A stretch of DNA of 64,000 nucleotides, taken from positions 193 through 64,192 of the forward strand of contig JBEKQV010000001.1 in the NCBI GenBank assembly GCA_049519355.1. The letters run 5' to 3'. Below, one piece after another: positions 1 through 64,000 of this stretch; position 1 is the stretch's first letter; the number at the start of each line of letters is the position of its first letter. A program made the translations under genes and the position numbers. Under the pieces are notes generated by a model, which saw only the letters and a list, made by a program, of their open reading frames with translations, was not told the DNA's origin and did not search any database. The stretch is from Candidatus Microgenomates bacterium. GTDB lineage: Bacteria > Patescibacteriota > Microgenomatia > UBA8517.

Positions 1-300
1 TTACCAGATCTCGAAACATCGGCTCCGTAGGTTTGGTACCTATTTTCAGCTAGAAAAATCATATGCCTCCCAGCACCTGAACCATGATCCAAAATCTTAA
101 ATTTATTCGAATTCTTACGAGGAAAATTTCCAAAAACAAATTGTATTACTCTTTCGTGTGGATAACGAGTACAAAATTGGTCTTGCCTGTGCAGATCGTT
201 CCACAACTTTCTATTATTTTGAATTCTATTAATATTCAAGTTATTATTAAAAATATTCTTCCTAAAACGAACAGGTTAATTTCTAATTACAAAGTTCTTC
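1..300 (-). pseudogene. Diverged, truncated second copy of the 5' half of the adjacent SAM-methyltransferase gene. It runs off the window edge and may be a partial paralog or pseudogene.
   Basis: My own minus-strand translation of 1-260 gives ...IQNNRKLWNDLHRQDQFCTRYPHERVIQFVFGNFPRKNSNKFKILDHGSGAGRHMIFLAENRYQTYGADVSRSG. This is collinear with the N-terminus of the 338..1021 product (MNSIQKNKSLWQDLHKHLQFRTRYPHERV...GSGAGRHVVFLAENGYQAYGADISSTG). Bases 63-180 are near-identical to 853-970. Confidence 0.4.
63..180. repeat. 118-bp direct repeat, copy 1, about 98% identical to 853-970
   Basis: The string atgcctcccagcacctgaaccatgatccaaaatcttaaatttattcgaattcttacgaggaaaatttccaaaaacaaattgtattactctttcgtgtggataacgagtac occurs at both loci. 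The copies diverge immediately after (acaaaattgg versus acgaaattgt). Confidence 0.85.
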
Positions 301-337
301 CCGCACCTAAAGTCTCATACTTTTCTACTTAGAGTAA

Positions 338-1021
338 TTATTTCTTTAACTCAACAACAAAGTCGTAGTCTACCATTTCCTTGTTGTTGTATGTATTTAC
401 CATTTCATCAATTGTAATTCTTTTAAATTTATGGAACCTTTTCCTAATTTCTTTTTCAGTGAAAAAATGCATTAACATATTTTTCTCATTATTAACCCTC
501 GTTTTATTATCACCAACAATTATATAATCCCCGTGACCAATACTTTTTGCGTGCTTGAAACGATAATCTCGTCTTGATCTAAGAACAACCAACATTTTAC
601 CCTCCCTCTTCAAAATTCGATATAAATCTGGAATAACTACATCTAATTGTTTGCTATTCAAATAATAAAGTACGCCAAAAGATATTATCCCGTCAAAAAA
701 ATTATCGGCGTATTTTAAGATATTTGAATCGATCAAACTAACATTAACACTCAAATTCCTAATTTTCGTTATTTTCCTAGTAAATGCATTACCCGTACTT
801 GATATATCCGCCCCGTATGCTTGATACCCATTTTCTGCCAAAAAAACAACATGCCTCCCAGCACCTGAACCATGATCCAAAATCTTAAATTTATTCGAAT
901 TCTTACGAGGAAAATTTCCAAAAACAAATTGTATTACTCTTTCGTGTGGATAACGAGTACGAAATTGTAAATGTTTATGAAGATCTTGCCATAAAGACTT
1001 ATTTTTTTGTATTGAATTCAT
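338..1021 (-). CDS. Class I SAM-dependent methyltransferase
   Basis: 227 aa. Motif I ILDHGSGAGRH (GxGxG) and a post-I acidic motif. ATG at 1019-1021. Confidence 0.75.
   Translation of the reverse strand: MNSIQKNKSLWQDLHKHLQFRTRYPHERVIQFVFGNFPRKNSNKFKILDHGSGAGRHVVFLAENGYQAYGADISSTGNAFTRKITKIRNLSVNVSLIDSNILKYADNFFDGIISFGVLYYLNSKQLDVVIPDLYRILKREGKMLVVLRSRRDYRFKHAKSIGHGDYIIVGDNKTRVNNEKNMLMHFFTEKEIRKRFHKFKRITIDEMVNTYNNKEMVDYDFVVELKK
853..970. repeat. 118-bp direct repeat, copy 2, inside the 5' end of the methyltransferase gene
   Basis: Same string as 63-180. Confidence 0.85.
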
Positions 1022-1027
1022 AATTAG

Positions 1028-2128
1028 TTATCTTTTTAATACATTTTTCCACTCGACACCCCTAAAAGCAGAAATATCGCTTTGACAAACTTTTCCTAAT
1101 ATAATTTCAAAAAACTGAGGATGAATCCCCGGGTGCAAAAATCTTTCCGCTCTTAAAACTCTTATGTTTCTTATGGTAAACCTTTCTCCAAATCTAATCT
1201 TTTTAATTGCGAATATACTACGTTTATCTCCAGGATAAATTTCTTTCTCACATTTAGCTATAATTTTTTCATAACTACCCATAATTTTTGGGTGTTTCGA
1301 TAAGAATTCCTTTTTCTGTTTCTGGGAAAATTTTTCAACTTCTCTAATTTTCTTTATCATAAGCATTAGCTCGTTTGGCTCCAATGCGTAGAAATGATCT
1401 GCCCCTTTTAAATTTTTACTGATCGTAAAGTGCTTTTCAACTATCCTTGCACCATTACAAACAGCCAACGTCGGAATTAAAACTGGATCTGTAGTGTGGT
1501 CGGAAACCCCAGCAATAACTCCAAAAACTTTAATAAGTGTTTGAATAAAATTTAGATTATATTCTTCTGCGGGTGCTGGATAAGCAGATAAGCAATGTAG
1601 AACAGCAATTTTAAAATTGTTTTGCTTCTTTATTGTCTCAATTGCTAAATCTATGTCCGAGATTGTGCTTAATCCATCAGACATAATTATTGGTTTATTC
1701 TTCTTCGCAATATGTTTCAGCAAAGGAATATGATTCAATTCTGGAGATGCTATTTTATACGCTAGCGCTCCATATTTTTCTAAAATATCTGAGCTTCTTT
1801 CATCAAATGGGGTGGCAAGAAAAATAATTTTTCTTTCTTCGCAATACTTCTTTAGTTTTGGTATCCAATCATAATCAACCTCATGTTTCTTCAAAAAGCC
1901 GTAAAGATCTAAGGTTTTATTATTTAGTCTAATTTTACCGCTATTTTTAGGGTACAACTTATCAGCCCTAAAAATCTGGAACTTGATAGCGTCTGCCCCA
2001 GCCTCCGCAGCGATATCAACTAGCTTCAATGCTTGATTAAAATTTCCATCATGGTTACTCCCCGCTTCCGCTACAATAAAACTTGAACTATTCTGACTAA
2101 TGTTTTTGTTTCCAATTCTTAAATCCAT
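1028..2128 (-). CDS. Nonulosonic acid synthase, NeuB/PseI/LegI family (N-acetylneuraminate-synthase-like)
   Basis: 366 aa. Hallmark N-terminus IVAEAGSNHDGNFNQALKLVDIAAEAGADAIKFQ, TIM-barrel NeuB core and a C-terminal SAF-like tail. Confidence 0.8.
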   Translation of the reverse strand: MDLRIGNKNISQNSSSFIVAEAGSNHDGNFNQALKLVDIAAEAGADAIKFQIFRADKLYPKNSGKIRLNNKTLDLYGFLKKHEVDYDWIPKLKKYCEERKIIFLATPFDERSSDILEKYGALAYKIASPELNHIPLLKHIAKKNKPIIMSDGLSTISDIDLAIETIKKQNNFKIAVLHCLSAYPAPAEEYNLNFIQTLIKVFGVIAGVSDHTTDPVLIPTLAVCNGARIVEKHFTISKNLKGADHFYALEPNELMLMIKKIREVEKFSQKQKKEFLSKHPKIMGSYEKIIAKCEKEIYPGDKRSIFAIKKIRFGERFTIRNIRVLRAERFLHPGIHPQFFEIILGKVCQSDISAFRGVEWKNVLKR

Positions 2129-3969
2129 TTGGAGATATTAAACTTACTCTTTATAAAATTATTATATTTTAATTCTGCCATCTTCCAGTCTTCTATGGTA
2201 TCTATATCTTGTGCAGACGAGTCTGAAATAATAATAGTACCAAAATTTTCCTCTAGTACTTTCTCATTTTTATTAAATTTATCCGTCCATGCCCAGTAAA
2301 ACTGCCCACTATCGTGATATGAAGCGGGGAAATCCTGAGATCTTTTATACATATTTCCAGGTTGAATCATTTTAATCTTCTGACTAACTATTCTATATGC
2401 TCGCTGAATTGGATAACTGTATCTAACAACGGGAATAACAGAGTCAAACTTTCCCTTTATTAATAAATCGAAAGATTTCTTAAGTAGTCCCTCGGTTATT
2501 AAAGGAGCTGTTGGATAAATACAACAAAAGATATCAAAAACCATAGAATTATTTTCATATCTTCCAAGAACTTCTTTAATTACAGACGCTGTGGTTGAAT
2601 AATCCTCAGAATTTTTTTTTGAACGGAAAAAGGGAACCTTCGCTCCATACTTTTTCGCAACTTTTGCAATCTCTTCATTGTCGGTAGATACCATAACTTC
2701 ATCAAATAACTTACTTTTGATAGCCGTTTCGATAGAATAAGCAATTATTGGCTTACCTAAAAACTTCTTAACATTTTTTTTAGGAATTCTTTTACTACCC
2801 CCTCTCGCAGGAATAATAGCTAATATCTTCCTTTTTTTTAAAAAGGAAGTAATAACTCCAATAACTTTTTGCTGTTCAGAATAACCTAGCCCAGGATAAA
2901 TAGGAATGCTAATTATTCTTTCATAAAATTCTTCCGCAATAGGACAAATGCCCTTTTTGTAACCCAACTCTTGATAATAAGGATGCCAATAAACCGGGAT
3001 ATAGTGTACTTGGCAAAAAATACCATTCTCTTTTAAACGGTTAAACAAATTTAAACGTGTTTCTTTGTCTTTAACTTTAACGATATATAGGTGATAAGCG
3101 TTTTTATACCCTTTATCGGGTTTTATTACCTGTATTTCATTTACTCCCGCAAAAGCTTCATAATATCTTTTTGCAATGGAAATTCTTTTTTCTACAAACT
3201 GATTAACTCTTCCAAGTTGACTTATTCCGAGAGCACACTGGAGATCGGTAATTCTGTAATTATAACCAAGTTCTTGCATTTCATAATACCAAGAACCTTC
3301 ATTTTGATTTATTAATTTGCCAGAGTCCTTGGTTATTCCATGAGTCCTTAAAATAAGCAATTTTTCATAAAATTCTTTTGAATTAGTTGTAATCATTCCT
3401 CCCTCTCCGGTTGTTATATGTTTGACAGGATGAAAACTAAATACAGCCATATCTGAATAAGTACAGTCACCAATCTTTGTACCTTTGTATCGCGAACCCA
3501 AGGAATGACAAGCGTCTTCTATTACAACCAACTTGTGCTTTCTCGCGATATCTTTTATTTTTTTCATATCACAAGGTAACCCACCGTAGTGGACAGGAAT
3601 TACTATTTTTGTTTTCGAAGTTATTTTTTTCTCGATCAATTTTTCATCAATAAGGCCATTTTCCTCTTTAATATCTACAAAGACGGGTCTTGCACCACAA
3701 TACAATGCACAATTTGCTGAAGCTGCAAAAGTCATTGGAGATGTAATCAACTCATCACCCTGTTTTAATCCAGCTGCAAGACACGCAAGGTGGAGAGCAG
3801 CAGTTCCGTTTGAAACCGCAACTGCGTATTTTACATTAACCAGTTTAGCAAACTTTTCTTCGAATTCCTTTATTTTTGGTCCAGTAGTTAGATATTCGGA
3901 GTTTAAAGTATCCACAACTGCTTTTATATCTGATTTACTAATTGTCTGTCTCCCATAAGGTATATTCAT
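2119..3969 (-). CDS. Bifunctional fusion in one ORF. The N-terminal domain is a DegT/DnrJ/EryC1-type PLP sugar aminotransferase (PseC/LegC-like). The C-terminal domain is a CMP-nonulosonate cytidylyltransferase (NeuA/PseF/LegF-like).
   Basis: 616 aa. The N-terminal ~380 aa carry GDELITSPMTFAASAN, DACHSLGS and SFHPVKHITTGEGG. The C-terminal ~230 aa carry ILAIIPARGGSKRIPKKNVKKFLGKPIIAYSIE, the CMP-NeuAc/CMP-KDO synthetase signature. No stop or frameshift lies between the domains. Confidence 0.75.
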   Translation of the reverse strand: MNIPYGRQTISKSDIKAVVDTLNSEYLTTGPKIKEFEEKFAKLVNVKYAVAVSNGTAALHLACLAAGLKQGDELITSPMTFAASANCALYCGARPVFVDIKEENGLIDEKLIEKKITSKTKIVIPVHYGGLPCDMKKIKDIARKHKLVVIEDACHSLGSRYKGTKIGDCTYSDMAVFSFHPVKHITTGEGGMITTNSKEFYEKLLILRTHGITKDSGKLINQNEGSWYYEMQELGYNYRITDLQCALGISQLGRVNQFVEKRISIAKRYYEAFAGVNEIQVIKPDKGYKNAYHLYIVKVKDKETRLNLFNRLKENGIFCQVHYIPVYWHPYYQELGYKKGICPIAEEFYERIISIPIYPGLGYSEQQKVIGVITSFLKKRKILAIIPARGGSKRIPKKNVKKFLGKPIIAYSIETAIKSKLFDEVMVSTDNEEIAKVAKKYGAKVPFFRSKKNSEDYSTTASVIKEVLGRYENNSMVFDIFCCIYPTAPLITEGLLKKSFDLLIKGKFDSVIPVVRYSYPIQRAYRIVSQKIKMIQPGNMYKRSQDFPASYHDSGQFYWAWTDKFNKNEKVLEENFGTIIISDSSAQDIDTIEDWKMAELKYNNFIKSKFNISKWI

Positions 3970-4979
3970 ATAACTCCAAATCTTTTAAAAATTTTGGAAA
4001 CTTCATCCTTAGAAATTACTGCATTTGCAGAACTATACTCCTGCAGTAATTTTTCATTCACAACCTTGCCCTTTTTAATATAAATAGCTTTTTTAATACC
4101 TTTGGTGTCCTGGATAGGAGAACCGATTACATAAAAATTCATAAAATTATATGTTCTAGGTATTTCAGAATTATTTATCATCAATTCATGTATTTTTTCT
4201 CCCGGTCGAATTCCGACTATCTTTATTTTATTTTTCTTATGATATTTATCTCTTAATATCTCGATTAAATCGGTTATTTTAAATGAAGGAATCTTAGGAA
4301 CAAAAATTTCTCCTCCCACTCCATATGTTATGGCATTAAATACCAACTCAACCGCCTGTTTCGGACTGATGATAAACCTCGTCATCCTGGGATCGGTTAA
4401 TGGAATATCATCATTATTTACAATTTTTTCGCTAAAGAAAGGAATTACCGAACCTGTGCTTTCCAAAACATTTCCGTATCTGACTGTGGTAAAAACCGTT
4501 TTAAGATCTCCCTTGCTATAGTTACTCTCCGTAAATATTCTTTCACTAACAAATTTGCAGGCTCCATATGTATTTACAGGTGAACAAGCTTTATCTGTTG
4601 AAATCATTACAGCCTTTTTAACGTTATTTTTAAGACATGCATTCACCACATTTAATGTACCCAAAATATTCGTTTTGATTGATTCTTCAACGTTATATTC
4701 CATAAGATCGAGTCTTTTTAATGCCGCAGCATGAATAACAATATCCACCCGTCTTGTTGCCTTAAGAAGTCTTTCGTAATCCCGGACATCGCCCAAAAAA
4801 TTTCTAATTTTTTTATTGTGGTGAAACTTTTCCTGAAATTTATAATGTTTTACTTCATCGCGACTAAAAACCCTTATACTCTTCGGGTGCTGTTTAAGAA
4901 TTTCTGAAGTTAATGCCTGCCCAAGATAACCAGTGCCTCCCGTAATTAAAACTGTTCTATTTGTAAATATATTTGCCAT
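3966..4979 (-). CDS. UDP-GlcNAc 4,6-dehydratase-like enzyme of the PseB/FlaA1/CapD Polysacc_synt_2 family
   Basis: 337 aa. RTVLITGGTGYLGQALTSEIL Rossmann motif, ...SRDEVKHYKF..., DIVIHAAALK. Length and motifs match PseB/LegB-type enzymes. Confidence 0.75.
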   Translation of the reverse strand: MANIFTNRTVLITGGTGYLGQALTSEILKQHPKSIRVFSRDEVKHYKFQEKFHHNKKIRNFLGDVRDYERLLKATRRVDIVIHAAALKRLDLMEYNVEESIKTNILGTLNVVNACLKNNVKKAVMISTDKACSPVNTYGACKFVSERIFTESNYSKGDLKTVFTTVRYGNVLESTGSVIPFFSEKIVNNDDIPLTDPRMTRFIISPKQAVELVFNAITYGVGGEIFVPKIPSFKITDLIEILRDKYHKKNKIKIVGIRPGEKIHELMINNSEIPRTYNFMNFYVIGSPIQDTKGIKKAIYIKKGKVVNEKLLQEYSSANAVISKDEVSKIFKRFGVI

Positions 4980-6286
4980 TAATTTTCAAAAGTAAAACTA
5001 TCTCTTAGAGCGGTTAGATTGTTTTTGATATTATACTCTTTTCTATATTCGAGCATGTTCTTTTTGAAAACCGCTAATTTACTTTTATATTCTGGGAAAT
5101 TTTCAATCATATCAACCATCTTTCTTACAAACGACTCCATGTTCTCACACCGGAATCCAATAGGTTTCGTTTGTTTATTAAAATAGTCATAACCCGGATT
5201 GCTAAGATGAAGAACCGGCTTAAGATATGAAAAAGATTCAAAAATCGATAGACTACAACCAAACCGATGACGATTTCTATCATATAAATTTATAAACACA
5301 TCGATATCTCGAGCAGAATCCTCCATTTCCCGTCTACTCAAAACTCTTCCCCGGCTTAACCAGGTAATATTCGCAAAACCCTCGGTACCTCTACTATCCA
5401 TGCTAATAATCCGAATTTCATAAGATCTTGTTAATTTCTTTTTAGAAAGAAGTGTTAACATCCTGTACATTTGAGCAGAATCTCCATAACCAAAAACGGC
5501 AAATTTAATAAACTTATTCTTTACAGCAGACGCCGAATTATTAAAAATAATTGGCAAAATGATTGTGTGGAAGTTCAGAAATTTGGTATTTAGATATTTA
5601 CTGGCATTTTTTGTAACATGTGGAGATAAAGAAATATATTTATACTGATTTGAATGTTGCCACATCATCATTTTCTTCACACGGAAAATTTTTTTGAAAA
5701 TAAGTGAATAATTTAAATCTAACCAACGAATTGGAACAGTCACCCTGTTAATTGCAAAGGACAACACCAGTTTCGGATCTCTAAATCCTTTAATAACCGA
5801 TTTTTTGTAGTCAGTTTTTATCATTCCTCTTCTGATTCCAGGAATATAAGCTTCTTTATAATTTTTGTTGGCGATATCTTCCAATTCACCGTGAAGAACA
5901 AAAGTGCAATTAATTTCTTTATATTTATCTTGCTGTTTCAGTTTTTTTACAAGATAAAGAATAACCGGATTCATTGATAAGAAAAAAACCTTATTTTCAT
6001 GAAAGCTTATTAATTTATCAAACATATCTTTTATCAAAAGATAGTTTTTGATAACCCCACCGAGACTATAACTTTTATTTCCACTGAAATTTATAGGAGA
6101 AAGTATTAAATCGTTGATAATAACTCCACTAACCTTAAAAATATTCTTAAGATTTCTGAAATAGTTTTTATCGGCAAAGAATATTATTTTCTCGTTTGGG
6201 TAAGCCAGCCTTAGACCATAGATAAATCCGCTATTTACTTCTTCATGGCTTATTCCTTTACATTGAAGTTCACAGATTACTATCAT
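4979..6286 (-). CDS. Hypothetical protein with a GT-B-like C-terminal half; candidate glycosyltransferase
   Basis: The ATG at 6284-6286 abuts the stop of the upstream gene; the ORF-track start at 6472 lies inside the neighbouring gene. The C-terminal region (FAVFGYGDSAQ...DIDVFINLYDRNRHRFGCSLSIFESFSYLKPVL) resembles GT-B C-domain helices. No family assignment is possible. Confidence 0.45.
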   Translation of the reverse strand: MIVICELQCKGISHEEVNSGFIYGLRLAYPNEKIIFFADKNYFRNLKNIFKVSGVIINDLILSPINFSGNKSYSLGGVIKNYLLIKDMFDKLISFHENKVFFLSMNPVILYLVKKLKQQDKYKEINCTFVLHGELEDIANKNYKEAYIPGIRRGMIKTDYKKSVIKGFRDPKLVLSFAINRVTVPIRWLDLNYSLIFKKIFRVKKMMMWQHSNQYKYISLSPHVTKNASKYLNTKFLNFHTIILPIIFNNSASAVKNKFIKFAVFGYGDSAQMYRMLTLLSKKKLTRSYEIRIISMDSRGTEGFANITWLSRGRVLSRREMEDSARDIDVFINLYDRNRHRFGCSLSIFESFSYLKPVLHLSNPGYDYFNKQTKPIGFRCENMESFVRKMVDMIENFPEYKSKLAVFKKNMLEYRKEYNIKNNLTALRDSFTFEN

Positions 6287-6287
6287 T

Positions 6288-7517
6288 CTATATAATTTCA
6301 ATTTCTGGTAATGGAAAGATAAATTTTCCACCGCTTTCAGTAAACTTTTTCTCCCTTTCCAAAATATTGTATTTAAAATGCCAAGGCAAAACAAAAAAAT
6401 AATCAGGGTTCTTTGATTTAGCAGCCTTTTCGGATATGATTGGAATATTAGTTCCAGGTGTAAACGAACCAAACTTTTCTTTGTTCACTTCCGCGATGCA
6501 AGGAATTTGTCTCGAATTTAATTCGCAAAATTGTAAAAGTACATTTCCCTTGGTACTGGCTCCATAACCAATTATCTTCTTACCGCTTTTTACCAAAGAA
6601 TTAATCAATTTCCCTAAATTTTCTCGGTGTCTAAACACTTTTTCTTCAAAATCACGGTAGGGTTTAGGTGTATCCAATCCCATATCTTTTTCCTGTTCAA
6701 GCAGCCACTTTATAACCGGCTTATTTGATACATATTGTGCTTTCTTTTTACAAGCGGTTACCGCAAAGCTGCCACCGTTTATAGAATTCATTTGGACGTC
6801 TACAATACGCATTCCGCAACTTTCCAATAGGTTTTTCACTACTTTAAAAGAATAAAATTCCAAATGCTCATGGCAAATAGTATCGTAAGCATTTGTTCTT
6901 AACATGCTGGGCATGTAACTTTGTTCAAAATGCCAAACCCCATCATTAGTAAGACATTTTTCAATATCCTGGACGAACGCTTTCGGATTTTCCAGATCGT
7001 AAAACATTGCAATCGAAGTTATTATTTTTGCTTTTGTGTTTGGGAAAGTATCTTGGAAGATTGATTCGGAAAAGAAATCTGAAATTAAAGTCATATCTTT
7101 CGCATAAAATTTCTTGAATTTCTTAGCAGTCGGGTCAATTCCAACTTTTTTATATTTTCCGGAGCAAGCTCTAAGCAGAGTTGCATCATTACTTCCAATA
7201 TCGATCATTAAATCTGTTGCTTTTGGTTTTACCAAGGTTTCAAGCATTTTCATCTTTTGTTGTAAATGCTTTACCATTGAAGAATTAAGTCCAGAGCGGT
7301 ATCCGTAGTTATCTCCGTACATTTCTTCAAGACTATATGATTGCTTCAATTGAAGAAGTCCGCATTTTGAACACCAAACAACATCCAAAGGACCTTTTGT
7401 AATTTTCTCTTTTCTTGATTTTGGAAATACTCCTGTCAGATATTGTTCTCCGAACGAAAGTACTGTAATTAAATGTGAATTTTGACAAATTCTGCACCTT
7501 TTTATCTCTGAATACAT
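6288..7517 (-). CDS. SAM-dependent C-methyltransferase with an N-terminal Zn-ribbon, TylCIII / NDP-hexose C-methyltransferase-like
   Basis: 409 aa. N-terminus CRICQNSHLITVLSFGEQYLTGVF...WCSKCGLLQL carries two CxxC pairs (a putative Zn-binding domain). Then DIGSNDATLL methyltransferase fold and the C-terminal domain typical of sugar C-methyltransferases. Confidence 0.65.
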   Translation of the reverse strand: MYSEIKRCRICQNSHLITVLSFGEQYLTGVFPKSRKEKITKGPLDVVWCSKCGLLQLKQSYSLEEMYGDNYGYRSGLNSSMVKHLQQKMKMLETLVKPKATDLMIDIGSNDATLLRACSGKYKKVGIDPTAKKFKKFYAKDMTLISDFFSESIFQDTFPNTKAKIITSIAMFYDLENPKAFVQDIEKCLTNDGVWHFEQSYMPSMLRTNAYDTICHEHLEFYSFKVVKNLLESCGMRIVDVQMNSINGGSFAVTACKKKAQYVSNKPVIKWLLEQEKDMGLDTPKPYRDFEEKVFRHRENLGKLINSLVKSGKKIIGYGASTKGNVLLQFCELNSRQIPCIAEVNKEKFGSFTPGTNIPIISEKAAKSKNPDYFFVLPWHFKYNILEREKKFTESGGKFIFPLPEIEII

Positions 7518-7519
7518 AT

Positions 7520-8329
7520 TTATTTAGGCAAGATAAGAAAATTTATTTCATTGATTACCCTCGAAAATTTATAGTTAATATCCTCAACAAAATCTATATA
7601 ATCCTGAAAATGCATGTTGTATTTATCTTGATAGATTCCTTGGAATTCAAATATTATAGGCATTTTATTTTTCTTTATTGTTTTCCGGGCTCCTTCCATA
7701 GCCTTTAAATCACCGCCTTCAATATCAATCTTCATAAAGCTTATTTGTTCTTTTATTTTTAGACCATCAATTGTGAGAGATTTCACCTTTCGACCCCTGC
7801 GTGCGATATAATCGATTCCAAAAGATCCGTAAGATTGATATTTTTTAAAATCCTGTACAGGGAAAAAAAGTGTCTTATTATTTTTATTATGGACCGCGCC
7901 AAAATGTGGAATTATTACTCCATTTTTCCCGTTAGCTTTAATATTTTTTAATAAAATTTTATATACCCAATCATCGGCCTCAAAGGAGTAAACCCTTCCT
8001 TTACCGTTTAACAATTTGGAAAACAAGACACTCATCTGACCAAAGTTGCTACCTATATCTAAAACTGAAGTTTTAGGCCTTATAAATTTTGAGGCCCATT
8101 CTACTATTTCTTTATCAAAAATCTGATTGTTTTTAATCGCTGCAGCGATTTCATCATTGATAGCATCGGTTGGTAAAAAATAGTTTCCGGTCTTAGTGCT
8201 ATAAAAAGACAACTTCTTGTTTCTTACAGAATGTGGGACATCTCCGTACTTTACTATGTCATAACCCAATTTCCTAATTGTATTTACAATTAATTTTTTC
8301 ATACCTACGAGAGATAAACTTTTTTCCAT
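7520..8329 (-). CDS. FkbM-family methyltransferase
   Basis: 269 aa. VLDIGSNFGQMSVLF and KIDIEGGDLKAMEGA, the FkbM/Methyltransf_21 hallmarks. Confidence 0.7.
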   Translation of the reverse strand: MEKSLSLVGMKKLIVNTIRKLGYDIVKYGDVPHSVRNKKLSFYSTKTGNYFLPTDAINDEIAAAIKNNQIFDKEIVEWASKFIRPKTSVLDIGSNFGQMSVLFSKLLNGKGRVYSFEADDWVYKILLKNIKANGKNGVIIPHFGAVHNKNNKTLFFPVQDFKKYQSYGSFGIDYIARRGRKVKSLTIDGLKIKEQISFMKIDIEGGDLKAMEGARKTIKKNKMPIIFEFQGIYQDKYNMHFQDYIDFVEDINYKFSRVINEINFLILPK

Positions 8330-9099
8330 TTGTTTTTGCCTAAATTATAAGATAGATGTTTAACATGCTCTTTCTGAATCCAAAAAGAATCGGCCTGCAA
8401 GCCATCTTCTTGCAACTCGTAATCAACAAGCTGAAAATCTTTTGACTTTAATAAATTATATATAGTCTCCCAAGTCTTTTGGCCTTTCCAGATCGGAGCA
8501 AATTCTGTTTCTATCTGCAGGGCTTTAACCTTCTTAATTTCTTTTCCAAATCCCTTCAGGACTTCATAAGTTAAGCCCTCCACATCTATTTTTACGAAAT
8601 CAACAGATTTTATATTATTCTTAGAAATAAAATAATCCATCCTAATAGTTTCGACTTTAATGCCAGTATATATTCCCTCATCATTGTATTTATGTACCTT
8701 CAAAGAAGAAACTCCATTATTTCTTTTAAGATCTACCGCATGAAAAATAACGTCTTTATTTATATCGGAAACTGCTAAACCATAACAATTAAAAGAGTAG
8801 TTGTTCTTAATTTTCTTATAAAGTACGGGGTGAGGTTCAAAAACATAAATATTTTTAGATTTCAAATTAAACTGGGTCCTTAGAAATTCGGCATCTTGCC
8901 CAAAATTTGCTCCAATTTCAAATATATTTTTGGGTACAAAATTTGAAAGCTGTTTAATGTAACGAACGGTTTTCAATAAATATCGTGTGCTCATTTTCGC
9001 AGCATCTAAATCCCTTTTATAAAAAATGATCTGAATCCCTGTTAAGTTGGATATTGTTTGGGTAGTTATTGTTATAAATTTATTTATATATTTTTTCAT
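8305..9099 (-). CDS. FkbM-family methyltransferase, paralog of 7520..8329
   Basis: 264 aa. IFEIGANFGQDAEFL and FVKIDVEGLTYEVLKG. Confidence 0.7.
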   Translation of the reverse strand: MKKYINKFITITTQTISNLTGIQIIFYKRDLDAAKMSTRYLLKTVRYIKQLSNFVPKNIFEIGANFGQDAEFLRTQFNLKSKNIYVFEPHPVLYKKIKNNYSFNCYGLAVSDINKDVIFHAVDLKRNNGVSSLKVHKYNDEGIYTGIKVETIRMDYFISKNNIKSVDFVKIDVEGLTYEVLKGFGKEIKKVKALQIETEFAPIWKGQKTWETIYNLLKSKDFQLVDYELQEDGLQADSFWIQKEHVKHLSYNLGKNKWKKVYLS

Positions 9100-9150
9100 G
9101 ATTATTCTTTGTATTCCTACTTGAATGACTTTTAGGACTTTTAATAGTTT

Positions 9151-10056
9151 TTAATGCAAAAAATTTGCTAATTTGCGTATGTTAATTTTTAATCGATCAA
9201 TTACTATTCCGTATTTCTTCGGCTCATCGTAATTAACAATTCCAAAACCCCGAGAGTAATTGGAATTTATTACATAACCTATATAACCTCTTGCTATGTC
9301 TTTTAGAGTAATTCCTTTTTTTAAATATTCAATGTGCTGAGATTTTTTGTAAAATAATTTAATTAACGGTTCCCTAATTTCTATAGGAATGGTCTTATCT
9401 TTTTGAAGCCACATGTTATACCACGAAAATTCATAGGGAGAAATTTTTAAAATATCTTTATAGGATTTACGTTTCGGAGTTAGGTATTTTCTATGAAAAG
9501 ATTCTAAAACTTTAGATGAAACGATCACAAATCCGTGATATGTGAGCATTCGCCTATCGTTTAATCCAACTTCTTTTTGTATTTTACGAATCAGTGTCTC
9601 CCTCTCACGCCAATAAAATTTATAATATTCAGGGTCAACTTTTAATTCATTATCTTCGACCAGAATCGTATAGGGAGTGGTCTTGTCATACATAAAATCA
9701 GATTTATAAAATTTCCTTATAAATACGCCGTCGGCATCCATACAAAAGTAGTTCTTACATAATCGCTTTTCCCAAAATGCAAGTTTAATAATTTCCTGAT
9801 TTATATACCCCAGACGTATGCCCCGAATACTATTGTCATGAACTAAGTCTTTTGTAACTGACTCGTCACTTAGTAACTTAATTTCCTTCCCTATGAACCT
9901 CTTAAAATGATTCATATCTGATTCCGGTACTACTATATATAGCGGAATGTTGTCGGCGTTGTACCTTTTATAAGTTCGAATTAGTCTTTTAACATACTCT
10001 ATATCGCCTACGTACGTCTTAAGTAAAATTACTATTGTTTCCATTTTCTCAATCAT
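9151..10056 (-). CDS. Hypothetical soluble protein, possibly a GT-A-like transferase (DxD-like CMDADGVF)
   Basis: 301 aa with no transmembrane segments. It contains only a DAD motif and no family signature I can name. Confidence 0.3.
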   Translation of the reverse strand: MIEKMETIVILLKTYVGDIEYVKRLIRTYKRYNADNIPLYIVVPESDMNHFKRFIGKEIKLLSDESVTKDLVHDNSIRGIRLGYINQEIIKLAFWEKRLCKNYFCMDADGVFIRKFYKSDFMYDKTTPYTILVEDNELKVDPEYYKFYWRERETLIRKIQKEVGLNDRRMLTYHGFVIVSSKVLESFHRKYLTPKRKSYKDILKISPYEFSWYNMWLQKDKTIPIEIREPLIKLFYKKSQHIEYLKKGITLKDIARGYIGYVINSNYSRGFGIVNYDEPKKYGIVIDRLKINIRKLANFLH

Positions 10057-11314
10057 TTTCTATAGACCATTCGTGTTCCATATACACACGACCATAGTCG
10101 GGAAGCGTAGAAACAAGAGAATGTTTCAATGTGGTTTCCAAAACATCAAAATAAAATAAATTTTCGTTGAGATAATAATATTTATCAAAAGGCTTATCTA
10201 TCCCAAGTCCTAGCCTATACCTGCCCGAACTTAGATCAAAACTATTTATCAAACATGTAACATGGTTTTCACCCTTCTTAATAGTAATATCCATTCCTTT
10301 TGTAATTTTCGTATCAGAAGAAAAAGCGTGACCATTGATATCGTCTTGAGAAATCATTAAATTAATTCCCAAACCTTTCAAATTTTCTTTGGAAAGTATT
10401 CGAATATCAATCTTTAATGGTTTCCCTGGATAAATTTTCCCATGTAAATATTCATTTATGGTTATTTGTTTAATAATCAAATTTAATTCCGAGACCTTAA
10501 TCGGGACAAATTTTTTTCTGATATCAGGTGTTTTTGTATACTTATCTATGGCAGAACCAACACTTCCTTCAAATACCTTCTGGCCTTTTTGAAGCAATAT
10601 CGCCTTATTACAAAGATTCTTTATTGCAGTCATGTTGTGACTTACAAATAATATAGTCCTACCCTCGTTTCTGGTTATTTCACCCATCTTACCTAAAGAT
10701 TTTTTTTGAAATTCGGCATCTCCAACCGCAAGCACCTCATCAACAATCAGGATCTCGGAATCAAGGTGCGCAGCCACGGCGAATGCTAAACGCATATACA
10801 TTCCTGATGAATAATGTTTAACAGGTGTATCCAAAAATTTTTCAACACCTGCAAAATTAACTATTTCGTCAAATTTTTTATTTATCTCACGTCTCTTCAT
10901 TCCCAGAATTGCACCATTAAGATAAATATTCTCCCTACCGGTTAGTTCCTGCTGAAAACCGGTCCCAACTTCAAGTAGACTCCCAACCCTACCTCTTAAT
11001 ACGGCTTCACCCCTGGTCGGTGGAGTAATTTGACTCAAAACCTTAAGAAGGGTACTTTTCCCTGAACCGTTTGGTCCAATTATTCCCAAAACATCTCCCT
11101 GGTTTAGCTTAAAAGAAATATCTTTCAGTGCCCAAAATTCACCTTTCCTCAAAACCGAAGGTCTTTTATTCTGGCTAAAAATCTGTAACGGGGTTCTTAC
11201 AATAGCTGCCAGCGTATCCCTTAAAGTGTAATATGGTTGAAATTCACCATATTTATATTTTTTTGATACGTGATTAACTTCAATTATAGATTTCATATTA
11301 AACAAGATCGGCAA
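10049..11314 (-). CDS. wzt: ABC transporter ATP-binding protein for glycan export (Wzt/TagH-type) with a C-terminal extension
   Basis: 421 aa. Walker A GIIGPNGSGKST, signature YSSGMYMRLAFA, Walker B ILIVDEVLAVGD. About 165 aa follow the nucleotide-binding domain, like the Wzt C-terminal carbohydrate-binding domain. Confidence 0.8.
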   Translation of the reverse strand: MPILFNMKSIIEVNHVSKKYKYGEFQPYYTLRDTLAAIVRTPLQIFSQNKRPSVLRKGEFWALKDISFKLNQGDVLGIIGPNGSGKSTLLKVLSQITPPTRGEAVLRGRVGSLLEVGTGFQQELTGRENIYLNGAILGMKRREINKKFDEIVNFAGVEKFLDTPVKHYSSGMYMRLAFAVAAHLDSEILIVDEVLAVGDAEFQKKSLGKMGEITRNEGRTILFVSHNMTAIKNLCNKAILLQKGQKVFEGSVGSAIDKYTKTPDIRKKFVPIKVSELNLIIKQITINEYLHGKIYPGKPLKIDIRILSKENLKGLGINLMISQDDINGHAFSSDTKITKGMDITIKKGENHVTCLINSFDLSSGRYRLGLGIDKPFDKYYYLNENLFYFDVLETTLKHSLVSTLPDYGRVYMEHEWSIEND

Positions 11315-12122
11315 AGAATCCTTCAGTAGACTTAAAATAATATATTCCGGTTATAAAAAGCAAAACAGATACAACCCCTGCAATTAAGAGTGTCTGCCAG
11401 TTCAGAATATTTCCGCCTGAAAATACAGTTCTGGCGGCTTCTATTACTCCAGTCATCGGGTTTAAAGCAATTATTTCTCTGAATGAAGGCCTCATTATAC
11501 TGGTTGGATATATTACCGGCGTTAAAAAAATCATAATTTGAATAAAAAATGGCAACGCATAACGGACATCCCTGTATTTGACATTAAAGGAAGCAAGAAA
11601 AAGACCCAAACCTTCCGCACCTAATGTGCTAATAATTAAACATAGAGGAACAATAAATAAAGTTAGTAAGCTAGGAACAAAATGGAAGTAAAAAGAAACG
11701 ATGAGTAAAAGAATCAGGGATATCCCAAAATCGACCAGGTTTGCCCCTACTGTAGAAAGAGGGAGAATTTCCCTAGGAAAATATACCTTTTTAACAACTC
11801 CTTCATTTTCGATTAAAGAATTACTCGCGCGGGATAATATTCCAGAAAAATAGTTCCAAAAAACCAAACCCGTCAAGACAAATAGTGGGTAGGGTAAATC
11901 GCCAGACGGAATTTTAGCAAAGTTTCCAAAAAAAATCGTAAAAATGAAGGTTGAGGTCAAAGGTTGGAAGACTGCCCAAGATGCCCCAAAGAGAGTCTGT
12001 TTATAACGAACTTTGATATCCCTCCAAGCAAATATCCAAAAAAGTTCACGGTATCTCCAAAGTTCTTCAATATCCAAAAGCATCCATTTCGATTTGGGTT
12101 TTATTACAGTTGTGTAACTCAT
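11298..12122 (-). CDS. wzm: ABC-2 type polysaccharide export permease (Wzm/TagG-like)
   Basis: 274 aa with six predicted transmembrane segments. It overlaps wzt by 17 nt. Confidence 0.7.
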   Translation of the reverse strand: MSYTTVIKPKSKWMLLDIEELWRYRELFWIFAWRDIKVRYKQTLFGASWAVFQPLTSTFIFTIFFGNFAKIPSGDLPYPLFVLTGLVFWNYFSGILSRASNSLIENEGVVKKVYFPREILPLSTVGANLVDFGISLILLLIVSFYFHFVPSLLTLFIVPLCLIISTLGAEGLGLFLASFNVKYRDVRYALPFFIQIMIFLTPVIYPTSIMRPSFREIIALNPMTGVIEAARTVFSGGNILNWQTLLIAGVVSVLLFITGIYYFKSTEGFFADLV

Positions 12123-12128
12123 GATTTA

Positions 12129-12908
12129 TTAACGATAATTTTTGTTAAACCTCAATATTAACCAGTCGCCTATTTTAGCAAAAAAAAATTCAAAACAGTT
12201 AAGGTACCGTCTTTTCACTTTTTCTAATGTTGTAAATGCAATCTTCTTATTATTAACGCTCGAGGTCAAAGAATCATTGCGTAACATATAATTACTAATA
12301 ATTCTATTAAAAAATTCCCAATTAGTTTTAGAGCCAATCCTCAGCCATAAATCCGTATCCATGTTTACCTTAAGAGAAGTATCAAAGCTCCCGTACTTTT
12401 CAAAGACTTCTTTTTTCATAAATACTGCCTGATGAGGAATAAAATTCACAAATTTGAGAATAAAATTACTGGAAATTTGGAATATTTTTTTCGTAGGAAA
12501 AGTCCCAATATCTTTTCCATCTTCCTCAATAACACGTATTTTTCCGTAAATCCAATCAAAGTTATTATGTTTAATCAAAAAGCGATAGGTGTTTTGTAGA
12601 ACTTTTTCGTCGTAGAAAAAATCATCACTATTTAAAAAGATAATATATTCACCCCGTGTTCTCTCAATTCCCTTATTAAAAGCAGCGGAAACCCCCTTCT
12701 TTAAAAAAGTAATTATCCTTACCCGATTATTAAATTTCTTTTTATAAGTATTTAGAATACTTTTTGTATTATCCGTAGAGCCACTATCAACAAAAATGTG
12801 CTCATAATTTTTAAATGTTTGCCTTTTTACGGAATTCAAATTATTCTCCAAAAACCTATCACTATTTAAGGTACATGTGATAATTGTAAAAAATGGTTCT
12901 GTTTTCAT
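12129..12908 (-). CDS. Family 2 glycosyltransferase (GT-A fold)
   Basis: 259 aa. FTIITCTLNSDRFLENNLNSVKRQTF...HIFVDSGSTDNT and FLNSDDFF (DxD). Confidence 0.7.
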   Translation of the reverse strand: MKTEPFFTIITCTLNSDRFLENNLNSVKRQTFKNYEHIFVDSGSTDNTKSILNTYKKKFNNRVRIITFLKKGVSAAFNKGIERTRGEYIIFLNSDDFFYDEKVLQNTYRFLIKHNNFDWIYGKIRVIEEDGKDIGTFPTKKIFQISSNFILKFVNFIPHQAVFMKKEVFEKYGSFDTSLKVNMDTDLWLRIGSKTNWEFFNRIISNYMLRNDSLTSSVNNKKIAFTTLEKVKRRYLNCFEFFFAKIGDWLILRFNKNYR

Positions 12909-12915
12909 TATGATT

Positions 12916-13746
12916 TTATTTTTTGGCTAAGTCCGCAGTATTTACTAACCTTTTAATACCCTTTTCCAAACTTATAAATTTATTGACATCCACACCCAAC
13001 CTTTGTAACCCTGATACATCAGCAATGCTCTTGAGCGGCTCGTCTCTTCGTTTAACATAGTCTATAGGTATTTGTTTGTTCATAATCTTAATAACCAAAT
13101 TAGCTAAATTTATAATTTTAGTAGGTTTTCCAATACCCAAACTAATTACGCTTCCGGATTTGATATTGAGATTAATCAGCTTTCTGGTAACATCCACGAC
13201 ATCGTCAATATAAATAAAGTCTCTACTTTGATTTCCCTTACCAAAAATTTTAATATTTTGTCCCACTTTTACTGCGTTTATAAAATTATGAATAACATAT
13301 CCGTAATCGGCCTTTTGTCCCAAGCCGTAAATATTTTCGGGGCGGACAATTACTGTCTTTATGTCTTTTGAATAAAGCTTGACAAAATTCTCACCTGATA
13401 TTTTGGACAAAGCATATGGTGTAAGTGGTTTTGCCTTAACCGCCGCAGATGAGAAAAATATTATTTTCTTGACGCCGGCTTTTACTGAATTTTGAATAAC
13501 AGACAAGGTTCCAAGCGCATTGTTAACAAAATATTCTTTGGGTTTCCTCCACGACTCTTCAGCAGAAATAAAAGCAGCCAGATGAATAACCATATCTACA
13601 CCTTTAAGTTTTTTTAGAAGTAATTTTTCATCCAAAATGTTCTGCCCATTCTTTAAATCATATCTAACAATCCTGTATTTTGGTGACAGCTTTTTGACCA
13701 AATGGCTGCCGACAAATCCGGAAGAACCAGTTATTAGTACATTCAT
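12916..13746 (-). CDS. NAD-dependent sugar epimerase/dehydratase (SDR family)
   Basis: 276 aa. N-terminus MNVLITGSSGFVGSHLVKKL, a Rossmann fold. Confidence 0.65.
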   Translation of the reverse strand: MNVLITGSSGFVGSHLVKKLSPKYRIVRYDLKNGQNILDEKLLLKKLKGVDMVIHLAAFISAEESWRKPKEYFVNNALGTLSVIQNSVKAGVKKIIFFSSAAVKAKPLTPYALSKISGENFVKLYSKDIKTVIVRPENIYGLGQKADYGYVIHNFINAVKVGQNIKIFGKGNQSRDFIYIDDVVDVTRKLINLNIKSGSVISLGIGKPTKIINLANLVIKIMNKQIPIDYVKRRDEPLKSIADVSGLQRLGVDVNKFISLEKGIKRLVNTADLAKK

Positions 13747-13786
13747 ATTCCCTGAGATTTTACCACAAATACTTCCAGCACTAGGA

Positions 13787-15304
13787 TTAGGGAGAAATCG
13801 TTCTATTTATCAGATAAACAGTCTCCTGGTCGCCATTATATATATTCTGTATAACCAAGTTCGGTTTATATTTTAAATTATCTCCTTCAAATGGTGTTCC
13901 TTGAAGAATTATATTTCCTTTGCTTGGAAGATTTATTACATTGCCCCAATCATAAAATTTTCCATTCCAAATTTCATAAAAATAACTATTCTGATACATT
14001 TGGGTGAGTTGTTTATCATACCTGTGAAACGCCAGTTCGTTCCCAAAATTAAGTGCGTACTCAATCGACGAAGAACGGTAATAAGTCACTTTTATGGCAT
14101 CCGGATAATTTTTAGCTACAAACTCATTCAACTTAATTGATTCTGCGTAATACGAAGAAACTCCATCAGTTGACTTTAATTCTTGCACGAAGTTACTTCC
14201 TGCAAAGACGATTACTAGAATACTTGCAACCGTCCGTATTTTATTATTTTTTATTAAAGACAATATTAACACTGATGAAAATCCAAGCATGGCCAAACCT
14301 GGAACTAAATAATGGTTTTCAAAGTGCTTCGCAACAATAATAATATCCGCCAGAAAGAATAATAGAAGTGCCACTAAAAATCTATTCTCAGTAAATTTAT
14401 GTTTACGTATCACAGTCCAAATAAAAACAATTGCTAATACCAGCGTTATCACAATCAGAAATTGTTCCGTAATTAAGATCGTACGAAGGCTTTGCAAAAA
14501 TAGAGGAAAATTTACAATATTCACATCTCCCGTTCCGTAAAATCCTGAGTGAATAAACAAGCTATATGTCCAGTCCAAAAACCAAGAGTATCTGTTGTAT
14601 ATCGGCAGAGTAAAGAAAATCAATGCGGCAAGTGTAGCAAAAAAATAAGCAATTTTTTCTTTCCATCTTAAAATTACCAAGGGAACAAGAACTAAAGGAG
14701 CTGAATTTATTTTTGTAGCGATGAGAAAGCCGGAAATCATTGCAATAAGAAAAATTGAAAATTTAGAATATTTTTCTCCCCTGTAAAAAATATATAGCAT
14801 AATAAATGAAAACCACGCCGTTGCCACAAGCATTAGAGGTTCAGGCGCAACATGATATAGTGTATCCATCAAGGTAAAAGATAAGAATGGAGTTGCCTGC
14901 ATAATCAGTGCGAAAAAAATATCCTCTGTCAGAAATAAAGTTAAAACACCAATCAAAAACAATGAACCTACTAGTGAAAAGATAATCAGTTGGTTTATGG
15001 CGTTTAAATAAATCTCGGGGTTATGCAAAACATCATTAATAATTGTGTCTTTCGATCTCAATTTATGAAACACCTTAATTACTCCTGCTCCCAGAACTTC
15101 TAAAGTTGTCCCCGGATGGTCAACGTATTGTACCTGCCTGAATTGGGATAAATTTAAAGAGTTTAATAGATAAACATATTCAGGGTCTGAATTTGAACCA
15201 AGCCAATAAGGTCCTTCATATCTTTTTAACGAAGCCGAAACAATTAAAATCAAAGCAGGTATGACTGTTAATAAACATATTTTAAAGAATTTTAGACGAA
15301 TCAT
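13787..15304 (-). CDS. Polytopic integral membrane protein of unknown function
   Basis: 505 aa with about 11 hydrophobic segments after an N-terminal anchor. Confidence 0.5.
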   Translation of the reverse strand: MIRLKFFKICLLTVIPALILIVSASLKRYEGPYWLGSNSDPEYVYLLNSLNLSQFRQVQYVDHPGTTLEVLGAGVIKVFHKLRSKDTIINDVLHNPEIYLNAINQLIIFSLVGSLFLIGVLTLFLTEDIFFALIMQATPFLSFTLMDTLYHVAPEPLMLVATAWFSFIMLYIFYRGEKYSKFSIFLIAMISGFLIATKINSAPLVLVPLVILRWKEKIAYFFATLAALIFFTLPIYNRYSWFLDWTYSLFIHSGFYGTGDVNIVNFPLFLQSLRTILITEQFLIVITLVLAIVFIWTVIRKHKFTENRFLVALLLFFLADIIIVAKHFENHYLVPGLAMLGFSSVLILSLIKNNKIRTVASILVIVFAGSNFVQELKSTDGVSSYYAESIKLNEFVAKNYPDAIKVTYYRSSSIEYALNFGNELAFHRYDKQLTQMYQNSYFYEIWNGKFYDWGNVINLPSKGNIILQGTPFEGDNLKYKPNLVIQNIYNGDQETVYLINRTISP

Positions 15305-15315
15305 ATTGTTTCAGG

Positions 15316-15336
15316 TATAATTGCCTCGGAAAAGAG
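15316..15336 (+). promoter_or_regulatory. Candidate -10 box (tataat) plus a ggaaaagag ribosome-binding site upstream of the only plus-strand gene in the left half
   Basis: tataat sits about 22 nt upstream of the ATG at 15344, and a purine-rich stretch sits 8 nt upstream. This is a 39-bp divergent intergenic region. Confidence 0.3.
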
Positions 15337-15343
15337 CAATCTC

Positions 15344-16423
15344 ATGAATATATTTCAGAAATATTACCACAAAGACTTACAAAAAGTTTATCGAAAGTTT
15401 AACGGAATAATTTTGGATAATGTTATCGATGACATTCCTGACTTACAAAATTACTTCGAAGACTTACATAAAAAAGTCAACCATAATACGAGGATATTAA
15501 TTACATATCACAATCCACTTTGGGAACCAGTTTTAACACTCGCTTCAAAAATGGATTTAAGAAAAAGGGTTGGTATCCAAAACTGGCTTGACGAGGACGA
15601 TTTAAGAAATATTTTGAATCTTTCAGGGTTTGAAATAATAAACACACAAAAAAGATTTTTTGGAATTACCACAATTACTATAGCGAAATCCAGACCGAAC
15701 GATTCAAAAGTAAAAAAAGATTATCGCGTTTCTATTATTATCGCAGCGAGAAACGAGGAGGGGAATATTCTGAAAATTATTCCTTCCATTCCTAAATTTG
15801 GTATGTCACAGGAAATAATTTTTATTGAAGGCCACTCTAAAGATAAAACATGGGAGAAAATCTCTCGTCTCCGCAAAAATTACGGCAAATTAATCAAGAT
15901 AAAGTCCTTCAAACAGAAGGGCCGCGGAAAAGCTGACGCAGTCAAATTAGGCCTATCAAAAGCAACTGGAGATATTTTGATGATATATGACGCCGATAGA
16001 ACTGTTGATGCAAAAGATCTAAAAAAATTTTATAGAGTTTTAGCATCAGGCCTTGGAGAGTTTGCAAACGGTAGCCGTTTGGTTTACCCGATGGAAAAGG
16101 ATGCAATGCAAACATTGAATAAGATCGGAAATCAAATATTCAGTAAACTTTTTACCTGGATCCTAGGTCAGAGATTTAAGGATACACTTTGCGGAACAAA
16201 AGCCTTCTGGAAAAAGGACTACGTCAAATTCAAACATACAAAAACCGATCCTTTTGGAGATTTTGATCTAATCTTCGGAGCAATTAGAAATAATCTGAAA
16301 GTGACTGAAATTCCGGTTAGATATAAAGAGAGAGTGTACGGTTCCACAAACATAAATAGGTTCCGACATGGACTTCTTCTTGCAAAAATGGCATTTTTTG
16401 GCTTCCTGGAGTTCAAAATTTAA
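15344..16423 (+). CDS. Family 2 glycosyltransferase with an N-terminal methyltransferase-remnant domain
   Basis: 359 aa. The C-terminal ~240 aa form a GT2 fold (VSIIIAARNEEGNIL...MIYDADRT). The N-terminal ~115 aa (DDIPDLQNYFEDL...TYHNPLWEPVLTLASKMDLRKRVG) align to the C-terminal half of the neighbouring methyltransferase (DVIEHLENPVETF...NPIWEPVLMVAEKLRLKMPEG). They lack the GxGxG SAM motif. Confidence 0.65.
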   Translation: MNIFQKYYHKDLQKVYRKFNGIILDNVIDDIPDLQNYFEDLHKKVNHNTRILITYHNPLWEPVLTLASKMDLRKRVGIQNWLDEDDLRNILNLSGFEIINTQKRFFGITTITIAKSRPNDSKVKKDYRVSIIIAARNEEGNILKIIPSIPKFGMSQEIIFIEGHSKDKTWEKISRLRKNYGKLIKIKSFKQKGRGKADAVKLGLSKATGDILMIYDADRTVDAKDLKKFYRVLASGLGEFANGSRLVYPMEKDAMQTLNKIGNQIFSKLFTWILGQRFKDTLCGTKAFWKKDYVKFKHTKTDPFGDFDLIFGAIRNNLKVTEIPVRYKERVYGSTNINRFRHGLLLAKMAFFGFLEFKI

Positions 16424-17075
16424 ATGCAACAAAGTATTCGATAAAGGCTAACTTTTGTAGACCTTTTTCCAAGTACTTATTTGCAAAATCGGTAATAATC
16501 GGAATCTTAATCGGAATCAACAACCTGTAACCGTGTCTTGTTATTTTCATTCCTGACTCTTGAATCATAAATCCTAAATCCATATATTTAATTCTTTTGT
16601 GTTTTCCCTCTGGCATTTTTAATCTAAGTTTTTCTGCAACCATTAAAACAGGTTCCCAAATTGGGTTTGCCATAGTATTTATGAAAATGGTTTTGGGACC
16701 CATCAATTTTGAAATTTTTTGGAAGGTTTCTACTGGATTTTCCAGATGTTCAATGACATCACTCATGAATATGTAATCAAATTTATCCTTTGGCCATTTT
16801 ATTGAAAAATGAATTTGTTTTTTCTGTGAATATTTCATATTTGCAATCCTAATCATTTCGCTGCTTATATCCATCCCATATCCATATTTAGGTTTAACAG
16901 AGTTAAGAAGATCACCTGTGCCGCAACCAATTTCAAAAACTCTTTTGTTTTTTAGAATCAGCGTTTTGAGAAGCTTTTTCAGATTTCCGTAATAATAAGA
17001 ATATTTAACTTTTCCCGAATCATAACTTCCGGCAACAATATCAAAATGTTTTTCTACATCTGATCTAGATTTCAT
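16413..17075 (-). CDS. Class I SAM-dependent methyltransferase
   Basis: 220 aa. VFEIGCGTGDLL (motif I) and DYIFMSDVIEHLENP. It overlaps the 3' end of 15344..16423 convergently by 11 nt. Confidence 0.7.
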   Translation of the reverse strand: MKSRSDVEKHFDIVAGSYDSGKVKYSYYYGNLKKLLKTLILKNKRVFEIGCGTGDLLNSVKPKYGYGMDISSEMIRIANMKYSQKKQIHFSIKWPKDKFDYIFMSDVIEHLENPVETFQKISKLMGPKTIFINTMANPIWEPVLMVAEKLRLKMPEGKHKRIKYMDLGFMIQESGMKITRHGYRLLIPIKIPIITDFANKYLEKGLQKLAFIEYFVAFKF

Positions 17076-17848
17076 ACGTATCCTCCAATAACTGTCCGTG
17101 CAAAGTTATGTAGTTTATGTAGCCATAATAAAGTTCGACTAGGCGTGTACCTGTTTACTATTTTTTGATCTTCCGCTAAAAGGGCTTTATATGATTTTTT
17201 TGTAATAGTTGAGGATTCTATCCTAAAACTTGAAAGGTAATCCCCCGAAACTGCGGGCATTTTATGATTCGCAATTTTCAACCAAAGATCATATTCAGTT
17301 ACAAAATCGAGTGTTCCTCTAAATGGCCCGAATTTTTTCCAAGCTTTCTTTGTAATAAATACTGACGGCTGCATAAGATAATTAACCATCATAAGGAAAT
17401 GTTTTGAGTTTATTAAAAGAAGAAGGTTTTTATATTGAGTTACCAGTTTAGCAATCTCTTTACCTGAAGAGTTTATTACCTTTCCCTTGCCGGCAAACCA
17501 TAATGAGTCGGAGTCTGTAAGATAAAGCCTTGAAATTTCATTGAAAGCGCCAGGAAGAAATATATCGTCGGCGTTAATATAGGTAAGAATTTCTCCATTT
17601 GCCTTTCTCATTCCTTTATTTATCGCATCGAGTTGACCCTTGTCCTTCTTTGATTCAAATTTGATCACCTTCGGATATTTCTTTGCATACTTTTTAATTA
17701 TTTGCAGTGTTCCGTCAGTCGAACCTCCATCCTGAATAAACACTTCAAAATCTGAATATTTTTGATTAACTACCGACCCGAGAGTCTTTTCGATATATCG
17801 GGCCTTATTAAATGAAGGAATTACAACGGAAATCTTTGGGGGTCTCAT
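17072..17848 (-). CDS. Family 2 glycosyltransferase
   Basis: 258 aa. ISVVIPSFNKARYIEKTLGSVVNQKY...IQDGGSTDGT and YINADDIF. Confidence 0.7.
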   Translation of the reverse strand: MRPPKISVVIPSFNKARYIEKTLGSVVNQKYSDFEVFIQDGGSTDGTLQIIKKYAKKYPKVIKFESKKDKGQLDAINKGMRKANGEILTYINADDIFLPGAFNEISRLYLTDSDSLWFAGKGKVINSSGKEIAKLVTQYKNLLLLINSKHFLMMVNYLMQPSVFITKKAWKKFGPFRGTLDFVTEYDLWLKIANHKMPAVSGDYLSSFRIESSTITKKSYKALLAEDQKIVNRYTPSRTLLWLHKLHNFARTVIGGYV

Positions 17849-18187
17849 TCATTTGTTTTTCTTTTTGCCTTTTAAAGCTTCACGACGGACCATATCTTCC
17901 AGCTTCTTCTCAAGCTTTTTGGTTCTCACGTAGGTGACCGAGACCATCGAGATTACCAAAATAAATCCTGCGATTGTCATCAGATCAAAAACTCTGGTAA
18001 CCAAAAAGGTCTTTGCAAACGGTTGAAGCAGTTCCGGAAAAACGATAACAACAATAGCCAGAGTCCACATAATAATCCAAGAAACAATTTCGGAGCCGCT
18101 TAGCTCTCTCCTTTTAAAATGAAGCACTGAAAAATAAATCATGCAAAAAGCAAATAGAAGCGCAATTACTTGAATTCCAATTATCAT
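17849..18187 (-). CDS. Small three-segment membrane protein, DUF2304-like. This kind of protein is the typical partner of polyprenyl-phosphate glycosyltransferases.
   Basis: 112 aa with three hydrophobic segments and a charged C-terminal tail (KKLEKKLEDMVRREALK). It lies immediately downstream of the GtrB-like GT2. Confidence 0.45.
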   Translation of the reverse strand: MIIGIQVIALLFAFCMIYFSVLHFKRRELSGSEIVSWIIMWTLAIVVIVFPELLQPFAKTFLVTRVFDLMTIAGFILVISMVSVTYVRTKKLEKKLEDMVRREALKGKKKNK

Positions 18188-18206
18188 ATTATAGCGTTAG
18201 CTGCGA

Positions 18207-18875
18207 TCACAATGTGAATTTCCAACCAACTACGTCAGCTAAAATGCCAAACGCATCCAATATTGTAACACCTTTGACTTTATCATGATAAACGGTCCCT
18301 ATCGGAACTTCGCAAAAAGGTAATTGACTCCTACCAACCCTAGCAACGATTTCTGTTTCAACGCCGTAACCTGGCGAGTTCCACCTAAGTTTTTCGTAAG
18401 CTTCCTTTGTTAAACCTTTAAAACCGCAAAGCACATCAGAAACATAAACTTTAAAAGTCATACTCATCAAAACCGAAGCAAATTTATTCCCCAAAAATCT
18501 TACTAAAGGAACTCCGTAAGTATAATTTCTCGACCCAAAAACCACATCATATTTCCCCGATTTTACCATCTTAATAAACTTAGGCAAATCCGCCGCTTGA
18601 TGCTGTCCATCCGAATCCATAAAGATTGCTGCATTGGCCCCGTGATCAAAAACGTAATCGGCTCCTGTTTTCATTGCCGCCCCTTTACCCAAATTTACTT
18701 TATGTTTAAGAAAAACCAGATTTTTTAATCTTGTGTTTTGAACCGCACTTGCTGAACTGTCCGAGCTTCCGTCATCAATAACAACAATGGGTAGTTTGTA
18801 CCTGGAGACTTCCTTCAAAACTTTTGCAATATGTTTCTCTTCGTTAAAAAGAGGAATAACAACAAAAATTTTCAT
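18207..18875 (-). CDS. Polyprenyl-phosphate sugar synthase (GT2; GtrB/DPM1/ArnC-like)
   Basis: MKIFVVIPLFNEEKHIAKVLKEV...VVIDDGSSDSS...FMDSDGQH. It is short (about 222 aa) like the GtrB/DPM1 catalytic domain. The ATG at 18875 overlaps the fcl stop as ATGA; the TTG at 18896 is less likely. Confidence 0.65.
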   Translation of the reverse strand: MKIFVVIPLFNEEKHIAKVLKEVSRYKLPIVVIDDGSSDSSASAVQNTRLKNLVFLKHKVNLGKGAAMKTGADYVFDHGANAAIFMDSDGQHQAADLPKFIKMVKSGKYDVVFGSRNYTYGVPLVRFLGNKFASVLMSMTFKVYVSDVLCGFKGLTKEAYEKLRWNSPGYGVETEIVARVGRSQLPFCEVPIGTVYHDKVKGVTILDAFGILADVVGWKFTL

Positions 18876-19810
18876 GCGAGATTTTGGATATACCAATCAA
18901 TGGTATTTTTTAGTCCCTCTTCGAAAGACGTTTTTGCTTTAAAACCAAATTCTTTATTTGCCAGTGAAACGTCAAGCATTCTTCTGGGTTGTCCGTTCGG
19001 TTTCGTCCTATCCCAAACAATTTTTCCTTCAAAACCACTTAACTTCTTAATCAGTTTTGCCAAATCACGGATTTTAATTTCAAAACCGGCTCCGAGATTT
19101 ACAGGATCCTCTTTGTTATATCTTTCAGCTGCCAAAACCAGTGCTTCAGCGGCATCGTCAACATATAAAAACTCTCGAGAAGCATTTCCAGTCCCCCACA
19201 CAATCACTTCTTTGTCTCCTTTTTGTTTCGCTTCGACAAATTTCCTGATGAGAGCCGGAATTACATGAGAAGATTTCGGATTAAAATTATCCCCCGGCCC
19301 ATAAAGATTTACGGGTAAAAGAAAGATTGCATTGAATCCGTACTGTTGACGGTAAGCCTGCGCTTGAACCAACTGCATTTTTTTGGCAAGCCCGTATGGT
19401 GCATTTGTTTCTTCCGGATATCCATACCAAAGATTTTTTTCTTTAAAAGGAACCGGAGTAAACTTCGGGTAGGCGCAAATCGTTCCCAGAGCAATATACT
19501 TCTTAACTTTCGCGGCTTTTCCCGCCATCATCATGAAAGTTCCCATTAATATATTGTCATCAAAAAGATTTGCCGGAAATTCCCTGTTGTATCCAATCCC
19601 GCCAACATTTGCCGCCAAATGAATTATTATATCTCCCTTCTTGGCAACCTTCAGGCAGTCCTCATATTTCCTAAGGTCATACTCGGGATGCTTAGGAATA
19701 AAAATACTCCTAGGCTTTTTTGCTTTAATTTTTGCAACTAAATGTTTTCCAAGAAAGCCGTTCCCACCCGTAACCACAACTCTTTTACCTGTCCAAAAAT
19801 TTTTAGCCAT
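18872..19810 (-). CDS. fcl: GDP-L-fucose synthase (GDP-4-keto-6-deoxy-D-mannose 3,5-epimerase/4-reductase)
   Basis: 312 aa. KRVVVTGGNGFLGKHL...HLAANVGGIGYN...YGYPEETNAPYGLAKKM...LPVNLYGPGDNF, the Fcl/WcaG signature blocks. Confidence 0.8.
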   Translation of the reverse strand: MAKNFWTGKRVVVTGGNGFLGKHLVAKIKAKKPRSIFIPKHPEYDLRKYEDCLKVAKKGDIIIHLAANVGGIGYNREFPANLFDDNILMGTFMMMAGKAAKVKKYIALGTICAYPKFTPVPFKEKNLWYGYPEETNAPYGLAKKMQLVQAQAYRQQYGFNAIFLLPVNLYGPGDNFNPKSSHVIPALIRKFVEAKQKGDKEVIVWGTGNASREFLYVDDAAEALVLAAERYNKEDPVNLGAGFEIKIRDLAKLIKKLSGFEGKIVWDRTKPNGQPRRMLDVSLANKEFGFKAKTSFEEGLKNTIDWYIQNLA

Positions 19811-19866
19811 TTTCCAAAAAAGAAACTAAAAGAAGTATAAACGAAAGAGCGTAAAAAGCAAAAAGG

Positions 19867-20862
19867 CTATCGGCAAATTTTTTCGTAAAGTGCAAGGGTT
19901 TCCATGGCAGTCTTTTCCCAACTGTAAACCCGTGGAAGTCTTACATCTCTATTAGGGCTCAGGATTGCCCCTGCTATAGCCTTAGCGTTGTTAGGATCAA
20001 CATATTTTAGATCGTCACCCAATATTTCAACAAGGGCTTGAGTTTTCGAAGCGGCAAGAGGAGTTCCACAGGCAACCGCCTCAAGTGCCGGAATGCCAAA
20101 CCCTTCGTACAAAGAAGGTTGAACATAAACCGACGCCAAATTATAAATCGCAACCAAATCACTGTCGGGAACAAAACCCAATCTAATTACGCCGGACCAG
20201 TCAATATTCCTTAAATGCCTAAGTTCCGGGTGGTTTAGATCCAACTTTTCAATTTCTTTCGTCTGCTTACCAGCCATAACAAGCGGAATCTTGGCAATTT
20301 TACAAGCTTCAACCAAAGTTGGAATATTTTTATTATAATTCACATCCCCGACATACAAAGCAAACCGACTTGGTAATTTATATCGGTTTGTAATTTCCGT
20401 TTTCCATTTCCCGTTTTCAATTTTTCTGTATGCCTTCGGTGGCGCCAGGTAAGTTACATTAACTATCTCCGGATTAACTTCCAAGAATCTGCAAATATCT
20501 TTTTTGGATGTTTCCGTAATGGTAATAATTGCGTCCGCATTTTTTAATATCAATCGTTTATTCCTAATCCAATTAATTTTTCCCCTTACTCCCGGAGGAA
20601 AATGCGAAGGATAAATTAGAGGTATAAGATCGTAAATTGTTAATACAAACTTAGTATTCTTAGGCTTTAGCGGAGGCAACGAAACAAAAAAAGGATTAAA
20701 ACGGGTAAAATGAACCAAATCATATTTACTCAAATCTTCTTTCGAAACATCAACTCCCTCTATTTTCAAAGCTTTGAGAAGCTCACGGGTATATACACCA
20801 ATTCCGCGAACCGCATCACCACCGTTGAGAGGCCCCGAATCAATCGCAACTTTTGGTATCAT
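19867..20862 (-). CDS. Family 4 glycosyltransferase (GT-B)
   Basis: RGIGVYTRELLKAL at the N-terminus and EGFGIPALEAVACGTPLAASK in the C-domain. The ATG at 20862 gives an ATGA overlap with the upstream stop; the ORF-track TTG at 20874 is less likely. Confidence 0.7.
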   Translation of the reverse strand: MIPKVAIDSGPLNGGDAVRGIGVYTRELLKALKIEGVDVSKEDLSKYDLVHFTRFNPFFVSLPPLKPKNTKFVLTIYDLIPLIYPSHFPPGVRGKINWIRNKRLILKNADAIITITETSKKDICRFLEVNPEIVNVTYLAPPKAYRKIENGKWKTEITNRYKLPSRFALYVGDVNYNKNIPTLVEACKIAKIPLVMAGKQTKEIEKLDLNHPELRHLRNIDWSGVIRLGFVPDSDLVAIYNLASVYVQPSLYEGFGIPALEAVACGTPLAASKTQALVEILGDDLKYVDPNNAKAIAGAILSPNRDVRLPRVYSWEKTAMETLALYEKICR

Positions 20863-21959
20863 AGATCCTTCCAATTATATCTTTTTAGAAAAGAAAAGAG
20901 CAAAGATGAAAGATCCAGATAAAGAAATGGCAAAATTATTATAAAATAGCGCGTAAACGGAACCTCGGTGCTAACTAAAATAAGGTAGATTATTGGTAAA
21001 ATGTAAAAGAAAAATTTGATATCTTTTAATTTTGTTTTCAAAACCAAAATTAGTGAAGCAAGCAAAGATACCGGCCAGAAAAGACTCCAAACACTCGACC
21101 TTACCACCCCGTTTTGCCACCAGGGTGCGAAATAACCGGATAAAAATAGCAAGATCGATCCTCCCCATGAACCGGCTGAATTATGCGTAATCATAAATTT
21201 TAAAACCCTTCCTTCGAATAGAAAAATGTTAAACAGTCCCCCGGCTTTAATAAACGATACCGTGTAAGTTAAAGAGAAAACTACGGCCGCAATAACGAAG
21301 CTTGTTAAGATTTTTCTGAAATTAATCTTTTCTTTTTTAATGAGAATTTTATATCCAAAGATTAAAAATATAAAAATCAGCACGGTTGACCAAAATTTTG
21401 AAGCAGCAAAAAGTCCCAGAGTAATTCCCTGCAAAATAAAATTTTCGGGATAAAAAAATATCAAAATGATATACGAAAGCGCAAAAACTGCCTGTCCCAG
21501 ATCAAGAAGAGCCTCGTTCATCATACCAGAAAAAACAGGGTCAATTAAAAGCAGTAAAACGCCGACAAAAGAAAGCCAAGCATTTTTGAAAAGTTTCATT
21601 CCTAGTATAAAAGTCAAAAAAAGCAAAAGAAGCGCGAAAATTACTTGAATATAAAACGGATTTCCAGTTAAAAGTGTCGAAAAGCCGAAAAGGTACTTCA
21701 TAAGAGGAGGGTGCTGAAAATTATATTCCGTCGGATCCGTCCCCTTTGCATATAGATAACCTGTTGCAATATAAATATCGTTATCTGATATAAAAATCCT
21801 GTCTTTAATTTTTCCCAATGAATCTTCAATGTCCTGAGAGCGTAAATATTGTGGAACTAAATTCAAACTAAACTTATATTTAAAAATGTCCTGATGTTTT
21901 ACAAAAAGATAAATAAAAAAGAGAATCGTTATCAAAATATACGGAAGAATTTTTTTCAT
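20859..21959 (-). CDS. Polytopic membrane protein with an HPPL motif (GT-C-like); unknown function
   Basis: 366 aa. The FQHPPLMKYL loop motif resembles the PMT_2/ArnT family. It has 9 or more hydrophobic segments. Confidence 0.4.
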   Translation of the reverse strand: MKKILPYILITILFFIYLFVKHQDIFKYKFSLNLVPQYLRSQDIEDSLGKIKDRIFISDNDIYIATGYLYAKGTDPTEYNFQHPPLMKYLFGFSTLLTGNPFYIQVIFALLLLFLTFILGMKLFKNAWLSFVGVLLLLIDPVFSGMMNEALLDLGQAVFALSYIILIFFYPENFILQGITLGLFAASKFWSTVLIFIFLIFGYKILIKKEKINFRKILTSFVIAAVVFSLTYTVSFIKAGGLFNIFLFEGRVLKFMITHNSAGSWGGSILLFLSGYFAPWWQNGVVRSSVWSLFWPVSLLASLILVLKTKLKDIKFFFYILPIIYLILVSTEVPFTRYFIIILPFLYLDLSSLLFSFLKRYNWKDL

Positions 21960-22822
21960 TGCGTCAGATATTTAAAATACGCAATCGGAAAATGCATCGA
22001 GGAAAAGAAACTCCAAAGAAATCCCCCGGTTCCGTCCAAAAAACCGAGATGGCGAAAGTAGAGATTAAAAAGAGTATACTTGGGCTTCAATATTGTATAT
22101 AAAATAAAATTCCAGGAGTTCTTGGGAACCACTTTGGATTTTAGTTCTTCCGCCTGAAGATCTGTATAACGGTTAAAACGCACTAAGTACCGTGCAATTG
22201 TCGGTGAATCATAATGATCAAGATCGTTTTCAAGCCAGGAAACTTCTCCGTCGAGTTGCATTTGTTCGTGCACTGATTTTTGCGGAAAGTTTGCTTTTCC
22301 ATTTCTGACGAGACGAATAACGCCGTCAGGGTAAACCCCAGCATGGATTAACGGCTTCCCTAAAAAAATATTTCTTCTTGGAATAAAAAATCCTACCACC
22401 TCCCAGGTATCTTTCCCAATTTTTCCGTCTCTTGCTTCAATCAAGGCTTGATGTCTTCTAAAAAGGCGGGCTTTTCTTCCATCTTTAATTTTCCGGTTCC
22501 TTATTTCGTCATTTGACATGTTGATGACTTCTTTAATTTCGGTTGCAAGCGCTGGGGTAACAACCTCGTCCGCGTCCAGCTGCAATATCCAGTCTCCTGT
22601 AGCCTTTTCCAAAGCCTTTTCCTTTGTTATATGAAAGATCGAATGATGAGGCTCAAGAAAGACTTTTGCACCGTATTCTTTAGCAATATCTCCAGTTCTA
22701 TCCGTTGAATATTCATCCACCACAATAATTTCATCGGCAATCCCTTTCACCGACTCAAGGCACCTACCGATACTCCCCTCTTCGTTTCTCGTTGCCAAAA
22801 CTACGGACAATTTTTTATTCAT
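21956..22822 (-). CDS. Family 2 glycosyltransferase
   Basis: KLSVVLATRNEEGSIGRCLESVKGIADEIIVVDEYSTDRT...LQLDADE. ATG at 22822. Confidence 0.7.
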   Translation of the reverse strand: MNKKLSVVLATRNEEGSIGRCLESVKGIADEIIVVDEYSTDRTGDIAKEYGAKVFLEPHHSIFHITKEKALEKATGDWILQLDADEVVTPALATEIKEVINMSNDEIRNRKIKDGRKARLFRRHQALIEARDGKIGKDTWEVVGFFIPRRNIFLGKPLIHAGVYPDGVIRLVRNGKANFPQKSVHEQMQLDGEVSWLENDLDHYDSPTIARYLVRFNRYTDLQAEELKSKVVPKNSWNFILYTILKPKYTLFNLYFRHLGFLDGTGGFLWSFFSSMHFPIAYFKYLTQ

Positions 22823-22823
22823 A

Positions 22824-24197
22824 TTATTTTGAAACAATATCAGATAAGCCATAGTATTCCGCGACAGTCCGATTTGTCCAATTATCTGGATATCCTTTAA
22901 TCTGAACTGAAGGAATTAATCCATTTTCCGGAAGTTTAGGAACCGTTATGGTTCCTTTTATATGTTTTAGGGAATCAATTCTAAGTAAGGATATCATATT
23001 GTCATACGCCAAACTATAACTTCGGGCAATATAAAAGTCCGTTCCAAGAGACGATTCTATCCTAAACGATGAAAAAATAAACAAAAAAGCTGCCCCAGAA
23101 ATTATCAACCTAAATATTGGAAAACGCTCAGCCCTAAGCAGTGCAAAAACCTGACCTAAATAAAAAGCCGCAATTTCAAGACTAACCAGCAGTATAAAAG
23201 CCAAGGTTATATCCGACCTGTCAGGAGGAATCCTTCCCAAAGTTTTAAAGGCCGGCAAAACATAAATGACGCTTAAAAATACTGGCAAACTCATGGCTAT
23301 GAAGGTTTTACTGATTGAAGTTTCTAAACTAGTCTCTGCAGATTTAAAGGTTGAAAAAAGATATGCTAAGCAGCCAAAAAGTGTCAGGATAAACAAATAG
23401 TTTCCGGCAAAAATTGAATAAAGAATACTCGGGCCTGTCTGCAAAGAATATAGTATAGCGCCTCCCAGACTCATCGGATTTGATCCTCCCCCAACAAGCC
23501 TGACTCTGTTTCCCGGCGCAAAATAAACAACGGCAAATGATCCCCATGACACCAAGAAAAGCAAAGCCGCCATTGGTTTCATCTTTTTAGCACAAAATGA
23601 ATAGGTCAAGAAACCCATGGTTACTACAACAATAAGAGTAGCCACAGTTTCATTACCCCCGACCGCCAAGAAAAGAAAAAGAGAAGCCAAAACGTAGGAA
23701 AAAATTTTATAATTTCTAATTAGAACAATACCAATTACAAAAACTAAAAAAATAATCGGCCACAAATAAGTTACGCTCCCCGATAGCCAATACCAGCTTT
23801 CAGACTTGTTGGGTGTCAAAACGTACAACGAGACTAGTGAAATCAAAGAAAAAGTCACTATATACAAAATATTTTTTTGAACGGAAATCTTGCGGAATAT
23901 AATCAATAAAGAAATAATAAAAACTCCCAAAGTAACAAGAGAATATATTAGAGTTTTACTATTCACACCCGACATTAGACTGAAAAGCATTTGTAAAAAG
24001 GTTGAGGTAAATCGTCCGGTCCAATTTATATACCAATTTTTCTCAGCACCGAAAAAACCCAATCTTTTGGCCATGTCAGCATAACTGAAGTCGTCGGCAG
24101 CCATTCTTCCGAAAGGAATAATCGAAAAAAACTTAATTAGCCCAAGCACCACACCCGTCAAAACGGAAAAAACAACATATTTAGATAATTTTTTCAT
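22824..24197 (-). CDS. Polytopic membrane protein; I speculate a Wzy/O-antigen-polymerase-like role
   Basis: 457 aa with about 12 transmembrane segments. No nucleotide-binding or GT-A/B motifs. Confidence 0.3.
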   Translation of the reverse strand: MKKLSKYVVFSVLTGVVLGLIKFFSIIPFGRMAADDFSYADMAKRLGFFGAEKNWYINWTGRFTSTFLQMLFSLMSGVNSKTLIYSLVTLGVFIISLLIIFRKISVQKNILYIVTFSLISLVSLYVLTPNKSESWYWLSGSVTYLWPIIFLVFVIGIVLIRNYKIFSYVLASLFLFLAVGGNETVATLIVVVTMGFLTYSFCAKKMKPMAALLFLVSWGSFAVVYFAPGNRVRLVGGGSNPMSLGGAILYSLQTGPSILYSIFAGNYLFILTLFGCLAYLFSTFKSAETSLETSISKTFIAMSLPVFLSVIYVLPAFKTLGRIPPDRSDITLAFILLVSLEIAAFYLGQVFALLRAERFPIFRLIISGAAFLFIFSSFRIESSLGTDFYIARSYSLAYDNMISLLRIDSLKHIKGTITVPKLPENGLIPSVQIKGYPDNWTNRTVAEYYGLSDIVSK

Positions 24198-24211
24198 TTA
24201 TGACTTTATCT

Positions 24212-25819
24212 CTACCACTCGGATTCGTGAGCCGATACTAAAAAGTATGCATCAGAGCCATCTGGATATTTTATCAAATCTTTTATATCAAATGACGATC
24301 TATACATTAACCCATCATATTGGCTTGGTGTAAGAACGTAAAGAACAAATGGAAGAGGTTGGCTATTTATGGGGTCCCAACCCGAAAATTGGAAAATCCC
24401 GAAAGATTGGGCAACATTATAGCTTTTGCTCTGGCTCTCATCATAAACAACAGTTCTGAGATAATCCTGAACGGGGTAATGGAGGTAGTTCAAAATAAAA
24501 ATGTAGGGTTGTTGTCTGTCTTTAGTCATATAGACCCTTTCATACTCGGGATGGTCTTTAATATAAGTGGCAATTTGCTTCATACCATACTGCCACTCAA
24601 TGGCATCCTTTTTGGCATATTTCGTATAGTAATAATTCAAGTAACTTGAAAATTCCCAAAGCATCGGCACAAATGCCGCAATAACCAAAGCACCCTGAAA
24701 CATTTTATTTTTAAAAAGATTTACAATACTATACAGTCCATAAGCGGCTATTAGTTGTTCGCTTCCCATGATAAAAAGCCCTCTAGCCGCATTTGGTGTT
24801 GTCCCCGCTAAAGTTCCCGGTATCGGAGCAAGCGCTATCCAGCCAAGAAGCACTAGCCACTCTTTCCTCGGTTTAATTAACATTGCCAAAATTCCCATAA
24901 GCAGTAATAAAGCATCGATTTGATAAAACTCCCCGAAAAATTTTACCGAATTTCTTGGATTTTGGTCACCGCTAAGAAAAAGGTAATCTACTGAGAAATA
25001 TTTCGGATAATTACTAGCCGCAATCTGGGCAATTCCCAAGTACTTATTTCCGGTTTTCTTAAAAAGGCTTGTGGCTTTAATCATATCCTCACCAAACATT
25101 GTTTGCTGGGCCCTGGCAAAACCGAGAAGCTTGGGGTTTAAGGCAAAACCTAGAATAAAAAAACCAAGGATAAGTCCGCTAACAATAAGTGCCTTCTTAT
25201 TTTTAATCAAATCTTTAAAGTACAAAATACAAAGAAGAATGATCATCGGCGGCACAACAACAATTGAAGATTGATAAGAATATAAACTCAATCCAAAACC
25301 TAAAAAGGCCAAGGGAAAATACCAATGGTTCTTTTCTTTCCCCAGATAAAAAAACAGTAGACCAAAAATAAAGAAGAAGAATGCAAAATTTACTTCCCAC
25401 AATCCTCTAGAAAACTGTAAATGATATGGCGATATCGCCAAAAAAATCGCCGCCAGGTATGCCGGAAGATCTTTTTTAAATAAACTTTTTGCTAAGAAAA
25501 ATATTACGGCAACCCCAAGTACCCCAAAGACAGCGCTGGGAAAACGCGTACTAAAATCGCTAGGCCCTATAAATTTAACAAATACGGCATCTATATAAAT
25601 ATGAACCGGGTGCTTATCATCGTAAAAGGATTGAAAAACCAAAGGAAATTTGTGACCCCATTCGTCAACTCCCCAATTGGCAATCGTATAAGCATTGTAA
25701 CCCGCATCTACCTCGTCCCAGTTTAATGACGGGGGAATTTGGTCAAGTTTGTAAATCCGGAGGAATGCAGCGCCAACCAAAATAGCGAAAAGAATATAAT
25801 ATTTAAGATTTTTTTTCAT
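24212..25819 (-). CDS. GT-C membrane glycosyltransferase, PMT_2/ArnT-like (family A, paralog 1)
   Basis: 535 aa. Loop-1 LNWDEVDAGYNAYTIANWGVDEWG, mid-protein DYLFLSGDQNPRNS and C-terminal AIEWQYGMKQ are shared with the other family-A members. Confidence 0.65.
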   Translation of the reverse strand: MKKNLKYYILFAILVGAAFLRIYKLDQIPPSLNWDEVDAGYNAYTIANWGVDEWGHKFPLVFQSFYDDKHPVHIYIDAVFVKFIGPSDFSTRFPSAVFGVLGVAVIFFLAKSLFKKDLPAYLAAIFLAISPYHLQFSRGLWEVNFAFFFFIFGLLFFYLGKEKNHWYFPLAFLGFGLSLYSYQSSIVVVPPMIILLCILYFKDLIKNKKALIVSGLILGFFILGFALNPKLLGFARAQQTMFGEDMIKATSLFKKTGNKYLGIAQIAASNYPKYFSVDYLFLSGDQNPRNSVKFFGEFYQIDALLLLMGILAMLIKPRKEWLVLLGWIALAPIPGTLAGTTPNAARGLFIMGSEQLIAAYGLYSIVNLFKNKMFQGALVIAAFVPMLWEFSSYLNYYYTKYAKKDAIEWQYGMKQIATYIKDHPEYERVYMTKDRQQPYIFILNYLHYPVQDYLRTVVYDESQSKSYNVAQSFGIFQFSGWDPINSQPLPFVLYVLTPSQYDGLMYRSSFDIKDLIKYPDGSDAYFLVSAHESEW

Positions 25820-27348
25820 CTAGAATAAATCCAAAGGGAAACTGTTCCGTTCAAATTCTTGATTTCGCCAACAGGGTTAACCCCTTTTATTTTGTCATCG
25901 TTACTGGCAAAAACCAGTGTATTTTTTTGCAAATCGGTGAGCTGAATCTTCTTAAAAACAAATTTACCAAAGCTTTCTACTGTCGAAAAACCCCAATTAT
26001 TTACGGGGTTATACATCACCGTCTGCCTAAAAGAATTAGGGTCATATTTTAGATAAAAAAGCGCAAATATATACGGCTGGGCATAATCGTCTGAGATAAT
26101 TACCTTATTATATTTTGCAAAATCATTTTTGTATGTCAAGAAAATTTCCTTATATCCATATTGCCAATCCCCCGAATTCTTTTGGGAATAACTATTAATA
26201 AAATGCCAAAAGTTGAGACCGAATAAAACTAAATATAAAATCACAACCAATACCAGCACAACAGATTTATAAATCTTGGGAATTATTTGAATAAAATAGT
26301 TTAACCCAATGGCACAAATAATCGCCAAGGCTGGAGCAAATAATATTGCTCTTAAAGCGTGCGGTGATTGTGTAGTTATTGCTGCAGGAATTGGAGAAAG
26401 AATTAATAAAAAAAATGGTAAATAAAGTTTTAAATTCCTTTTCTTGAAAATATATATTAACCCGAAGAAAAATAGCGGCAAATCCACTAAATAAACTTCC
26501 CCGTTCCCAAACCCATTGCTACGGGAATTGCTATCACCCGAGATAAATAGAAAGTTGAGACTATAATGAGAAAGATAATTTCCCGTAATTTGCGGGATGC
26601 TTGAAAGCTTTAGTGGAACCCCTACGGTACTTAGCCTAACTGCACCGGCATCATACTTATACAATCGATATATCGGTATAACGGAAACCAAAAGGAATGC
26701 AAAAGATATGATTAGTGGTACTACATAATTCTTCATTTTGCTTCTGTTAGTTAACAAAAATACAGGAACAGTAATTAAAAGAAATAAAGGCAAAATTACT
26801 CTAAAAGAGTTGTAGCTGTAAATTGAGCCGATAAACGAAAAGGATGCCACGATAAACCATTGAGGATTATCAAGAGCGAGAATAGATAAATATATCCCAA
26901 GGAGAAAAAACATCACTCCTGCCGAAGCTTCGTACCCTACCCTTGAAAAAATGAAAAACCATGGTGAAATTGATATAAAGAAGGCAGAAAAAAGAGCCGC
27001 AGATTTATTTTTCGCTATTTTCAAAGTAAGAAGAAACAAAATAATTACCGTTCCCAGGGAAAAAAGCACAGCGGGAAATCTGACACTAAATTCACTAAGT
27101 CCAAAAAGTTTTACAAAAATAGCGGTTGTATATATATAAACAGGTAGCTTAAACTCACCAAAGGCCCGAAAATGTACCGGAAGGATTGCCCCCCACTCAT
27201 CTTTTAAATTTTGCGAAATAGAATAGGCGTTATAACCAATCGAAGCCTCATCCCAATAAAGTGAGGGCGGGCTTTTGGTAATTCTAAATAAACGGGTGAA
27301 AAGAAAGAGAGCAACAATTAGACTCAGCAGAAGATACAATTTCTTCAT
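25816..27348 (-). CDS. GT-C membrane glycosyltransferase, family A paralog 2
   Basis: 510 aa. LYWDEASIGYNAYSISQNLKDEWG, NFLFISGDSNSRSNGFG, SGDWQYGYKE. Confidence 0.65.
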   Translation of the reverse strand: MKKLYLLLSLIVALFLFTRLFRITKSPPSLYWDEASIGYNAYSISQNLKDEWGAILPVHFRAFGEFKLPVYIYTTAIFVKLFGLSEFSVRFPAVLFSLGTVIILFLLTLKIAKNKSAALFSAFFISISPWFFIFSRVGYEASAGVMFFLLGIYLSILALDNPQWFIVASFSFIGSIYSYNSFRVILPLFLLITVPVFLLTNRSKMKNYVVPLIISFAFLLVSVIPIYRLYKYDAGAVRLSTVGVPLKLSSIPQITGNYLSHYSLNFLFISGDSNSRSNGFGNGEVYLVDLPLFFFGLIYIFKKRNLKLYLPFFLLILSPIPAAITTQSPHALRAILFAPALAIICAIGLNYFIQIIPKIYKSVVLVLVVILYLVLFGLNFWHFINSYSQKNSGDWQYGYKEIFLTYKNDFAKYNKVIISDDYAQPYIFALFYLKYDPNSFRQTVMYNPVNNWGFSTVESFGKFVFKKIQLTDLQKNTLVFASNDDKIKGVNPVGEIKNLNGTVSLWIYSR

Positions 27349-28997
27349 ATTTTCTGAACAATTTGGAAGTCCCCCTTACCGTCAAGGAAATTAATCTGAT
27401 CTAAAATCGGGGTACCTACAGGAAAATCGCCAGGTTTACCGATAAAAAGAATCTTTTTGCCGGGATTGGCTTTGAGTACATCCTGATAATGAGTTCCCGA
27501 ATCTCCCAGATCAGGAAAGTAAAACTTATCAAACTTTAAAACCCATTCCCAATTATTGGCTATAAATCTATCCAAATTAGGATTATTTTGATATTTAGCC
27601 GGATCATATTTCAAGTAAAAGAGCGTAAACATATACGGCTCGCCATATGTGCGGGACATTACAATTAGATCGTAGTTATTGTAATTCTTCTGGATATAAG
27701 AAACGGCTTGCTCATAACCATATTGCCAATCTTCGGAATATTTGTATGGGTAGACATCGTAAAAAAGATAAAGATAATGATAAAAATTGTAAGCCGCAAA
27801 AACTATCGTTGCACCCCAGACTATATAACTAATTATTTTCTTGTCCTTAAGCCATAAATATGTTTCATAAATTCCATAGGCGGTAATCATCTCGTAAAAC
27901 GGCTCGGCAATTATAGTACGCAATGCATTAGGGATACTGTCATCCGTTGTTGCAACCGGGATAAAAGCAATAAGAAGCCAACTTATAAGTAACCACCTAA
28001 AGGGTGATTTCTTTTTGAAAAGGAAATAAAGTCCCAAAAGAATGAAAGGTGCTTGAAATTGATAAAGTTCCCCCATTCCCTGAACATTATGTTGCTTGTG
28101 CCCCGCGCCGGAAATAAATAAGAAATCGGGGGTAAAATGGGCCAAATAGTTCTCGGTAAAATACATACTTACATAAGTCACCCTGTTATAGATAAGCCTC
28201 GTTAAAAGCGGGGGCAGTTTTGAGTTATTCCTAGCTTGATCGATTCTTGGAATCAGTCCCGGATCATTAGTAATACTAACCAACTTATAACGGTCAGTTG
28301 CCTGCCCATTAAGTACAATTGGAACGAGGGGTGCTACCAAGACAAATAGTAAAATCGCTGCAGCAACGGCAAACTTAATATTTTTAAGAAATTCTTTTCT
28401 GTAAATAATTAAAATCGCGAGAAGGAAAAGCGGTGTAAAAACTCTGGCACTATTGTATGTATAAACTGAAATTGCAAAAGGGACGGCAGATACTATCCAA
28501 TAAATAGGTTTTTTAAATCCCAAAATCAGAAACCAAAGACCGAGAACCACCCAAAGAACTGAAAAAGACGACTCAAAAGAGACCCGGGTTAGCTGAATAT
28601 GCCAAGCCGAAGTCGCAATTAAAAGTGAAGTGAGAAGCGCAACACTTTTCTTTTTAAATAAGACGTAAGTTAGAAAATAAGCAGTCAGAACCGTTAGTAC
28701 TCCGTAAATAACTGGCGTAATCCTGACGGAAAAATCATTTAATCCCAAGAGGGCTATTGCCGGAATTGAAGCGTAAATTTGAGCAGGAAGTTTGTATTCG
28801 CTATAAGATTCAAAATTTAGGGGAAGTTTCACTCCCCATTCATCCTTCCCTGTTTTAAGAATCGAATAGGCATTATATCCGATTGCAACCTCATCCCAAT
28901 TTAACGAGGGTGGATCGGAGGTAAGCTTGTAGAACCTTAAAACAAAAGCCAGCAACAAGACTGCGGCCAAAAGAATAGGGTAAATTATCTTTTTCAT
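27345..28997 (-). CDS. GT-C membrane glycosyltransferase, family A paralog 3
   Basis: LNWDEVAIGYNAYSILKTGKDEWG, DFLFISGAGHKQHNVQGMGELY, SEDWQYGYEQ. I prefer the start at MKKIIYP (28997), which has a GAGAGUGGAG Shine-Dalgarno stretch immediately upstream. Confidence 0.65.
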   Translation of the reverse strand: MKKIIYPILLAAVLLLAFVLRFYKLTSDPPSLNWDEVAIGYNAYSILKTGKDEWGVKLPLNFESYSEYKLPAQIYASIPAIALLGLNDFSVRITPVIYGVLTVLTAYFLTYVLFKKKSVALLTSLLIATSAWHIQLTRVSFESSFSVLWVVLGLWFLILGFKKPIYWIVSAVPFAISVYTYNSARVFTPLFLLAILIIYRKEFLKNIKFAVAAAILLFVLVAPLVPIVLNGQATDRYKLVSITNDPGLIPRIDQARNNSKLPPLLTRLIYNRVTYVSMYFTENYLAHFTPDFLFISGAGHKQHNVQGMGELYQFQAPFILLGLYFLFKKKSPFRWLLISWLLIAFIPVATTDDSIPNALRTIIAEPFYEMITAYGIYETYLWLKDKKIISYIVWGATIVFAAYNFYHYLYLFYDVYPYKYSEDWQYGYEQAVSYIQKNYNNYDLIVMSRTYGEPYMFTLFYLKYDPAKYQNNPNLDRFIANNWEWVLKFDKFYFPDLGDSGTHYQDVLKANPGKKILFIGKPGDFPVGTPILDQINFLDGKGDFQIVQKI

Positions 28998-29038
28998 CTC
29001 CACTCTCATGTTAACAGCTTCAAAACGGCAAGTAAAAT

Positions 29039-30523
29039 CTAATGAAGAGCCGATTTACCGAGTACAAAGAAGCGCCAAATAACCGGATAATATAGATTCG
29101 AGAGAACTGTTGAAGGCACCATGGGACAAGTCTGGCTCTCACACTCAATTTCATAAGCGTTATAAACGTATTTAACGTTCCACCACATTCCTACAACAAC
29201 CACTCCTACAATAACCAGCTGCGAAATCTTTTTAAGCCAGTTTTTATTAAAGATCGTATTGGCAAGCGACGGGGTTAAAAGTGCCGAAAAAGTTAAACGG
29301 TAAGTATCGGGAGTAACATTGGGTCGAAAAGCATTAACCAAAAGTGCTCTACTTCCTAGCAAAAACCCCGAGGCAAGAAAAGAAGCAAAAAAATCGGCTC
29401 GCTCAAAAATATATTGAATTCCCCAAGCTCCCAGAATCGCCAAGAAAGGTAAAGCCGGAAAACGGTACCAAGCCAAAAGGTCGCCTTCACCGGAAGAAAG
29501 CATTACAATTATTACCCAATAAACAAAACTCAAGCTAATAAATTGTTTGAGTTTATCTTTGGGTTGAAATATAAAAAATACCGCAGATACCAAACAAAAA
29601 ACATACCAGCTGCTTTTGAAAATCGACGTACTATAACTTGGGGAAATGAAAAACCAGGACAAACTGTTAAAACCTGCGGGACGGAAACCCTGTATGGAAA
29701 TTATTCGTTTGAAAATTTCCGGGCTGAAATGAAAACCATACCAAATATAAACTGCAACAAAAGGAAGTGTTGTCAAAACTAAATAAGAAAGATTCTTAAG
29801 AATAGACTTCCACCTAACCGGCTTTTTCCTATAAAGTTCGGCAAAGACCACATAAAGACTCAAACCCAAAATGAAATAACCCGTTGGTTTGGAAAGACCT
29901 GCAATCCCAACCAAAATCGGAATCGGAGCTAGATAAATGAACTTGGTCACTTTTTGATATTTCAAAAGTAAATAAACAACTAAACAAAAAAGAAAAGCAA
30001 TTAGAGTCTCCGGCATCGCAGTTCTTGATGCAAAAACCATAATCGGTTCAGTTCCGTAAATCAGCATTGCCAGAATTCCGGTCCAGAAACCACTGACCGA
30101 ATCCGCAATCAAAAAAATCAAAACCGAAGTAAGTGCCGAAATTAGTACAACGGGAAACCTAATATAAGATGAAGGTATCCAACCGTTTCTATCTGCGTGG
30201 AATAAATGTGCTGCCTCCCCAACAAGAAGAGAGAATAAAGGCGGTTCGTCAAGCCAGGGCTTATACAAAGTTACGGATGCGGAAGGAGCTCCACCCAAAT
30301 AAGAAATTACCCCCTTAAAAACTTCCGCGCTTTTGGGATAATCGAGTGTTGACCATGAAATCGGCACCCCGGTTTCAATTAAATTTATTCCAGAAAGAGC
30401 AAAAAGCTGTTCATCCAAATGGTTTGCAGTCGGAACCCTTTCATAATTGTGGGCTCTCAAAATAAATGTAAAAAGAAAGACAATCAAGAAAACAACAATT
30501 TTAAAATTTCGTGTTTTTAACAT
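29039..30523 (-). CDS. GT-C membrane glycosyltransferase, ArnT-like variant (family A')
   Basis: 494 aa. HLDEQLFALSGINLIETGVPISW loop-1 DE motif and 11 or more transmembrane segments. Confidence 0.55.
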   Translation of the reverse strand: MLKTRNFKIVVFLIVFLFTFILRAHNYERVPTANHLDEQLFALSGINLIETGVPISWSTLDYPKSAEVFKGVISYLGGAPSASVTLYKPWLDEPPLFSLLVGEAAHLFHADRNGWIPSSYIRFPVVLISALTSVLIFLIADSVSGFWTGILAMLIYGTEPIMVFASRTAMPETLIAFLFCLVVYLLLKYQKVTKFIYLAPIPILVGIAGLSKPTGYFILGLSLYVVFAELYRKKPVRWKSILKNLSYLVLTTLPFVAVYIWYGFHFSPEIFKRIISIQGFRPAGFNSLSWFFISPSYSTSIFKSSWYVFCLVSAVFFIFQPKDKLKQFISLSFVYWVIIVMLSSGEGDLLAWYRFPALPFLAILGAWGIQYIFERADFFASFLASGFLLGSRALLVNAFRPNVTPDTYRLTFSALLTPSLANTIFNKNWLKKISQLVIVGVVVVGMWWNVKYVYNAYEIECESQTCPMVPSTVLSNLYYPVIWRFFVLGKSALH

Positions 30524-30560
30524 CCTATGTTTTTAATTATACTGCTCAAAAATCCATTCT

Positions 30561-32222
30561 TCAGATCCCGTTATTACCGGAACATTTTAACTGCGGATTC
30601 GTATGGTAAACCCAAAGTACCGTATTATTATTTAAATCCTTAATTTCCTTAACTAGCGTAAAGTCATGCGCTTCGGCTTGTGCAGACGATATCGCCTGAA
30701 TATCACCGACTATATATTCATCTTTGCACTGATCAACTCCCCAACTAACTTTCCTAACATCTACGTTGCCTATAACTTTATATTTATAATAAGTTAAATC
30801 ATCGTAGTAATGATTAAGTAAGCCCAGTGGTGTTTGCGCTTGTAATTTCACCGGATCATATTTTTTATAAAAAGCCATCCATATATAAGGAGCGTCGAAT
30901 GTTTCGGAATCTAAAACAAAAGGTTGATTTTTATTCTCTTCAGTCATTTGTGCCAAAACCTGAAATGGGTATCCGAAATAAACTGAGCGTTCATACTTCA
31001 GAAAAATAAAATAACATACATAAAAGTTAAAACCTGAAATTAGAAGCAAAAATGCCGCCAATAAAATTTTTCGATAATTAAATTTTACCGCATCAAAAAT
31101 CGACTTAAGACCAAAAGCTATCATTAAAGTCATTCCCCATAAAAGCGGTAACATCCTTAATGTGTAAAAAGGGTCCCCAGTGACAGCTTCCGGTATGGGA
31201 CCGATTATCAATAATAAAAATATAATTTGAATTAGAGGCTTTGATTTTTCTTCCCAGAGCTGAGCAAACCCGATGAAAAAAGGTATTATCATCCATATAT
31301 AAAAAACACTTAAATCAGGAATCGAACGGAACAGCTGCGGCTCCGGCTCAAAAAACAAGCTTCTGGGCGAAAAATCCGAAAGATACTGACTTGTAAATTG
31401 CCTAGCTATATACAAAGGCCAACCTAAAAAAACCGGTAATTTATCTAAAGAACCTCCATATTTCAGAAAAGTACTTTCCTGCGTATACCCTTGTGTTTGG
31501 TACCTGATCAAGGAACCTACATGTTGAAGCGCTGTAAATTGCGGCAACATAACAATTACTAAGAGCGCAAAACCAGTGGCAACCAGCTTTTTAGATTTCA
31601 AAAATATTTTTCTATTGATAAAAACGAAGACTGCCGGAAATAGTATACCCGTAATTCGCTGGCCGGCATAAGCATAAGAGGCAATTCCAAAAATAGCGCA
31701 AGCAACCGCAAAAAACCATCTCTTTTTTAACGACAAAATTAAAAATAGAATACCGACTGCGGTTATTGCCAAGCCTAAATTGGATCCTACCGCCACACGG
31801 CTTTGGTAAATCGCCCAAGGTGCAAGTGCTACCATAAGGCTGGAAAGAAGTCCCAAACACAATTTATTTTTAAGATCCGAATAATAAAAAAGTAAAAAAG
31901 TAACCATAATAACAATTAATCCTGAAATCACCGACACCAAGCGTGTTGAAAAAATACTTAAACCAAGAAAGTAAATAGGAATGATACTAAAATAGCCGTA
32001 AAGGGAATCCTGAAAGGTTGAAAAGGCTCTGAAATATATCGGCCAGCTTTTACCAAACTCATCCTTTCCCGTTAACAAAATCGAATAAGCATTATAACCC
32101 AGCGACGCTTCATCTGTGTAAACACCAGCCGGAACTTGGCCCAATTTATAAAGCCTGATAAAACTCGCAGCCCCTAAGATCAGAGCAAATAATACTATTG
32201 TAAGAACCTTTTTTGATTTCAT
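30561..32222 (-). CDS. GT-C membrane glycosyltransferase, family A paralog 4
   Basis: 553 aa. VYTDEASLGYNAYSILLTGKDEFG and RSLFFEPEPQ. Confidence 0.6.
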   Translation of the reverse strand: MKSKKVLTIVLFALILGAASFIRLYKLGQVPAGVYTDEASLGYNAYSILLTGKDEFGKSWPIYFRAFSTFQDSLYGYFSIIPIYFLGLSIFSTRLVSVISGLIVIMVTFLLFYYSDLKNKLCLGLLSSLMVALAPWAIYQSRVAVGSNLGLAITAVGILFLILSLKKRWFFAVACAIFGIASYAYAGQRITGILFPAVFVFINRKIFLKSKKLVATGFALLVIVMLPQFTALQHVGSLIRYQTQGYTQESTFLKYGGSLDKLPVFLGWPLYIARQFTSQYLSDFSPRSLFFEPEPQLFRSIPDLSVFYIWMIIPFFIGFAQLWEEKSKPLIQIIFLLLIIGPIPEAVTGDPFYTLRMLPLLWGMTLMIAFGLKSIFDAVKFNYRKILLAAFLLLISGFNFYVCYFIFLKYERSVYFGYPFQVLAQMTEENKNQPFVLDSETFDAPYIWMAFYKKYDPVKLQAQTPLGLLNHYYDDLTYYKYKVIGNVDVRKVSWGVDQCKDEYIVGDIQAISSAQAEAHDFTLVKEIKDLNNNTVLWVYHTNPQLKCSGNNGI

Positions 32223-32971
32223 TTTTTAAACAAAAGTTTTATTTTTGGTATTGATGCGGTCAGTCCTAAATAAAGAACAATATTCATAAACGGAAACATC
32301 AGTACCGGACCGGGATTATATGCAGGACTGAGAAAACCGGTAAGTACCAACGCAAACAAGAAATATGCAATCAAGAATAAATATTGCCGATAATAAATTA
32401 TTAAAAATAATATTCCGATAACAAAAAGGGGCAAAACAAAAGGAGAATATTTATTAGTCTCAACAATACCTGCCTTTTCTCTAGGGTGACTTTGGAAGAA
32501 ATACAGATTGGGATCCAAGGTATAAAAAACATTTCGCAAATATTTACCGGCACCCAAATTAAAATCTAAATAATAATGTTGGGCATACCTATTTGTAAAA
32601 ATTATTCCGAGGCCATTAGCTAAAATTCCATGTCTCTCATTAAGAACATTTATTTCGGTTGGTGAATTGGTTAACAGGGTTTTATCAAATTTATTTCTCA
32701 AGATAAAACCGCAAGCCATTGTTAAAAGTAAAACCGAGATCAAGATGGCATCCCTCCAATGTTTTCTTAGTTCTTTCAGCGTAATCAAAACAAAAATCCC
32801 AAACTCAATAATTAATAAAACAATACTTATGACGAGGTTACTTAAAAGTATTTGCCAAATCCAATAATTTGCTAAGGTAAGAATTAGCAGATATAGACAT
32901 TTCTTGTAAAAATTACGCGGCTTGGGTAATCTCATCACATTACGATATACCCAATCGATATAAATCTGCAA
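32219..32971 (-). CDS. Integral membrane protein of unknown function
   Basis: 250 aa with six hydrophobic segments. It is coupled to the downstream family-A gene by a 4-nt overlap. Confidence 0.45.
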   Translation of the reverse strand: MQIYIDWVYRNVMRLPKPRNFYKKCLYLLILTLANYWIWQILLSNLVISIVLLIIEFGIFVLITLKELRKHWRDAILISVLLLTMACGFILRNKFDKTLLTNSPTEINVLNERHGILANGLGIIFTNRYAQHYYLDFNLGAGKYLRNVFYTLDPNLYFFQSHPREKAGIVETNKYSPFVLPLFVIGILFLIIYYRQYLFLIAYFLFALVLTGFLSPAYNPGPVLMFPFMNIVLYLGLTASIPKIKLLFKK

Positions 32972-33027
32972 CTTATTATCATTGCTGATTTTAGTAAATC
33001 ATCGCAATTGATATACTATGTTTTGTA

Positions 33028-34521
33028 ATGAAACGGATATTTATACTCCTTTGCGTCTTTCTTTCCGCATTCGTTATTTACTTTTTTGCTAAAGACAGGT
33101 GGTTGGGCTACGCAACAATTCCAAATAACAAAATCTTTGACGAAAGAGATTATGCTCTTCAAGGAATAAGTTTAAGAACCAGCGGAGTACCTATTGGCTG
33201 GTCTATATATGGCGAGTACACAAAGATGCCCACAAGCGTACACTCCACCGGTCTCTCGGGATTTTCAATACTCGTAAACAACGTTAAACCAACTTTTTCC
33301 AATCTAAAAGGTTTTCCCTACCCTGTTTTTACAATCAATCAATTCGATTTTGGATTTGGCACCCAATACTTAAAGTTCGTTCAGCCTTTTCTCGATCATC
33401 CGCCATTCGGCGGTTTAATCTACAGTCTCGGCATTCCCAAGACCGCAAAAAGCTTTTTGGACATCAAACCAGCCGATTACCGAAAGCCAGCTCTTTATTT
33501 AGCCATTATTACCAGTATTTTACTCTTCGCATTGGTTTTCCAGACTTTTGAAAATCCATTCATCTCAACACTTAGCATTATTGTCTACAATTCAGTACCC
33601 ACCTACATACTCGTAACCAGATACGCGCTTTTGGAAAACGTAGTCGCTCCTTTTGCGCTTCTGATGCTTAATTTATTACTTTTAGCCCATCGTTATAACA
33701 AAAAAAGAAAAACATCTTTACTTCTTCTTATCATTTCCGGGCTAATAGCCGGTCTAACTATTTTGGCGAAAGAGTCTGGGGCCGGATTTTTGTTAGGAGG
33801 AATAATTCTACTCATCATCCACAAGACTAGTAAGTTAAAACTATTTTCGTACTTGGGGGCAGCTTTAGTACCTATTACTACCTATGTAGTCTGGGGGTTG
33901 TGGTTTTTCCCCTCACTCTTTGGGAAGATTTTTATTTTTAATTCCAGTACGTCATTTTTGGGATCTCTAAATTTCATAAAAATATTCCCAGGGGCCGGCT
34001 TTCAAGACTTTCCCTTTGATGGCTGGTGGATTTGGGGTTTCATATCGATCATCTTCTTAGTTTACCTCGGAAAAAAGACGGCAATTCCTCTAACCGTTCC
34101 GTTTCTCTGCAGTCTGTTTACAGTCCTATTCTTTACGAGTGTAAATTATCCCTGGTATTATTTTGCGCTGATTCCATTTTTAGCAGCAGCCTCGGGTTAT
34201 GCCCTCTGGAAATTAATTACCGATCCGGATCCAATTCTCCTGGGAACTTTCTTTCTATTCGCACTGTCAAGTAGTTTCTATTGGGGTTACACGGTTTTTC
34301 ATCTTCCACCAAGTAGTTTGGTTTATAGAGTGTTAATTGCATTCTTTACACTTGCGGGGACGTTAAGAATAATCTTTCCGAAGAAAAAGATTATTACCAC
34401 CGGTTGGGCAATCGTATTTTGTATATTAATTTTCGAGGTGGTGAAATGGAACAACTTCTCAATTTTATATATAATTGCCAACTGGGGAAAGCTGGCAATT
34501 CCCAGCTTTCCACTTCTTTAA
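33028..34521 (+). CDS. GT-C membrane glycosyltransferase, ArnT-like variant (family A'), inverted paralog of 29039..30523
   Basis: 497 aa. IFDERDYALQGISLRTSGVPIGW aligns with LDEQLFALSGINLIETGVPISW. Confidence 0.55.
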   Translation: MKRIFILLCVFLSAFVIYFFAKDRWLGYATIPNNKIFDERDYALQGISLRTSGVPIGWSIYGEYTKMPTSVHSTGLSGFSILVNNVKPTFSNLKGFPYPVFTINQFDFGFGTQYLKFVQPFLDHPPFGGLIYSLGIPKTAKSFLDIKPADYRKPALYLAIITSILLFALVFQTFENPFISTLSIIVYNSVPTYILVTRYALLENVVAPFALLMLNLLLLAHRYNKKRKTSLLLLIISGLIAGLTILAKESGAGFLLGGIILLIIHKTSKLKLFSYLGAALVPITTYVVWGLWFFPSLFGKIFIFNSSTSFLGSLNFIKIFPGAGFQDFPFDGWWIWGFISIIFLVYLGKKTAIPLTVPFLCSLFTVLFFTSVNYPWYYFALIPFLAAASGYALWKLITDPDPILLGTFFLFALSSSFYWGYTVFHLPPSSLVYRVLIAFFTLAGTLRIIFPKKKIITTGWAIVFCILIFEVVKWNNFSILYIIANWGKLAIPSFPLL

Positions 34522-34548
34522 AGAAGTGTAATATTAAGTATCAGATCA

Positions 34549-35712
34549 ATGAAAAAGATAACCAACACGCATCTTTTGATTACAGTACTACTCGTAATCA
34601 ATTTACTTTTCGTAATATTTATCCAAAAGAGCCTTTATCCTATTCACCTGGTCCCACAAAACTTCTTTATTAGTGATTTGGTTGGCAAAATCATATATCT
34701 TCCAAGTGTATTAATCTACCTTTTCGAACTCGGAAATTTAATCCTACTCTGGTTAATAGCCAAGAAATTCTATAATGGATATTTTGCACTAATTCCTCCC
34801 GCAATTTATGCAATTTCCCCTTGGAACAGCTACCTAACCGCAACAGGTTCTTTTTACATATTCCTTCTTTTTATAATATTGATCGTTACTTATTCCCTAT
34901 TGTTAATCAAAGAAAATAAAAATTTGCCAGGTGTAATTTTACTCACAGTTTCATCCGTAATTGCTGTTTACAGTTCATTCTTCTTCCTGGTTTTAATCCC
35001 TATGATTATCGGATTAATCATCATACTTAAATTTATTCCGCTTAAAAATTTAAAGGTTCCGATTATTCTAACCGTATTACTTATCACCCCACTTCTTTTT
35101 ACAATCTATAAAAATCATCTTTCCTTTAAAAATATTGCACAAAATCAAATACGGATTTTTGCGGATCCGGGGCTAATTAATACAGCTAACAGTTTCCAGG
35201 GAGAAGCCAGAGAAGAGAATTTCGGAACATTGGCAAGAATCTCTGAAAACAAATATTTTTTCATGGGAGAATATTTATTATTAAAACTCAGTCAACAAGT
35301 AGCTCCGACAACTTCTTTTACTTCTCAAGAAATGCTTTTGAATTTTTCTTTCAGCTCCCCTATTTTCTTGGGCTTTCTTATACCTTTCTTTTATGGAATT
35401 TATATATTACTTAAATCGGATAGCGCCAGAAAAATTATTTTTATTTCGGGACTGCTGATGTTCCCTTCGGTTTTGGCTAAGCAACCCGTAGATCTCAACC
35501 GATTGGTTATTTTTATGCCCATTATTGTTTTTATTATTTCCTACGGGATAGTTAAACTTATTGAACAAAAAAACAAAAAAATGGTTTACATTGTAATTTT
35601 TTCAGTATTAGTATTTCTTCAGGTACTGATTACAGTTTCCGATATTAAGCTTAGAGAAAAAGACAGATTTATCCAGTATTTCGGCCAAAACTATGAAGTA
35701 AAAGAACAATGA
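34549..35712 (+). CDS. Integral membrane protein of unknown function
   Basis: 387 aa with about 10 transmembrane segments. Confidence 0.45.
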   Translation: MKKITNTHLLITVLLVINLLFVIFIQKSLYPIHLVPQNFFISDLVGKIIYLPSVLIYLFELGNLILLWLIAKKFYNGYFALIPPAIYAISPWNSYLTATGSFYIFLLFIILIVTYSLLLIKENKNLPGVILLTVSSVIAVYSSFFFLVLIPMIIGLIIILKFIPLKNLKVPIILTVLLITPLLFTIYKNHLSFKNIAQNQIRIFADPGLINTANSFQGEAREENFGTLARISENKYFFMGEYLLLKLSQQVAPTTSFTSQEMLLNFSFSSPIFLGFLIPFFYGIYILLKSDSARKIIFISGLLMFPSVLAKQPVDLNRLVIFMPIIVFIISYGIVKLIEQKNKKMVYIVIFSVLVFLQVLITVSDIKLREKDRFIQYFGQNYEVKEQ

Positions 35713-37364
35713 CGACCATAAAAAAAACAATTTTAGTATTTATCTGTTTACTTTTTATTACAATTCTCGGAGGATTTTTGAGATTTTATAAAAATACTTC
35801 AAATCCTCCAAGTTTAAATGGTGATGAAATCTCGTTCGGTTACTCCGCTTATTCTGTTTTAAAAACGGGAAGAGATGAATTCGGAGTTTTTCTTCCTCTA
35901 GTTTTCAAGTCAGTCGGCGATTACAAAAATCCAGTTCCTGCATATCTAATGATTTTGCCAATTAAGTTTTTGGGGTTAACCGATTTCGCCGTAAGACTCC
36001 CCAATGCAATCTTCGGAACAATAGCCATACCGATTTTCTTCTTCTTTCTGATGTATATTCTTAAGAATAAAAAAATCGCTCTTCTAGGGTCTTTCCTTAT
36101 GGCAATTTCTGCCTGGTGGATATTTTATTCCAGATACGCATATGAATCATTAATCGCGAGCATTTTTGCTTTAATCGGAATCTGGTTTTACATGAAACTT
36201 CTGGATGATATAAAGGAAAAGAAATATCTTTTTCTTTCGGTCTTTTTCCTCATTCTAACGATGTATACTGCTTTTGCCCAAAGATTATTTATCCCTGTTT
36301 TTGTGGCCGGAATAACGGTATTCAATTTTAGGAAGTTCAAAGGCAATTATAAAACCTTTATAGTATTTTTGATAACTTGCGTACTTCTCGCCCTTCCCCT
36401 TGCATATGTAACTCTCTTCAAGGAAGCCGGAACCAGGTTGACGATGGTTCTGATCAGTAATGATATTGAATTTAGCCGGTACGTTCTTCTTAAAAATTTC
36501 GGCTCGGTAAAAGATCTGGCACTTCTGGCGCTCTTTTGGGCAAAAAGATATCTAAATTATCTTGATCCCAATTTCCTCTTCTTCAATGGCATGCACATGA
36601 CCACTCTGGATAGTTTCGGATTGGGACTTATGTATCCATTTGAAATACCTTGGTTAATACTCGGTATTTTCTCGTTTATAAAAAAGAAAATCCCCCATAA
36701 AGACGTTTTTGTAATCTGGCTCTTAACCGGAATTATTCCCGATTCTCTCACAAATAATCAACAGCAGGCAGGAAGACTTCTTCATATCTCTTTTATTGTA
36801 ATTCTGGTTGTGGCCCTTGGTTTAATAGAATTTGTTAAATGGATTCTCAAAATAAAAGATAACTTAACCAAAATATTAGTCGCGGGAGCTTACATAGTAT
36901 TTATAATACTCATTCTTATACACGCATTTCTAACCTTTTCGGTGCATTTCCCAAGAGCTAAAGGTGAAAGCTACGATGAAGGCTTGAAACAAGTCTCCCT
37001 ATATGTAACCCAGCATCAAAGCCAATATAAAGAAATCATGTTCGACACACGTCATGGCGTTGACGGACCCAGCATGATAAGCAATCCCTACCTTTATCTT
37101 CTTTTTTATTCAAAATACGACCCGAAAACATACCAAACCGAGACGAGGATCTACGGAAGCGCCGCAAATCCTTATTACCATTTCGACAAATACACCTTCA
37201 CTTATATCAATTGGCCCGTCGACTCGCTTAAGCCCGACACCTTGTTTGTAGCAAGCCCATGGAGTTTCCCGTCAGATTTACACGGAGTCAAGATTCTTGA
37301 CACTATCTACTTAACCAACGGCCACATTGCTTACTATATAGCGGTTCCTGCAAAGAAACCTTAA
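35709..37364 (+). CDS. GT-C membrane glycosyltransferase, family A paralog 5 (plus strand)
   Basis: 551 aa. LNGDEISFGYSAYSVLKTGRDEFG and NFLFFNGMHMTTLDSFGLG. Confidence 0.6.
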   Translation: MTTIKKTILVFICLLFITILGGFLRFYKNTSNPPSLNGDEISFGYSAYSVLKTGRDEFGVFLPLVFKSVGDYKNPVPAYLMILPIKFLGLTDFAVRLPNAIFGTIAIPIFFFFLMYILKNKKIALLGSFLMAISAWWIFYSRYAYESLIASIFALIGIWFYMKLLDDIKEKKYLFLSVFFLILTMYTAFAQRLFIPVFVAGITVFNFRKFKGNYKTFIVFLITCVLLALPLAYVTLFKEAGTRLTMVLISNDIEFSRYVLLKNFGSVKDLALLALFWAKRYLNYLDPNFLFFNGMHMTTLDSFGLGLMYPFEIPWLILGIFSFIKKKIPHKDVFVIWLLTGIIPDSLTNNQQQAGRLLHISFIVILVVALGLIEFVKWILKIKDNLTKILVAGAYIVFIILILIHAFLTFSVHFPRAKGESYDEGLKQVSLYVTQHQSQYKEIMFDTRHGVDGPSMISNPYLYLLFYSKYDPKTYQTETRIYGSAANPYYHFDKYTFTYINWPVDSLKPDTLFVASPWSFPSDLHGVKILDTIYLTNGHIAYYIAVPAKKP

Positions 37365-39088
37365 ACCTTTTTGGTTAGAAGAAAAAATGCAGGGTCCCCT
37401 GAAGGATAATAAATAATCTTTATAAGTTGGATATTACTTGGTAATCTTGCGGGATTCGTCGCTAGATCAGAAGGAAGCTCCTTAAAAGGGGCCAGATAAA
37501 GTGTGTTTTCAGGAAGAACGTTGCCAAGATCGTAAAGGTTGACCGAATTTCCCACTGGAGGAAATAAAAATTTTCCCTCTTCAATCATTGAACCAAATCC
37601 CGGAAGACTCACGGTATGACTTACCCCGTCTTTCTGAAATTCGCTTGGCGGATATTCCGACCAAGCCAAAAAGTATTTCAAGGATGGCTCATCCGCACTG
37701 CTAATAATTACCTCATTGTATTTCTTCGATTCTGAAACGGCCAAAGTTATGGCCTCTTGGTATCCTGCCTGCCAAAATTTTTCAGAATCCCAAGGATAAT
37801 GTACAAAAAAGTAATGAACGTAGTTGAAGAAACTCCAAATCAATATAACGCTTATTGCCGACGCCCAAACCAACTTGGTCTTACCTTTAAGTATTCTATA
37901 TACACACACCATTCCGAGACTGGCGAGAACTATAAGCGGAAAAATCAGCAAAAATTGTCTTGTTGCATGGTTTCCGCCATCCTGTGTCAAGTCCCCCGGG
38001 ATGGGGCCGGCAAGTAGAAGAAATAAAATTGTAAATTTCTCATTATTTTGAATTTCTTTTTGTTTTGTTAATAAGAAGTATAACCCGGCAAGAACAAGAA
38101 CAGATTCGATAATATAAAATCCTCCGGAAGCTGATGAATTTTGGCGCGGCGAAGGATCTCCTTTTACGAATAAGAAATCCCCCGATAAAGATTCAAAATA
38201 ATTATTAATAAAAATATTGCCGAAAACTATAATTTTGTTATGAAAAACTTTTTGCAAAACAGAACTAGCCGATATTCCCCCCATTTCCGTATCTCTTACG
38301 CGATTCGCTCCAATTTCACCGATTATGGTTGGCCGGTTAAATATTGAGATTGAATCAAATCTTGCGGACCCTTCTCCAAAGACTGTGTCAATTGCAAATG
38401 GAACCGTAATAATAAGAAAAACTACGGAACATATAATTAAATATTTTTTCTTAATCTTAAAAATATCTTTGTGCCAAATTAAAGCTAAGGCAATAACAGT
38501 TATAGGTAAAAATAACTTTGCGGTACTATATATCCACGGAGTAAAACCCAAAAGTATTGCTGATGGAATAAGCCACAAATTCTTTTTCAAACCGTATAGA
38601 AAAAACAAAATTCCGGCAAAAAAAAAGGTATAGAGCATAGTTGCCTCAAACCCTGCTCTGGAGTAAAGAATGTGCCAAGGCAGAATTGCTAAAAGAACTG
38701 TAGAAATGAGAGCCATATATTTATTCCGTGTTAATTCTTTGACCAGAAAATAAGTAACTAAAATACCGAGTATTCCGAAGATCGCTGCAGGAAGGCGCAC
38801 TCCGTAGGGTGATATGCCAAAAATAGCAACTGTGGAAGTAGAGGCGTAAATATATAAAGGCGCTCGCCATTCCGCTAAAGACTGAATATCAATAGGGAGA
38901 AGATGGCCCGAGTAATCCCTTCCTGTCTTAAGAATAGAAAGTGCTTGGTAACCCACATCCAATTCATCGCCGAAAAGTGAGACCGGATTTTTGTCTATCT
39001 TGTATAATCTTAAAAAAGATCCTAAAAAGAGAGTGAGAATCAGGGCAATTAATACAAATCTTCTATTTTTAATTATTTTGCCCATCAT
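37361..39088 (-). CDS. GT-C membrane glycosyltransferase, family A paralog 6
   Basis: 575 aa. LFGDELDVGYQALSILKTGRDYSG, DFLFVKGDPSPRQNS, KFWQAGYQEA. Its stop codon overlaps the stop of the convergent 35709..37364. Confidence 0.6.
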   Translation of the reverse strand: MMGKIIKNRRFVLIALILTLFLGSFLRLYKIDKNPVSLFGDELDVGYQALSILKTGRDYSGHLLPIDIQSLAEWRAPLYIYASTSTVAIFGISPYGVRLPAAIFGILGILVTYFLVKELTRNKYMALISTVLLAILPWHILYSRAGFEATMLYTFFFAGILFFLYGLKKNLWLIPSAILLGFTPWIYSTAKLFLPITVIALALIWHKDIFKIKKKYLIICSVVFLIITVPFAIDTVFGEGSARFDSISIFNRPTIIGEIGANRVRDTEMGGISASSVLQKVFHNKIIVFGNIFINNYFESLSGDFLFVKGDPSPRQNSSASGGFYIIESVLVLAGLYFLLTKQKEIQNNEKFTILFLLLAGPIPGDLTQDGGNHATRQFLLIFPLIVLASLGMVCVYRILKGKTKLVWASAISVILIWSFFNYVHYFFVHYPWDSEKFWQAGYQEAITLAVSESKKYNEVIISSADEPSLKYFLAWSEYPPSEFQKDGVSHTVSLPGFGSMIEEGKFLFPPVGNSVNLYDLGNVLPENTLYLAPFKELPSDLATNPARLPSNIQLIKIIYYPSGDPAFFLLTKKV

Positions 39089-40716
39089 GTCTTTTTCTTG
39101 ATAACATAGAGCATTCTAACACCTGTTGGTCCGTCAATTTTTTCTAACAGCAGACTATTGATATTCTCTTTAGGGTCACCAATATAAAGAACCGTTCCTT
39201 TAATACTATTCACAAAATCACCTACTAAGGTATCGGGTATATTGGTAATGTATACATTACCATATTTTCTAAATTTATATTCTCCAAAACTAAAGGGGTT
39301 TTGATTCTCGGCAATTACCTGTCTTGGATCGATTTTGTTATAGACGGGGTAGGCAAACTGAACGTTGTCGATCTTATCTGAAAGAAAAATGTAATCATAT
39401 TGGTTCTTATTAAAGTCAGCAATTTCAACTGCAGCTTGCGCCGGATACGACCAAAACTCATTATATTTAATAGGTAAAAGGAAATATAATTTATCCAACA
39501 GGAATACAAACTGAGCCAACCAAAAAACCGCAATTAATGCCAGAGATATCCTTCCGACAATCTTATTTCCGTTCCTTACAATCATCAGTAGTCCACAAGC
39601 GGACAAAAGAATCAAAGGCGGGAGCATAAAAGAATCTCTGAGAGCATGCGGAATTATAAGAAGAGCCGTCGCAATGGGCACAATGAGTATCCATGATACT
39701 AGAAAAACAAAGTGTTTCCGGTCCTTATTCCAAAGAGCAACAAGACCCACGAAGATTAGGACTGCATCTACTATATATAACTCTCCCGTTCCGGTCATAT
39801 TATGAACAGGATCTCCATCGCCTGAAATAAATAGGAAATCAAAGGATAAATTGTCTAAATACGCATCCCTTAAAGAAACAAAGTATTCAACAGGCTTATT
39901 ATGAAAAAGAGGCGACAATTTTTTCCCTATCGGGTCGATAGTTCTTTCCAGATTAACCTTTTGAAGTATCTGCTGGGCCGTATCATGATCAACAAAAATG
40001 TTGATACTCGTAAAACGCTGTTCAGAATTACCGAATAATGTTTGTTGGGCCGAAACGAGTACTGCGATAACTCCTACAGCCAAAGCCGCCATCTTTAACA
40101 AGCGGCCTCCTTTACTAAAAAAATCCTTTATAATTCCTCTATTGAACCACACCAAAAGTGGAAGAACTAAAAACAAAGTAAGTTTGTAAGTCGGATAAGT
40201 ATGTATTGCAAGTCCCCAGGCAAGTGCAAAACCCAAATAGTATTTCGGGCCGCGTTTGGCCAAAAGCAAAAATAAAAGCCCGAGGGTTGCCAATGTTAAG
40301 GCAAAATGCGCTTCAAAACCACCCCTGGAAAGCGATAGATCCCATGGTGAAATTGCAACCAAAAAACTCGCAATAAGCCCTACTTTTTCACCGAATAGCT
40401 CCTTTCCCAGAAAATACATAATCACAATGAGTCCCAGTCCCGAAAGAATTGAGAGAGCGCGTACTCCGAGAGCGGTTGGGCCAAAAATAGCTACAAAAGG
40501 AATTGAAAAATAGACATACCCAGCTGGCCGACCAGCACCCATTTCAAAAGTAATCGGCAAGAAATGTCCCAAAGTATCATGACCGGTTTTAAGAACAGAG
40601 TAAGCATCACCAACCAATGTTAACTCATCTCCGTATAGGGGAAGTTTTGTAACAAACAAAATTCTAAGAATCAAACCAAAAATCAAAATTAAACCCAAAA
40701 TTACTTTGTTTTTCAT
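39085..40716 (-). CDS. GT-C membrane glycosyltransferase, family A paralog 7
   Basis: 543 aa. LYGDELTLVGDAYSVLKTGHDTLG and DFLFISGDGDPVHNMTGTGELY. Confidence 0.6.
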   Translation of the reverse strand: MKNKVILGLILIFGLILRILFVTKLPLYGDELTLVGDAYSVLKTGHDTLGHFLPITFEMGAGRPAGYVYFSIPFVAIFGPTALGVRALSILSGLGLIVIMYFLGKELFGEKVGLIASFLVAISPWDLSLSRGGFEAHFALTLATLGLLFLLLAKRGPKYYLGFALAWGLAIHTYPTYKLTLFLVLPLLVWFNRGIIKDFFSKGGRLLKMAALAVGVIAVLVSAQQTLFGNSEQRFTSINIFVDHDTAQQILQKVNLERTIDPIGKKLSPLFHNKPVEYFVSLRDAYLDNLSFDFLFISGDGDPVHNMTGTGELYIVDAVLIFVGLVALWNKDRKHFVFLVSWILIVPIATALLIIPHALRDSFMLPPLILLSACGLLMIVRNGNKIVGRISLALIAVFWLAQFVFLLDKLYFLLPIKYNEFWSYPAQAAVEIADFNKNQYDYIFLSDKIDNVQFAYPVYNKIDPRQVIAENQNPFSFGEYKFRKYGNVYITNIPDTLVGDFVNSIKGTVLYIGDPKENINSLLLEKIDGPTGVRMLYVIKKKT

Positions 40717-42728
40717 TACTTTATTTTAAAAATATCCACCTCGGTGTTGCTAAATACTTTTTCTAATTCCAACTTGGAATAATTAATTCCTGACTCTTCA
40801 CTTTTATTTAAGTATATATAATTCACCTTGTAGTTGCTCATAAGTACACTAAATTTACTGCCAGTTTTATCATTAAATGCAGAATCGCGTACCGTTTGAA
40901 GAGATGTAAAGTTATATCCCATTATGTCAATTTGCTGTGTATCGGAAATTAATGTTCTTCTTCCGGAAAGTGCCGCGACATAACCTGTATCGCTCCAATC
41001 ATAAATCGGAATCGGAGGGATACTACTACTCGCCGTATTATATTGATTAAACGGAGCCGTCAGGATAACAGAATCGGGATTAGTAGTTTTCAAAAAGGTC
41101 AAAGCCGAAAGCTCGGCGGCACTAACTTCGGCAAGGGGTTTATTCGCGTAAAATTGCCAGAGAAGACCAAATGTCGTTGGTATCGCCAAAACTATAACAA
41201 TAAAGGAAATGGTAATTTTTGCAAACTTATTTTTTAGTTTATCCATTAATCTTCCTATTAAAATTGCGGCAATATAACCGAAAAGTAGAAGAAAATATTG
41301 AGAAAACTGTATTGAATTATAAACTACTCCCCTCTGAAGAAAAATCAAAGGAATTACAAAACCAATTAAAGCTGCCGTATAAACAAAAACATTTATAGAC
41401 TTTTTAATTTCGCCTTTTATAAAATCTCCAACTATTTTTGCAAATCCGATAACCCTCATTCCCAAATTCCCTACCAAATAAATCAAAAAGGCAGTTCCCT
41501 CTAGCTGGGCGACTCTCAAATAGGAAGTAAAGCGGCCAACAGCAAGATATGTCTGTCTTCTAAGTTCCCAATCAAGAAGACCCAAATTAACAACCACCAT
41601 TGTTCTTATAAACCACCATGGTTGGTAAATAACAAAACTGGCAGTCCCCGAAGAATTAGGAAAATAGAGAACAGAAGAAATTGCTAGGACTATTCCGAAA
41701 AACAGAATCAGTGGATATCTTTTCTTAAAGACAAGCTCATAAATTCCCAAAATTAGAAGCGACCCCAAAATAATTAGCCCTCCGTAGACTTTAAATTCAA
41801 TGGCAACTCCTCCCAAAAGTCCGGCCAAAATCAAATAGGAATTTTGTCTTAACCGCAAATATTTAAGAAGTAATAAGAGAAAGCCTGTCATAATTATAAA
41901 ATCAGCCGCTTGAGGAGGGTTGCCCAGAACTGAAGGCGTCTGGTTCATCCAAAAAATTGTTTCCCCTCCGATTGTCCTATTTTGAATCCAGGTTACGATA
42001 TAACCAAAACTCCCGGCGAAATAGGTAAAAAACATTGCCCAAAGACCTGCTTTTTCACTTTTCGACCAGGAGCGGACAAAAGCAAAACTTGAAAGTCCCA
42101 AAAGAAGTGAAAACAAAACCGGAAAGAAGCGAAAGTAAACATCAAGGTCGGTAAAATGAAACATTCTTGAAAAATCGGACATTAAAAGATCAACAAAGAA
42201 ATGGTAGTTTTGCAAAACGTGTCCAGCAAACTCCGGATCCTGAAAAGGAAATATGCTTCTTTTCATTTCCTCCATAAGAGCTATATGCCACATTCCATCC
42301 CTTCCTTGCGCGCTCCAAAAAAGAAGGTTCCCCGAAAAGTTAAATCCGGATGGTGCATTAACTGCAACTTGAGTAACTATACCCAAAAATATAATCACGA
42401 TAAAACCAATCAAACTCCATTTATTAAAAAGCAATCTATCCTGTAAAAAAATAGTTTTAAAATCCCCCAATAAGAAAAATAAACCGAGTACCGGAAATAT
42501 CCATAATATAAATCTAATGTGAAGAATAATTGATATGTAAGATATAAGAGTAAATAGAGCAATTCCTAATATTGTAGACAGAGTATATTTTTCAAGATTA
42601 TTTTGAAGATTAATTTTAAATAATTTTAATAAATTAAAACCCGGAGTTGTAAAAACAATTAAAGTTATAAACAAAAATAATACCAGCCATATTAAATCGG
42701 TAAAAATATTAATTAACATTTGAATCAA
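40716..42728 (-). CDS. Large polytopic membrane protein, family B paralog 1 (GT-C-like; unknown)
   Basis: 670 aa. SAQGRDGMWHIALMEE and VLQNYHFFVDLL are shared with 42725..44746 and 49764..51464. About 14 transmembrane segments and a C-terminal domain of about 120 aa ending ...DIFKIK. Confidence 0.5.
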   Translation of the reverse strand: MIQMLINIFTDLIWLVLFLFITLIVFTTPGFNLLKLFKINLQNNLEKYTLSTILGIALFTLISYISIILHIRFILWIFPVLGLFFLLGDFKTIFLQDRLLFNKWSLIGFIVIIFLGIVTQVAVNAPSGFNFSGNLLFWSAQGRDGMWHIALMEEMKRSIFPFQDPEFAGHVLQNYHFFVDLLMSDFSRMFHFTDLDVYFRFFPVLFSLLLGLSSFAFVRSWSKSEKAGLWAMFFTYFAGSFGYIVTWIQNRTIGGETIFWMNQTPSVLGNPPQAADFIIMTGFLLLLLKYLRLRQNSYLILAGLLGGVAIEFKVYGGLIILGSLLILGIYELVFKKRYPLILFFGIVLAISSVLYFPNSSGTASFVIYQPWWFIRTMVVVNLGLLDWELRRQTYLAVGRFTSYLRVAQLEGTAFLIYLVGNLGMRVIGFAKIVGDFIKGEIKKSINVFVYTAALIGFVIPLIFLQRGVVYNSIQFSQYFLLLFGYIAAILIGRLMDKLKNKFAKITISFIVIVLAIPTTFGLLWQFYANKPLAEVSAAELSALTFLKTTNPDSVILTAPFNQYNTASSSIPPIPIYDWSDTGYVAALSGRRTLISDTQQIDIMGYNFTSLQTVRDSAFNDKTGSKFSVLMSNYKVNYIYLNKSEESGINYSKLELEKVFSNTEVDIFKIK

Positions 42729-44746
42729 TCAACTTTATAGATATCTACTTCAGGATTACTATACACTTTGACCATCCCGCTTAGCGAAGGGTTAAATGTT
42801 TCCGTATGCCCGTTATCTATAATTGTGTCCTGAGATTTGGGTATATATATAAAACGGACGTTTTCCTGTTTTAAAAATTCCGTATTGTATGCCACATCAT
42901 TTTTATAAAAAAATTCATTTTCGTTTGCCAGCCTCTGATCCACCGGAAAGTTGGTCTGACGAGCCATATCCTCATCTGACAAATACGTAACTCTATCCGT
43001 CAACGAAGAAACATATCCGGTACTTGACCAGGCGTAAATTGGCAGGGGGTTGGTTTTGTAATTGTATTTTAAGCCGTCACTAAACGGTGGAGCAAGAATT
43101 ATATCGTTAGGCTGTGAGTTATCTTTCAGAAAATTCAAAGCTACCAATTCATTTGGGCTTATTTTTGCATTGGGTGCGCTTCCGTAAAACTCCACAAAGT
43201 TACCAATAACCGTAGGGACGGACAACACAACCAGAAGAATAATTATTGCTATTTTTACACCAATATGTTTAACCTTACTTAATAAGTCAAAAGTAAAAAT
43301 TGCTGCATAAAAACCGGTAAATAAAAGGACATACTGCATAAACTGAATAATATTTGAGGCCACACCCTTTTGCAGAAAAAGCATCGGAATTACAAATGCG
43401 ACGAAAGTTGCACTCAACATAAACGCATCAATGGGACTATCTAAAATTTTGGATTTAAACTTAACAAGCTTTTGGGCAATAACCGGCAATCCGGCAATCC
43501 GCATTCCCAAATTCCCAACCACAAAAATTAAAAGTGCAGCACCCTCATACTCCACCACCCTCAAATAAGAGGTAACTCTTCCAACTGAAAGATAGGTTTG
43601 TACCCTTCGAACCCAATCAAGAAGACCCAACTTTTCTGTAAGCATCGTGGTGATAAACCACCAAGGTTGAAAGATTAAATAAGATGCAGCATCTTTTGAA
43701 ACCAGCTTGACAGTTATAAGATTCGTAACAAGAATTGCGAGAAATAAAAACGCGTAATTAAACTTTTTCTCTCTGATTATTTGAAATAGAGATACAGTTC
43801 CCATTCCGGCCAAAAGAACTACTCCTCCGGATATCTTAAACCCAGCGATAACCGATCCAATCAAAAAACAAATAAAAAACCAGCTTTTGGATTTCGACTT
43901 CGTAAAAAGAAGAAATGATAATAAAAATGCACACAAAAGGATTATTGCTGAGGCATGAGGCGGATTAGCAACAACCGTATTAAGTTGGGACACCCAGAAA
44001 GCCGTTTCACCACCGAAGATCTTTCCGGAATTTAAATAAGTTACAATAAATCCGAAACTGCCGACAAAATAAGTAAAGAAAACGGACCAGTAACCAATCA
44101 GTTTATTCTTCCATCTATTCATAAACGAATAAACTGAAATACCCATAAGGAAAGAAAAAAGCACAGGGAAAAAACGGAAATAAAGATCCAAGGGAGAAAA
44201 GAAACTATAAATACGGTTATATTCCCCCATCAAAATATCCACCAGATAATGATAATTTTGTAAATAAGTTCCGGAAAAAGCAGGCATTAGAGGTGGAATA
44301 TTTTTAACAATCGCCTCCATCAGAGAAATATGCCAAAAACCGTCAAACCCCTGAGAGCTCCAAAAGAGGAGTCCGTCCTTGTATAAATAACCGCTTGGAA
44401 AACTAATAAAGCCTTGGACCAAAATCCCAACAAAAACTAATGCCAAAAGAACAGGGTTTTTGAAAAATTCTTTCCATGGCACTAAAAGTTTTAATTTGTA
44501 TTTATAAATTGAAAATAGATTAACTCCGGCTATAAGAAAAACCATTAAAAACCGTGCTTTAATGAGAGCCAGAAACACTGCAAGCAAAACAAAAACAACA
44601 ATTGAAAGAGCAAAAGATAAAGTTATAATTTCGATCCCGTTAAGTTTTTGTGTATTCTTATTAAGCAGCAAATATCCTAACGGATAAAAAGAAAACCAAG
44701 TTAAAAAAATAAATATTATAAATAAAGCGATTGTTTGAAAAATCAT
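42725..44746 (-). CDS. Large polytopic membrane protein, family B paralog 2
   Basis: SSQGFDGFWHISLMEA, YLQNYHYLVDIL, C-terminus ...DIYKVD. The ATG at 44746 gives an ATGA overlap; the ORF-track start at 44791 is less likely. Confidence 0.5.
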   Translation of the reverse strand: MIFQTIALFIIFIFLTWFSFYPLGYLLLNKNTQKLNGIEIITLSFALSIVVFVLLAVFLALIKARFLMVFLIAGVNLFSIYKYKLKLLVPWKEFFKNPVLLALVFVGILVQGFISFPSGYLYKDGLLFWSSQGFDGFWHISLMEAIVKNIPPLMPAFSGTYLQNYHYLVDILMGEYNRIYSFFSPLDLYFRFFPVLFSFLMGISVYSFMNRWKNKLIGYWSVFFTYFVGSFGFIVTYLNSGKIFGGETAFWVSQLNTVVANPPHASAIILLCAFLLSFLLFTKSKSKSWFFICFLIGSVIAGFKISGGVVLLAGMGTVSLFQIIREKKFNYAFLFLAILVTNLITVKLVSKDAASYLIFQPWWFITTMLTEKLGLLDWVRRVQTYLSVGRVTSYLRVVEYEGAALLIFVVGNLGMRIAGLPVIAQKLVKFKSKILDSPIDAFMLSATFVAFVIPMLFLQKGVASNIIQFMQYVLLFTGFYAAIFTFDLLSKVKHIGVKIAIIILLVVLSVPTVIGNFVEFYGSAPNAKISPNELVALNFLKDNSQPNDIILAPPFSDGLKYNYKTNPLPIYAWSSTGYVSSLTDRVTYLSDEDMARQTNFPVDQRLANENEFFYKNDVAYNTEFLKQENVRFIYIPKSQDTIIDNGHTETFNPSLSGMVKVYSNPEVDIYKVD

Positions 44747-46385
44747 TGTTTTGACCGAACCGCAAGTCCAAGACAGAATAAGAATGTGCAAAGAGACAGG
44801 ATATCCAGTATCGTGTTTAAAATCGTTTCGCGGAAAAAGATATTTATCACATGAGTTCCGGCCGGAATATTGATAGTAATTTGCCCAAAAGGTGCACCTG
44901 AAGACAGTTGGACACTTTTACCGTCAACGGTAGCATTCCAACCGGGAAAATTGTATTTACTGTAATTAAGAGTAAACGACTTGGTGGAATCTGTTCGAAT
45001 AACAGAAGCCAGAGATGTTGCCGCAACAATATTTTTAATTTCACTGCCACTCGTGTAAGCAATTGGGTAGTCTTTAGTGGGTCGCACTTCTGTTGCTTCG
45101 GGCAATCGCAAATATTCCTCATCCTGAGTTAGATACGCCGGTAAGACAACAGGAACGGGAATGTAACGTGCCAAATAATAGGAGTCTGTTCTTTCAAGAT
45201 AATCTTGAGGATGAAAATAACTTATGGTTGTAACAATCGTCAATATTCCAATACCCAAGGCAATCCAAACTCTAAACTTAATGTCATTAAGACCTAAAAG
45301 AAATATTGGGGAGATAAAGACCACCATTGTAAGAAATCTCCATGGAAACTGAAAATAAGGTAAAAGCGGAACTAGATTCCAGATAAAAGTTGAACGTATA
45401 TTCATCATAAAGAGAGAGATAAGTAAAGTTATCAAGGCCCATAAAAATATAATCCGGTTTTCTTGGTTTATTTTCCTAAAAAGAAGAATCAGGAAAATGC
45501 TTCCCAAAATAATAGAGACAAAAGCAGCAAAACCAATAAAAAATGACATTGTTGGAAAACCACCGTAACCAAAATAAGGAGTGATCAATCGTTTAACTGG
45601 AAGAAAATAATCCTGAAAATCATAGACAGTACTGTATTTAAGCAACGAACTTTGAGTTAAAGCAGGAAACCAAAAATAAAGACTTCCTAAAGCACCCAAA
45701 AGAAACATCAAGATAAAATTAACAACTCTTTTTATACGGTCCGGTTTAATAAAGACTAAAAACAAAATCCCCAAAAGAACGGCAAAAGGTAAAAACATAT
45801 AAGCGGCAATGTCATGCGTCAAAACCAATAACGCCACAGAAATTCCACCCAAACCGATATAACGCCATCTATTTTTTGTATTGCCCTTTGTAAGTTCAAA
45901 AACCGAAAGTGAAATTAGCGGAAAAAATACAAAACTGAAAGCCTCTCCAATATCCCCTCTTACATAAATCTCAGTTGAACGGTAAGGTAAATATCCGTAA
46001 ATTAGGGATCCAACCAAACTTAAATCGGACTTCATAAACTTCTTCAAAAAGGCAAACATAAACGCAACAGAAAGAGGAATGCCCAGGAAAAGAACTGCCT
46101 TTGTACTGCCTACTAGAGAAAGTCCTTCCAAATGAAATATCTCTCCCAAATAAAAAGGGAAAGGATAAATAAAATTAAAAAGCGGATAGCCGAAACCAAA
46201 ACTCAAGTCGGGTACAAAACGCGGAGGAAAAATTCCGGCTTTTAAAACTCTATCCATCTCATAAAGCCATGCAGGGTGCAAATCATCTGAAGCGCCATAA
46301 AAACCCAGATGCAAAAGAGCAAGAACCGTAGGAATGGCGAGAATCAAAGCCAAAAGCCAACCGTACTTATTTAAAAACTTTTCGA
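44743..46385 (-). CDS. Polytopic membrane protein, family C paralog 1 (unknown; GT-C-like architecture)
   Basis: ASDDLHPAWLYEMDRV...PRFVPDLSFGFGYPLFNFIYPFPFY and FQFPWRFL are shared with the next two genes. The ATG at 46385 is preferred; position 46422 is a TTG. Confidence 0.5.
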
Positions 46386-48043
46386 ATTTTCCCATATAAA
46401 AGGTAGAACAAAAAAAGCACAAAGCTCAAAACGGAAATAATATTTGCAAAAGTTCTAATCGGCGTATTTTTGAAAGCTCCTTTAACCTTGTAAGTTCCGG
46501 GGGGGAGTTTAATCTCAATTCTTCCGATGTCACCCAAGGAATGGGTATAAACCTTACCGTTAACTGTTACTTCCCAATTGGGGAAATAAAAAACCGGGAC
46601 ATCAATCACCGAGTTGATTTTGACAGCGGCGGAAAAGCTAAATCTGTTTGATTTCTCTATAAAATTGGATATTTCACTGTTCCCCGAAAGTAATAAAGGA
46701 TTACTCGGAGCCGGCTCAACAGGCACTGTAGCGGTCACAGGAAGGTAATCAGTTATTGATCCGCCCTCTTGCAAAAGCCACGATTCTCCAGTCAGTTTTG
46801 TTGCATCGGTTACGTTTGATTCAAAATTCTGCGGTCTAAAATATTGCCAATTTAGGACTACTGTCAAAATCACAATTAGCGCCGCAAGAAAGTTAACATA
46901 TTTCCATCTTATTGCCGAAATACAGTAACCCCCAAGGAGACTTGCCGAAAAAATACTAACCGATAAAAACCTCCAAGGAAACTGTACGTAGGCAAGAATA
47001 CCGATTCTTTCCCAGATAAATGTAGATTTATTGTGAATCATAAAAACGGAAAAGCAAAAAGCTGCGACAAGAAAAACTGGCATTAAATACTTTTTGATGT
47101 TTTCTATCTTTACCGACTTGGCCAGACCAAGTGTGATCAATATTACCGAAAGAATAACAAGCCACCAGTGAGGCCAACCGATTTGGAAGGACATATCACT
47201 CTCCATGCTTTTGGTTGCACCCGTATAACCCCATGATCTATCAACAAATAATCTTCCGACTGAAATAAAGTGATTACGCCAGTCCAATGCAAATATGGTT
47301 AACGTGTTGGTTTGAACCAAATTCTTCTCAAAATATGCGGGAAGGAGGAAAAATGCAGCCATACCAAAACCAAACAATAAACTTAAAATAAGTGTTTTGA
47401 AATTTTTCCAATTCTTCAAATATAGTATTAAGAGTAACCAAACCACAAAAACCGGAGTGAAAAGAAGCGTCATTATATTGTGGGAGGTTAGGAAGAATAA
47501 CAACGAAAGCGATGTACCGATAAAATCAGCGGATTTTCCTCTTTTGATGAGTCTCAAACTGAAATAAAAAACCAGTGGAATAATGGCAATTGCAAAACTT
47601 TCCGCTATTGCTCCCCTAACATAAGTGTCGAGGGCTCTATATGGTGCGAACAAAAATAAAATCCCGGCAACAAATCCTGCTTTAGTTCCAAAAAGTTCCT
47701 TTCCCAAAAAATACATAGAAATTCCACCCAGAAGTAAAGGAATAAAGAACAAAGCTTTAGCCGAATTAATGTAGCTGAGGATAAAACTAAAAACCGCACC
47801 CAAATAGTACGGAAAAACTCCGTAATAATTAAAAAGAGGAAAACCATTTCCGTAACCCATATCGGGAACCCACCTGCATGGAAGCTGCAGGTCCGCAAAG
47901 CATTTTCTCATTTCAAAAATCCTTATAACCTGCAAATCGTCCTGATGAGGAAAATAACCCTTCATAAATAAGGGCCAGAGCACTAGTCCCGATAAAACCA
48001 CAATCACCCAAAGCCAAATATCTTCTTTAATGAATTTTTTCAT
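46367..48043 (-). CDS. Polytopic membrane protein, family C paralog 2
   Basis: HQDDLQVIRIFEMRKC...CRWVPDMGYGNGFPLFNYYGVFPYY and VQFPWRFL. The ATG at 48043 is preferred; position 48082 is a TTG. The gene contains a C7 homopolymer (plus-strand G7 at 46499-46505). Confidence 0.5.
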   Translation of the reverse strand: MKKFIKEDIWLWVIVVLSGLVLWPLFMKGYFPHQDDLQVIRIFEMRKCFADLQLPCRWVPDMGYGNGFPLFNYYGVFPYYLGAVFSFILSYINSAKALFFIPLLLGGISMYFLGKELFGTKAGFVAGILFLFAPYRALDTYVRGAIAESFAIAIIPLVFYFSLRLIKRGKSADFIGTSLSLLFFLTSHNIMTLLFTPVFVVWLLLILYLKNWKNFKTLILSLLFGFGMAAFFLLPAYFEKNLVQTNTLTIFALDWRNHFISVGRLFVDRSWGYTGATKSMESDMSFQIGWPHWWLVILSVILITLGLAKSVKIENIKKYLMPVFLVAAFCFSVFMIHNKSTFIWERIGILAYVQFPWRFLSVSIFSASLLGGYCISAIRWKYVNFLAALIVILTVVLNWQYFRPQNFESNVTDATKLTGESWLLQEGGSITDYLPVTATVPVEPAPSNPLLLSGNSEISNFIEKSNRFSFSAAVKINSVIDVPVFYFPNWEVTVNGKVYTHSLGDIGRIEIKLPPGTYKVKGAFKNTPIRTFANIISVLSFVLFLFYLLYGKIRKVFK

Positions 48044-49757
48044 TTTTCTTTTTGATAACCAAAAGGGCAGCAACCGTGACAAGAGATATTACCGACAGCC
48101 AGTTTCCGATTTTTCTCACTGGGGTATCTGTCAGCCTAACATCAATCGTGTGAGTCCCACTTGGAACTTCAAAAGTGATTAACCCCAAACAAAAACTTTC
48201 TCCCATACAATTATTGTTAACATGACTTACTTTTTGTCCATCGATTTTGGTAACCATTCCCGGAAAATCAAACAAGGGGAGTCTAATCAATGCTTCCTTT
48301 TTAACATTGATTATTCCTTTCTGAAAATCACTCCCTTTAGAATAACTCGAAAAGTTAGCGCTTCCTTGAAGAATTTCCGGCCGATTCGGAGCGGGAGAAA
48401 TCGGTGGAAACTTTGCATATATTGGCAGATAGTCAAAAATACTAATCGTAAGTTCTTTTTGCCACGATACGCCTGAGAATTTGTCCGCGTCGGTAATATT
48501 TTCCCAACTTTTCGGAACAAAATACCCCACAGTAAGAATAAACGAAATCAAAACAATTATTAACCCAATCCAAACTTTGAACTTTGGAATCAGGAAAATT
48601 CCGATTCCGGCAAGTATAGACAGAAGGAAAATACTGACCGCCAAAAATCTCCAGGGGAATTGAAGCCAAGCCAGCATCGGAATAGCGCTCCAAATAAAAC
48701 TGGACTTTACATGAATCATAAAAAGCGTAAAGAGTTCAACCATTCCCAAAATCAAAGCGAGAAAAACGTAATCTTTCTTTTTCTTTTTTATGAAAATATA
48801 GAAAGAACTAATCCCTAACGTAATTATTCCAAAAATCCATTGAATAATACCGGTTGAAAGATTCAATTTTTCGTTCGGAAAACCTGAAGATCCATATCCC
48901 CACTCCCTAGAAATAAACAGTCTATAAAGATTTACAAAATGTTGCTGGTAGCCAAAATATCCTTCCAAAAGTGTTTCCGTATGTGCATATTGCCTTTCAA
49001 AAATTACCGGCAAAACATAAAACGCTGCAAACCCAATCCCCAAAAGCACCCCGGCAATAACTTTGTATATTTCTTTCAGCTTCTTTTCTCTTATTAGCCA
49101 ATAGATAGTCCAAACGATTGCCGGAATAGAAAAGATCATTGCCATTAATAAATGTGTCGTAAGAAGTAAACCCAAAGATAAGCCGAGAAGTGCAATATAT
49201 TTTGCCTTCGAAGTTTTAATCAATTTATATACAGCCCAAAAAACTAACGGGAAAAACACTAATGACCAAAACTCACTCAAATCACCCCTGACAAAAACTT
49301 CAACAGCTTTATAAGGAACATAGGTATAAACGAGGGCCGAAACAAAACCCGAAAAATTATCCAAAAAATCACTGACCAAAAGAAACATTACCAGTGCAGA
49401 AAGAGTATAGCCAAGGGCGAAAAGTATTTTTACGGTGTCGATAAATTGGAATCCGACTTTATGAAAAATTTCTCCAAGATAGTAAACACTGGGAGGATAA
49501 TAATTAAATTGCGGGTATCCATATTGGTATCCGGCGTCAGGAACCCACCTGCAAGGAATCTGGAAATCCTGAAAACATTTATCCATCTCATAAACCCTAA
49601 AAGCCTGAAGATCATCCTGCATAGGGAAAAATCCGGATCTAACCAGACTGGAAAACGTAGGAATTGTGAATAGAACAATTAAAATTACCCAAAATAATTT
49701 CTTTTTTGAATAGAATCCAAGTTTTTCCTTAAGATTCCCGAATATTTTAGATATCAT
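48027..49757 (-). CDS. Polytopic membrane protein, family C paralog 3
   Basis: 576 aa. MQDDLQAFRVYEMDKC...CRWVPDAGYQYGYPQFNYYPPSVYY and LQFPWRFL. Confidence 0.5.
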   Translation of the reverse strand: MISKIFGNLKEKLGFYSKKKLFWVILIVLFTIPTFSSLVRSGFFPMQDDLQAFRVYEMDKCFQDFQIPCRWVPDAGYQYGYPQFNYYPPSVYYLGEIFHKVGFQFIDTVKILFALGYTLSALVMFLLVSDFLDNFSGFVSALVYTYVPYKAVEVFVRGDLSEFWSLVFFPLVFWAVYKLIKTSKAKYIALLGLSLGLLLTTHLLMAMIFSIPAIVWTIYWLIREKKLKEIYKVIAGVLLGIGFAAFYVLPVIFERQYAHTETLLEGYFGYQQHFVNLYRLFISREWGYGSSGFPNEKLNLSTGIIQWIFGIITLGISSFYIFIKKKKKDYVFLALILGMVELFTLFMIHVKSSFIWSAIPMLAWLQFPWRFLAVSIFLLSILAGIGIFLIPKFKVWIGLIIVLISFILTVGYFVPKSWENITDADKFSGVSWQKELTISIFDYLPIYAKFPPISPAPNRPEILQGSANFSSYSKGSDFQKGIINVKKEALIRLPLFDFPGMVTKIDGQKVSHVNNNCMGESFCLGLITFEVPSGTHTIDVRLTDTPVRKIGNWLSVISLVTVAALLVIKKKNEKIH

Positions 49758-49763
49758 TTTCTT

Positions 49764-51464
49764 CTAATTCACTTTAAAAATTGTTACGTTGTTATTTTGA
49801 AATATCTGTGTCAACCCAAGCTGCTTGGCTCCCAATTTCGCATGCTGATCCGTTAACCAATAAATATATGATATGTTATTTTTCTCAAGAAAACTTCTAG
49901 CACTACTAATATTTAGCGTCGTGAGAAAGCTCTCAACGGAATTTCTCCTTCCCTGCCAAGGATATTGTAAATTATCTAAATTCGTTTGATCTTCTAAAAA
50001 CGTATCCTTATCCGAAAAGGCAGAAACATATGCTGTTGTATCATACATGTACAACGGGGTTAATGAATGCCCACCCAAAATTTTTGTAGAGTTATAAGGG
50101 TAAGTTAACACGATACCATCCGGCTGTTGCGATAAGAATTTCAACGCTTCTAATTCATTTGTAGGAATAACAGAGGGTGGTTTCTCCGGCAAATAATAAC
50201 CCATCGACGCAATTGTTGTTGGTATGGTCAGCAATACAAAAATGGTAATTATCAAGCCTTTTGTAAACGATGATGATTTACTTTCAATAAAATTTCCTAC
50301 TACTACCCCCGCAGCGATTCCCCCAAATATAAGGGAATAATAGAAAAACTGAATGGTGTTCCATGGGGTTCCTTTCTGCGTAAAAAACATCGGGACGACA
50401 ATTCCTGCCAAAATTAATGCAAACAAAAATATCTCGATTGGACCTGCTGTTAATAGTTTTTTTGGCTTTTGGAGAAGTGGTTTGAGTGCCACTAGTCTCG
50501 TACTGAAATTGCCAACAATAAAAATAACAAACGCTAAACCATAAGCCAATATTGCCTTTCCCCAAATTCTTCCCATTCTATAAGTGGTCATCGCCGAATA
50601 GAGCTTGTACCAATTGAATCTGTCTGGGTAAGCCATCATCGATTCCAAAAACCAGAAAGGAGTAAAAACAATTAAGTTTACCGAAGATTTATTGAAGGGA
50701 ATAAATAAAAACATGGAGATTACTGCCGTGACCAAAAATATCCAAAGTAAAAAATAATCTTTCTTTCTAATTATCTGCCAGATTGCTACAATTAAAATTG
50801 AAGTTAAAACTAGAAGTCCCGCGTACACTTTGATAAAAATTGAGACGCCTAAAAATAATGCGGTAAGACAAAAGTTAAATAAAGTCTTTTTCTCAAGATA
50901 TTTTTTAAGGTATATGAGTCCCAAAAGAATAGTTATCAACGAAAGTGCAAATGGGGGGTTAATAAGAGTTGATATGGATTGCTGGGACCAATACATACTT
51001 TCCCCTCCCCAACCTTGACCTCTAAAAAGCGAAACCAACCAGCCAAAACTGCCGCCAAAGTAAACAAAAAAGACCGCAATCAACGATTCGATCTTTGATT
51101 TTCGCCAAATATACACAAATGCGTACGAAAGTAACCCAATTGCAAGAGCCAGTATTGGAGGGGTTATTTGAAAATAAAGATTAACAACAGGAATAAAAGT
51201 AATTTTGTGTAAAATGGCCAAAATTAAATCAAAACCGATGTGATAATTTTGAATAGGAAGACTTGCAAATGTAGGCAATTGAAACGACCCGCGCGACAAA
51301 CTTTCAGCAAGAGCGACATGCCATACCCCATCATGGCCGTTTGCTCCCCAAAAACCAATGCCGTAAGAATAAATCCACCCACTTTTTACCATCGTCAAAG
51401 ACCAAACAATGGTGCCAATTAAAACCAATAGCCATTTAAAAACGTTATTTGTTAATATTTTCAT
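49764..51464 (-). CDS. Polytopic membrane protein, family B paralog 3
   Basis: 566 aa. GANGHDGVWHVALAES, PIQNYHIGFDLIL, C-terminus ...TIFKVN. Confidence 0.5.
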   Translation of the reverse strand: MKILTNNVFKWLLVLIGTIVWSLTMVKSGWIYSYGIGFWGANGHDGVWHVALAESLSRGSFQLPTFASLPIQNYHIGFDLILAILHKITFIPVVNLYFQITPPILALAIGLLSYAFVYIWRKSKIESLIAVFFVYFGGSFGWLVSLFRGQGWGGESMYWSQQSISTLINPPFALSLITILLGLIYLKKYLEKKTLFNFCLTALFLGVSIFIKVYAGLLVLTSILIVAIWQIIRKKDYFLLWIFLVTAVISMFLFIPFNKSSVNLIVFTPFWFLESMMAYPDRFNWYKLYSAMTTYRMGRIWGKAILAYGLAFVIFIVGNFSTRLVALKPLLQKPKKLLTAGPIEIFLFALILAGIVVPMFFTQKGTPWNTIQFFYYSLIFGGIAAGVVVGNFIESKSSSFTKGLIITIFVLLTIPTTIASMGYYLPEKPPSVIPTNELEALKFLSQQPDGIVLTYPYNSTKILGGHSLTPLYMYDTTAYVSAFSDKDTFLEDQTNLDNLQYPWQGRRNSVESFLTTLNISSARSFLEKNNISYIYWLTDQHAKLGAKQLGLTQIFQNNNVTIFKVN

Positions 51465-52950
51465 TCTTGTGAAGTATTATTCCGGAAACTTTTCTTATGT
51501 CGTCAATTATCGACATTCCGACAAAAACAAAAATCGAAGCAAAATAAGCAACCATTCCAATAACTGTCAGCACAAAGACCGAATAAAGATTTACTGGCAA
51601 AAAGTTTCTTAGAACCAAAAGAACAGCTCCCATAATAAAGGATGCCGCAAGTGGCTTAAATGTACTTTCCGTCAACGAAAAGTCGACGTATTTCTTAACA
51701 ATAAATATAGCGATGATGGAGGAAGCTCCAACAATTGCATAACCTGCTGACGCACCGTTAACACCATACTTTAGACCCAAATAAGGAACAAGTAGCCATG
51801 TCAAAACTGTCCACATAACCATTAGTCCCGAAGTTATTTTGATCTTACCTATGGCATTCAGAAGGTTGGTCAATTGTGTCGTAACGGCAGCAAATATCAC
51901 GTTTACGGCTAAAAATGCAAGAGGAATAACTGCGGGTAGCCACTGAGAGAATTTGGATATGGATTGGAAAACTATCGGGGCAAGAATAACTATTCCGACA
52001 ACGGCAGGGAAAACCAAGAAAGCAATGAAGAAGATTGAGCGAGTTACATTTTCTTTCAATTCCTTCATGTTGTCCTGCATTCTGGAAAAAGCCGGGAAAG
52101 TAACCCGGGTTACATTATCAAGAACTACTCTTAGCGGCATCTGAATCCACCCCTGGGCCCAAGAAAGAATTCCAAGTGGTCCCAATCCGATAACTTTACC
52201 CAAGATTATTGTTAAACCGTCATCCTTTAAAACAGCTATAAAAGTGTTTATTTGGTATGGAATTCCAAAAACAAGAAGCTTCTTGAGTGAACTTCTTGAA
52301 ATCTGAAGTGTCGGCTTCCATGGTTGGAAAAGATATAGCACTGTTACTCCGATAATTCCCCTGGCAATAACCGAAATTGTAAAACTGGTAATTCCAAAAC
52401 CCTTCCACGCCAAAAAAACCAGAACGAGATTGTAAACAAGAGTCTCAATAATTGCAGATATCGCAACCACTTCGAATCTTAAATGCCGTTCCAATATCAC
52501 CGACGGAATTGATTTCAAAGAAGACATAAAAAATGAAAAACAAAGTGCATAAAGGAGGTATACCGAGCTTTGATCAAGATTGTAAAAATGGCGTATAAAC
52601 GAAGTCCCCGCCACTACAATAAGAATTAGTGTAATTACCAGTATCTGCTGAACAGTGAATGTTGTTTTTAGGTCCTCCTGCGTAATTTTTTCCTTCTTCT
52701 GAATTAAGGATGCGGCTAAACCAATATCAGAAAAGTAAACCAAAAAATTTATGATTGCGGAGACAACACCAAAAATTCCGAAAAGTACCGGGTTTAGAAA
52801 CTTGCCCAGAAAAAAATAGGCAATTATTGTGATTATGTAAACCCCAAAGTACTGTTGTGTGAGAGCCACAATACCTTTGACAGTACGGCTTTTGACGGTT
52901 TCCAGGTTTATTTCGGCCGTTGGATCCAAATGTTCCTCAGTAGGTTCCAC
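51445..52950 (-). CDS. wzx: Wzx-type oligosaccharide flippase (MOP superfamily polysaccharide biosynthesis protein)
   Basis: 501 aa with about 14 transmembrane segments. The N-terminal region VKGIVALTQQYFG...LNPVLFGIFGVVSAIINFLVYFSDIGLAASLIQKKE has the Polysacc_synt pattern. GTG start. Confidence 0.65.
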   Translation of the reverse strand: MEPTEEHLDPTAEINLETVKSRTVKGIVALTQQYFGVYIITIIAYFFLGKFLNPVLFGIFGVVSAIINFLVYFSDIGLAASLIQKKEKITQEDLKTTFTVQQILVITLILIVVAGTSFIRHFYNLDQSSVYLLYALCFSFFMSSLKSIPSVILERHLRFEVVAISAIIETLVYNLVLVFLAWKGFGITSFTISVIARGIIGVTVLYLFQPWKPTLQISRSSLKKLLVFGIPYQINTFIAVLKDDGLTIILGKVIGLGPLGILSWAQGWIQMPLRVVLDNVTRVTFPAFSRMQDNMKELKENVTRSIFFIAFLVFPAVVGIVILAPIVFQSISKFSQWLPAVIPLAFLAVNVIFAAVTTQLTNLLNAIGKIKITSGLMVMWTVLTWLLVPYLGLKYGVNGASAGYAIVGASSIIAIFIVKKYVDFSLTESTFKPLAASFIMGAVLLVLRNFLPVNLYSVFVLTVIGMVAYFASIFVFVGMSIIDDIRKVSGIILHKNENINK

Positions 52951-52987
52951 TCATAGATTGTAGCATGCCTGAAGATAATAATTTAGC

Positions 52988-54493
52988 CTAGGAAGATTTT
53001 ACTTTAATTAACAACAAACTGTCCCTAGATCCGTCCGGTCTATAGGCCTTCGGGTAGGATGCTATAGTTATACCGATTTTGGAAGGAGCCACATTTAATC
53101 TTGATTGATTTATAAGAAGATAGGTTTCGTCCCCTGCCTTGATTGCATCAATCAAACTTTGTGGAATTGTGTTAATTCCTAACCCTACCCCGATAATCGT
53201 AATCTTAGGAACATCATTAAGATACATTTCAAGGCCGTCAGGGAGAGTGCCGAAATACCCTTCTGTCCCGACAACAATCTTGGTGGAAGGATTTGAAACC
53301 AACCTGTTTCTTAAATATACTGAGACTTCTTTAATTCCGTATCCTGAAGTCCACTCTTCGAGATAACCCGACCTTTCACTCCTGGGTAAGTTTGCTTTTG
53401 CAGGATTGAATAATAACCGGTAATCAAAAAATAATGACTGCCCTACAAAAAACACTAATATTAAAGCCAAAACTATCAGCAGTTTTTTTCTGTATTCAAG
53501 AAAAGCCGAAGCAGCTATAATAACCAAAAACGGAATTGAAAAAAGAATATATCGGGCGGTTAACACCTTGGCAAATTCACACTGAACCACAATCGGCCCC
53601 AAAAACCAAATCGTTAGAATCACAAGTTGCTTCCAACTCTTCTTCCAATTAATTAAATAACCGGCCAAACCAAGAACCAGCAGCGACCACGGCCCCATTG
53701 CAACCAGCCATTGCCAGGATTGAATCAAAAACGGTTTAAGGGGGTCAAAGGGACTTACCAAAAAATGATTTATCGGATAAACATAATCCAAGTTTCTACT
53801 TGCAATAAGTTCAAAATTAGGTCCAAGTCGTAAAATGTTATACATTCCGTAACCGATTATTAATGTGACAATGGTCAGAGGAACGATTTTAACAAGTCTT
53901 TTTGGAGATTTAATAAAGAACCAGAGAGTCGGAAGCATAATTGCAAAGAAGAGTGCCGGCGACTTTGTCAGCCATGCCCCTCCGAGTGCAAAACCGGCGA
54001 GCATTGCGCAGTCTAATCGCTCTTTTGTAAAAGCCAGATAGGCAAAAATAAAAGTCCAAACACCAAACATCGTGAGCATTGAATCTACCAAGGCCATTCT
54101 GTCAAAAAAGAATGAGAACGGAGAAACCGCATAAATTAAACCTGCGATAAGAGCCACTTTTTTATTCTTAAATAATAAGTATGTTAAGAACGAAGTTCCG
54201 ATTAGGGTTCCCAAACCGGACAAAACCGAAACAATTCTACCCGCCGTCAACGGATCGTGGATTAATTTCAAAAACGCAATGGTAATCCACATAAAAAGAG
54301 GTTCTTTTCCGTCGGACAAAGGTAAAAATCTCAAGGTTTCTTCAACCCTCATCACTTGCGACCAGCGGATATAAATCGCTTCGTCAGCAAAAACCGGTAT
54401 TATTGTTAAGTGAAAAAAACGTAACGAGAATAAAGCCAGAATGAAAATTCCACCGAGAATATATACCCAATTCTTACTAAAATATTTCATCAT
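52988..54493 (-). CDS. GT-C membrane glycosyltransferase, ArnT/PMT-like (third member of the ArnT-like DE-motif group A')
   Basis: Loop-1 PVFADEAIYIRWSQ, the DE motif. 11 or more transmembrane segments. The start at MMKYF (54493) avoids overlap with the upstream gene. Confidence 0.55.
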   Translation of the reverse strand: MMKYFSKNWVYILGGIFILALFSLRFFHLTIIPVFADEAIYIRWSQVMRVEETLRFLPLSDGKEPLFMWITIAFLKLIHDPLTAGRIVSVLSGLGTLIGTSFLTYLLFKNKKVALIAGLIYAVSPFSFFFDRMALVDSMLTMFGVWTFIFAYLAFTKERLDCAMLAGFALGGAWLTKSPALFFAIMLPTLWFFIKSPKRLVKIVPLTIVTLIIGYGMYNILRLGPNFELIASRNLDYVYPINHFLVSPFDPLKPFLIQSWQWLVAMGPWSLLVLGLAGYLINWKKSWKQLVILTIWFLGPIVVQCEFAKVLTARYILFSIPFLVIIAASAFLEYRKKLLIVLALILVFFVGQSLFFDYRLLFNPAKANLPRSERSGYLEEWTSGYGIKEVSVYLRNRLVSNPSTKIVVGTEGYFGTLPDGLEMYLNDVPKITIIGVGLGINTIPQSLIDAIKAGDETYLLINQSRLNVAPSKIGITIASYPKAYRPDGSRDSLLLIKVKSS

Positions 54494-54501
54494 AAATACA
54501 T

Positions 54502-55983
54502 TTATTCGGTATAACCGAACATCGGATCCGTTAAATTCGCATTTTCTCCCTGACAACTCTTATCCACATCCTTTTGATTATACTTTTTATAATCGGGAAG
54601 TATTAATCCCAATGCTCCAAAGCGATCATCAAATTTATTAACAAGAGAAAGCGGAAACACTATTGTATAAACGGGACTTCCGCTTACGGGATCATTTACG
54701 TGCATATTTGCCAGATAAAAAATATACCTGTATCCAAGGTTATAGCCGGGGTTTGTAATGTATGAGACTGATATACAAGGATAATTGTGTTTTTGTGCAT
54801 CCTCCTTTATATATGCAACTATCGCCTTTTTTTGAATATATCCATTTGAGCTGTCCGGCGTATTTAATATCAGATAAATATTTCCTGCCGAATAAACAGC
54901 AATTAAAAGAACCGCCAAGAACTTCCAAAACTTTTTCTCCAATAAATAACCAAGGAATAGCGCTGCAATAGCAATCCAAACTACATTCATCCCGTCCAGA
55001 TAGTATTCGGAAAGATTAAGTGAATTAACTGTAAAAAAGCCTATATACAGTAGCTGCCACAAGGTTAATAGCAGTGCATACTCTTTTGGCAGTTTTTTGA
55101 TAATTAATAAAAATATTGCAATACCAACCAAAAGATAGAAAGCTAGTCTAACAGGGACTTGGGAAACTGATGGAAAAAAAAGATAGGTCGTATTTGCATT
55201 AACTAGCTGCATAACACGGTCCAATTTTGCCCAACCGGTTGCGGTTTGAGGAACCAGATTTCTCTGTGTCGTTACCGATGCAATAACTGCCTTTGTTTGT
55301 TGAAAATTATGCCTGGCTTCAAAAATAATTAGCGGAGTTGATAAAACTACCAGTACTCCTGCACCCAATAAAAAATATTTCCATTGAAATTTTTTCCGAG
55401 ACAAAATCCAAGCAAGTAATGCCAATGGAGATACAACAACTAGGGCAAGATTCAAATGCCAGATAAGAGCAATCAGAACTCCAAAAAGAACAAACCCTAT
55501 TTTTTGCCGGCCTTTATAAATTAAATACAAGTCATATAAATACCACACAGTCCAAAGCATTACCGGCATCGTGGGAACAACATTTCTATCGGAGAAAACG
55601 ATCATTTCGGAAACCGTATAAATAATCGCACCAATCAAACCAACTTTTTTATTAAACATTTTGGAGAAAACAAAGTAGAAGCTATAAACCGCAAAAGTTC
55701 CGAGAATCATTGTCAAAAGCAGAACATAAATTGGATCCATATGCCCCAGTAAGTAAAAAGGAATCTGAAGATAATAAAAAAGTGCTCCAATAAACACCCC
55801 TGTAACGGAAGTTTGCTGCCCGATAAGCCTTACATGGTGATTAACCAAAATGTCTTTGATAATCCAGGACGCCAAATCATTATCGTGCGCATAATAAAAT
55901 AATTCATTGGCTTTATATGCCCTAAGGAAAAAGGCCAACCCTAAAACAAGGATTATCGGGATATATTTCAAATATTTCTTCAT
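54502..55983 (-). CDS. Polytopic membrane protein, family D paralog 1 (unknown; GT-C-like)
   Basis: 493 aa. FYYAHDNDLASWII aligns with the YDQxRD motif of 55987..57516 and 60905..62410. Confidence 0.45.
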   Translation of the reverse strand: MKKYLKYIPIILVLGLAFFLRAYKANELFYYAHDNDLASWIIKDILVNHHVRLIGQQTSVTGVFIGALFYYLQIPFYLLGHMDPIYVLLLTMILGTFAVYSFYFVFSKMFNKKVGLIGAIIYTVSEMIVFSDRNVVPTMPVMLWTVWYLYDLYLIYKGRQKIGFVLFGVLIALIWHLNLALVVVSPLALLAWILSRKKFQWKYFLLGAGVLVVLSTPLIIFEARHNFQQTKAVIASVTTQRNLVPQTATGWAKLDRVMQLVNANTTYLFFPSVSQVPVRLAFYLLVGIAIFLLIIKKLPKEYALLLTLWQLLYIGFFTVNSLNLSEYYLDGMNVVWIAIAALFLGYLLEKKFWKFLAVLLIAVYSAGNIYLILNTPDSSNGYIQKKAIVAYIKEDAQKHNYPCISVSYITNPGYNLGYRYIFYLANMHVNDPVSGSPVYTIVFPLSLVNKFDDRFGALGLILPDYKKYNQKDVDKSCQGENANLTDPMFGYTE

Positions 55984-55986
55984 ACC

Positions 55987-57516
55987 TTACTTTAATAATG
56001 TTCTTTTTTGAACAACTATTCCACCAAAATTCTTCTGTTCAACTACAGCAGTCTTTGAGTTCTCCTCGCTTATTGCATCATCAACAAAGTTTTGAGGAAT
56101 CCCTTCTTGAGGTTCTATAATAAAATAATAGATTTGGATATTCTTGGGCGTATCGGGAAGAATATCACCTATATCGCCCACCTGGCTTCTTCCGTGCCAG
56201 TATGGCAAATAACCATACTTACCCAATCCGTACCAGCTATACATATATGACCACGTTGTGTTCAACCAAAGGGGAGCGGTAATGCTATTGATACTAAATC
56301 TTTGACCACCGGATGATTGATATGTGTAATCTACTGCCTGTTCTAAATTAGAAAGGACCATTTCCCGCCTTAGTGTAAAAATTGTCTGACCATCCTTGTT
56401 TTCCGATAATATTTTCGTTAAACCTGAAAGAATAACTATAAAAGTTAAGATAACGGCAAAAATTTTCGACTTTTTCCAAATTGCCGAAATAAACATGGCA
56501 GCCAAAATACATACGGCTATTCCTATCCCGACAGTCAAATAGGGTGTATCGTTTCCGCCAAAAAAAACTACGGGTAAATGGGAAAAAAGATAAAGTAGCA
56601 AAAAAAACTTCGGGTCTTCCAAATGATTTTTCGATTCCCTTCCCCACTTTTGTGTAAACCAAACAATCATAACAAAACCTATAAATCCTCCAAACCCCAA
56701 ACTTAGGGGAAAAAGATTAAGGGAAAAAGTTTTACCAATCTGATTCAGATAAACAACTATAAAATCTCCAAAGCCTTTTACACTTAATAAAGTATTTCCT
56801 CCAGTAAAAAGATAGATTAATCCTTTTATTCCAGTGAGACCAAACTTGATCTGAGAAATCCAAATAGTACAAGTTCCTGCAATAAGTCCGCCCACAAACG
56901 CGCCAAATTGCCTGAGAGTAATACTCTTCTTACAAATAATAAGCCAAGTGGCAATGGCCGCAATGTGGTAGGCAAGAAAGAGATCGGATTGGATAGAGAA
57001 ACCAAAAAAAACGCCGGTAAGAAGTGCGTACCAAACATTTTTATTCCTTGTCCATAACCAAAGAAATAAATATGTTAGAGGTACAAACAAAAGGCCTATT
57101 GTTGGATTTGAAAGCCATGTCGCATATTGGCTCGCCTCAAACGAAAAAACAAAAAATAATGATGACAATAACGAGACGTCCCTCTTTCTAAATAAAAAAA
57201 ATGACAAGAAGTAGACAACGAAAACCGTTGCTGAGCTAAAGAACGCAAGCCAATAATCGGCAACGACAGGATTACCTTTTGAAGCAAAATAAGGTACGGC
57301 AAGAAAATAATCATACAAAACTCCATGATAAAGACCTGGGGCATTTGCAGAAGGACCCTGAATTTTTATGTCTCCAGCAATAATTTGTTTAACAAAAAAG
57401 GCGTCGCGGGCTTGATCGTAAGAAAAAGTTATCGCCGATTTATTTAGGTAAAGAACACGTAGTAAAAATCCGATTACAAATATGACCGAAACAGTTAGAA
57501 AGCTTTTTTTGTTCAC
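55987..57516 (-). CDS. Polytopic membrane protein, family D paralog 2
   Basis: 509 aa. FSYDQARDAFFVKQI and ...GGIVVQKRTLLK at the C-terminus (compare family D paralog 3, ...GGITVQERERTLYTK). Confidence 0.45.
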   Translation of the reverse strand: MNKKSFLTVSVIFVIGFLLRVLYLNKSAITFSYDQARDAFFVKQIIAGDIKIQGPSANAPGLYHGVLYDYFLAVPYFASKGNPVVADYWLAFFSSATVFVVYFLSFFLFRKRDVSLLSSLFFVFSFEASQYATWLSNPTIGLLFVPLTYLFLWLWTRNKNVWYALLTGVFFGFSIQSDLFLAYHIAAIATWLIICKKSITLRQFGAFVGGLIAGTCTIWISQIKFGLTGIKGLIYLFTGGNTLLSVKGFGDFIVVYLNQIGKTFSLNLFPLSLGFGGFIGFVMIVWFTQKWGRESKNHLEDPKFFLLLYLFSHLPVVFFGGNDTPYLTVGIGIAVCILAAMFISAIWKKSKIFAVILTFIVILSGLTKILSENKDGQTIFTLRREMVLSNLEQAVDYTYQSSGGQRFSINSITAPLWLNTTWSYMYSWYGLGKYGYLPYWHGRSQVGDIGDILPDTPKNIQIYYFIIEPQEGIPQNFVDDAISEENSKTAVVEQKNFGGIVVQKRTLLK

Positions 57517-57520
57517 TTTG

Positions 57521-58546
57521 CTATAAAATTCTTAAAACACTTTCTCCGAAAACTTTGTACCCGAATTTTTTAGAAGATTCCTGGGCTTTAATTCTTAATC
57601 CTGTAAGGGAAACCTTGCCTTCAATAATAGACATTGTTATCTTTCTCAAATCACCTTCGTTTTTCCACAAAAAACCGTTTACTCCGTTTTGGACTATTTC
57701 CTCATGGCCTCCGGCATCAAAGATAATCGGGACCGCTCCCGCAGCTAATGCCTCAACCACGGTAATCCCAAAATGCTCAACTTTTTCGGGGTTTTTATCT
57801 TCGTTGACTCCAAATCCGGAAGCACTCCAAAAAACTTTTGCTTTTCCGTATAAATCTTTCAGGGTTTTAAAATCGGGGCTCTCCACAAATTCAATCGGAT
57901 AGCCTTCCGATTCATCCTTTAATTCCTTCAAATAATCACCAGCCCCAATTTCCGCTCCCCCGGCAAGAATAAGCTTCCAGTCTTTCAACCCCTCGTTAAA
58001 CAACTTCTTGAACGTCCTGATTAATATTTCCTGACCTTTATTTTGAAGGATATGGGAAAACCTGCCCACGAAAAGAATTACATTCTCTTTTCTCTTTGGT
58101 TTAATATTCTCAACATCAATCGGCGGGTAAATCACCAAGCCATTAACTCCATACTCTCTATCTATAAAACTTTTTGTAAAATTTGAATTGCAAACAATTT
58201 TATTTATCCTAAAAAGCTTCATTCTATTTAAAAGGCTTTTGCCGCCTATGTTATGAAACGGGACCTGAAAATGAAGAATGTTTTTCCTTGCACGTAAGGT
58301 GGGGATGCTTCCGTCGGAGACCCAAAAACACAAATCATAACCGTCGCCTCTTTTGATGTCTTTTACAATATTTATTTCACTAAGATCTATCCCGAAACGA
58401 TTTTCAAGGATCTCCTTTATTCCGATATCTTTCCATTCCAAATCAACCATATATCCATTCTCGACAAGAACACGGGCGAAAGCGGTAGTATAACGCTCTC
58501 CCCCTCCCAATGTGTCCAAATACGGATTATAAATTGCTGCTCTCAT
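57521..58546 (-). CDS. Family 4 glycosyltransferase (GT-B)
   Basis: 341 aa. GGGERYTTAFARVL and GITVVEALAAGAVPIIFDAGGHEEIV. Confidence 0.7.
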   Translation of the reverse strand: MRAAIYNPYLDTLGGGERYTTAFARVLVENGYMVDLEWKDIGIKEILENRFGIDLSEINIVKDIKRGDGYDLCFWVSDGSIPTLRARKNILHFQVPFHNIGGKSLLNRMKLFRINKIVCNSNFTKSFIDREYGVNGLVIYPPIDVENIKPKRKENVILFVGRFSHILQNKGQEILIRTFKKLFNEGLKDWKLILAGGAEIGAGDYLKELKDESEGYPIEFVESPDFKTLKDLYGKAKVFWSASGFGVNEDKNPEKVEHFGITVVEALAAGAVPIIFDAGGHEEIVQNGVNGFLWKNEGDLRKITMSIIEGKVSLTGLRIKAQESSKKFGYKVFGESVLRIL

Positions 58547-59243
58547 GTTTTATTTGAAGCTCCCAAAGTTTAGAATATGTGATTAACCTACTAAACGTCT
58601 GATAAATTATTTCTATTATTCCTACGGTTCCGTCCAAAAAACCAAGCTTAACAATTCCCCTATACCAAAATTCCCTAAAACCGGCACTGAAAAATCTAAT
58701 TATATTCATCTCTGGATGACCAGAATCGTATAAAAGTTTTGCTTCAATTTCCGACCATTTGTTCGTTTTTTCAACCATCTCAGTAATATTCCTGTGACTA
58801 ATATGAATAAGGGGTTCTTTCAGATGGGCCGTGAACCCGACTATTTCCGGTTGTTCGTGCAATTCTCCTTTCCAACCCTTTAGTTTATCTTTCTCAATGA
58901 GCCTTAAAACAAAATCAGGACTCCATCCGCCCCAATGCATTTCGTGACCCAAAAAAATATTTTTACGGGGAATCGCGTAAGCGGAAAACTCGTTAGTTCC
59001 GATTACTTGTAGAATCATCTTTTTAAGTTCCGGTGTTACCTCTTCGTCGGTGTCTAAATACAACAACCAATCCCCTTTTGCTTTTTTTGCTCCCTCATTT
59101 CTCCAGTCGGCAAAGCCTCCCTTGATTTTTGATGTATCAACCTTCACTATCTCATCACACCAAGCGACTGAGTCTAGACACTTAACCAATAAGTTTTTAT
59201 CGACCACACCCCCGATTAAAACTATTGCACTGATTTTTGTCAT
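58527..59243 (-). CDS. GT2-like glycosyltransferase
   Basis: 238 aa. ISAIVLIGG...CLDSVAWCDEIVKVD and YLDTDEE. This subtype is shared with 59245..60141 and 21956..22822. Confidence 0.55.
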   Translation of the reverse strand: MTKISAIVLIGGVVDKNLLVKCLDSVAWCDEIVKVDTSKIKGGFADWRNEGAKKAKGDWLLYLDTDEEVTPELKKMILQVIGTNEFSAYAIPRKNIFLGHEMHWGGWSPDFVLRLIEKDKLKGWKGELHEQPEIVGFTAHLKEPLIHISHRNITEMVEKTNKWSEIEAKLLYDSGHPEMNIIRFFSAGFREFWYRGIVKLGFLDGTVGIIEIIYQTFSRLITYSKLWELQIKHESSNL

Positions 59244-59244
59244 T

Positions 59245-60141
59245 CTAAATTTTTAATTTACGTCTTATACGATCACCCAACTTCCCAGACTCTTTATATG
59301 AGGAGTCAAATTCCCAATAGTGCAAGTCTTTTTCCTCATCTCGAAAAACACTAATAACTTCGGACAAGTTTGGATTTTGATCGCTAAATTTTTCTTTCTG
59401 CCAAACTTTAAGATAAACCGACAACTCCGAAAAAGCCTGGAGTAAAGAAAGAGCCAACCCATGCAACCCGTCTTTATAACCTTCACCAAAAAAATAACGG
59501 CTTAAAAATTCATTCGACGGTTTAAGAATTAAATCTTTCCACAAAAATTTATAGCCTTCTTTAATTCTAAGAAGTGCATGCTGAGTTGAATAAGCATTCA
59601 TTCGTTCTAGATACTGCTCAACAGAATCATAATTGTGATGAATTATTGCAAATTCCTCTTTGTCTTCAATTTCCCCGCCAACTCCCTGTGTCATGGGAAC
59701 CATGTGGATTATTTCATTCCAAGAAACGGTGCCTTTTTTGAAAAGGCGAATATTGTAATCTGGCCACCAACGTGAGTGTTGCATCCAATGCCCAAAAATG
59801 ATATTTTTCCTGGGAATTCTAAAATAATCGGCTTTTGGTTCTTTCAAAACCCGGCTAATTTTTTGTGCAAGCGAGATAGGTACTTCTTCATCAGCATCAA
59901 GAATGAAAATCCATGGATTTGAAGCTTTTGAAATAGCAAAATTTCTGGCAGGTTCCACATATCCGGTTTTTTCATGAGTGAAAACCTTAGCTCCCAGTGA
60001 TTTAGCCACTTCGGCAGTTTTATCTTCCGACTCCATGTCGACAACTATAATCTCGTCCGCTAAGTTTTTTATGGAGGTTATTGCCTTCGGAAGGTTCTTT
60101 TCTTCGTTAAGTGTATTTATTACTACCGAAATCTTTTCCAC
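59245..60141 (-). CDS. Family 2 glycosyltransferase
   Basis: 298 aa. KISVVINTLNEEKNLPKAITSIKNLADEIIVVDMESEDKT and ILDADEE. Confidence 0.7.
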   Translation of the reverse strand: MEKISVVINTLNEEKNLPKAITSIKNLADEIIVVDMESEDKTAEVAKSLGAKVFTHEKTGYVEPARNFAISKASNPWIFILDADEEVPISLAQKISRVLKEPKADYFRIPRKNIIFGHWMQHSRWWPDYNIRLFKKGTVSWNEIIHMVPMTQGVGGEIEDKEEFAIIHHNYDSVEQYLERMNAYSTQHALLRIKEGYKFLWKDLILKPSNEFLSRYFFGEGYKDGLHGLALSLLQAFSELSVYLKVWQKEKFSDQNPNLSEVISVFRDEEKDLHYWEFDSSYKESGKLGDRIRRKLKI

Positions 60142-60161
60142 AAGCTCAATTGTAGCACTAA

Positions 60162-60908
60162 TTAGACCTTATATTTTCCCTGAAGAGCGTTAAGACGGAC
60201 CAAGATAAGCCCCCTAAGCCCTTCGATTGAGTCCTTAATCGGGTCAACTTTTGTTCCCTCTTTGTGATGCCAGTCAACCGGAACCTCGGCAATTCGGTAA
60301 CCAAGCTTTCTGGCAACGTAGAGAATTTCCAGATCAAATCCGGCCGTAACTGAGGCTCCAGTATTTTCACTCGTGGCATTGAAAATTTCCAAGCGCTTAA
60401 AAATCCCTTCGGCAGATGAATTGGTAAACGCCTTAAAGCCACACTGGGTGTCTTTAAACGGAAGTCTCAAAATTAAAAGACGAAGAAGGGAAAATCCCGA
60501 AGCCATGATTTTACGAATTAGCGGTGCCCCTTCCCTTCCGTGGCGGGAACCGATAACGACATCGTAGCCCTCTTTAAATTTCGGCAAAACCTTTTCAAGC
60601 TGATCTATCGGCGTCGCCTGATCGGCGTCGGTAAATAAAATTATGTCGCCTCTTGCTTTAAGCATACCGGCAATCACCGTTCCACCTTTTCCCCTGTGAG
60701 GTTCAGTCAAAACCGAAAAATTATTGTGTTTTTTGGCAAAATCTTCCGCAATTTTTAATGTAGAGTCCGTTGAGCCGTCATCGACAAACAGAATTTCCCA
60801 GGAGTATTTTTGTTCTTTGAGATAATCGTAAACGGAATCCAGAACTCCTGTTCGCAAGTTATATTCTTCATTGAAGGCCGGTATAACAACGCTTAAAAAC
60901 GGTTTCAT
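60162..60908 (-). CDS. Polyprenyl-phosphate sugar synthase (GT2; DPM1/GtrB-like)
   Basis: 248 aa. LSVVIPAFNEEYNL...ILFVDDGSTDST...LFTDADQATP; short catalytic-domain-only form. Confidence 0.65.
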   Translation of the reverse strand: MKPFLSVVIPAFNEEYNLRTGVLDSVYDYLKEQKYSWEILFVDDGSTDSTLKIAEDFAKKHNNFSVLTEPHRGKGGTVIAGMLKARGDIILFTDADQATPIDQLEKVLPKFKEGYDVVIGSRHGREGAPLIRKIMASGFSLLRLLILRLPFKDTQCGFKAFTNSSAEGIFKRLEIFNATSENTGASVTAGFDLEILYVARKLGYRIAEVPVDWHHKEGTKVDPIKDSIEGLRGLILVRLNALQGKYKV

Positions 60909-62410
60909 TTTGTATATAACGTCCTTTCCCTTTCTTGAACCGTGATTCCGCCAAACGAAACCTGCTTGATAACTTTCCCGATTCCTTTTTGCCTACCAAG
61001 CCAAGCCTGAAGCCGCTCAGGATGCGGCGGGTCAACTTCATATAATGTAAATAGAAGTGGAATTTGCTGATCAACCGGCAGCTTATGATACTTTGTGGTT
61101 CCAAGCCATTCAAACAAATAATTATATGAGTAGGGAATTACGGGCGGGACATATTCATCAACATTAAAATTCTGCGAACCTGCATTTTTGTAAATCCAAT
61201 CTATTGCTTCCTCTTGATTAACCAAGCAGATACTCTCCGTCCCTTGGCAAGTGTCGTGAATCCTCCCCCAAACAACAGGAACGTTATTGATATAAAAAAG
61301 AAAGAAAAAACAAAGCACAAAAACCACACCGATGATTTTCAACTTCCAAATTCTTCCCAATACAATTGCAAAAAGCAAAATAAAAATCAGGTAATAACCG
61401 GTCATGTAATAGTCATATAAAATTCCGTAATTTCCCTGATAAAAATAAAGTCCGACAACTGCAGATAACAAAAGAAGTAAAATTACATTTACCTTAGTGT
61501 TCTTAATTAGTTTTGGTAAAAACGCCAAAAATGAAATTCCTGTAATTACCATTACCGCGGAATTAAAATTATTTCCAGACTGGAAAATTTTGTTTGTAAA
61601 AATATTAACGTAATCTGAAGTCCTGGATTTAATGAAAACCCAACTTGGCATTCCAAAGCTTCCGCTACCCATACCGAAAGTCCCAAATAAATTATGCAAA
61701 AGAATATGTTGATGTTTAATATCAAACAAAACAAGTGGCGCAAATGTCAGAAAAAATAAAATTGCTGATAAAATAAAATTTTTTAAATCAGGTCGATTTT
61801 TCCACTGCCAGATTAAAAAAATCGCCAACGCAGGAAAGTAGAAAAACTCACCTGAAGAACCAAAACTAAAAAGTGATAGTCCCGCAACCGTGGCAATAAC
61901 CGGCCAGCCCCACTTTTTTCCTTCAGTCACTTTAATCATTGCCCAAACCAATACTAAAGAAAGCAGAAGCATCGGCGTGGGATTACTTAACCAGCGGGAG
62001 GCCAAAACTATATTAAATGAAAATCCGGCAATAATTGCAGCTATTATTCCCGTAGTTTTATCCTGAATTTTCGTCCCAAGGTGGTATATCAACCAAACCG
62101 CAACCACTGTGGTAAATGCCAAAAATACAAACGGCAAAATCGGACTCCCGTGTCCTATCCAATAAAATGGTGCAAGAAGATAATAATAATAAGGCGCTCT
62201 AAAAATTCCGGGCAGCCCTGTGGTTGGACCTATTAAGAAAAATTTGTGGTTGTAAATAAAATCCCAAATGACCAAAGCATCGCGGCCCTGATCGTAATAA
62301 AAATTTAAGATTTGATTAACTCTAAAAACCCTGAGGATAAAAGCACCAATTAAAATAATAGAAATTAAAATATTCTGAACAGAAAAAATTTTTTTAATCT
62401 TTTTTGGCAT
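60905..62410 (-). CDS. Polytopic membrane protein, family D paralog 3
   Basis: 501 aa. FYYDQGRDALVIWDF and C-terminus GGITVQERERTLYTK. Confidence 0.45.
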   Translation of the reverse strand: MPKKIKKIFSVQNILISIILIGAFILRVFRVNQILNFYYDQGRDALVIWDFIYNHKFFLIGPTTGLPGIFRAPYYYYLLAPFYWIGHGSPILPFVFLAFTTVVAVWLIYHLGTKIQDKTTGIIAAIIAGFSFNIVLASRWLSNPTPMLLLSLVLVWAMIKVTEGKKWGWPVIATVAGLSLFSFGSSGEFFYFPALAIFLIWQWKNRPDLKNFILSAILFFLTFAPLVLFDIKHQHILLHNLFGTFGMGSGSFGMPSWVFIKSRTSDYVNIFTNKIFQSGNNFNSAVMVITGISFLAFLPKLIKNTKVNVILLLLLSAVVGLYFYQGNYGILYDYYMTGYYLIFILLFAIVLGRIWKLKIIGVVFVLCFFFLFYINNVPVVWGRIHDTCQGTESICLVNQEEAIDWIYKNAGSQNFNVDEYVPPVIPYSYNYLFEWLGTTKYHKLPVDQQIPLLFTLYEVDPPHPERLQAWLGRQKGIGKVIKQVSFGGITVQERERTLYTK

Positions 62411-63383
62411 ACTTTCTAACTGCTTCCAGAGCTTTTTCTACTGCTTCGTCAAAAGCCACATCTCTAATTATGGCAGCCGCTGCTTGTTTGTGACCACCAC
62501 CTCCGAGAGCCTCAGCTGCTTCTGAAATATCAAAACCTTCTTTTGCCCGCAAACTAACATTCAAAAAGTTTTTCTTCTCTTCAACCATTATTATTCCAAA
62601 ATCAGCATCCGCAATTGAAGAAGCGAAAAGGCTAGCTGCCATACTTTTTACTCCACTTGAATCTGGGTAAAGAATAACCGTTTCATAGGGAATGGCCGAC
62701 CAGATAAACCGATGTTCCTTATCAATCTTTATATTTTTTAAAACCTCACCAAGCAGCTTAATCTGATCCAAACTTATATTCCGATATAAATTGAGGATTA
62801 TTTTGTTCTTATCACCACCCAGCTCCATAAGTCTCGCCATTGTTTTAGCTGCACCAACATCAGCCCAAGGATGCTGTAATGAAGAAGTATCGTAAATAAG
62901 CCCAGCTAACAAATCCTCAGCAATTTCTTTTGTAATTTTAACTTCCCAATCAGAAAAAAGCCTAAACAATATTTCTCCTGTCGAACTTCTTTCAAAGTCT
63001 ACAAGGTTAATTTCACCAAGCTTTTTATTTGTACGATGGTGATCAATAATAATCTTTTTAATTTCTGGAATTTTTTCTTTGCCATATCCTGCTACTTGAG
63101 ACCACTCCGAAGAATCGAGAATCAAAAATAGATCAAAGGCTGAAAAGTTAAACTTATCAAAATCTATTTTTTGTATAGATTCGGATGAGTTTAAAAATTT
63201 GGAATCAGACGAAACATTATTGGGACAAATTACTTCTACAGACTTACCCATATGCATCAGAACCCTCCGCATAGCTAATGCGCTTCCTACACTATCAGGA
63301 TCAGGGCTTCTGTGACAATTGATTAAAATCTTATTTGCCTTTTTAATTTCCGCCAATATTTTGGTCGATTCTTTGTAATTCAT
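62394..63383 (-). CDS. nrnA: DHH/DHHA1 phosphoesterase, NrnA-like (oligoribonuclease/pAp phosphatase)
   Basis: 329 aa. ...NCHRSPDPDSVGSALAM..., IIIDHHRTN (DHH) and GGGGHKQAAAA (DHHA1 GGGH). Confidence 0.7.
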   Translation of the reverse strand: MNYKESTKILAEIKKANKILINCHRSPDPDSVGSALAMRRVLMHMGKSVEVICPNNVSSDSKFLNSSESIQKIDFDKFNFSAFDLFLILDSSEWSQVAGYGKEKIPEIKKIIIDHHRTNKKLGEINLVDFERSSTGEILFRLFSDWEVKITKEIAEDLLAGLIYDTSSLQHPWADVGAAKTMARLMELGGDKNKIILNLYRNISLDQIKLLGEVLKNIKIDKEHRFIWSAIPYETVILYPDSSGVKSMAASLFASSIADADFGIIMVEEKKNFLNVSLRAKEGFDISEAAEALGGGGHKQAAAAIIRDVAFDEAVEKALEAVRKYAKKD

Positions 63384-63392
63384 AATTTAAAA

Positions 63393-64000
63393 CTATTGTG
63401 TGTGCACCAGTTTGTATATTATAACGCCGTCCAACGGCCAACTGCTGTCTATTTTACTCCAACCAAAACTTGCTATTTGGGATTTGGGATTATGAGTCGG
63501 GTCACATTTACTGGTAGGAATAAGTTCGCACACGGCAAATAGCTGATTCGCAAAAGTAGAAGGATTAGTTGCATCAATTTCCAAAACTTTTCCACCGTAA
63601 AGTTCTACAAAATACTGATACCCTGCTTCATAGTTCGTATCGGCAATAACCGCCAGATTCATAGGCTTCCCAGCAGCTTCTTTAACTATTAGTCTTGCCA
63701 CATCTTCACTTCGTTGCAAAAGCCTATTGGGTTCTTTTCTTAACGGGTTATTAACTATGTTGATTCCAATCAAATACAAAAGAAGTAAAACCCCCAACCA
63801 TTTGATAATTTTTCCGCCGGACAAAAGCATGGAGATGATACTCCCTATTAAAAGAAACGGCACAACAAACATAAAACCGAGATAATGGTCATAAATATTT
63901 TCTTTATAAAGACCAAGGCCAATTAGACCAAAACCAAGCCAGGAAAAAATAAGCCAATACTGATTGGCAAGTTTTAAACTTTTCCTCTTTAAGTAATTTC
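63393..64000 (-). CDS. Partial membrane/periplasmic protein whose 5' end lies beyond the window; unknown function
   Basis: The minus-strand frame stays open from 63872 to the window end (...NYLKRKSLKLANQYWLIFSWLGFGLIGLGLYKENIYDHYLGFMFVVPFLLIG...). The listed ORF 63393..63872 is probably only its C-terminal part. Confidence 0.4.
   Translation of the reverse strand, partial: NYLKRKSLKLANQYWLIFSWLGFGLIGLGLYKENIYDHYLGFMFVVPFLLIGSIISMLLSGGKIIKWLGVLLLLYLIGINIVNNPLRKEPNRLLQRSEDVARLIVKEAAGKPMNLAVIADTNYEAGYQYFVELYGGKVLEIDATNPSTFANQLFAVCELIPTSKCDPTHNPKSQIASFGWSKIDSSWPLDGVIIYKLVHTQ

Follow-up and report, generated by a model that had tools for sequence, protein, structure and literature searches.

A nonulosonic acid gene cassette of apparently mosaic origin, with a PseC::PseF fusion and a WbqC-associated synthase, in a Candidatus Microgenomates bacterium

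Organization of the locus

The stretch of DNA analyzed, hereafter referred to as the window, comprises 64,000 nucleotides of a Candidatus Microgenomates bacterium contig. Three ORFs on its minus strand occupy positions 1028 to 4979, the interval for which the original prediction had proposed a compact cassette for a pseudaminic (Pse)- or legionaminic (Leg)-type nonulosonic acid (NulO). We confirmed the predicted NeuB-family synthase (1028 to 2128, 366 aa; Pfam NeuB PF03102, 259 bits) and PseB-like UDP-GlcNAc 4,6-dehydratase (3966 to 4979, 337 aa; Polysacc_synt_2, 316 bits), and between them lies the gene for a 616-aa fusion protein (2119 to 3969). All other genes described here are on the same strand. 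To the left follow MT227, a TehB-like class I SAM-dependent methyltransferase (338 to 1021; Pfam Methyltransf_25/11 and TehB), and, in tandem with it, the 5' portion of a second MT227 paralog (1 to 239, with a possible TTG start at 239), which is cut by the window edge and whose translation ("...NRKLWNDLHRQDQFCTRYPHERVIQFVFGNFPRKNSNKFKILDHGSGAGRH...") parallels the MT227 N terminus. Past this edge, the operon continues with a WbqC gene, located at a distance of about 470 bp, and a gene for a KpsS-like putative transferase, which showed a weak Capsule_synth match and has relatives in both cassette types discussed below. The cassette is thus neither compact nor minimal. MT227 is present in two copies in L002 and L003, which are assemblies from different samples that are 99.99% identical to the window DNA, and in one copy in L001 (loci used for comparison carry L numbers, and proteins P numbers).

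To the right, pseB is followed by a 435-aa ORF (GTB435, 4979 to 6286), which was missed in the original prediction, and by the methyltransferase gene CMT409 (6288 to 7517). At the gene junctions of the operon, neighboring genes overlap by 1, 4 (ATGA), or 10 nt or are separated by a spacer of 6 nt, and the cassette genes form a translationally coupled operon. Farther to the right, an ABC exporter is encoded at positions 10049 to 12122 by wzt (10049 to 11314) and wzm (11298 to 12122), as judged by matches to ABC_tran and ABC2_membrane and by faint Wzt_C matches on the identical L001 genes. Within the set of loci that contain GTB435, Wzt clustered with proteins of 12 loci and Wzm with those of 7, and Wzm/Wzt probably exports the glycan to which the sugar is attached.

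The PseC::PseF fusion

The aminotransferase::cytidylyltransferase fusion was reported initially to be free of stops and frameshifts, and this was borne out: the ORF is single and uninterrupted, and domain searches detected two domains, namely, DegT_DnrJ_EryC1 (residues 10 to 373) and CTP_transf_3 (residues 384 to 511) of Pfam. Residues 1 to 378 (positions 2836 to 3969) correspond to PseC, a PLP-dependent UDP-4-keto-6-deoxy-HexNAc 4-aminotransferase (NCBIfam score of 512.3 versus a cut-off of 423.5, residues 3 to 375), and residues 383 to 616 (positions 2119 to 2823) to the CMP-nonulosonate synthetase PseF (290.1 versus 205.7, residues 383 to 603), which also matched the PDB entry 9FTB of NeuA with 165 bits. 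The PLP lysine K183, within FSFHPVK, is invariant, and the P-loop PARGGSKR and the QDID motif of PseF are maintained in fused homologs. Furthermore, the identical 616-aa protein was found on 17 independently assembled contigs (JGI, ENA, Logan, and NCBI), the longest of which measures 872 kb, ruling out an assembly artefact. As to a linker, the junction is only about 4 residues long (residues 379 to 382, positions 2824 to 2835; "...SFLKKR-KILAIIPARGGSKR"). Stand-alone PseC proteins terminate at this point in the alignment, and in the AF2 model helix 363-377 runs straight into strand 382-387 with pLDDT values above 80.

The search for the same fusion elsewhere, as recommended in the original prediction, returned homologous fusions at 60 to 69% identity; clustering at 50% identity divides the architecture into 5 or more clusters, and both domain orders occur, with the reverse order, PseF-PseC, in L010 and P0432. 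DegT and CTP_transf_3 are combined in P0002 to P0006, P0362, P0364, P0366, and P0401, and JGI already names P0002 to P0006 as bifunctional transaminase/cytidylyltransferase. Other arrangements include a triple PseC-PseF-synthase fusion (P0007, 989 aa), PseC-GNAT (P0008 and P0377), PseB-PseC (P0094), and PseC joined to a different type of cytidylyltransferase (P0035 and P0080). The fusion is hence not unique but a recurrent, database-annotated architecture. It arises trivially, being removed by the loss of a single stop codon from the common order of abutting pseC and pseF genes. This order is illustrated by the Klebsiella plasmid NZ_CP055164 (pseB-pseC-pseF-pseG::pseH-pseI), in which the pseC stop abuts an in-frame pseF ATG. 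Since the fused activities, C4 transamination and CTP activation, are non-consecutive steps, we rejected substrate channelling as the reason for the fusion, which instead reflects gene order and co-expression.

The synthase and the stereochemistry of the product

The synthase scored below both NCBIfam cut-offs (NeuB, 298.7 versus 399.65; PseI, 267.4 versus 340.25). Its best solved relative was SpsE of Bacillus subtilis (1VLI, 293.6 bits), compared to 165.6 bits for PseI 8H2C, and the alignment with SpsE extends from end to end and also covers the SpsE-type linker, a region that shows a gap in the alignment with PseI. In a neighbor-joining (NJ) tree, the synthase grouped with those of L033 to L036 (91%) and with SpsE to the exclusion of PseI (86%), and the PseI clade excluded it with 94% bootstrap support. 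An assignment as PseI was therefore rejected. The protein is a NeuB-family synthase and not a KDO-8-P or DAHP synthase, an alternative that had been raised at the outset; within the NulO synthase family, sequence comparison places it in an SpsE-type clade, apart from PseI, canonical NeuB, and any recognizable LegI. With an SpsE-type synthase, either Pse or Leg stereochemistry is conceivable.

The product may accordingly be a legionaminic-type sugar or another non-Pse stereoisomer, an alternative that we regard as possible but rather unlikely. It would agree with the SpsE relationship, with the JGI naming of some members of the synthase clade as legionaminate synthases, and with the known ambiguity of genomic data between Pse and Leg. 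However, the PseC and PseF domains exceeded the Pse equivalog cut-offs, whereas the LegC (267 versus 420) and LegB (66 versus 475) models of NCBIfam failed. The dehydratase, which scored 355.2 with NCBIfam PseB and is thus under the cut-off of 407.75, contains the motif T128-x9-Y138-x3-K142, i.e., the Tyr form of T-x9-Y/M-x3-K. At this motif, PseB has Tyr and SpsM has Met. Furthermore, the closest relatives of the dehydratase are located next to true PseI synthases, and we saw no NeuC/LegG-type 2-epimerase. On the other side, the sps genes give Leg via a UDP-linked route with a dehydratase that resembles PseB/CapE (PMC7439481).

Mosaic composition of the cassette

Comparison with other loci revealed two sets of relatives. 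L007 and L008 are CPR loci with true PseI synthases (430 to 459 bits versus a cut-off of 340), a GNAT, and PseC::PseF fusions. The window proteins are 75 to 80% (PseB), 73 to 75% (PseC domain), and 53 to 57% (PseF domain) identical to their counterparts in these two loci, but the window synthase shares only 33 to 38% identity with their PseI. In contrast, identity to L033 to L035 amounted to 62 to 68% for the synthase, 51 to 60% for MT227, and 49 to 54% for WbqC. We interpret the locus as a mosaic, in which pseB and pseC::pseF appear to derive from a canonical CPR Pse cluster and the synthase, MT227, and WbqC genes of another type of cassette to have taken the place of the usual pseG/pseH/pseI segment.

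This other cassette, which recurs in uncultured CPR bacteria and archaea, is defined here from L033 to L036, L040, and L042 as the WbqC-type NulO cassette; we found no description of it in the literature searched. In common with the window, these cassettes possess an SpsE-type synthase (identity to that of the window, 56 to 68% in L033 to L036, about 54% in L040, and about 49% in L042), an adjacent TehB-like methyltransferase, WbqC, PseB, and PseC, and are devoid of GNAT and PseG. They differ in carrying their own non-PseF cytidylyltransferase, whereas the window uses the PseC-fused PseF of the canonical-type cluster. Four of the six contain a second, divergent DegT protein that is missing from the window, as is the AP_endonuc_2 or DUF218 protein of this cassette type. 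Considering the absence of the non-PseF cytidylyltransferase and the second DegT, the product of the hybrid may differ from that of either parent. MT227 orthologs adjoin this synthase clade in L030, L033, L034, L035, L041, and L042, and the similarity of MT227 to the Pse-associated methylase family TIGR03587 is faint (24 bits versus a cut-off of 112). MT227 thus accompanies synthases of this clade in a conserved manner and is truly linked to the NulO pathway.

Absence of GNAT and PseG and association with WbqC

The original prediction had pointed out that neither PseH nor PseG is encoded next to the cassette. This was extended: searches with phmmer and small purpose-built profile HMMs, which covered all stop-to-stop ORFs in the window and in L001/L002, retrieved no homolog in the 64-kb window or about 8 kb past its left edge, the best match having an E value of 0.12. 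The two absences differ in weight. PseG was detectable within about 10 kb at only 4 of 23 synthase loci, all among the 16 WbqC-negative ones, and true-PseI loci in which it was not detected include L007, L008, L019, L020, L023, and L027. Since its absence is common in comparable environmental loci, it argues only weakly for a special route. The specific feature is the absence of GNAT, which correlates with WbqC: a GNAT was present at none of the 7 WbqC-positive synthase loci and at 12 of the 16 WbqC-negative loci (Fisher p = 0.0013, for 23 phylogenetically nonindependent loci, with about 9 to 10 kb covered on each side). L041, from the Bacillota, combines this synthase type and this methyltransferase with GNAT and PseG-like genes and is free of WbqC. 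On the grounds of conserved gene association only, the uncharacterized WbqC is a candidate substitute for PseH.

Were this an ordinary Pse pathway whose genes are dispersed, PseH and PseG (or NeuC/LegG) would be encoded elsewhere in the genome of about 0.9 Mb, and WbqC and MT227 would only decorate the sugar or act on another one. The scarcity of local PseG, even at true-PseI loci, implies that off-site or undetected hydrolases must be common; the B. subtilis pathway is likewise divided between two loci, one of which bears spsM (PMC7439481). Moreover, WbqC is not specific to NulO: cultured bacteria have it in amino-sugar clusters that contain DegT, no NulO synthase accompanies it in Natrinema and Rhizobium, and in B. 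thuringiensis it adjoins a GNAT. Nevertheless, we consider this explanation doubtful. It does not fit with the GNAT distribution, and the 74 kb examined are dense in glycan genes yet contain no PseG or GNAT at E < 0.1. In addition, the synthase was exchanged for that of another clade along with MT227 and WbqC, a pattern that points to a different substrate and not merely to relocated genes.

GTB435 and CMT409

GTB435 represents a new family of GT-B fold that lacks annotation; it has about 146 homologs of 420 to 445 aa and no sequence match in Pfam, NCBIfam, or PDB. Its AF2 model (pLDDT, 87.3; pTM, 0.83) matched GT-B transferases with a Foldseek probability of 1.0. We examined the reading that GTB435 is a non-orthologous PseG, a UDP-sugar hydrolase with water as acceptor, which would close the gap in the pathway. 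Its predicted GT-B fold is also that of PseG, an invariant His14-Glu15 pair is located just after strand 1, and there is a nucleotide-binding-type motif, SILEA..KPV. In 9 loci, the GTB435 gene directly precedes pseB, and most synthase-bearing GTB435 loci are without PseG. This role is nonetheless very unlikely. The hhalign probability was 0.1% for PseG versus 14.5% for GT4; a real PseG coexists in L021 and L025, the latter with the complete canonical set; no synthase was found within 10 kb at 8 of 21 loci; and none of the other WbqC-type cassettes or of the fusion loci L008, L009, and L010 has a GTB435 gene. GTB435 is most tightly associated with the sugar C-methyltransferase-type protein CMT409 (Methyltransf_13/14; Pfam PF08421, PF13489, and PF08484), which adjoins it in 18 of 21 loci across phyla, together with an SDR, as is typical of a branched-deoxysugar transferase. 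The two proteins form a separate conserved module that also occurs without any NulO synthase, and GTB435 is probably the glycosyltransferase of this C-methyl-sugar module and not a recognizable PseG. Both methyltransferases originally noted to flank the cassette exist; MT227 is linked to the pathway, and CMT409 belongs to the separate module.

Proposed pathway and comparison with known systems

We lean toward a functional variant of the Pse-family pathway, in which WbqC is a candidate for the role of PseH and which would provide a CMP-activated NulO for a surface glycan. The predicted product is a CMP-activated 5,7-diamino-3,5,7,9-tetradeoxy-nonulosonic acid of the pseudaminic/legionaminic family. 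After a first step predicted by homology, the N-terminal PseC domain would transaminate C4, as indicated by its equivalog-level match and conserved PLP lysine. The 4-amino group may then be modified by WbqC instead of a PseH-type GNAT, and MT227 may methylate the sugar at some position, gene association being the evidence in both cases. UDP removal is the step for which no candidate enzyme was found, and the pathway as written is incomplete. The SpsE-type synthase would condense the free hexose with PEP, and the C-terminal PseF domain would activate the product with CTP. The KpsS-like protein would probably transfer the sugar to the glycan exported by Wzm/Wzt. That the cassette is instead a non-functional leftover, the scar of a recombination between two clusters, is hardly credible, because, although genes typical of either parent cluster are missing and the copy number of MT227 varies between strains, no ORF is disrupted, the catalytic residues are conserved, the DNA is nearly identical across samples, junctions overlap or are 1 to 6 nt apart, and a reduced CPR genome is unlikely to retain dead genes.

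The canonical CMP-pseudaminic acid pathway of H. pylori, C. jejuni, and T. forsythia consists of PseB, PseC, PseH, PseG, PseI, and PseF. The window resembles it in its PseB-like dehydratase, PseC, and PseF, encoded in the same order. When the pseC and pseF genes of Klebsiella are read through in frame as a single piece, the fusion shares 47% identity with them. It differs by the pseC/pseF fusion, the lack of PseH and PseG, and the non-PseI synthase, with MT227 and WbqC present instead.

In B. subtilis, SpsD and SpsG are a GNAT and a PseG-like protein, respectively. [quoted passage not shown] The window has no counterpart of these two genes, and its cytidylyltransferase is of the PseF type and fused. 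The ptm locus of C. jejuni encodes the methyltransferase PtmH, which modifies the N-substituent of the sugar, among its legionaminic acid genes, and there are precedents for methylated or free-amine CMP-NulOs (bioRxiv 10.64898/2026.04.20.719630). The window has no PtmG-type amidotransferase and its MT227 is TehB-like, but in both cases a SAM methyltransferase gene lies between NulO pathway genes. Compared with these systems, the window appears to represent a new hybrid variant of a known NulO operon type, which recurs in uncultured bacteria and archaea.

Organization of the gene cluster

Read from position 7517 to 338 on the minus strand, the genes considered here encode CMT409 (409 aa; 6288-7517), a Methyltransf_13/14 protein; GTB435 (4979-6286), whose 435 residues are counted from the gene callers' Met; a PseB-like dehydratase of 337 aa (3966-4979; NCBIfam); a PseC::PseF fusion of 616 aa (2119-3969; Pfam and NCBIfam); a NeuB-family synthase of 366 aa (1028-2128; PF03102); and MT227, a TehB-like methyltransferase of 227 aa (338-1021). 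In the same order, CMT409 and GTB435 are separated by 1 nt, the next three gene pairs overlap by 1 nt, 4 nt (ATGA), and 10 nt, and 6 nt separate the synthase gene from that of MT227. The gene run looks like a single translationally coupled operon. The G+C content of the window is 31 to 40%, and no tRNA or Rfam matches were found in it; NCBI assigns its proteins to a Candidatus Microgenomates MAG.

The original prediction had described a compact nonulosonic acid (NulO) cassette at 1028-4979, perhaps for a minimal or alternative route. The cassette is larger, since the cluster runs on to the left with a second MT227, WbqC, and a KpsS-like protein. The window matches the two-copy strain variant represented by loci L002 and L003, so its bases 1-239 (minus strand) carry the 5' part of another MT227 paralog. 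The gene for WbqC (PF08889, E = 2e-65; L002 14438-15136) starts ~470 bp past the left edge of the window. It is followed by a 496-aa protein (L001 14367-15857; 490 aa as called in L002, 15173-16645) with a weak match to Capsule_synth (KpsS/KpsC-type) and, beyond it, by two GT-A-like unknowns, more methyltransferases, and a GT4. The KpsS-like protein is probably the NulO transferase, and together with the Wzm/Wzt exporter (10049-12122) it suggests an ABC-transporter-dependent glycan carrying NulO. Its relatives were seen in L011, L015, L020, L025, L026, and L028, and more distant ones in L033 and L040.

Tandem MT227 copies, 81 to 86% identical in DNA, are present in the window, L002, and L003, and a single copy is present in L001 and L031; L004 and L005 end too early for the copies to be counted. 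The MT227 copy number is polymorphic within one population. An ORF at 84-332 on the plus strand, antisense to the second copy, is probably spurious.

Classification of the synthase

The synthase scored 259.2 bits against PF03102 (NeuB TIM barrel; residues 36-272), and its PDB matches were NeuB, PseI, or SpsE in every case, which supports the NeuB family membership proposed in the original prediction and separates it from the KDO8P and DAHP synthases. It remained below the cut-offs of both the N-acetylneuraminate/legionaminate synthase equivalog TIGR03569 (298.7; cut-off, 399.65) and the PseI model TIGR03586 (267.4; cut-off, 340.25). True PseI proteins, with 430 to 522 bits, were found in 8 of the 10 related-locus synthases tested (L007, L008, L010, L019, L020, L023, L025, and L027), among them those of the closest fusion loci, L007, L008, and L010. 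The best solved relative is Bacillus subtilis SpsE (1VLI; 293.6 bits, query 4-364, chain 17-377), which aligned end to end, long linker included; elsewhere, PDB scores were 165.6 bits for PseI (8H2C) and ~141 for meningococcal NeuB.

A neighbor-joining tree based on 253 TIM-barrel columns and 100 bootstraps grouped the window synthase with those of L033-L036 (91%) and with SpsE to the exclusion of PseI (86%), whereas the PseI clade left it out (94%). Membership in the PseI type is thereby contradicted, and the protein is best classified, by its sequence, in an SpsE-type clade. SpsE is the synthase of the UDP-linked legionaminic acid (Leg) pathway in B. subtilis (PMC7439481), so the stereochemistry of the product cannot be read from the names PseC and PseF; genome sequences leave the choice between Pse and Leg ambiguous (bioRxiv 10.64898/2026.04.20.719630). 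A metagenome scan with the synthase retrieved three loci only, including L030 with a conserved synthase-MT227 pair.

A mosaic locus and the WbqC-type cassette

Sequence identities show two gene sets combined in a mosaic locus. The dehydratase and the PseC domain are closest to their counterparts in L007/L008, loci with a true PseI and a GNAT (75 to 80% and 73 to 75% identity, respectively), whereas their identities to L033-L035 reach 45 to 47% and 48 to 51%. Similarly, the PseF domain is 53 to 57% identical to L007/L008 and has no match in L033-L035. The reverse was observed for the synthase, with 62 to 68% identity to L033-L035 and 33 to 34% to L007/L008 (33 to 38% across the four fusion loci L007-L010), and for WbqC, which is 49 to 54% identical to L033-L035 and absent from L007/L008. 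MT227 is 51 to 60% identical to L033-L035. The dehydratase scored 355.2 bits against TIGR03589, the model of the inverting UDP-GlcNAc 4,6-dehydratase PseB (cut-off, 407.75), 234 against FnlA, and 66 against LegB, and it contains a T128-x9-Y138-x3-K142 motif.

A synthase of this clade occurs together with WbqC in six loci, namely, L033-L036 (metagenome contigs), L040 (NCBI attributes the synthase to a Pacebacteria MAG), and L042 (a Methanomicrobiales archaeon). All six contain the SpsE-type synthase, WbqC, and either AP_endonuc_2 or DUF218. Four have a PseB-like dehydratase (L033, L034, L036, and L040); none was within reach in L035, and the sole counterpart in L042 is a distant SDR of the Polysacc_synt_2 type. 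A PseC-type aminotransferase is present in all but L042 and was above the NCBIfam cut-off wherever tested (L033, L034, and L036). The TehB-like methyltransferase was found except in L036, where a TylF-type enzyme occurs. Five of the six loci harbor a non-PseF CTP_transf_3 cytidylyltransferase, and four a second, divergent DegT. No GNAT or Glyco_tran_28_C protein was present in any of the six. We found no description of this WbqC-type cassette in the literature searched, which also contained nothing relevant on NulO synthesis in CPR/Patescibacteria.

At this locus, an SpsE-type synthase, a methyltransferase, and WbqC have taken the place of the canonical pseG/pseH/pseI segment. The same combination is found repeatedly among CPR bacteria and archaea, systematically without an acetyltransferase, and we consider the segment replacement a more interesting result than the fusion.

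PseH and PseG

PseG and GNAT sequences of related loci served as queries, with phmmer and with small profile HMMs built in this analysis, against all stop-to-stop ORFs in the window and in L001/L002, which extend it to the left. No PseH-type GNAT (TIGR03585) was detected among them (best profile match, E = 0.99), nor was a PseG hydrolase (Glyco_tran_28_C, TIGR03590), for which the best match (E = 0.12) was an ordinary GT4. A Pfam scan of 45 window ORFs gave no Acetyltransf match and identified only GT2/GT4/GT-C-like transferases, SDRs, methyltransferases, an ABC exporter, a flippase, and a DHH protein. The reported lack of nearby PseH and PseG genes was therefore borne out.

Related loci show several other arrangements. 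In L020 (17248-17898; Methanolobus profundi) and L023 (18595-19353; Sphingobacteriaceae MAG), both devoid of PseG, the gene immediately upstream of that for a true PseI encodes a HAD-type hydrolase (TIGR02253/YjjG-like), and a pyrophosphatase and a phosphatase might stand in for PseG there. The CPR locus L007 (13515-16881), which also has no PseG, contains a GNAT-ATP-grasp fusion, an Epimerase-NUDIX fusion, and a PIG-L deacetylase beside pseB, pseC::pseF, and pseI, followed by HisH/HisF-like genes and a PP-loop amidotransferase; this gene set may make an acetimidoyl-type substituent. An unannotated 359-aa protein at the PseG position of L008 is homologous to a 394-aa protein of L007, and each adjoins HisH/HisF-like genes. 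These neighbors and its 'SGGKDS' PP-loop motif identify the L008 protein as amidotransferase-type, and it was rejected as a PseG. L013 (11351-18425; Methanoperedens) and L015 (11530-16764; Methanococcoides) harbor a PseB-like dehydratase, SDRs, an RmlD-like reductase, a non-PseI NeuB-family synthase, a weak GNAT, and a cytidylyltransferase, with no DegT aminotransferase within 10 kb, and may direct the synthesis of a 9-deoxy NulO that lacks the 7-amino group.

WbqC as a candidate for the PseH step

Among 23 synthase loci, which are not phylogenetically independent, a GNAT was present in none of the 7 WbqC-positive loci but in 12 of the 16 WbqC-negative ones (Fisher P = 0.0013). PseG was detectable in only 4 of the latter 16 (P = 0.27), and a missing local PseG is common even beside true PseI. 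A Bacillota locus with a MptE/Maf-like protein (L041) carries the same synthase type, TehB-like methyltransferase, second DegT, and cytidylyltransferase together with a GNAT and a PseG-like protein, without WbqC. This exclusion pattern makes WbqC the best candidate for the PseH step, by association across few loci that are not phylogenetically independent. It would modify the 4-amino group, the step normally carried out by PseH. We tentatively propose, as a possibility that we regard as rather doubtful, that WbqC replaces PseH, and possibly PseG too, in a distinct NulO pathway common to CPR bacteria and archaea, and that together with the TehB-like methyltransferase and the SpsE-type synthase it would yield an undescribed NulO with a non-acetyl substituent at 7-N, e.g., a methylated or otherwise acylated one. 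A non-acetylated product is plausible, since nucleotide-sugar profiling has revealed free-amine, methylated, and formylated CMP-NulOs in environmental microbes (bioRxiv 10.64898/2026.04.20.719630). We infer all functional steps from homology or gene association.

WbqC has no PDB or NCBIfam sequence matches, and the literature searched contained no functional data on WbqC or PF08889. The family is not confined to NulO loci: in cultured bacteria, it occurs in DegT-containing amino-sugar clusters of Rhizobium and of B. thuringiensis plasmids, the latter encoding two DegT proteins, a GNAT, a PIG-L protein, and a TIM-barrel protein. Natrinema, the best WbqC match in a cultured organism, was discarded as a model for the cassette because no NulO synthase is encoded nearby.

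Alternatively, MT227 might replace PseH, with N-methylation in place of N-acetylation. Its PDB matches are generic class I methyltransferases only, and this reading is weakened by L041, in which the same methyltransferase is paired with a GNAT.

The GTB435 module and surrounding glycan genes

Sequence searches of Pfam, NCBIfam, and the PDB gave no match for GTB435, whose family comprises ~146 proteins with a uniform length (~430 aa). Its AlphaFold2 model (pLDDT 87.3, pTM 0.83) predicts a GT-B fold with two Rossmann-like domains, and Foldseek matched it with a probability of 1.0 to GT1, GT4, and GT5 structures (TM 0.42 to 0.58). Residues H14, E15, N18, D327, D329, E350, and K356 are invariant. 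Members of the family are encoded by 19 species-representative genomes that range from CPR to Methanolobus, Bacteroidota, and Myxococcota. The gene adjoins that of a Methyltransf_13/14 C-methyltransferase in 18 of 21 loci, usually with an SDR of ~295 aa, and in 9 loci pseB lies directly downstream. GTB435 thus represents a new, unannotated family of predicted GT-B fold that forms a separate module with the C-methyltransferase (loci L011-L029), and it probably transfers a C-methylated 6-deoxy-HexNAc that is made from the same PseB product.

Its fold and its location upstream of pseB would also suit an analog of PseG. However, it co-occurs with PseG in L021 and L025, a NulO synthase is present in only 13 of the 21 GTB435 loci, it is missing from the other WbqC-type loci, and hhalign gave a probability of 0.1% for PseG versus 14.5% for GT4. 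A PseG role is therefore of low probability and was abandoned as the main reading in favor of the transferase.

Between CMT409 and the ABC transporter, positions 7520-10056 (minus strand) encode two FkbM-family methyltransferases and a DUF6492 protein. Both families recur in the GTB435 loci L012, L015, and L020, a sign that the glycan is heavily methylated. Further along, at 22824-62410, ~20 consecutive polytopic membrane proteins of 457 to 688 aa match PMT_2/PMT, STT3-like, PTPS_related, DUF6056, or nothing, and form several paralog groups (24 to 39% identity). This unusually large array of GT-C-like glycosyltransferases also includes a Wzx-type flippase (51445-52950) and GT2/GT4 genes.

The PseC::PseF fusion

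The fused aminotransferase::cytidylyltransferase noted originally is real and not unique. Domain searches of the unbroken 616-aa ORF identified DegT_DnrJ_EryC1 (residues 10-373) and CTP_transf_3 (from residue 384), and both parts exceeded the NCBIfam cut-offs, with 512.3 versus 423.5 for PseC (TIGR03588; residues 3-375) and 290.1 versus 205.7 for PseF (TIGR03584; residues 383-603). In the alignment, the PLP lysine K183 of the PseC domain is invariant and the PseF motifs are conserved. The protein was found identical on 17 contigs (JGI, ENA, Logan, and NCBI assemblies), and the surrounding 14 kb of DNA are 99.99% identical among assemblies. Stand-alone PseC proteins terminate at the '...SFLKKR' of the window protein, and the PseF P-loop 'KILAIIPARGGSKR' comes next, so the junction measures ~4 residues. 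In the AlphaFold2 model, which is only moderate (pLDDT 75.8, pTM 0.59) and from which no inter-domain contacts were read, helix 363-377 runs into strand 382-387 with no low-confidence linker between them.

Homologous fusions (P0002-P0007) are 60 to 69% identical to the window protein, two of them named 'transaminase/pseudaminic acid cytidylyltransferase' by JGI, and at least five distinct clusters were obtained at 50% identity. The PseC-to-cytidylyltransferase order is found in P0362, P0364, P0366, and P0401 and is reversed in P0432; PseC fused to another cytidylyltransferase type, PseC-GNAT, and PseB-PseC also occur among the relatives. P0007 (L009 9314-12283, Candidatus Staskawiczbacteria) joins PseC, PseF, and a NulO synthase in a single 989-aa protein, and its synthase domain is placed on the SpsE side of the tree. 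The pseF gene directly follows pseC in many cultured bacteria. On Klebsiella plasmid NZ_CP055164 (pseB-pseC-pseF-pseG::pseH-pseI), the pseC stop codon abuts the in-frame pseF ATG ('REFF*MNVAIIPARGG'), so that the loss of one stop codon gives such a fusion. The fusion is thus a recurrent architecture of trivial origin, already annotated in databases. Since PseC acts at step 2 and PseF at step 6 of the canonical pathway (PMC5378307), it is not a channeling device. The literature searched contained nothing relevant on natural PseC/PseF fusions. Overall, the observation made in the original prediction stands, and its interpretation only in part: the cassette is larger, the synthase is not PseI, and the fusion is recurrent.

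Significance and comparison with known systems

Flagella, S-layers, capsules, and LPS can be decorated with Pse and Leg, sugars that influence recognition by phages and the immune system and whose biosynthesis is considered well understood from work on a few pathogens. Uncultured lineages (CPR bacteria and methanogen relatives) harbor a recurrent variant without the textbook acetyltransferase and hydrolase, always with WbqC, and this domain of unknown function, widespread in amino-sugar clusters, gains a concrete, testable hypothesis. Annotation pipelines that infer 'pseudaminic acid' solely from matches to PseB, PseC, and PseF can mislabel the product. Of lesser importance, the fusion shows that abutting in-frame genes fuse in reduced genomes even though the enzymes are non-consecutive in the pathway.

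Compared with the canonical CMP-Pse5Ac7Ac pathway, the window has PseC and PseF and, by the model cut-offs, lacks PseI, and PseH and PseG were not found in the window and L001/L002. In B. subtilis, SpsD is a GNAT and SpsG a PseG-like hydrolase. Both spsD and spsG are required in the UDP-linked Leg pathway (PMC7439481), whereas homologs of GNAT or PseG were not found in the window and L001/L002. With the WbqC-type cassette, the window and its leftward extension share the SpsE-type synthase with the adjacent TehB-like methyltransferase, WbqC (in the extension), a PseB-like dehydratase, and PseC, as well as the absence of GNAT and PseG. The non-PseF cytidylyltransferase and second DegT of that cassette are absent from the window and L002, and in place of the cassette's own cytidylyltransferase the window has a PseF domain.

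Follow-up and report, generated by a model that had tools for sequence, protein, structure and literature searches.

The ABC-transporter locus in our window (the whole stretch of 64,000 nucleotides analyzed) from Candidatus Microgenomates (Patescibacteria/CPR) is best explained as an ABC-transporter-dependent operon for the assembly and export of a surface glycan, and the C-terminus of its Wzt ATPase is, as judged from a structural model, a genuine Wzt carbohydrate-binding domain (CBD). We propose that export of the finished glycan is gated by a cap, with the chain terminus made by a DUF6492 protein and FkbM methyltransferases and read by the Wzt CBD, a proposal towards which we lean slightly and for which we infer both the cap chemistry and the cap-making enzyme. 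Specifically, a polyprenol-linked glycan, probably containing a pseudaminic/legionaminic-type nonulosonic acid and a 3-C-methyl branched sugar, would be built in the cytoplasm until a terminal structure is made and chain growth stops. Our best guess for this terminus is a residue from the DUF6492 protein that would be O-methylated by one or both FkbM proteins. The dimeric C-terminal CBD of Wzt would then bind the terminus, and Wzm-Wzt would translocate finished chains only. The host lineage is monoderm-like and presumably lacks lipid A.

The genes named in the first-pass annotation (a Zn-ribbon C-methyltransferase, two FkbM genes, a 421-aa wzt, and wzm) are all present at the coordinates it gave, on the minus strand. 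Because the genes are read toward lower coordinates, the methyltransferases, which had been placed upstream of wzm-wzt, in fact lie downstream. Nor are they directly beside wzt as described, since wzt is separated from the first FkbM gene by the gene for a 301-aa DUF6492 protein. Neighboring genes overlap or are at most 51 nt apart. Identical proteins were found on independent contigs, and the gene order is kept in other Patescibacteria loci (L003-L005, L159, and L160) with orthologs of 50-80% identity, which argues that the genes are real and not chance open reading frames. A 497-aa open reading frame overlapping the C-methyltransferase was rejected as an artifact of the ORF listing; the called gene encodes 435 aa, with its ATG at 6286. 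In the direction of transcription, the genes from the upstream flank to the C-methyltransferase are:

13787-15304, minus strand: 505-aa open reading frame without a Pfam match, upstream of wzm; its hydrophobic sequence suggests a putative polytopic GT-C-like membrane protein
12916-13746, minus strand: SDR epimerase/reductase, upstream of wzm (Epimerase, 2e-38)
12129-12908, minus strand: GT2 glycosyltransferase, just upstream of wzm (Glycos_transf_2, 2.7e-29)
11298-12122, minus strand: wzm, ABC-2 permease, 274 aa (PF01061 ABC2_membrane, 1.2e-23; NF050109 Wzm/RfbD, 1e-21)
10049-11314, minus strand: wzt, 421 aa (ABC_tran at residues 63-194, 5e-23)
10508-11314, minus strand: nucleotide-binding domain (NBD) and hinge/linker of Wzt, residues 1 to about 269 (ABC_tran, 5e-23)
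10049-10507, minus strand: 'type A' CBD of Wzt, residues about 270-421 plus the stop codon (AF2 model and Foldseek)
9151-10056, minus strand: DUF6492 protein, 301 aa, absent from the first-pass annotation (PF20102, 6.6e-9)
8305-9099, minus strand: FkbM 'a', 264 aa (PF05050, 9e-20; TIGR01444, 2.7e-21)
7520-8329, minus strand: FkbM 'b', 269 aa (PF05050, 5e-18; TIGR01444, 1e-21)
6288-7517, minus strand: Zn-ribbon NDP-sugar 3-C-methyltransferase, 409 aa (Methyltransf_13, 2.7e-17; Methyltransf_14, 1.2e-53; Methyltransf_23)

The wzm gene, whose orthologs in related loci are 70-80% identical, overlaps the start of wzt by 17 nt. Among PDB sequences, Wzt best matches its Aquifex aeolicus counterpart (8dku/7k2t, 4e-68; alignment up to residue 391), and a sequence profile extends across the Aquifex CBD (8dku, 8e-100, to residue 377). 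Beyond the NBD we found a C-terminal domain of about 160 residues, close to the roughly 165 aa originally described. Structure prediction for residues ~256-421 yielded a confident, all-beta sandwich (AlphaFold AF2 model, pLDDT 87.1, pTM 0.81), and its best structural matches are exclusively Wzt CBDs, which occupy ranks 1-17 of the Foldseek search against the PDB (Aquifex 8dky, 7e-9; Klebsiella O12 5hno, 9e-8; E. coli O9a 2r5o, 1.7e-6). A lower-confidence loop ahead of the last strand fits the C-terminal strand swap described in CBD dimers (PMC9445017). Given this fold and the profile alignment through the Aquifex CBD, export that depends on recognition of the chain terminus is a sensible and well-supported reading. 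The type-A CBD forms a discrete subtype (237-255 bits on its own HMM versus at most 30 bits for all other CBDs), and the Wzt NBD is 70-80% identical among relatives whereas the C-terminus is replaced, a serotype-like pattern that would be expected for a specificity module.

We regard it as very improbable that the domain is a structural remnant, or otherwise unrelated to substrate selection, and that export is not cap-gated. CBD-less Wzt proteins do occur in near-identical operons (L087 and L092), and the Pfam Wzt_C score of 22.8 bits is under the 30.4-bit threshold, both of which would fit such a remnant. However, the model shows a well-folded domain, and 27 type-A sequences share 45 positions with a conservation of 85% or more, including Y366, Y380, Y407, H414, and W416. 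Moreover, every characterized CBD-bearing Wzt needs its CBD (PMC9445017), and by extension from these we infer that the CBD gates export here as well.

The Zn-ribbon enzyme, with its CxxC...CxxC motif (C8, C11, C49, and C52), matches TylC3 (4rv9, 1.4e-47), TcaB9 (7e-43), and KijD1 (2e-40) over its full length. As a full-length homolog of NDP-4-keto-sugar 3-C-methyltransferases, it modifies a nucleotide-sugar precursor and does not terminate chains, and this homology led us to reject it as a WbdD-type capping enzyme. It also accompanies other CBD types and one CBD-less Wzt, so the methyltransferase 'trio' does not hold as a single functional unit. The two FkbM proteins are small and single-domain (264 and 269 aa), with neither kinase nor coiled-coil extensions. 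Without a kinase, and with no room for a coiled-coil ruler, they are not WbdD-like. Of the original idea of cap-dependent ABC export, the part supported by the predicted CBD fold therefore survives, whereas the C-methyltransferase and FkbM proteins as WbdD-type cappers do not.

The DUF6492 gene overlaps the stop codon of wzt by 8 nt. Its product is a putative glycosyltransferase on the strength of a DxD-like motif (D107 invariant, D109 at least 90% conserved; CMDADG in the window, CMDSDG in the family consensus), and a candidate for the transferase of the cap residue. Among related Patescibacteria loci, it is present in 6 out of 8 with a type-A CBD, 0 out of 14 with another CBD, and 1 out of 7 without a CBD (type-A versus other CBDs, Fisher p = 4e-4, a statistic that ignores shared ancestry). 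In all six type-A loci with DUF6492, the next gene encodes an FkbM 'a' ortholog, as in L005 (61%) and L159 (54.5%), or an FkbM-like protein of 284-294 aa, while the CBD-less locus with DUF6492 (L087) has no FkbM or FkbM-like methyltransferase. Counting against our proposal, FkbM 'b' orthologs adjoin wzt genes of other CBD types (L006, L030, and L046), and the CBD-less locus L158 has an FkbM gene. Across the related Patescibacteria loci, it is DUF6492, and not FkbM genes in general, that co-varies with the type-A CBD. The methyltransferases also differ among type-A loci: L003 instead carries a 594-aa protein whose C-terminus holds a Methyltransf_23 domain, and in L078 the 10 kb downstream contain neither methyltransferase, C-methyltransferase, nor DUF6492 genes. 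In favor of our proposal, 12 out of 40 CBD-bearing loci across phyla have FkbM genes downstream of wzt and only 1 out of 40 has them upstream. CBD presence showed no significant association with a downstream methyltransferase of any kind (odds ratio 1.5-3.9; p = 0.25-0.7; only eight CBD-less loci). The residues of the Aquifex methyl pocket are replaced in the aligned CBD (T346 by G, A348 by G, H350 by D, and W362 by L), which counts against a methyl cap.

Alternatively, the CBD might read a non-methyl feature, such as the sugar that the DUF6492 protein would place at the chain end, with all three methyltransferases decorating precursors or internal residues and having no role in termination or export. 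The co-variation of the CBD subtype with DUF6492 and not FkbM, the precursor role of the C-methyltransferase, the non-significant methyltransferase association, and the unconserved methyl pocket all favor this alternative. We nevertheless consider it unlikely, given that an FkbM or FkbM-like gene immediately follows DUF6492 in every type-A locus that has it and is absent from CBD-less L087, that FkbM genes are strongly biased to just downstream of wzt, and that L087 shows DUF6492 can work without a CBD.

Downstream of the C-methyltransferase, the minus strand continues with a glycosyltransferase and a nonulosonic-acid pathway:

4979-6286, minus strand: GT-B-fold glycosyltransferase, 435 aa (AF2 model, pLDDT 88.9; Foldseek matches to generic GT-B enzymes, 1e-9 to 1e-7)
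338-4979, minus strand: nonulosonic-acid (pseudaminic/legionaminic-like) pathway, whole block
3966-4979, minus strand: PseB-like dehydratase (Polysacc_synt_2, 3e-94)
2119-3969, minus strand: aminotransferase-cytidylyltransferase fusion, PseC-PseF (DegT, 7.5e-122; CTP_transf_3, 2e-29)
1028-2128, minus strand: NeuB synthase (NeuB, 4.5e-77)
338-1021, minus strand: class I methyltransferase (Methyltransf_25, 1.4e-12)

The 435-aa protein has no Pfam match and no PDB sequence match, is kept in most related loci, and is a novel glycosyltransferase from a family without a Pfam model. These genes raise a doubtful second alternative, that the cap is itself a Pse/Leg-type residue at the chain end, perhaps added by the GT-B protein, with the FkbM and C-methyl modifications as decorations and the CBD recognizing it much as Klebsiella O12/Raoultella Wzt recognizes terminal beta-Kdo. 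In line with this, PseB/PseC-PseF/NeuB and the GT-B gene are conserved in most type-A loci with a recovered downstream flank; L078, which lacks the methyltransferases and DUF6492, still has a split GT-B open reading frame along with genes resembling PseB and NeuB; the second-ranked structural match is a CBD that binds a Kdo cap (5hno); and the GT-B fold is confident. However, pathway and GT-B gene also occur with other CBD subtypes (L006 and L007) and in CBD-less L087, and the pathway alone beside CBD-less Wzt in L092, L094, and L156-L158, so that these genes do not track the CBD. Moreover, the matches to the GT-B fold are of a generic kind, and their top 50 include neither sialyl- nor Kdo-transferases.

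Compared with known systems, our preferred reading of a DUF6492/FkbM-made terminus read by the CBD is closest in its transporter to Aquifex WzmWzt (7k2t, 8dku, and 8dky), which provides the best Wzt sequence match and the best CBD fold match (TMt 0.74) and has the same NBD, hinge/linker, and beta-sandwich CBD with Wzm adjoining. In Aquifex, the cap recognized by the CBD is a 3-O-methyl sugar (PMC9445017), but the two CBDs are only about 20% identical, the four pocket residues differ, and the host here is a CPR bacterium without evident LPS whose glycan differs in chemistry, with a predicted nonulosonic acid and C-methyl sugar. In E. coli O9a/O8, WbdD terminates the chain with a methyl-containing cap, and the C-terminal module of Wzt reads this cap (PMC3482155). 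This cap-and-read logic is shared, and the CBD fold match to 2r5o is significant, but the methyltransferases here are two stand-alone FkbM-family proteins of 264 and 269 aa that lack the additional parts of WbdD. P. aeruginosa CPA, which is made by a Wzm/Wzt system, likewise comes with a pair of small, separate methyltransferases, PA5457 and PA5459; they lack the WbdD interaction domains and are partly redundant, and knocking out both abolishes the polymer (PMC3560663). That bacterium, compared here by description, is Gram-negative with LPS, and its enzymes are described as resembling WbdD(O8), not FkbM. Klebsiella pneumoniae O12/Raoultella terrigena Wzt shares the CBD fold and shows that an (n)ulosonic acid can serve as the cap, and our locus has a nonulosonic-acid pathway beside it; however, we found no WbbB-like GT99 terminator here, and no co-variation links the nonulosonic-acid genes to the CBD.

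The first-pass annotation had called a CBD-bearing Wzt alongside a Wzx flippase and GT-C machinery unusual, a label that we do not consider justified. The window does contain many GT-C/PMT_2 genes and one such flippase:

51445-52950: Wzx-type flippase, MOP family (Polysacc_synt_3, 6e-54)

This gene is about 40 kb from the ABC locus inside a very large GT-C array, and a comparable locus has already been published: that of Citrobacter youngae O1, which combines a Wzt-CBM, a WbdD-like terminator, a MATE flippase, and GT-C (PMC11127046). Cap-dependent ABC export, flippase, and GT-C post-export glycosylation are joined there in one locus, whereas any connection of Wzx with the ABC locus in our window is putative. 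A precedent without an outer membrane, comparable to our monoderm-like host, is the S-layer glycan operon wzm-wzt-wsaE of the Gram-positive Geobacillus stearothermophilus, in which Wzt is predicted to recognize a 2-O-methyl-rhamnose cap before a membrane transferase moves the glycan to protein (PMC2943079). Export is likewise ABC-dependent, and the methyltransferase gene directly follows wzt with overlapping codons; unlike here, where the enzymes are separate with DUF6492 in between, the methyltransferase in WsaE is fused to two rhamnosyltransferase domains. Given a Wzt ATPase with a genuine end-of-chain reader domain and adjoining tailoring enzymes, we regard the locus as a known mechanism in an unfamiliar organism, a tiny uncultured Microgenomates (CPR) bacterium, and not as a new type of system.

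All genes between 338 and 15304 of the window lie on the minus strand, and transcription runs from high to low coordinates through the following features:

13787-15304, minus strand: open reading frame read from the sequence as a polytopic membrane protein (505 aa), no Pfam match
12916-13746, minus strand: SDR protein (276 aa), Epimerase
12129-12908, minus strand: GT2 glycosyltransferase (259 aa), Glycos_transf_2
11298-12122, minus strand: wzm, exporter permease (274 aa), ABC2_membrane (PF01061, 1.2e-23), overlapping wzt by 17 nt
10049-11314, minus strand: wzt, exporter ATPase (421 aa), ABC_tran (5e-23)
9151-10056, minus strand: DUF6492 protein (301 aa), PF20102
8305-9099, minus strand: FkbM-a methyltransferase (264 aa), PF05050
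7520-8329, minus strand: FkbM-b methyltransferase (269 aa), PF05050
6288-7517, minus strand: Zn-ribbon C-methyltransferase (409 aa), Methyltransf_13/14
4979-6286, minus strand: GT-B protein (435 aa), no Pfam match
3966-4979, minus strand: PseB-like dehydratase (337 aa), Polysacc_synt_2
2119-3969, minus strand: aminotransferase-cytidylyltransferase fusion (616 aa), DegT and CTP_transf_3
1028-2128, minus strand: NeuB-type synthase (366 aa), NeuB
338-1021, minus strand: class I methyltransferase (227 aa), Methyltransf_25

Since neighbouring genes either overlap or are separated by at most 51 nt, the block reads as a single operon; a promoter and terminator scan of positions 1-17000 gave a signal no stronger than in shuffled sequence. 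All genes named in the first-pass annotation are present, but the DUF6492 gene had been overlooked. The methyltransferases, described there as lying directly upstream of wzt, are in fact downstream of it, given the strand, and are separated from it by the DUF6492 gene. An upstream TTG start codon accounts for an artefactual 497-aa open reading frame overlapping the C-methyltransferase gene. The 616-aa fusion joins a DegT/PseC-type aminotransferase to a CTP_transf_3 cytidylyltransferase (PseF/NeuA-like); among the related wzt loci that we collected for comparison (numbered with the prefix L), the two activities are encoded separately in L003 and L156 and fused in L007 and L092. The product of the sole plus-strand gene of the cluster (15344-16423, 359 aa) combines an incomplete Methyltransf_23 region with a GT2 domain, and the position of such a gene opposite the wzt strand is kept in L003, L007, and L157. 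Independent contigs, the longest of 846 kb, encode Wzt of identical sequence, and close relatives of this protein belong to Pacebacteria, Magasanikbacteria, and other Patescibacteria, with a single close relative (Pacebacteria RIFOXYA1) in a scan of a genome collection.

The nucleotide-binding domain (NBD) of Wzt is of the Wzt/TagH type, with PDB matches to Aquifex Wzt (4e-68), TarH (5e-52), and mycobacterial RfbE (1.4e-43). Full-length Wzt aligns to the Aquifex protein as far as residue 391 (4e-68), and its family profile extends through the Aquifex carbohydrate-binding domain (CBD; 8e-100). We modelled residues 250-421 as a monomer with AF2, using 52 homologues, and obtained a short helix, a flexible linker, and then ten beta strands (mean pLDDT 87.1, pTM 0.81). 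When this model was compared to the PDB with Foldseek, ranks 1-17 were exclusively Wzt CBDs, and the first unrelated fold appeared at 2e-4. The top match was the 3-O-methyl-mannose-bound domain of Aquifex aeolicus (8dky; 7e-9, TM 0.74 on the target), and further matches included the domains from Klebsiella O12/Raoultella (5hno, Kdo cap; 9e-8) and E. coli O9a (2r5o; 1.7e-6). The carbohydrate-binding module that the first-pass annotation had proposed is thus borne out by the model, the Foldseek ranks, and the Aquifex profile alignment, and the region that it had allowed might be disordered or non-carbohydrate-binding is modelled as an ordered beta-sandwich with Wzt CBD matches. The Pfam family Wzt_C (PF14524) matched residues 294-394 below its gathering score (22.8 vs 30.4 bits, E = 1e-4); this model is too narrow for the CBD subtype of the window, which we call type A, and is overridden by the fold and profile evidence. 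Many relatives are 70-80% identical across the NBD alone, their C-termini being similar in length but unrelated, as would be expected of a substrate-specificity module. As modelled and aligned here, the C-terminus of Wzt is a beta-sandwich (jelly-roll) CBD homologous to the solved Wzt CBDs. The model, in which the last strand follows a loop of lower confidence, would also be compatible with a CBD dimer with exchanged C-terminal strands. We consider it probable that the domain is a functional reader of the glycan terminus; a non-functional CBD is unlikely, given that the domain is conserved.

Type-A CBDs score 237-255 bits against the type-A HMM, and all other CBDs in 131 loci score at most 30 bits. 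Within type A, 45 positions are at least 85% conserved, including several aromatic residues near or in the last strand (Y366, Y380, Y407, H414, and W416). A single-sequence search with the CBD alone returned 20 cluster representatives among 1.84 billion, a number from which clustering by full-length identity probably hides members, and which we take as no more than an approximate indication of a narrow subtype. A 411-aa Wzt from another locus (L161 P0023), about 39-43% identical to that of the window in its C-terminal region, was grouped with type A by identity and not by HMM score; its gene has those of an outer-membrane Toluene_X protein and of lectin-like proteins as neighbours, and genes for glycan synthesis are absent from its vicinity. 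Given this locus, the type-A group may reach beyond Patescibacteria. In the Aquifex CBD, the methyl group of the cap (the structure at the non-reducing end of the glycan) is held in a pocket of L300, T346, A348, and W362, beside a trap loop (PMC9445017). According to an HMM alignment at about 20% identity, uncertain by 1-2 residues, these positions correspond in the window Wzt to M, G, G, and L, respectively, with H350 replaced by D. The Aquifex pocket is therefore not conserved, and we rejected reading the cap chemistry off the pocket residues.

The three methyltransferases had been presented as one unit, from which the Zn-ribbon enzyme has to be removed. It contains Methyltransf_13 and Methyltransf_14 domains and Zn-ribbon cysteines (C8, C11, C49, and C52), and matches over its full length TylC3 (4rv9, 1.4e-47, residues 5-408), TcaB9 (3ndi, 7e-43), and KijD1 (5t64, 2e-40). 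The family of TylC3, a D-mycarose 3-C-methyltransferase, C-methylates NDP-4-keto-sugars, and the product of a PseB-type dehydratase is an intermediate of the NDP-4-keto-sugar type. This homology, the family chemistry, and the nearby PseB-type dehydratase together indicate that the C-methyltransferase acts in the precursor pathway and does not terminate the polymer. No other neighbour is as constant as this enzyme, which is present at 76-80% identity after wzt genes with a type-A CBD, with other CBDs (L006 and L007), and with no CBD (L087), and hence regardless of the CBD. The two FkbM proteins score above the curated cut-offs of both PF05050 (72.0 and 66.2 bits, cut-off 22.7) and TIGR01444 (76.5 and 78.0 bits, cut-off 37.7). 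Both are single-domain proteins, with the FkbM domain at residues 61-224 and 91-255 and only 60-90 residues preceding it, and PDB sequence searches with both gave no useful match and no solved relative. Family-model searches found no kinase match in either protein or in any neighbouring gene. A terminator of the type of WbdD, the E. coli O9a/O8 capping enzyme to which they had been likened, does not fit proteins of 264 and 269 aa that are without a kinase and have no room for a coiled-coil extension. Relatives of FkbM-b (46-56% identity) and other family members occur just downstream of wzt in many phyla, and among CBD-bearing loci with both flanks, FkbM genes lie downstream of wzt in 12 out of 40 and upstream in 1 out of 40. 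As far as genomic context can tell, this strong bias suggests that they are enzymes of glycan loci and not small-molecule tailoring enzymes.

To compare gene content across loci, we gathered 161 loci via contig look-ups and two collection scans, and annotated them with our own ORF/phmmer pipeline. Among 70 distinct loci (8 of them CBD-less), we observed no significant association between the presence of a CBD and that of any methyltransferase within 8 kb downstream (odds ratio 1.5-3.9, p 0.25-0.7). Neither did we find a clean co-variation of FkbM with CBD subtype; orthologues of FkbM-b accompany other CBD types in three loci (L006, L030, and L046), and an FkbM gene is also present in the CBD-less L158. 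What co-varies with the type-A CBD is DUF6492, and not FkbM. The DUF6492 gene is present in 6 out of 8 type-A loci, in none of the 14 Patescibacteria loci with other CBDs, and in 1 out of 7 CBD-less loci (Fisher's test, p = 4e-4 vs other CBDs and 0.04 vs CBD-less, uncorrected for phylogeny). In all six DUF6492-bearing type-A loci, the next gene encodes either an FkbM-a orthologue (the window, L005, and L159) or an FkbM-like protein of 284-294 aa (L004, L080, and L160) that has the motifs DxGAADGY and CDIEGxEFELF and matches Pfam FkbM only at E = 0.03. The type-A locus L003, without DUF6492, instead encodes a 594-aa protein whose C-terminal part is a Methyltransf_23 domain, and L078 is an exception, with no DUF6492, FkbM-type, or other methyltransferase gene within 10 kb downstream. 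An FkbM-type gene is absent from L087, the sole CBD-less locus with DUF6492. This natural variant (311-4615) encodes a 260-aa Wzt, followed by DUF6492, the C-methyltransferase, the GT-B protein, and Pse genes, and is a useful comparator for cap gating. In another Patescibacteria locus (L084, 11398-14175), a wzt gene with a different CBD is directly followed by a gene for a 925-aa fusion of a pyruvate-kinase-like barrel, a PUA domain, an ATP sulfurylase, and an APS kinase, which jointly amount to PAPS synthesis; this fusion hints at a sulfated terminus for the CBD type of that locus.

DUF6492 proteins carry a DxD-like CMD(A/S)DG motif, in which one Asp is invariant and one nearly invariant. PDB sequence searches with a single sequence and with a profile found no relation, and a Pfam scan of 32 members at E up to 10 found no second family. 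Proteins 64-66% identical to that of the window occur in Methanococcoides methylutens, Methanomethylovorans, and Methanolobus profundi, and one match is labelled Clostridiaceae; this cross-domain identity suggests a recent inter-domain transfer of the module. For the 435-aa GT-B protein, there is neither a Pfam model nor a sequence relative in the PDB, and a word-indexed homologue search returned only 146 relatives, of which some carry the labels Methanoperedens and Methanolobus (44-45% identity). The predicted structure of the protein (pLDDT 88.9), with Foldseek matches to GT-B folds at 1e-9 to 1e-7, identifies it as a member of an unclassified glycosyltransferase family. The presence of this conserved protein together with a nonulosonic-acid pathway could mean that the cap is a nonulosonic acid, as a counterpart to the Kdo cap. 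The occurrence of the pathway and of the GT-B protein does not, however, depend on the type or presence of the CBD, and we regard such a cap as unlikely.

We instead favour, if by a modest degree of confidence, a cap that is made by DUF6492 and FkbM, is read by the CBD, and is followed by export. A nonulosonic acid and a 3-C-methyl sugar would be among the precursors from which the lipid-linked glycan is built in the cytoplasm, and a terminal structure would then be placed on the non-reducing end of the glycan. Our best guess for this terminus is a residue added by DUF6492 and O-methylated by FkbM-a, with FkbM-b either adding a second methyl group or being redundant with FkbM-a. A dimer of Wzt CBDs would bind the capped end, and Wzm-Wzt would move the finished chain across. 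That the cap includes a methyl group made by FkbM is a nearly balanced question, on which we are slightly hesitant. The CBD might also read the DUF6492-added sugar itself or another non-methyl feature, with methylation merely a decoration, which we think rather improbable. Returning to the DUF6492/FkbM cap, a bolder and doubtful version holds that the type-A CBD reads a new cap (a DUF6492-added, FkbM-methylated sugar) as part of a termination-export module exchanged between CPR bacteria and methanogenic archaea. If this were true, Patescibacteria would have their first defined system of cap-gated ABC glycan export, and DUF6492 would be a chain-terminating glycosyltransferase.

The mechanism as such is textbook knowledge; what is new is the host lineage, the candidate role of DUF6492, and the narrow CBD subtype, which scores below the Pfam threshold. 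Our literature search found no paper pairing Patescibacteria with Wzt and none naming DUF6492, and there is to our knowledge no experimental information on the surface glycans of CPR/Patescibacteria. As the window illustrates, these bacteria, whose way of life is attachment to host cells, reserve a large share of their tiny genomes for glycosyltransferases. With a classic finish-cap-export checkpoint in CPR, a soluble CBD would be a possible probe for the terminal sugar. The list of candidate cap enzymes is short (DUF6492, FkbM-a, and FkbM-b), and natural variants are available for comparison (CBD-less loci, other CBD types, and the sulfate-activation fusion). These findings are of value for annotation and because they offer DUF6492 a function that can be tested; they do not add a new principle.

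Further along the window, positions 24212-62410 hold a mostly co-directional array of roughly twenty membrane proteins of 490-690 aa, most of which match PMT_2, PMT, STT3, or PTPS_related (GT-C), together with one MOP flippase and GT2/GT4 genes at 57521-60908. For a genome of probably less than 1 Mb (the largest contigs carrying these genes are about 0.85 Mb), such an outlay on extracytoplasmic glycosylation is striking. The flippase is of the Wzx type (51445-52950) and lies within this array, about 40 kb from wzt. There are well-documented cases of ABC-dependent glycans that undergo further modification through a polyprenyl-phosphate-sugar synthase, a flippase, and a GT-C enzyme. A candidate three-component set is found just upstream, consisting of a GT2 protein (18207-18896), a DUF2304 protein (17849-18187), and the 505-aa putative membrane protein. 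One published locus with such modification combines a CBM-bearing Wzt with a WbdD-like terminator (PMC11127046). The co-occurrence of the Wzt module with a flippase and GT-C enzymes, which the first-pass annotation had called unusual, is thus ordinary. Three systems are the closest functional precedents for the proposed mechanism: the CBD of Aquifex reads a methyl cap (PMC9445017); the P. aeruginosa CPA system depends jointly on two small methyltransferases that lack WbdD domains (PMC3560663); and the wzm-wzt-wsaE operon for the S-layer glycan of Geobacillus provides a Gram-positive precedent (PMC2943079).

Follow-up and report, generated by a model that had tools for sequence, protein, structure and literature searches.

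An ancient, conserved array of GT-C-type glycosyltransferase genes in Microgenomates, probably dedicated to extracytoplasmic glycan assembly

In a stretch of Microgenomates DNA of 64,000 nucleotides (the window), an array of genes for polytopic membrane proteins at positions 22824-62410 probably forms a fixed, lineage-wide extracytoplasmic glycan assembly locus that is fed by polyprenyl-phosphate sugars and is not strain-variable. The preliminary description had counted about 25 polytopic proteins here; its observation of a large membrane-protein array is confirmed and its ORF coordinates agree with ours, while the true count is 23 and its interpretation is only partly supported. Its claim that one locus holds twenty or more candidate GT-C genes is borne out, as 20 of the 23 are demonstrably GT-C-fold glycosyltransferases or clear relatives (seven in family A, three each in B, C and D, two in E, the single family F gene, and U387). 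That leaves a Wzx flippase, a DUF6056 protein and U250, which looks like a piece of a family A gene. Glycan biosynthesis genes occupy the window from end to end and continue for at least 10 kb on either side.

Public annotation of the array is generic ("glycosyltransferase family 39" (GT39), "ArnT-like" or "hypothetical"), and our literature search turned up no account of it. The earlier caveat that wide conservation and prior annotation would remove its novelty is partly borne out: conservation across Microgenomates is wide, but existing annotation is generic only. The source organism belongs to the candidate phyla radiation and is ultra-small and uncultured, its DNA being available as a MAG.

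All-vs-all BLASTP recovered the four paralog families proposed previously, seven genes in A and three each in B, C and D (genes are on the minus strand unless marked +). Family A, at 24-33% identity (E 1e-15 to 1e-80), comprises the PMT_2-type GT-Cs A1 (24212..25819; PF13231 E 1e-18), A2 (25816..27348; PF13231 E 3e-12), A3 (27345..29009; the member that was modelled), A6 (37361..39088; PF13231 E 3e-10) and A7 (39085..40716; PF13231 E 8e-11, with a weak STT3 match at E 6e-5), the PMT-type A5 (35709..37364, +; PF02366 E 3e-6), and A4 (30561..32222), a BLAST paralog without a Pfam match. Pfam PMT_2 (GT39/GT83-like) also takes in families D, E and F: E1 with its long loop 1 (29039..30523; PF13231 E 1e-10, PF02366 E 5e-7), E2 (33028..34521, +; PF13231 E 7e-8), the PMT_2/PMT-type F (52988..54556; PF13231 E 7e-13, PF02366 E 4e-10), and, at 21-31% identity to one another, the divergent D1 (54502..55983; PF13231 E 2e-5, 25.1 bits against a 26.1-bit cut-off) and D2 (55987..57516; PF13231 26.9 bits) together with D3 (60905..62410; PF13231 E 7e-9). 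Family C (29-35% identity) corresponds to Pfam PF10131, with C2, a PTPS_related membrane protein (46367..48082; E 2e-11, 43.3 bits against a 26.4-bit cut-off), above the cut-off; C3 (48027..49757; PF10131 E 7e-5 and PMT_2 E 9e-5) below the respective cut-off for either model; and C1 (44743..46422), without a match of its own, placed as a PF10131-like GT-C relative by family BLASTP, alignment and family C profile matches. Family B (29-39% identity) consists of B1 (40716..42728), B2 (42725..44791; 38.5% identical to B1) and B3 (49764..51464), a BLASTP paralog directly downstream of the flippase gene that lacks the N-terminal three-helix extension of about 100 aa found in B1 and B2. The suggestion that B, C and D are undescribed GT-C clades therefore holds for family B alone, which no Pfam or NCBIfam model matched, C being PF10131 and D divergent PMT_2.

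Profile comparison with hhalign interlinks all of the families at probabilities of 70-99.6% (D with A at 99.6%; C with A at 97.5% and with D at 97.1%), while the Wzx control scored at most 1%. The profile searches returned PMT_2/PMT matches and, for C2, PF10131, and the AF2 models (pLDDT 89-90) carry the GT-C fold. The confident model of family B is closest to the oligosaccharyltransferases STT3, AglB and PglB, a likeness that is a fold ranking only, at TM-scores of 0.43-0.48.

The motifs quoted in the preliminary description are all present, and most are kept when the alignments are enlarged with orthologs from other genomes (family A numbered after the protein at 27345). In family A, D39 (66/67), E40 (65/67) and D56 (66/67) are nearly invariant, and in the model D39-E40 open the first helix of loop 1 at its N-terminal end; the C-terminal WQYGY block is conserved in part (W 49/67, G 30/67). 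Family B keeps D144 (61/63), W147 (60/63) and H148 (61/63), all on the first loop-1 helix of its model, and N174-Y175-H176 (60-61/63), and family C keeps D48 (55/55), D49 (51/55), R70 (55/55), D74 (54/55) and FPWRFL (52-55/55). In family D the sole universal residue is D40 (15/15).

The acidic loop-1 motifs are predicted to lie outside the cell, as supposed previously, on the combined showing of model helix boundaries, the positive-inside rule and natural fusions. Given the AF2 boundaries, the short K/R-rich loops of family A (N-terminal MRVEMKK, KK119, FKKP165, RKEFLK204, KKSPF333 and KDK388) all share one side, so that loops 1 and 4 lie outside together with the C-terminal domains. For family B the same orientation of loop 1 follows from fusions present in many genomes, in which a signal-anchored soluble domain (with a weak, sub-threshold DUF3863 match) precedes four or two helices and then loop 1.

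Several members depart from this pattern, and some may be inactive or act differently, to judge from their sequences. A6 and A7 lack the second acidic pair, DE(W/F)G. U387 (34549..35712, +; PMT_2-related, hhalign 99.5% to family A) has on inspection a short loop 1 that lacks the DE pair, is also devoid of the C-terminal domain, and weakly resembles repeat-unit polymerases (TIGR04370 E 7e-4, below cut-off). U250 (32219..32971; 250 aa, six TM helices), with orthologs in at least three loci, resembles only the middle of a family A protein (hhalign 96% to columns 192-383) and looks like a truncated paralog or remnant. The 457-aa DUF6056 protein (22824..24197; PF19528 E 7e-22) has an invariant D35-D36 after TM1, and a link to GT-C was not established by profile comparison (hhalign 68% with family B, 56% with family A) or by direct protein comparison with A5 (3%).

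Three further GT-C-like genes lie beyond the array. One, at 13787..15304, encodes a 505-aa protein with eight TM helices (hhalign 95% to family D; no match in a Pfam search). The second, a nine-TM protein (20859-21959; hhalign 93% to family A), sits between a GT4 gene (19867-20874) and a GT2 gene (21956-22852) in a block assigned by Pfam (19867..22852), whose GT4 and GT2 are also found downstream of A1 in Woesebacteria-type loci. The third is a PMT_2 gene of about 513-518 aa (hhalign 88% to family D) whose 3' part (63393..64000) leaves the window; its PMT_2 assignment is that of positions 8435-9991 in L001.

The flippase and the two GtrB/DPM1-like genes recognised earlier also stand. The former (51445..52950) is a Wzx-type lipid-linked oligosaccharide flippase of the MOP family (PF13440 E 6e-54; PF01943 E 1e-26); it adjoins B3 in at least about 45 loci, and one Wzx+domain+B fusion protein exists. 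The latter are GT2 genes whose best matches are polyprenyl-phosphate-sugar-synthase-like. For the candidate polyprenyl-phosphate-hexose synthase at 60162..60908, PgfS leads (E 3e-23), followed by dolichyl-phosphate hexose transferase (2e-18) and the undecaprenyl-phosphate 4-deoxy-4-formamido-L-arabinose transferase model (6e-17), none of which reaches its NCBIfam equivalog cut-off. The other (18207-18896) matches PpgS over its full length (NF058614 E 2e-29, below cut-off) and precedes a gene for a small DUF2304 membrane protein (17849-18187; PF10066 E 6e-18). PpgS pairs with the DUF2304 protein Rv3632, and the two genes here (17849..18896) are a candidate polyprenyl-phosphate-HexNAc synthase pair. 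AglJ is also among the best NCBIfam matches of the synthase-like GT2 genes, and since these matches fall far below the equivalog cut-offs, any donor named is a guess. The window holds no stand-alone GtrA-type flippase and no priming phosphoglycosyltransferase; a GT2+GtrA_DPMS_TM fusion lies 4-5 kb past its end. A cytoplasmic Leloir trio assigned by Pfam (57521..60141: GT4 57521-58546, GT2 58527-59243, GT2 59245-60141; gt2b-gt2c-gt4b) accompanies the array in at least about 40 loci.

From these parts we infer donors, an order of action and an acceptor. The cytoplasmic GT2 and GT4 enzymes (57521-60141 and 19867-22852) would assemble a polyprenyl-diphosphate-linked oligosaccharide, which Wzx would move to the membrane's outer face, while DPM1/GtrB/PpgS-like GT2s (60162-60908, 18207-18896 with its DUF2304 partner, and the GT2-GtrA fusion) would load single sugars onto polyprenyl phosphate. 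On the outer face, about 20 GT-C enzymes with an outward acidic loop 1 would then work, most of them (families A, C, D, E and F) each contributing one particular residue or linkage as the glycan grows. Family B, by its adjacency to Wzx and its fold closest to STT3/AglB/PglB, is the best candidate to handle the lipid-linked unit once flipped, either transferring it en bloc or polymerising it.

An alternative that we hold to be unlikely, if worth serious consideration, is that the GT-Cs act in parallel on separate surface proteins (S-layer, pilins) or lipids, PMT-like members O-glycosylating and family B N-glycosylating, so that no single complex glycan is made. The PMT/PMT_2 matches, a DE pair in loop 1 such as protein O-mannosyltransferases typically have, the nearness of the family B fold to the peptide-modifying STT3/AglB/PglB and DPY19, and a parts list like that of archaeal Agl N-glycosylation (AglJ-, AglG- and dolichyl-phosphate-hexose-transferase-like matches) all fit this idea. 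Known protein-glycosylating systems, however, require only one or a few GT-Cs, whereas twenty are individually conserved here, and Pfam reported no MIR domain, typical of true PMTs, in the array proteins. Among the closest known systems, PMT (GT39) O-mannosyltransferases and ArnT (GT83) also differ in coming as one or few per genome, against at least seven paralogs here; the PMT-like members show 11 predicted TM helices and a 130-aa alpha/beta C-terminal domain, and no sequence-level match to any solved structure was found. None of 44 family B members matched Pfam STT3, the DK/MI motif was not identified in the family, and in place of a pair of DXD motifs only the loop-1 residue D144 and D180, close to the end of that loop, are invariant; a W-x-D-T-G-Y comparable to WWDYG is conserved in the B1 orthogroup only (W 39/63, D 34/63). 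The domain fused to family B provides no link to protein substrates, and the window contains no candidate target protein gene.

The preliminary description also suggested combinatorial glycosylation or a reservoir for glycan variation, with paralogs gained, lost or switched, for example against phage or host recognition. The array does have many tandem paralogs, a three-gene block opened by E2 (33028-37364, +) that is inverted relative to its neighbours, a U387-A5 pair found in either orientation among Woesebacteria loci, and accessory genes (A4, A5, A6, D, E2, F, U387 and U250) present in fewer loci than the core; several assemblies also break within it. Against this, the paralogs are ancient: their proteins are 21-39% identical, the best DNA match between them is 67% over 380 nt, and no pair is recent. 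For every paralog, 3-60 other Microgenomates loci carry an ortholog closer to it than its best paralog in the window, counts that are lower bounds because comparison loci were viewed at ±10 kb. Examples are A1 (up to 77% identity, in Woesebacteria-type loci), A2 (at least 27 loci), E1 (up to 80%) and B2 (70% in locus L007), and A7 is among the most widely conserved members (at least 56 of 79 loci). Across these 79 loci from Daviesbacteria, Woesebacteria, Shapirobacteria and other Microgenomates the orthogroup order is conserved, with Wzx-B3-C-C-C-B-A7...A3-A2-A1-GT2-GT4 kept between the class-level lineages Daviesbacteria and Woesebacteria. Within the species, six contigs shown of 23 read have identical gene order wherever they overlap, and no inverted repeats were found beside the inverted block. 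We regard variation as largely refuted for the core and quite improbable as an account of the array. The structure and profile searches effectively refute the idea that the proteins are transporters or structural membrane proteins of similar hydrophobic composition, which has next to no chance of being right, even if B, A4, C1, U387 and U250 singly lack a significant Pfam match.

The fixed assembly locus that we favour resembles known three-component extracytoplasmic systems (GtrA/GtrB/Gtr-type GT-C; CsbB/GtcA/YfhO; the GT136 pentofuranose system, PMC11127046), in which a GT-C modifies a glycan outside the membrane and works with a flippase and a GT2 polyprenyl-phosphate-sugar synthase, and all three component types occur in the window or within 5 kb of it. 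In those systems, however, one GT-C decorates a finished polymer and is often accessory or strain-variable, whereas here about 20 conserved GT-Cs of at least six families make up the bulk of a lineage-wide locus with a Wzx flippase embedded among them. Another known system like the proposed pathway is the mycobacterial arabinogalactan/lipoarabinomannan network (EmbA/B/C, AftA-D, Mpt enzymes, PimE and PpgS-Rv3632-Rv3779), where many GT-Cs act in sequence outside the membrane, with polyprenyl-phosphate sugars, on one complex envelope glycan; our structural matches include AftA, AftB, AftD, EmbA and PimE, and the PpgS-like GT2 and DUF2304 partner are a further likeness. The Microgenomates proteins differ in that by sequence they belong to none of the Emb, Aft and GT87 families, and their genes form one contiguous array in a CPR bacterium of about 1 Mb, not scattered genes in an actinobacterium. 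The product is probably a complex cell-surface glycan on the membrane's outer face, and the many distinct enzymes conserved here suggest a complex heteroglycan that would ultimately be carried on lipid, wall or surface protein.

Within 22824-62410 we found 28 ORFs, 23 of which encode polytopic membrane proteins, in a window that is nearly all coding, on the minus strand, with a GC content of 32-40%. All-vs-all BLASTP sorts these proteins into family A (A1 to A7, at 24212, 25816, 27345, 30561, 35709(+), 37361 and 39085; 24-33% identity), family B (B1 to B3, at 40716, 42725 and 49764; 29-39%), family C (C1 to C3, at 44743, 46367 and 48027; 29-35%), family D (D1 to D3, at 54502, 55987 and 60905; 21-31%), a weak pair E (E1 and E2, at 29039 and 33028(+)) and the singleton F at 52988. 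Families A to D are the same groups that the preliminary description had proposed, and the motifs quoted there are all present, most being kept once orthologs from other genomes are added to the alignments; the array itself was also recovered, its polytopic members numbering 23 where about 25 had been estimated. GT-C-type genes account for 20 of the ORFs and 32.6 kb of coding sequence, and at least three further relatives lie elsewhere in the window, at 20859, at 13787 and in a partial gene from 63393 on. Self-BLASTN of the window revealed no recent paralog copies, the top DNA match in the array being 67% over 380 nt.

A plus-strand block at 32972-37364, carrying E2, the small membrane protein U387 (34549(+)) and A5, sits inside the minus-strand array, bounded by a 56-nt divergent spacer (32972-33027) and a 4-nt convergent overlap (37361-37364). 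We considered whether 33028-37364 might be an invertible element and rejected the idea, as a search for inverted repeats on its flanks gave none. In Woesebacteria loci the pair U387-A5 can have either orientation (L038 versus L039 and L045). At the other end, a DHH/DHHA1 phosphoesterase gene (62394-63383, minus strand) is lodged between two PMT_2 genes and shares 17 nt with the start of D3.

In the Pfam search, PMT_2 (PF13231, gathering threshold 26.1 bits) is matched above threshold by A1, A2, A3, A6, A7, E1, E2, F, D2 and D3, below threshold by A5, D1 and C3, and not at all by A4, B1 to B3, C1, C2 or U387. Among the PMT_2 members PMT (PF02366) is often matched too, and A5 is assigned to it. 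Pfam reported no MIR domain in any array member (E <= 0.01); in true PMTs this domain sits in a large luminal loop that connects TM7 with TM8, and loop 4 of family A has only about 85 residues; because the MIR domain is missing, we regard families A, D, E and F as PMT_2 members rather than true PMTs. By sequence profile, family C is PF10131 ("PTPS_related membrane protein", gathering threshold 26.4 bits), with C2 scoring 43.3 bits and C3 a sub-threshold 21.9 bits; C1 has no match to this profile, yet shares 29-30% identity with C2 and C3. Families C and D had been suggested to be undescribed clades, a suggestion that we drop for both, C being PF10131 and D being PMT_2 (D2 and D3 above threshold). 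The flippase gene at 51445-52950 is of the Wzx (MOP) type, matching PF13440 at E 6e-54 and PF01943 at E 1e-26.

Comparison of the enlarged family profiles with hhalign, including orthologs from the best 79 other loci, links all of the families, while a Wzx profile used as negative control gave no more than 1% against every one of them. Probabilities were 99.6% for A with D, 99.5% for A with U387, 99.4% for A with F, 98.2% for A with E, 97.5% for C with A, 97.1% for C with D, 94.9% for B with D and 93.4% for A with B. U387 is thus a PMT_2 relative, having a short loop 1 but neither a C-terminal domain nor the loop-1 acidic pair; a role as Wzy polymerase was considered for it, on a sub-threshold match to TIGR04370, and was rejected on the profile comparison. 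The likeness of U250, at 32219, is confined to the middle of a family A protein. For the gene at 22824, DUF6056 by Pfam, hhalign gave 3-68% depending on the target profile, and we found no convincing link to the GT-C enzymes.

Searching every PDB chain with sequence profiles of families A and B returned no match; only fold comparison worked for them. The AlphaFold models of A3 (pLDDT 89.8, pTM 0.88) and B1 (pLDDT 89.1, pTM 0.92) are confident, and both match GT-C folds, as the preliminary description had anticipated; in these models the polytopic N-terminal module superimposes on solved GT-C enzymes, which places the proteins in that superfamily. Against known structures the A3 model scored 23.3 with AglB, 23.2 with ArnT, 22.2 with ALG12, 22.1 with STT3B and 21.4 with Pmt4. 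For B1, Foldseek is led by thirteen AglB/STT3/PglB/DPY19 entries (E 1e-8 to 6e-7), with ArnT and AftA lower at 3e-4 and Pmt4 at 5e-3. The loop-1 acidic residues are well kept in the enlarged alignments: D39 (66/67) and E40 (65/67) in family A, D144 (61/63) in B, D48 (55/55) and D49 (51/55) in C, and D40 (15/15) in D. We considered the "DWQYGY" stretch of family A as a degenerate form of the oligosaccharyltransferase motif WWDYG(Y) and rejected it, since it is only partly conserved and the A model has no preference for oligosaccharyltransferases over ArnT.

GT-C catalysis requires that the acidic motifs be extracytoplasmic. A simple hydropathy/positive-inside predictor gave contradictory parities between paralogs, arising from errors in TM segmentation, and we therefore used the helix boundaries of the AF2 models instead. 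In A3 the K/R-rich short loops are all on one side (N-terminal MRVEMKK, KK119-120, FKKP165-168, RKEFLK204-209, KKSPF333-337 and KDK388-390), the short loops of the opposite side having one basic residue altogether. The model is thus predicted to have 11 TM helices with the N-terminus inside and with D39-E40, DEWG, FLFISG and the C-terminal domain outside; the same reasoning predicts that D144, W147, H148 and the invariant K313 of B1 are outside. Natural fusions in family B offer independent support, as they have four or two helices between a signal-anchored soluble domain and loop 1, so that here too loop 1 comes to lie outside. Helix boundaries, the positive-inside rule and the fusions all predict that the acidic motifs face outward, in keeping with the GT-C proposal and against a cytoplasmic placement.

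Family B calls for separate discussion. None of its 44 members matched STT3 (PF02516) or any other Pfam family, even at E <= 10, and there was no NCBIfam match either, so the early suggestion that it is an undescribed clade stands. It has 1753 cluster representatives in 1.84 billion. We applied the sequence tests for STT3, AglB and PglB as defined in PMC3703281. No DXD pairs were found in the family B alignment, a DK/MI motif could not be assigned from sequence, and the W578-x-D580-T-G-Y583 stretch (W 39/63, D 34/63, T 56/63, Y 63/63) resembles WWDYG in part of the family only and not family-wide; "AWYDTGY" as a degenerate WWDYG(Y), partly conserved in the enlarged alignments, may be a weak lead. 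The B1 model does show the mixed alpha/beta "CC" unit characteristic of the C-terminal domain of STT3, AglB and PglB. As family B fails the sequence tests while sharing the fold and a CC-type domain, we consider it to be an oligosaccharyltransferase-like new GT-C family and not an oligosaccharyltransferase; in structure it stands between the ArnT/PMT-type enzymes and the oligosaccharyltransferases. Among the best 150 representatives of family B, about 35 are naturally fused proteins, with an N-terminal signal anchor and a soluble domain of about 450 aa ahead of the membrane protein (P0131, P0136, P0140, P0142, P0165 and others, from outside the window). This domain has conserved "NPVRG...W", "GIFFEITP" and "GAWWIDA" blocks, a weak DUF3863 match as its sole Pfam match, and no homolog in the window. 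In P0165 (1639 aa), Wzx, the domain and a family B protein form one polypeptide.

The array is embedded in other glycan genes, which run on for at least 10 kb past both window ends, so that the locus is at least 84 kb long. The B1 protein has 100% identity to one from a "Candidatus Microgenomates bacterium" MAG, and its sequence is also found on a contig of 872,458 bp. The first 22.8 kb of the window encode nonulosonic-acid synthesis (NeuB, a PseB-like dehydratase and an aminotransferase fused to a CMP-transferase), C- and O-methyltransferases (among them two of the FkbM type and a C-methyltransferase), GT2 and GT4 enzymes, epimerases, and a Wzm/Wzt ABC exporter with a weak Wzt_C domain. Positions 1-22800 are apparently a second, ABC-transporter-dependent glycan pathway, whose gene content suggests a methyl-capped, nonulosonate-containing polymer as its product. 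This cluster also holds a 435-497-aa protein without a family match and a DUF6492 protein, at 4979-6472 and 9151-10056 (both minus strand), and a direct DNA repeat (1-262 and 789-1050, 81% identical) that reflects a tandem duplicate of the SAM-methyltransferase gene at 338-1021; another sample's contig carries the two copies at 180 aa each.

Two GT2 genes are candidates for the synthesis of sugar donors. For the product of 18207-18896 the match is to PpgS, a polyprenyl-phospho-GalNAc synthase, and spans the full length (E 2e-29) but does not reach the equivalog cut-off; that of 60162-60908 has PgfS and dolichyl-phosphate hexose transferase as its best matches; the NCBIfam best matches of the two (PpgS, AglJ, PgfS and dolichyl-phosphate hexose transferase) range from E 1e-17 to 1e-29, far below equivalog cut-offs. 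Directly downstream of the PpgS-like gene is a 112-aa DUF2304 membrane ORF (17849-18187, minus strand; PF10066, E 6e-18), a pairing that we take to be reminiscent of mycobacterial PpgS/Rv3632. Pfam found no GtrA family gene in the window; 4-5 kb past its end there is a fusion of a GT2 with GtrA_DPMS_TM (5092-6306 of locus L001). No priming phosphoglycosyltransferase was found in the window, and tRNA and Rfam scans of it found nothing.

Using the profile of family B, we scanned a single genome for each GTDB species, which gave 145 matching stretches, kept the best 79 loci, searched these with HMMs of the window families and assigned each ORF to the closest window protein. Nearly every one of the 79 has a dense GT-C array, with conserved orthogroups in conserved order; those that are named are mostly from Daviesbacteria, Woesebacteria, Shapirobacteria and other Microgenomates. 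The Woesebacteria type, which includes a GT4 and a GT2 (gt4a and gt2a, at 19867-22852 in the window), reads gt4a-gt2a-A1-A2-A3-(E1/A4)-A7, B1, C1-C2-C3-B3-Wzx, while the Daviesbacteria type, which includes a glycosyltransferase trio (gt2b-gt2c-gt4b, at 57521-60141), reads (F)-C-C-C-Wzx-B3-B1/2-A7/6-(U387-A5)-gt2b-gt2c-gt4b-(E1-A3-A2). The window combines both patterns.

The preliminary description had raised the possibility that the array is a reservoir for glycan variation. Its many paralogs might invite such a view, but each array GT-C paralog has a nearer relative in 3-60 other loci than its best in-window paralog; within the species, 23 contigs from several samples were read, and the six of them that are shown agree in gene order wherever they overlap. 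Comparison between genomes thus speaks for conservation and against variability, and does not support the reservoir reading; the paralogs are ancient, individually maintained and presumably non-redundant. In one same-species contig from another sample (L091, 13632-15631) the B2 ortholog is split into two ORFs of 465 and 201 aa, against 673 aa, which may reflect a frameshift there or faulty assembly of that sample. Many MAG records with the array, from binchicken co-assemblies, are titled "uncultured Gammaproteobacteria bacterium" (L008, L009, L012, L016, L017 and many others) and one "Clostridia bacterium"; such taxonomic labels are probably wrong or serve as placeholders.

On the strength of fold and family, outward loops, synteny, and the association with Wzx, Leloir glycosyltransferases and DPM1/PpgS-like GT2 genes, we think it fairly probable that the array GT-Cs carry out extracytoplasmic glycan assembly. 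From this we infer a pathway in which the Leloir enzymes would build a lipid-linked oligosaccharide, Wzx would flip it, and the GT2 synthases would produce polyprenyl-phosphate monosaccharides, from which PMT_2-type and PF10131-type GT-Cs may each contribute one defined residue or linkage on the outer side of the membrane. The flipped lipid-linked unit may be handled by family B, since this family always neighbours Wzx, forms a fusion with it in one case, and has an oligosaccharyltransferase-like fold. The number of separately conserved GT-Cs speaks for a complex heteroglycan over simple glycosylation of proteins; its final carrier may be lipid, wall or protein. In logic the array is an expanded version of the three-component system of GT2 synthase, flippase and GT-C (PMC11127046); in scale it resembles the GT-C network for arabinogalactan and LAM in mycobacteria, or the ALG/STT3 pathway of the ER lumen.

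A bolder reading, which we hold to be rather unlikely as a whole, would make family B an unrecognised bacterial branch of the oligosaccharyltransferase lineage, serving an "ER-lumen-like" pathway for a lineage-defining envelope glycoconjugate. It draws on the three conserved B paralogs beside Wzx and on their STT3/AglB/PglB-like fold, CC domain included; a lipid-linked oligosaccharide would be flipped and then moved en bloc by the B enzymes, while about 17 GT-Cs of the PMT_2 and PF10131 types would extend the glycan before or after transfer, using polyprenyl-phosphate sugars. If so, host-dependent ultra-small cells would rely on the resulting glycoconjugate.

Full-text literature searches found no description of the locus, of GT-C arrays in the candidate phyla radiation (CPR), or of oligosaccharyltransferase-like enzymes there, the one related remark being a mention of "29 glycosyl transferases" for a Microgenomates genome (PMC7143001). 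Public annotation of the array genes is generic. The enzymology, GT-C enzymes with polyprenyl-phosphate sugars, is of a known kind; what is new is the scale, a fixed organisation shared across the lineage within a genome of about 1 Mb, and a GT-C family, B, that goes unrecognised by current Pfam and NCBIfam profiles.

CPR bacteria have genomes of about 1 Mb and are without most biosynthetic pathways. Despite so small a genome, this lineage retains a glycan locus that measures at least 84 kb, about one tenth as long as the longest contig seen (872 kb). That so much is kept under purifying selection across whole classes argues for an elaborate, so far unseen envelope glycan that is central to the biology of these organisms, for which host attachment, or envelope integrity where there is no outer membrane, would be fitting roles. 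With its defined gene set and conserved synteny signature, the locus is a starting point for the glycobiology of uncultured CPR bacteria.
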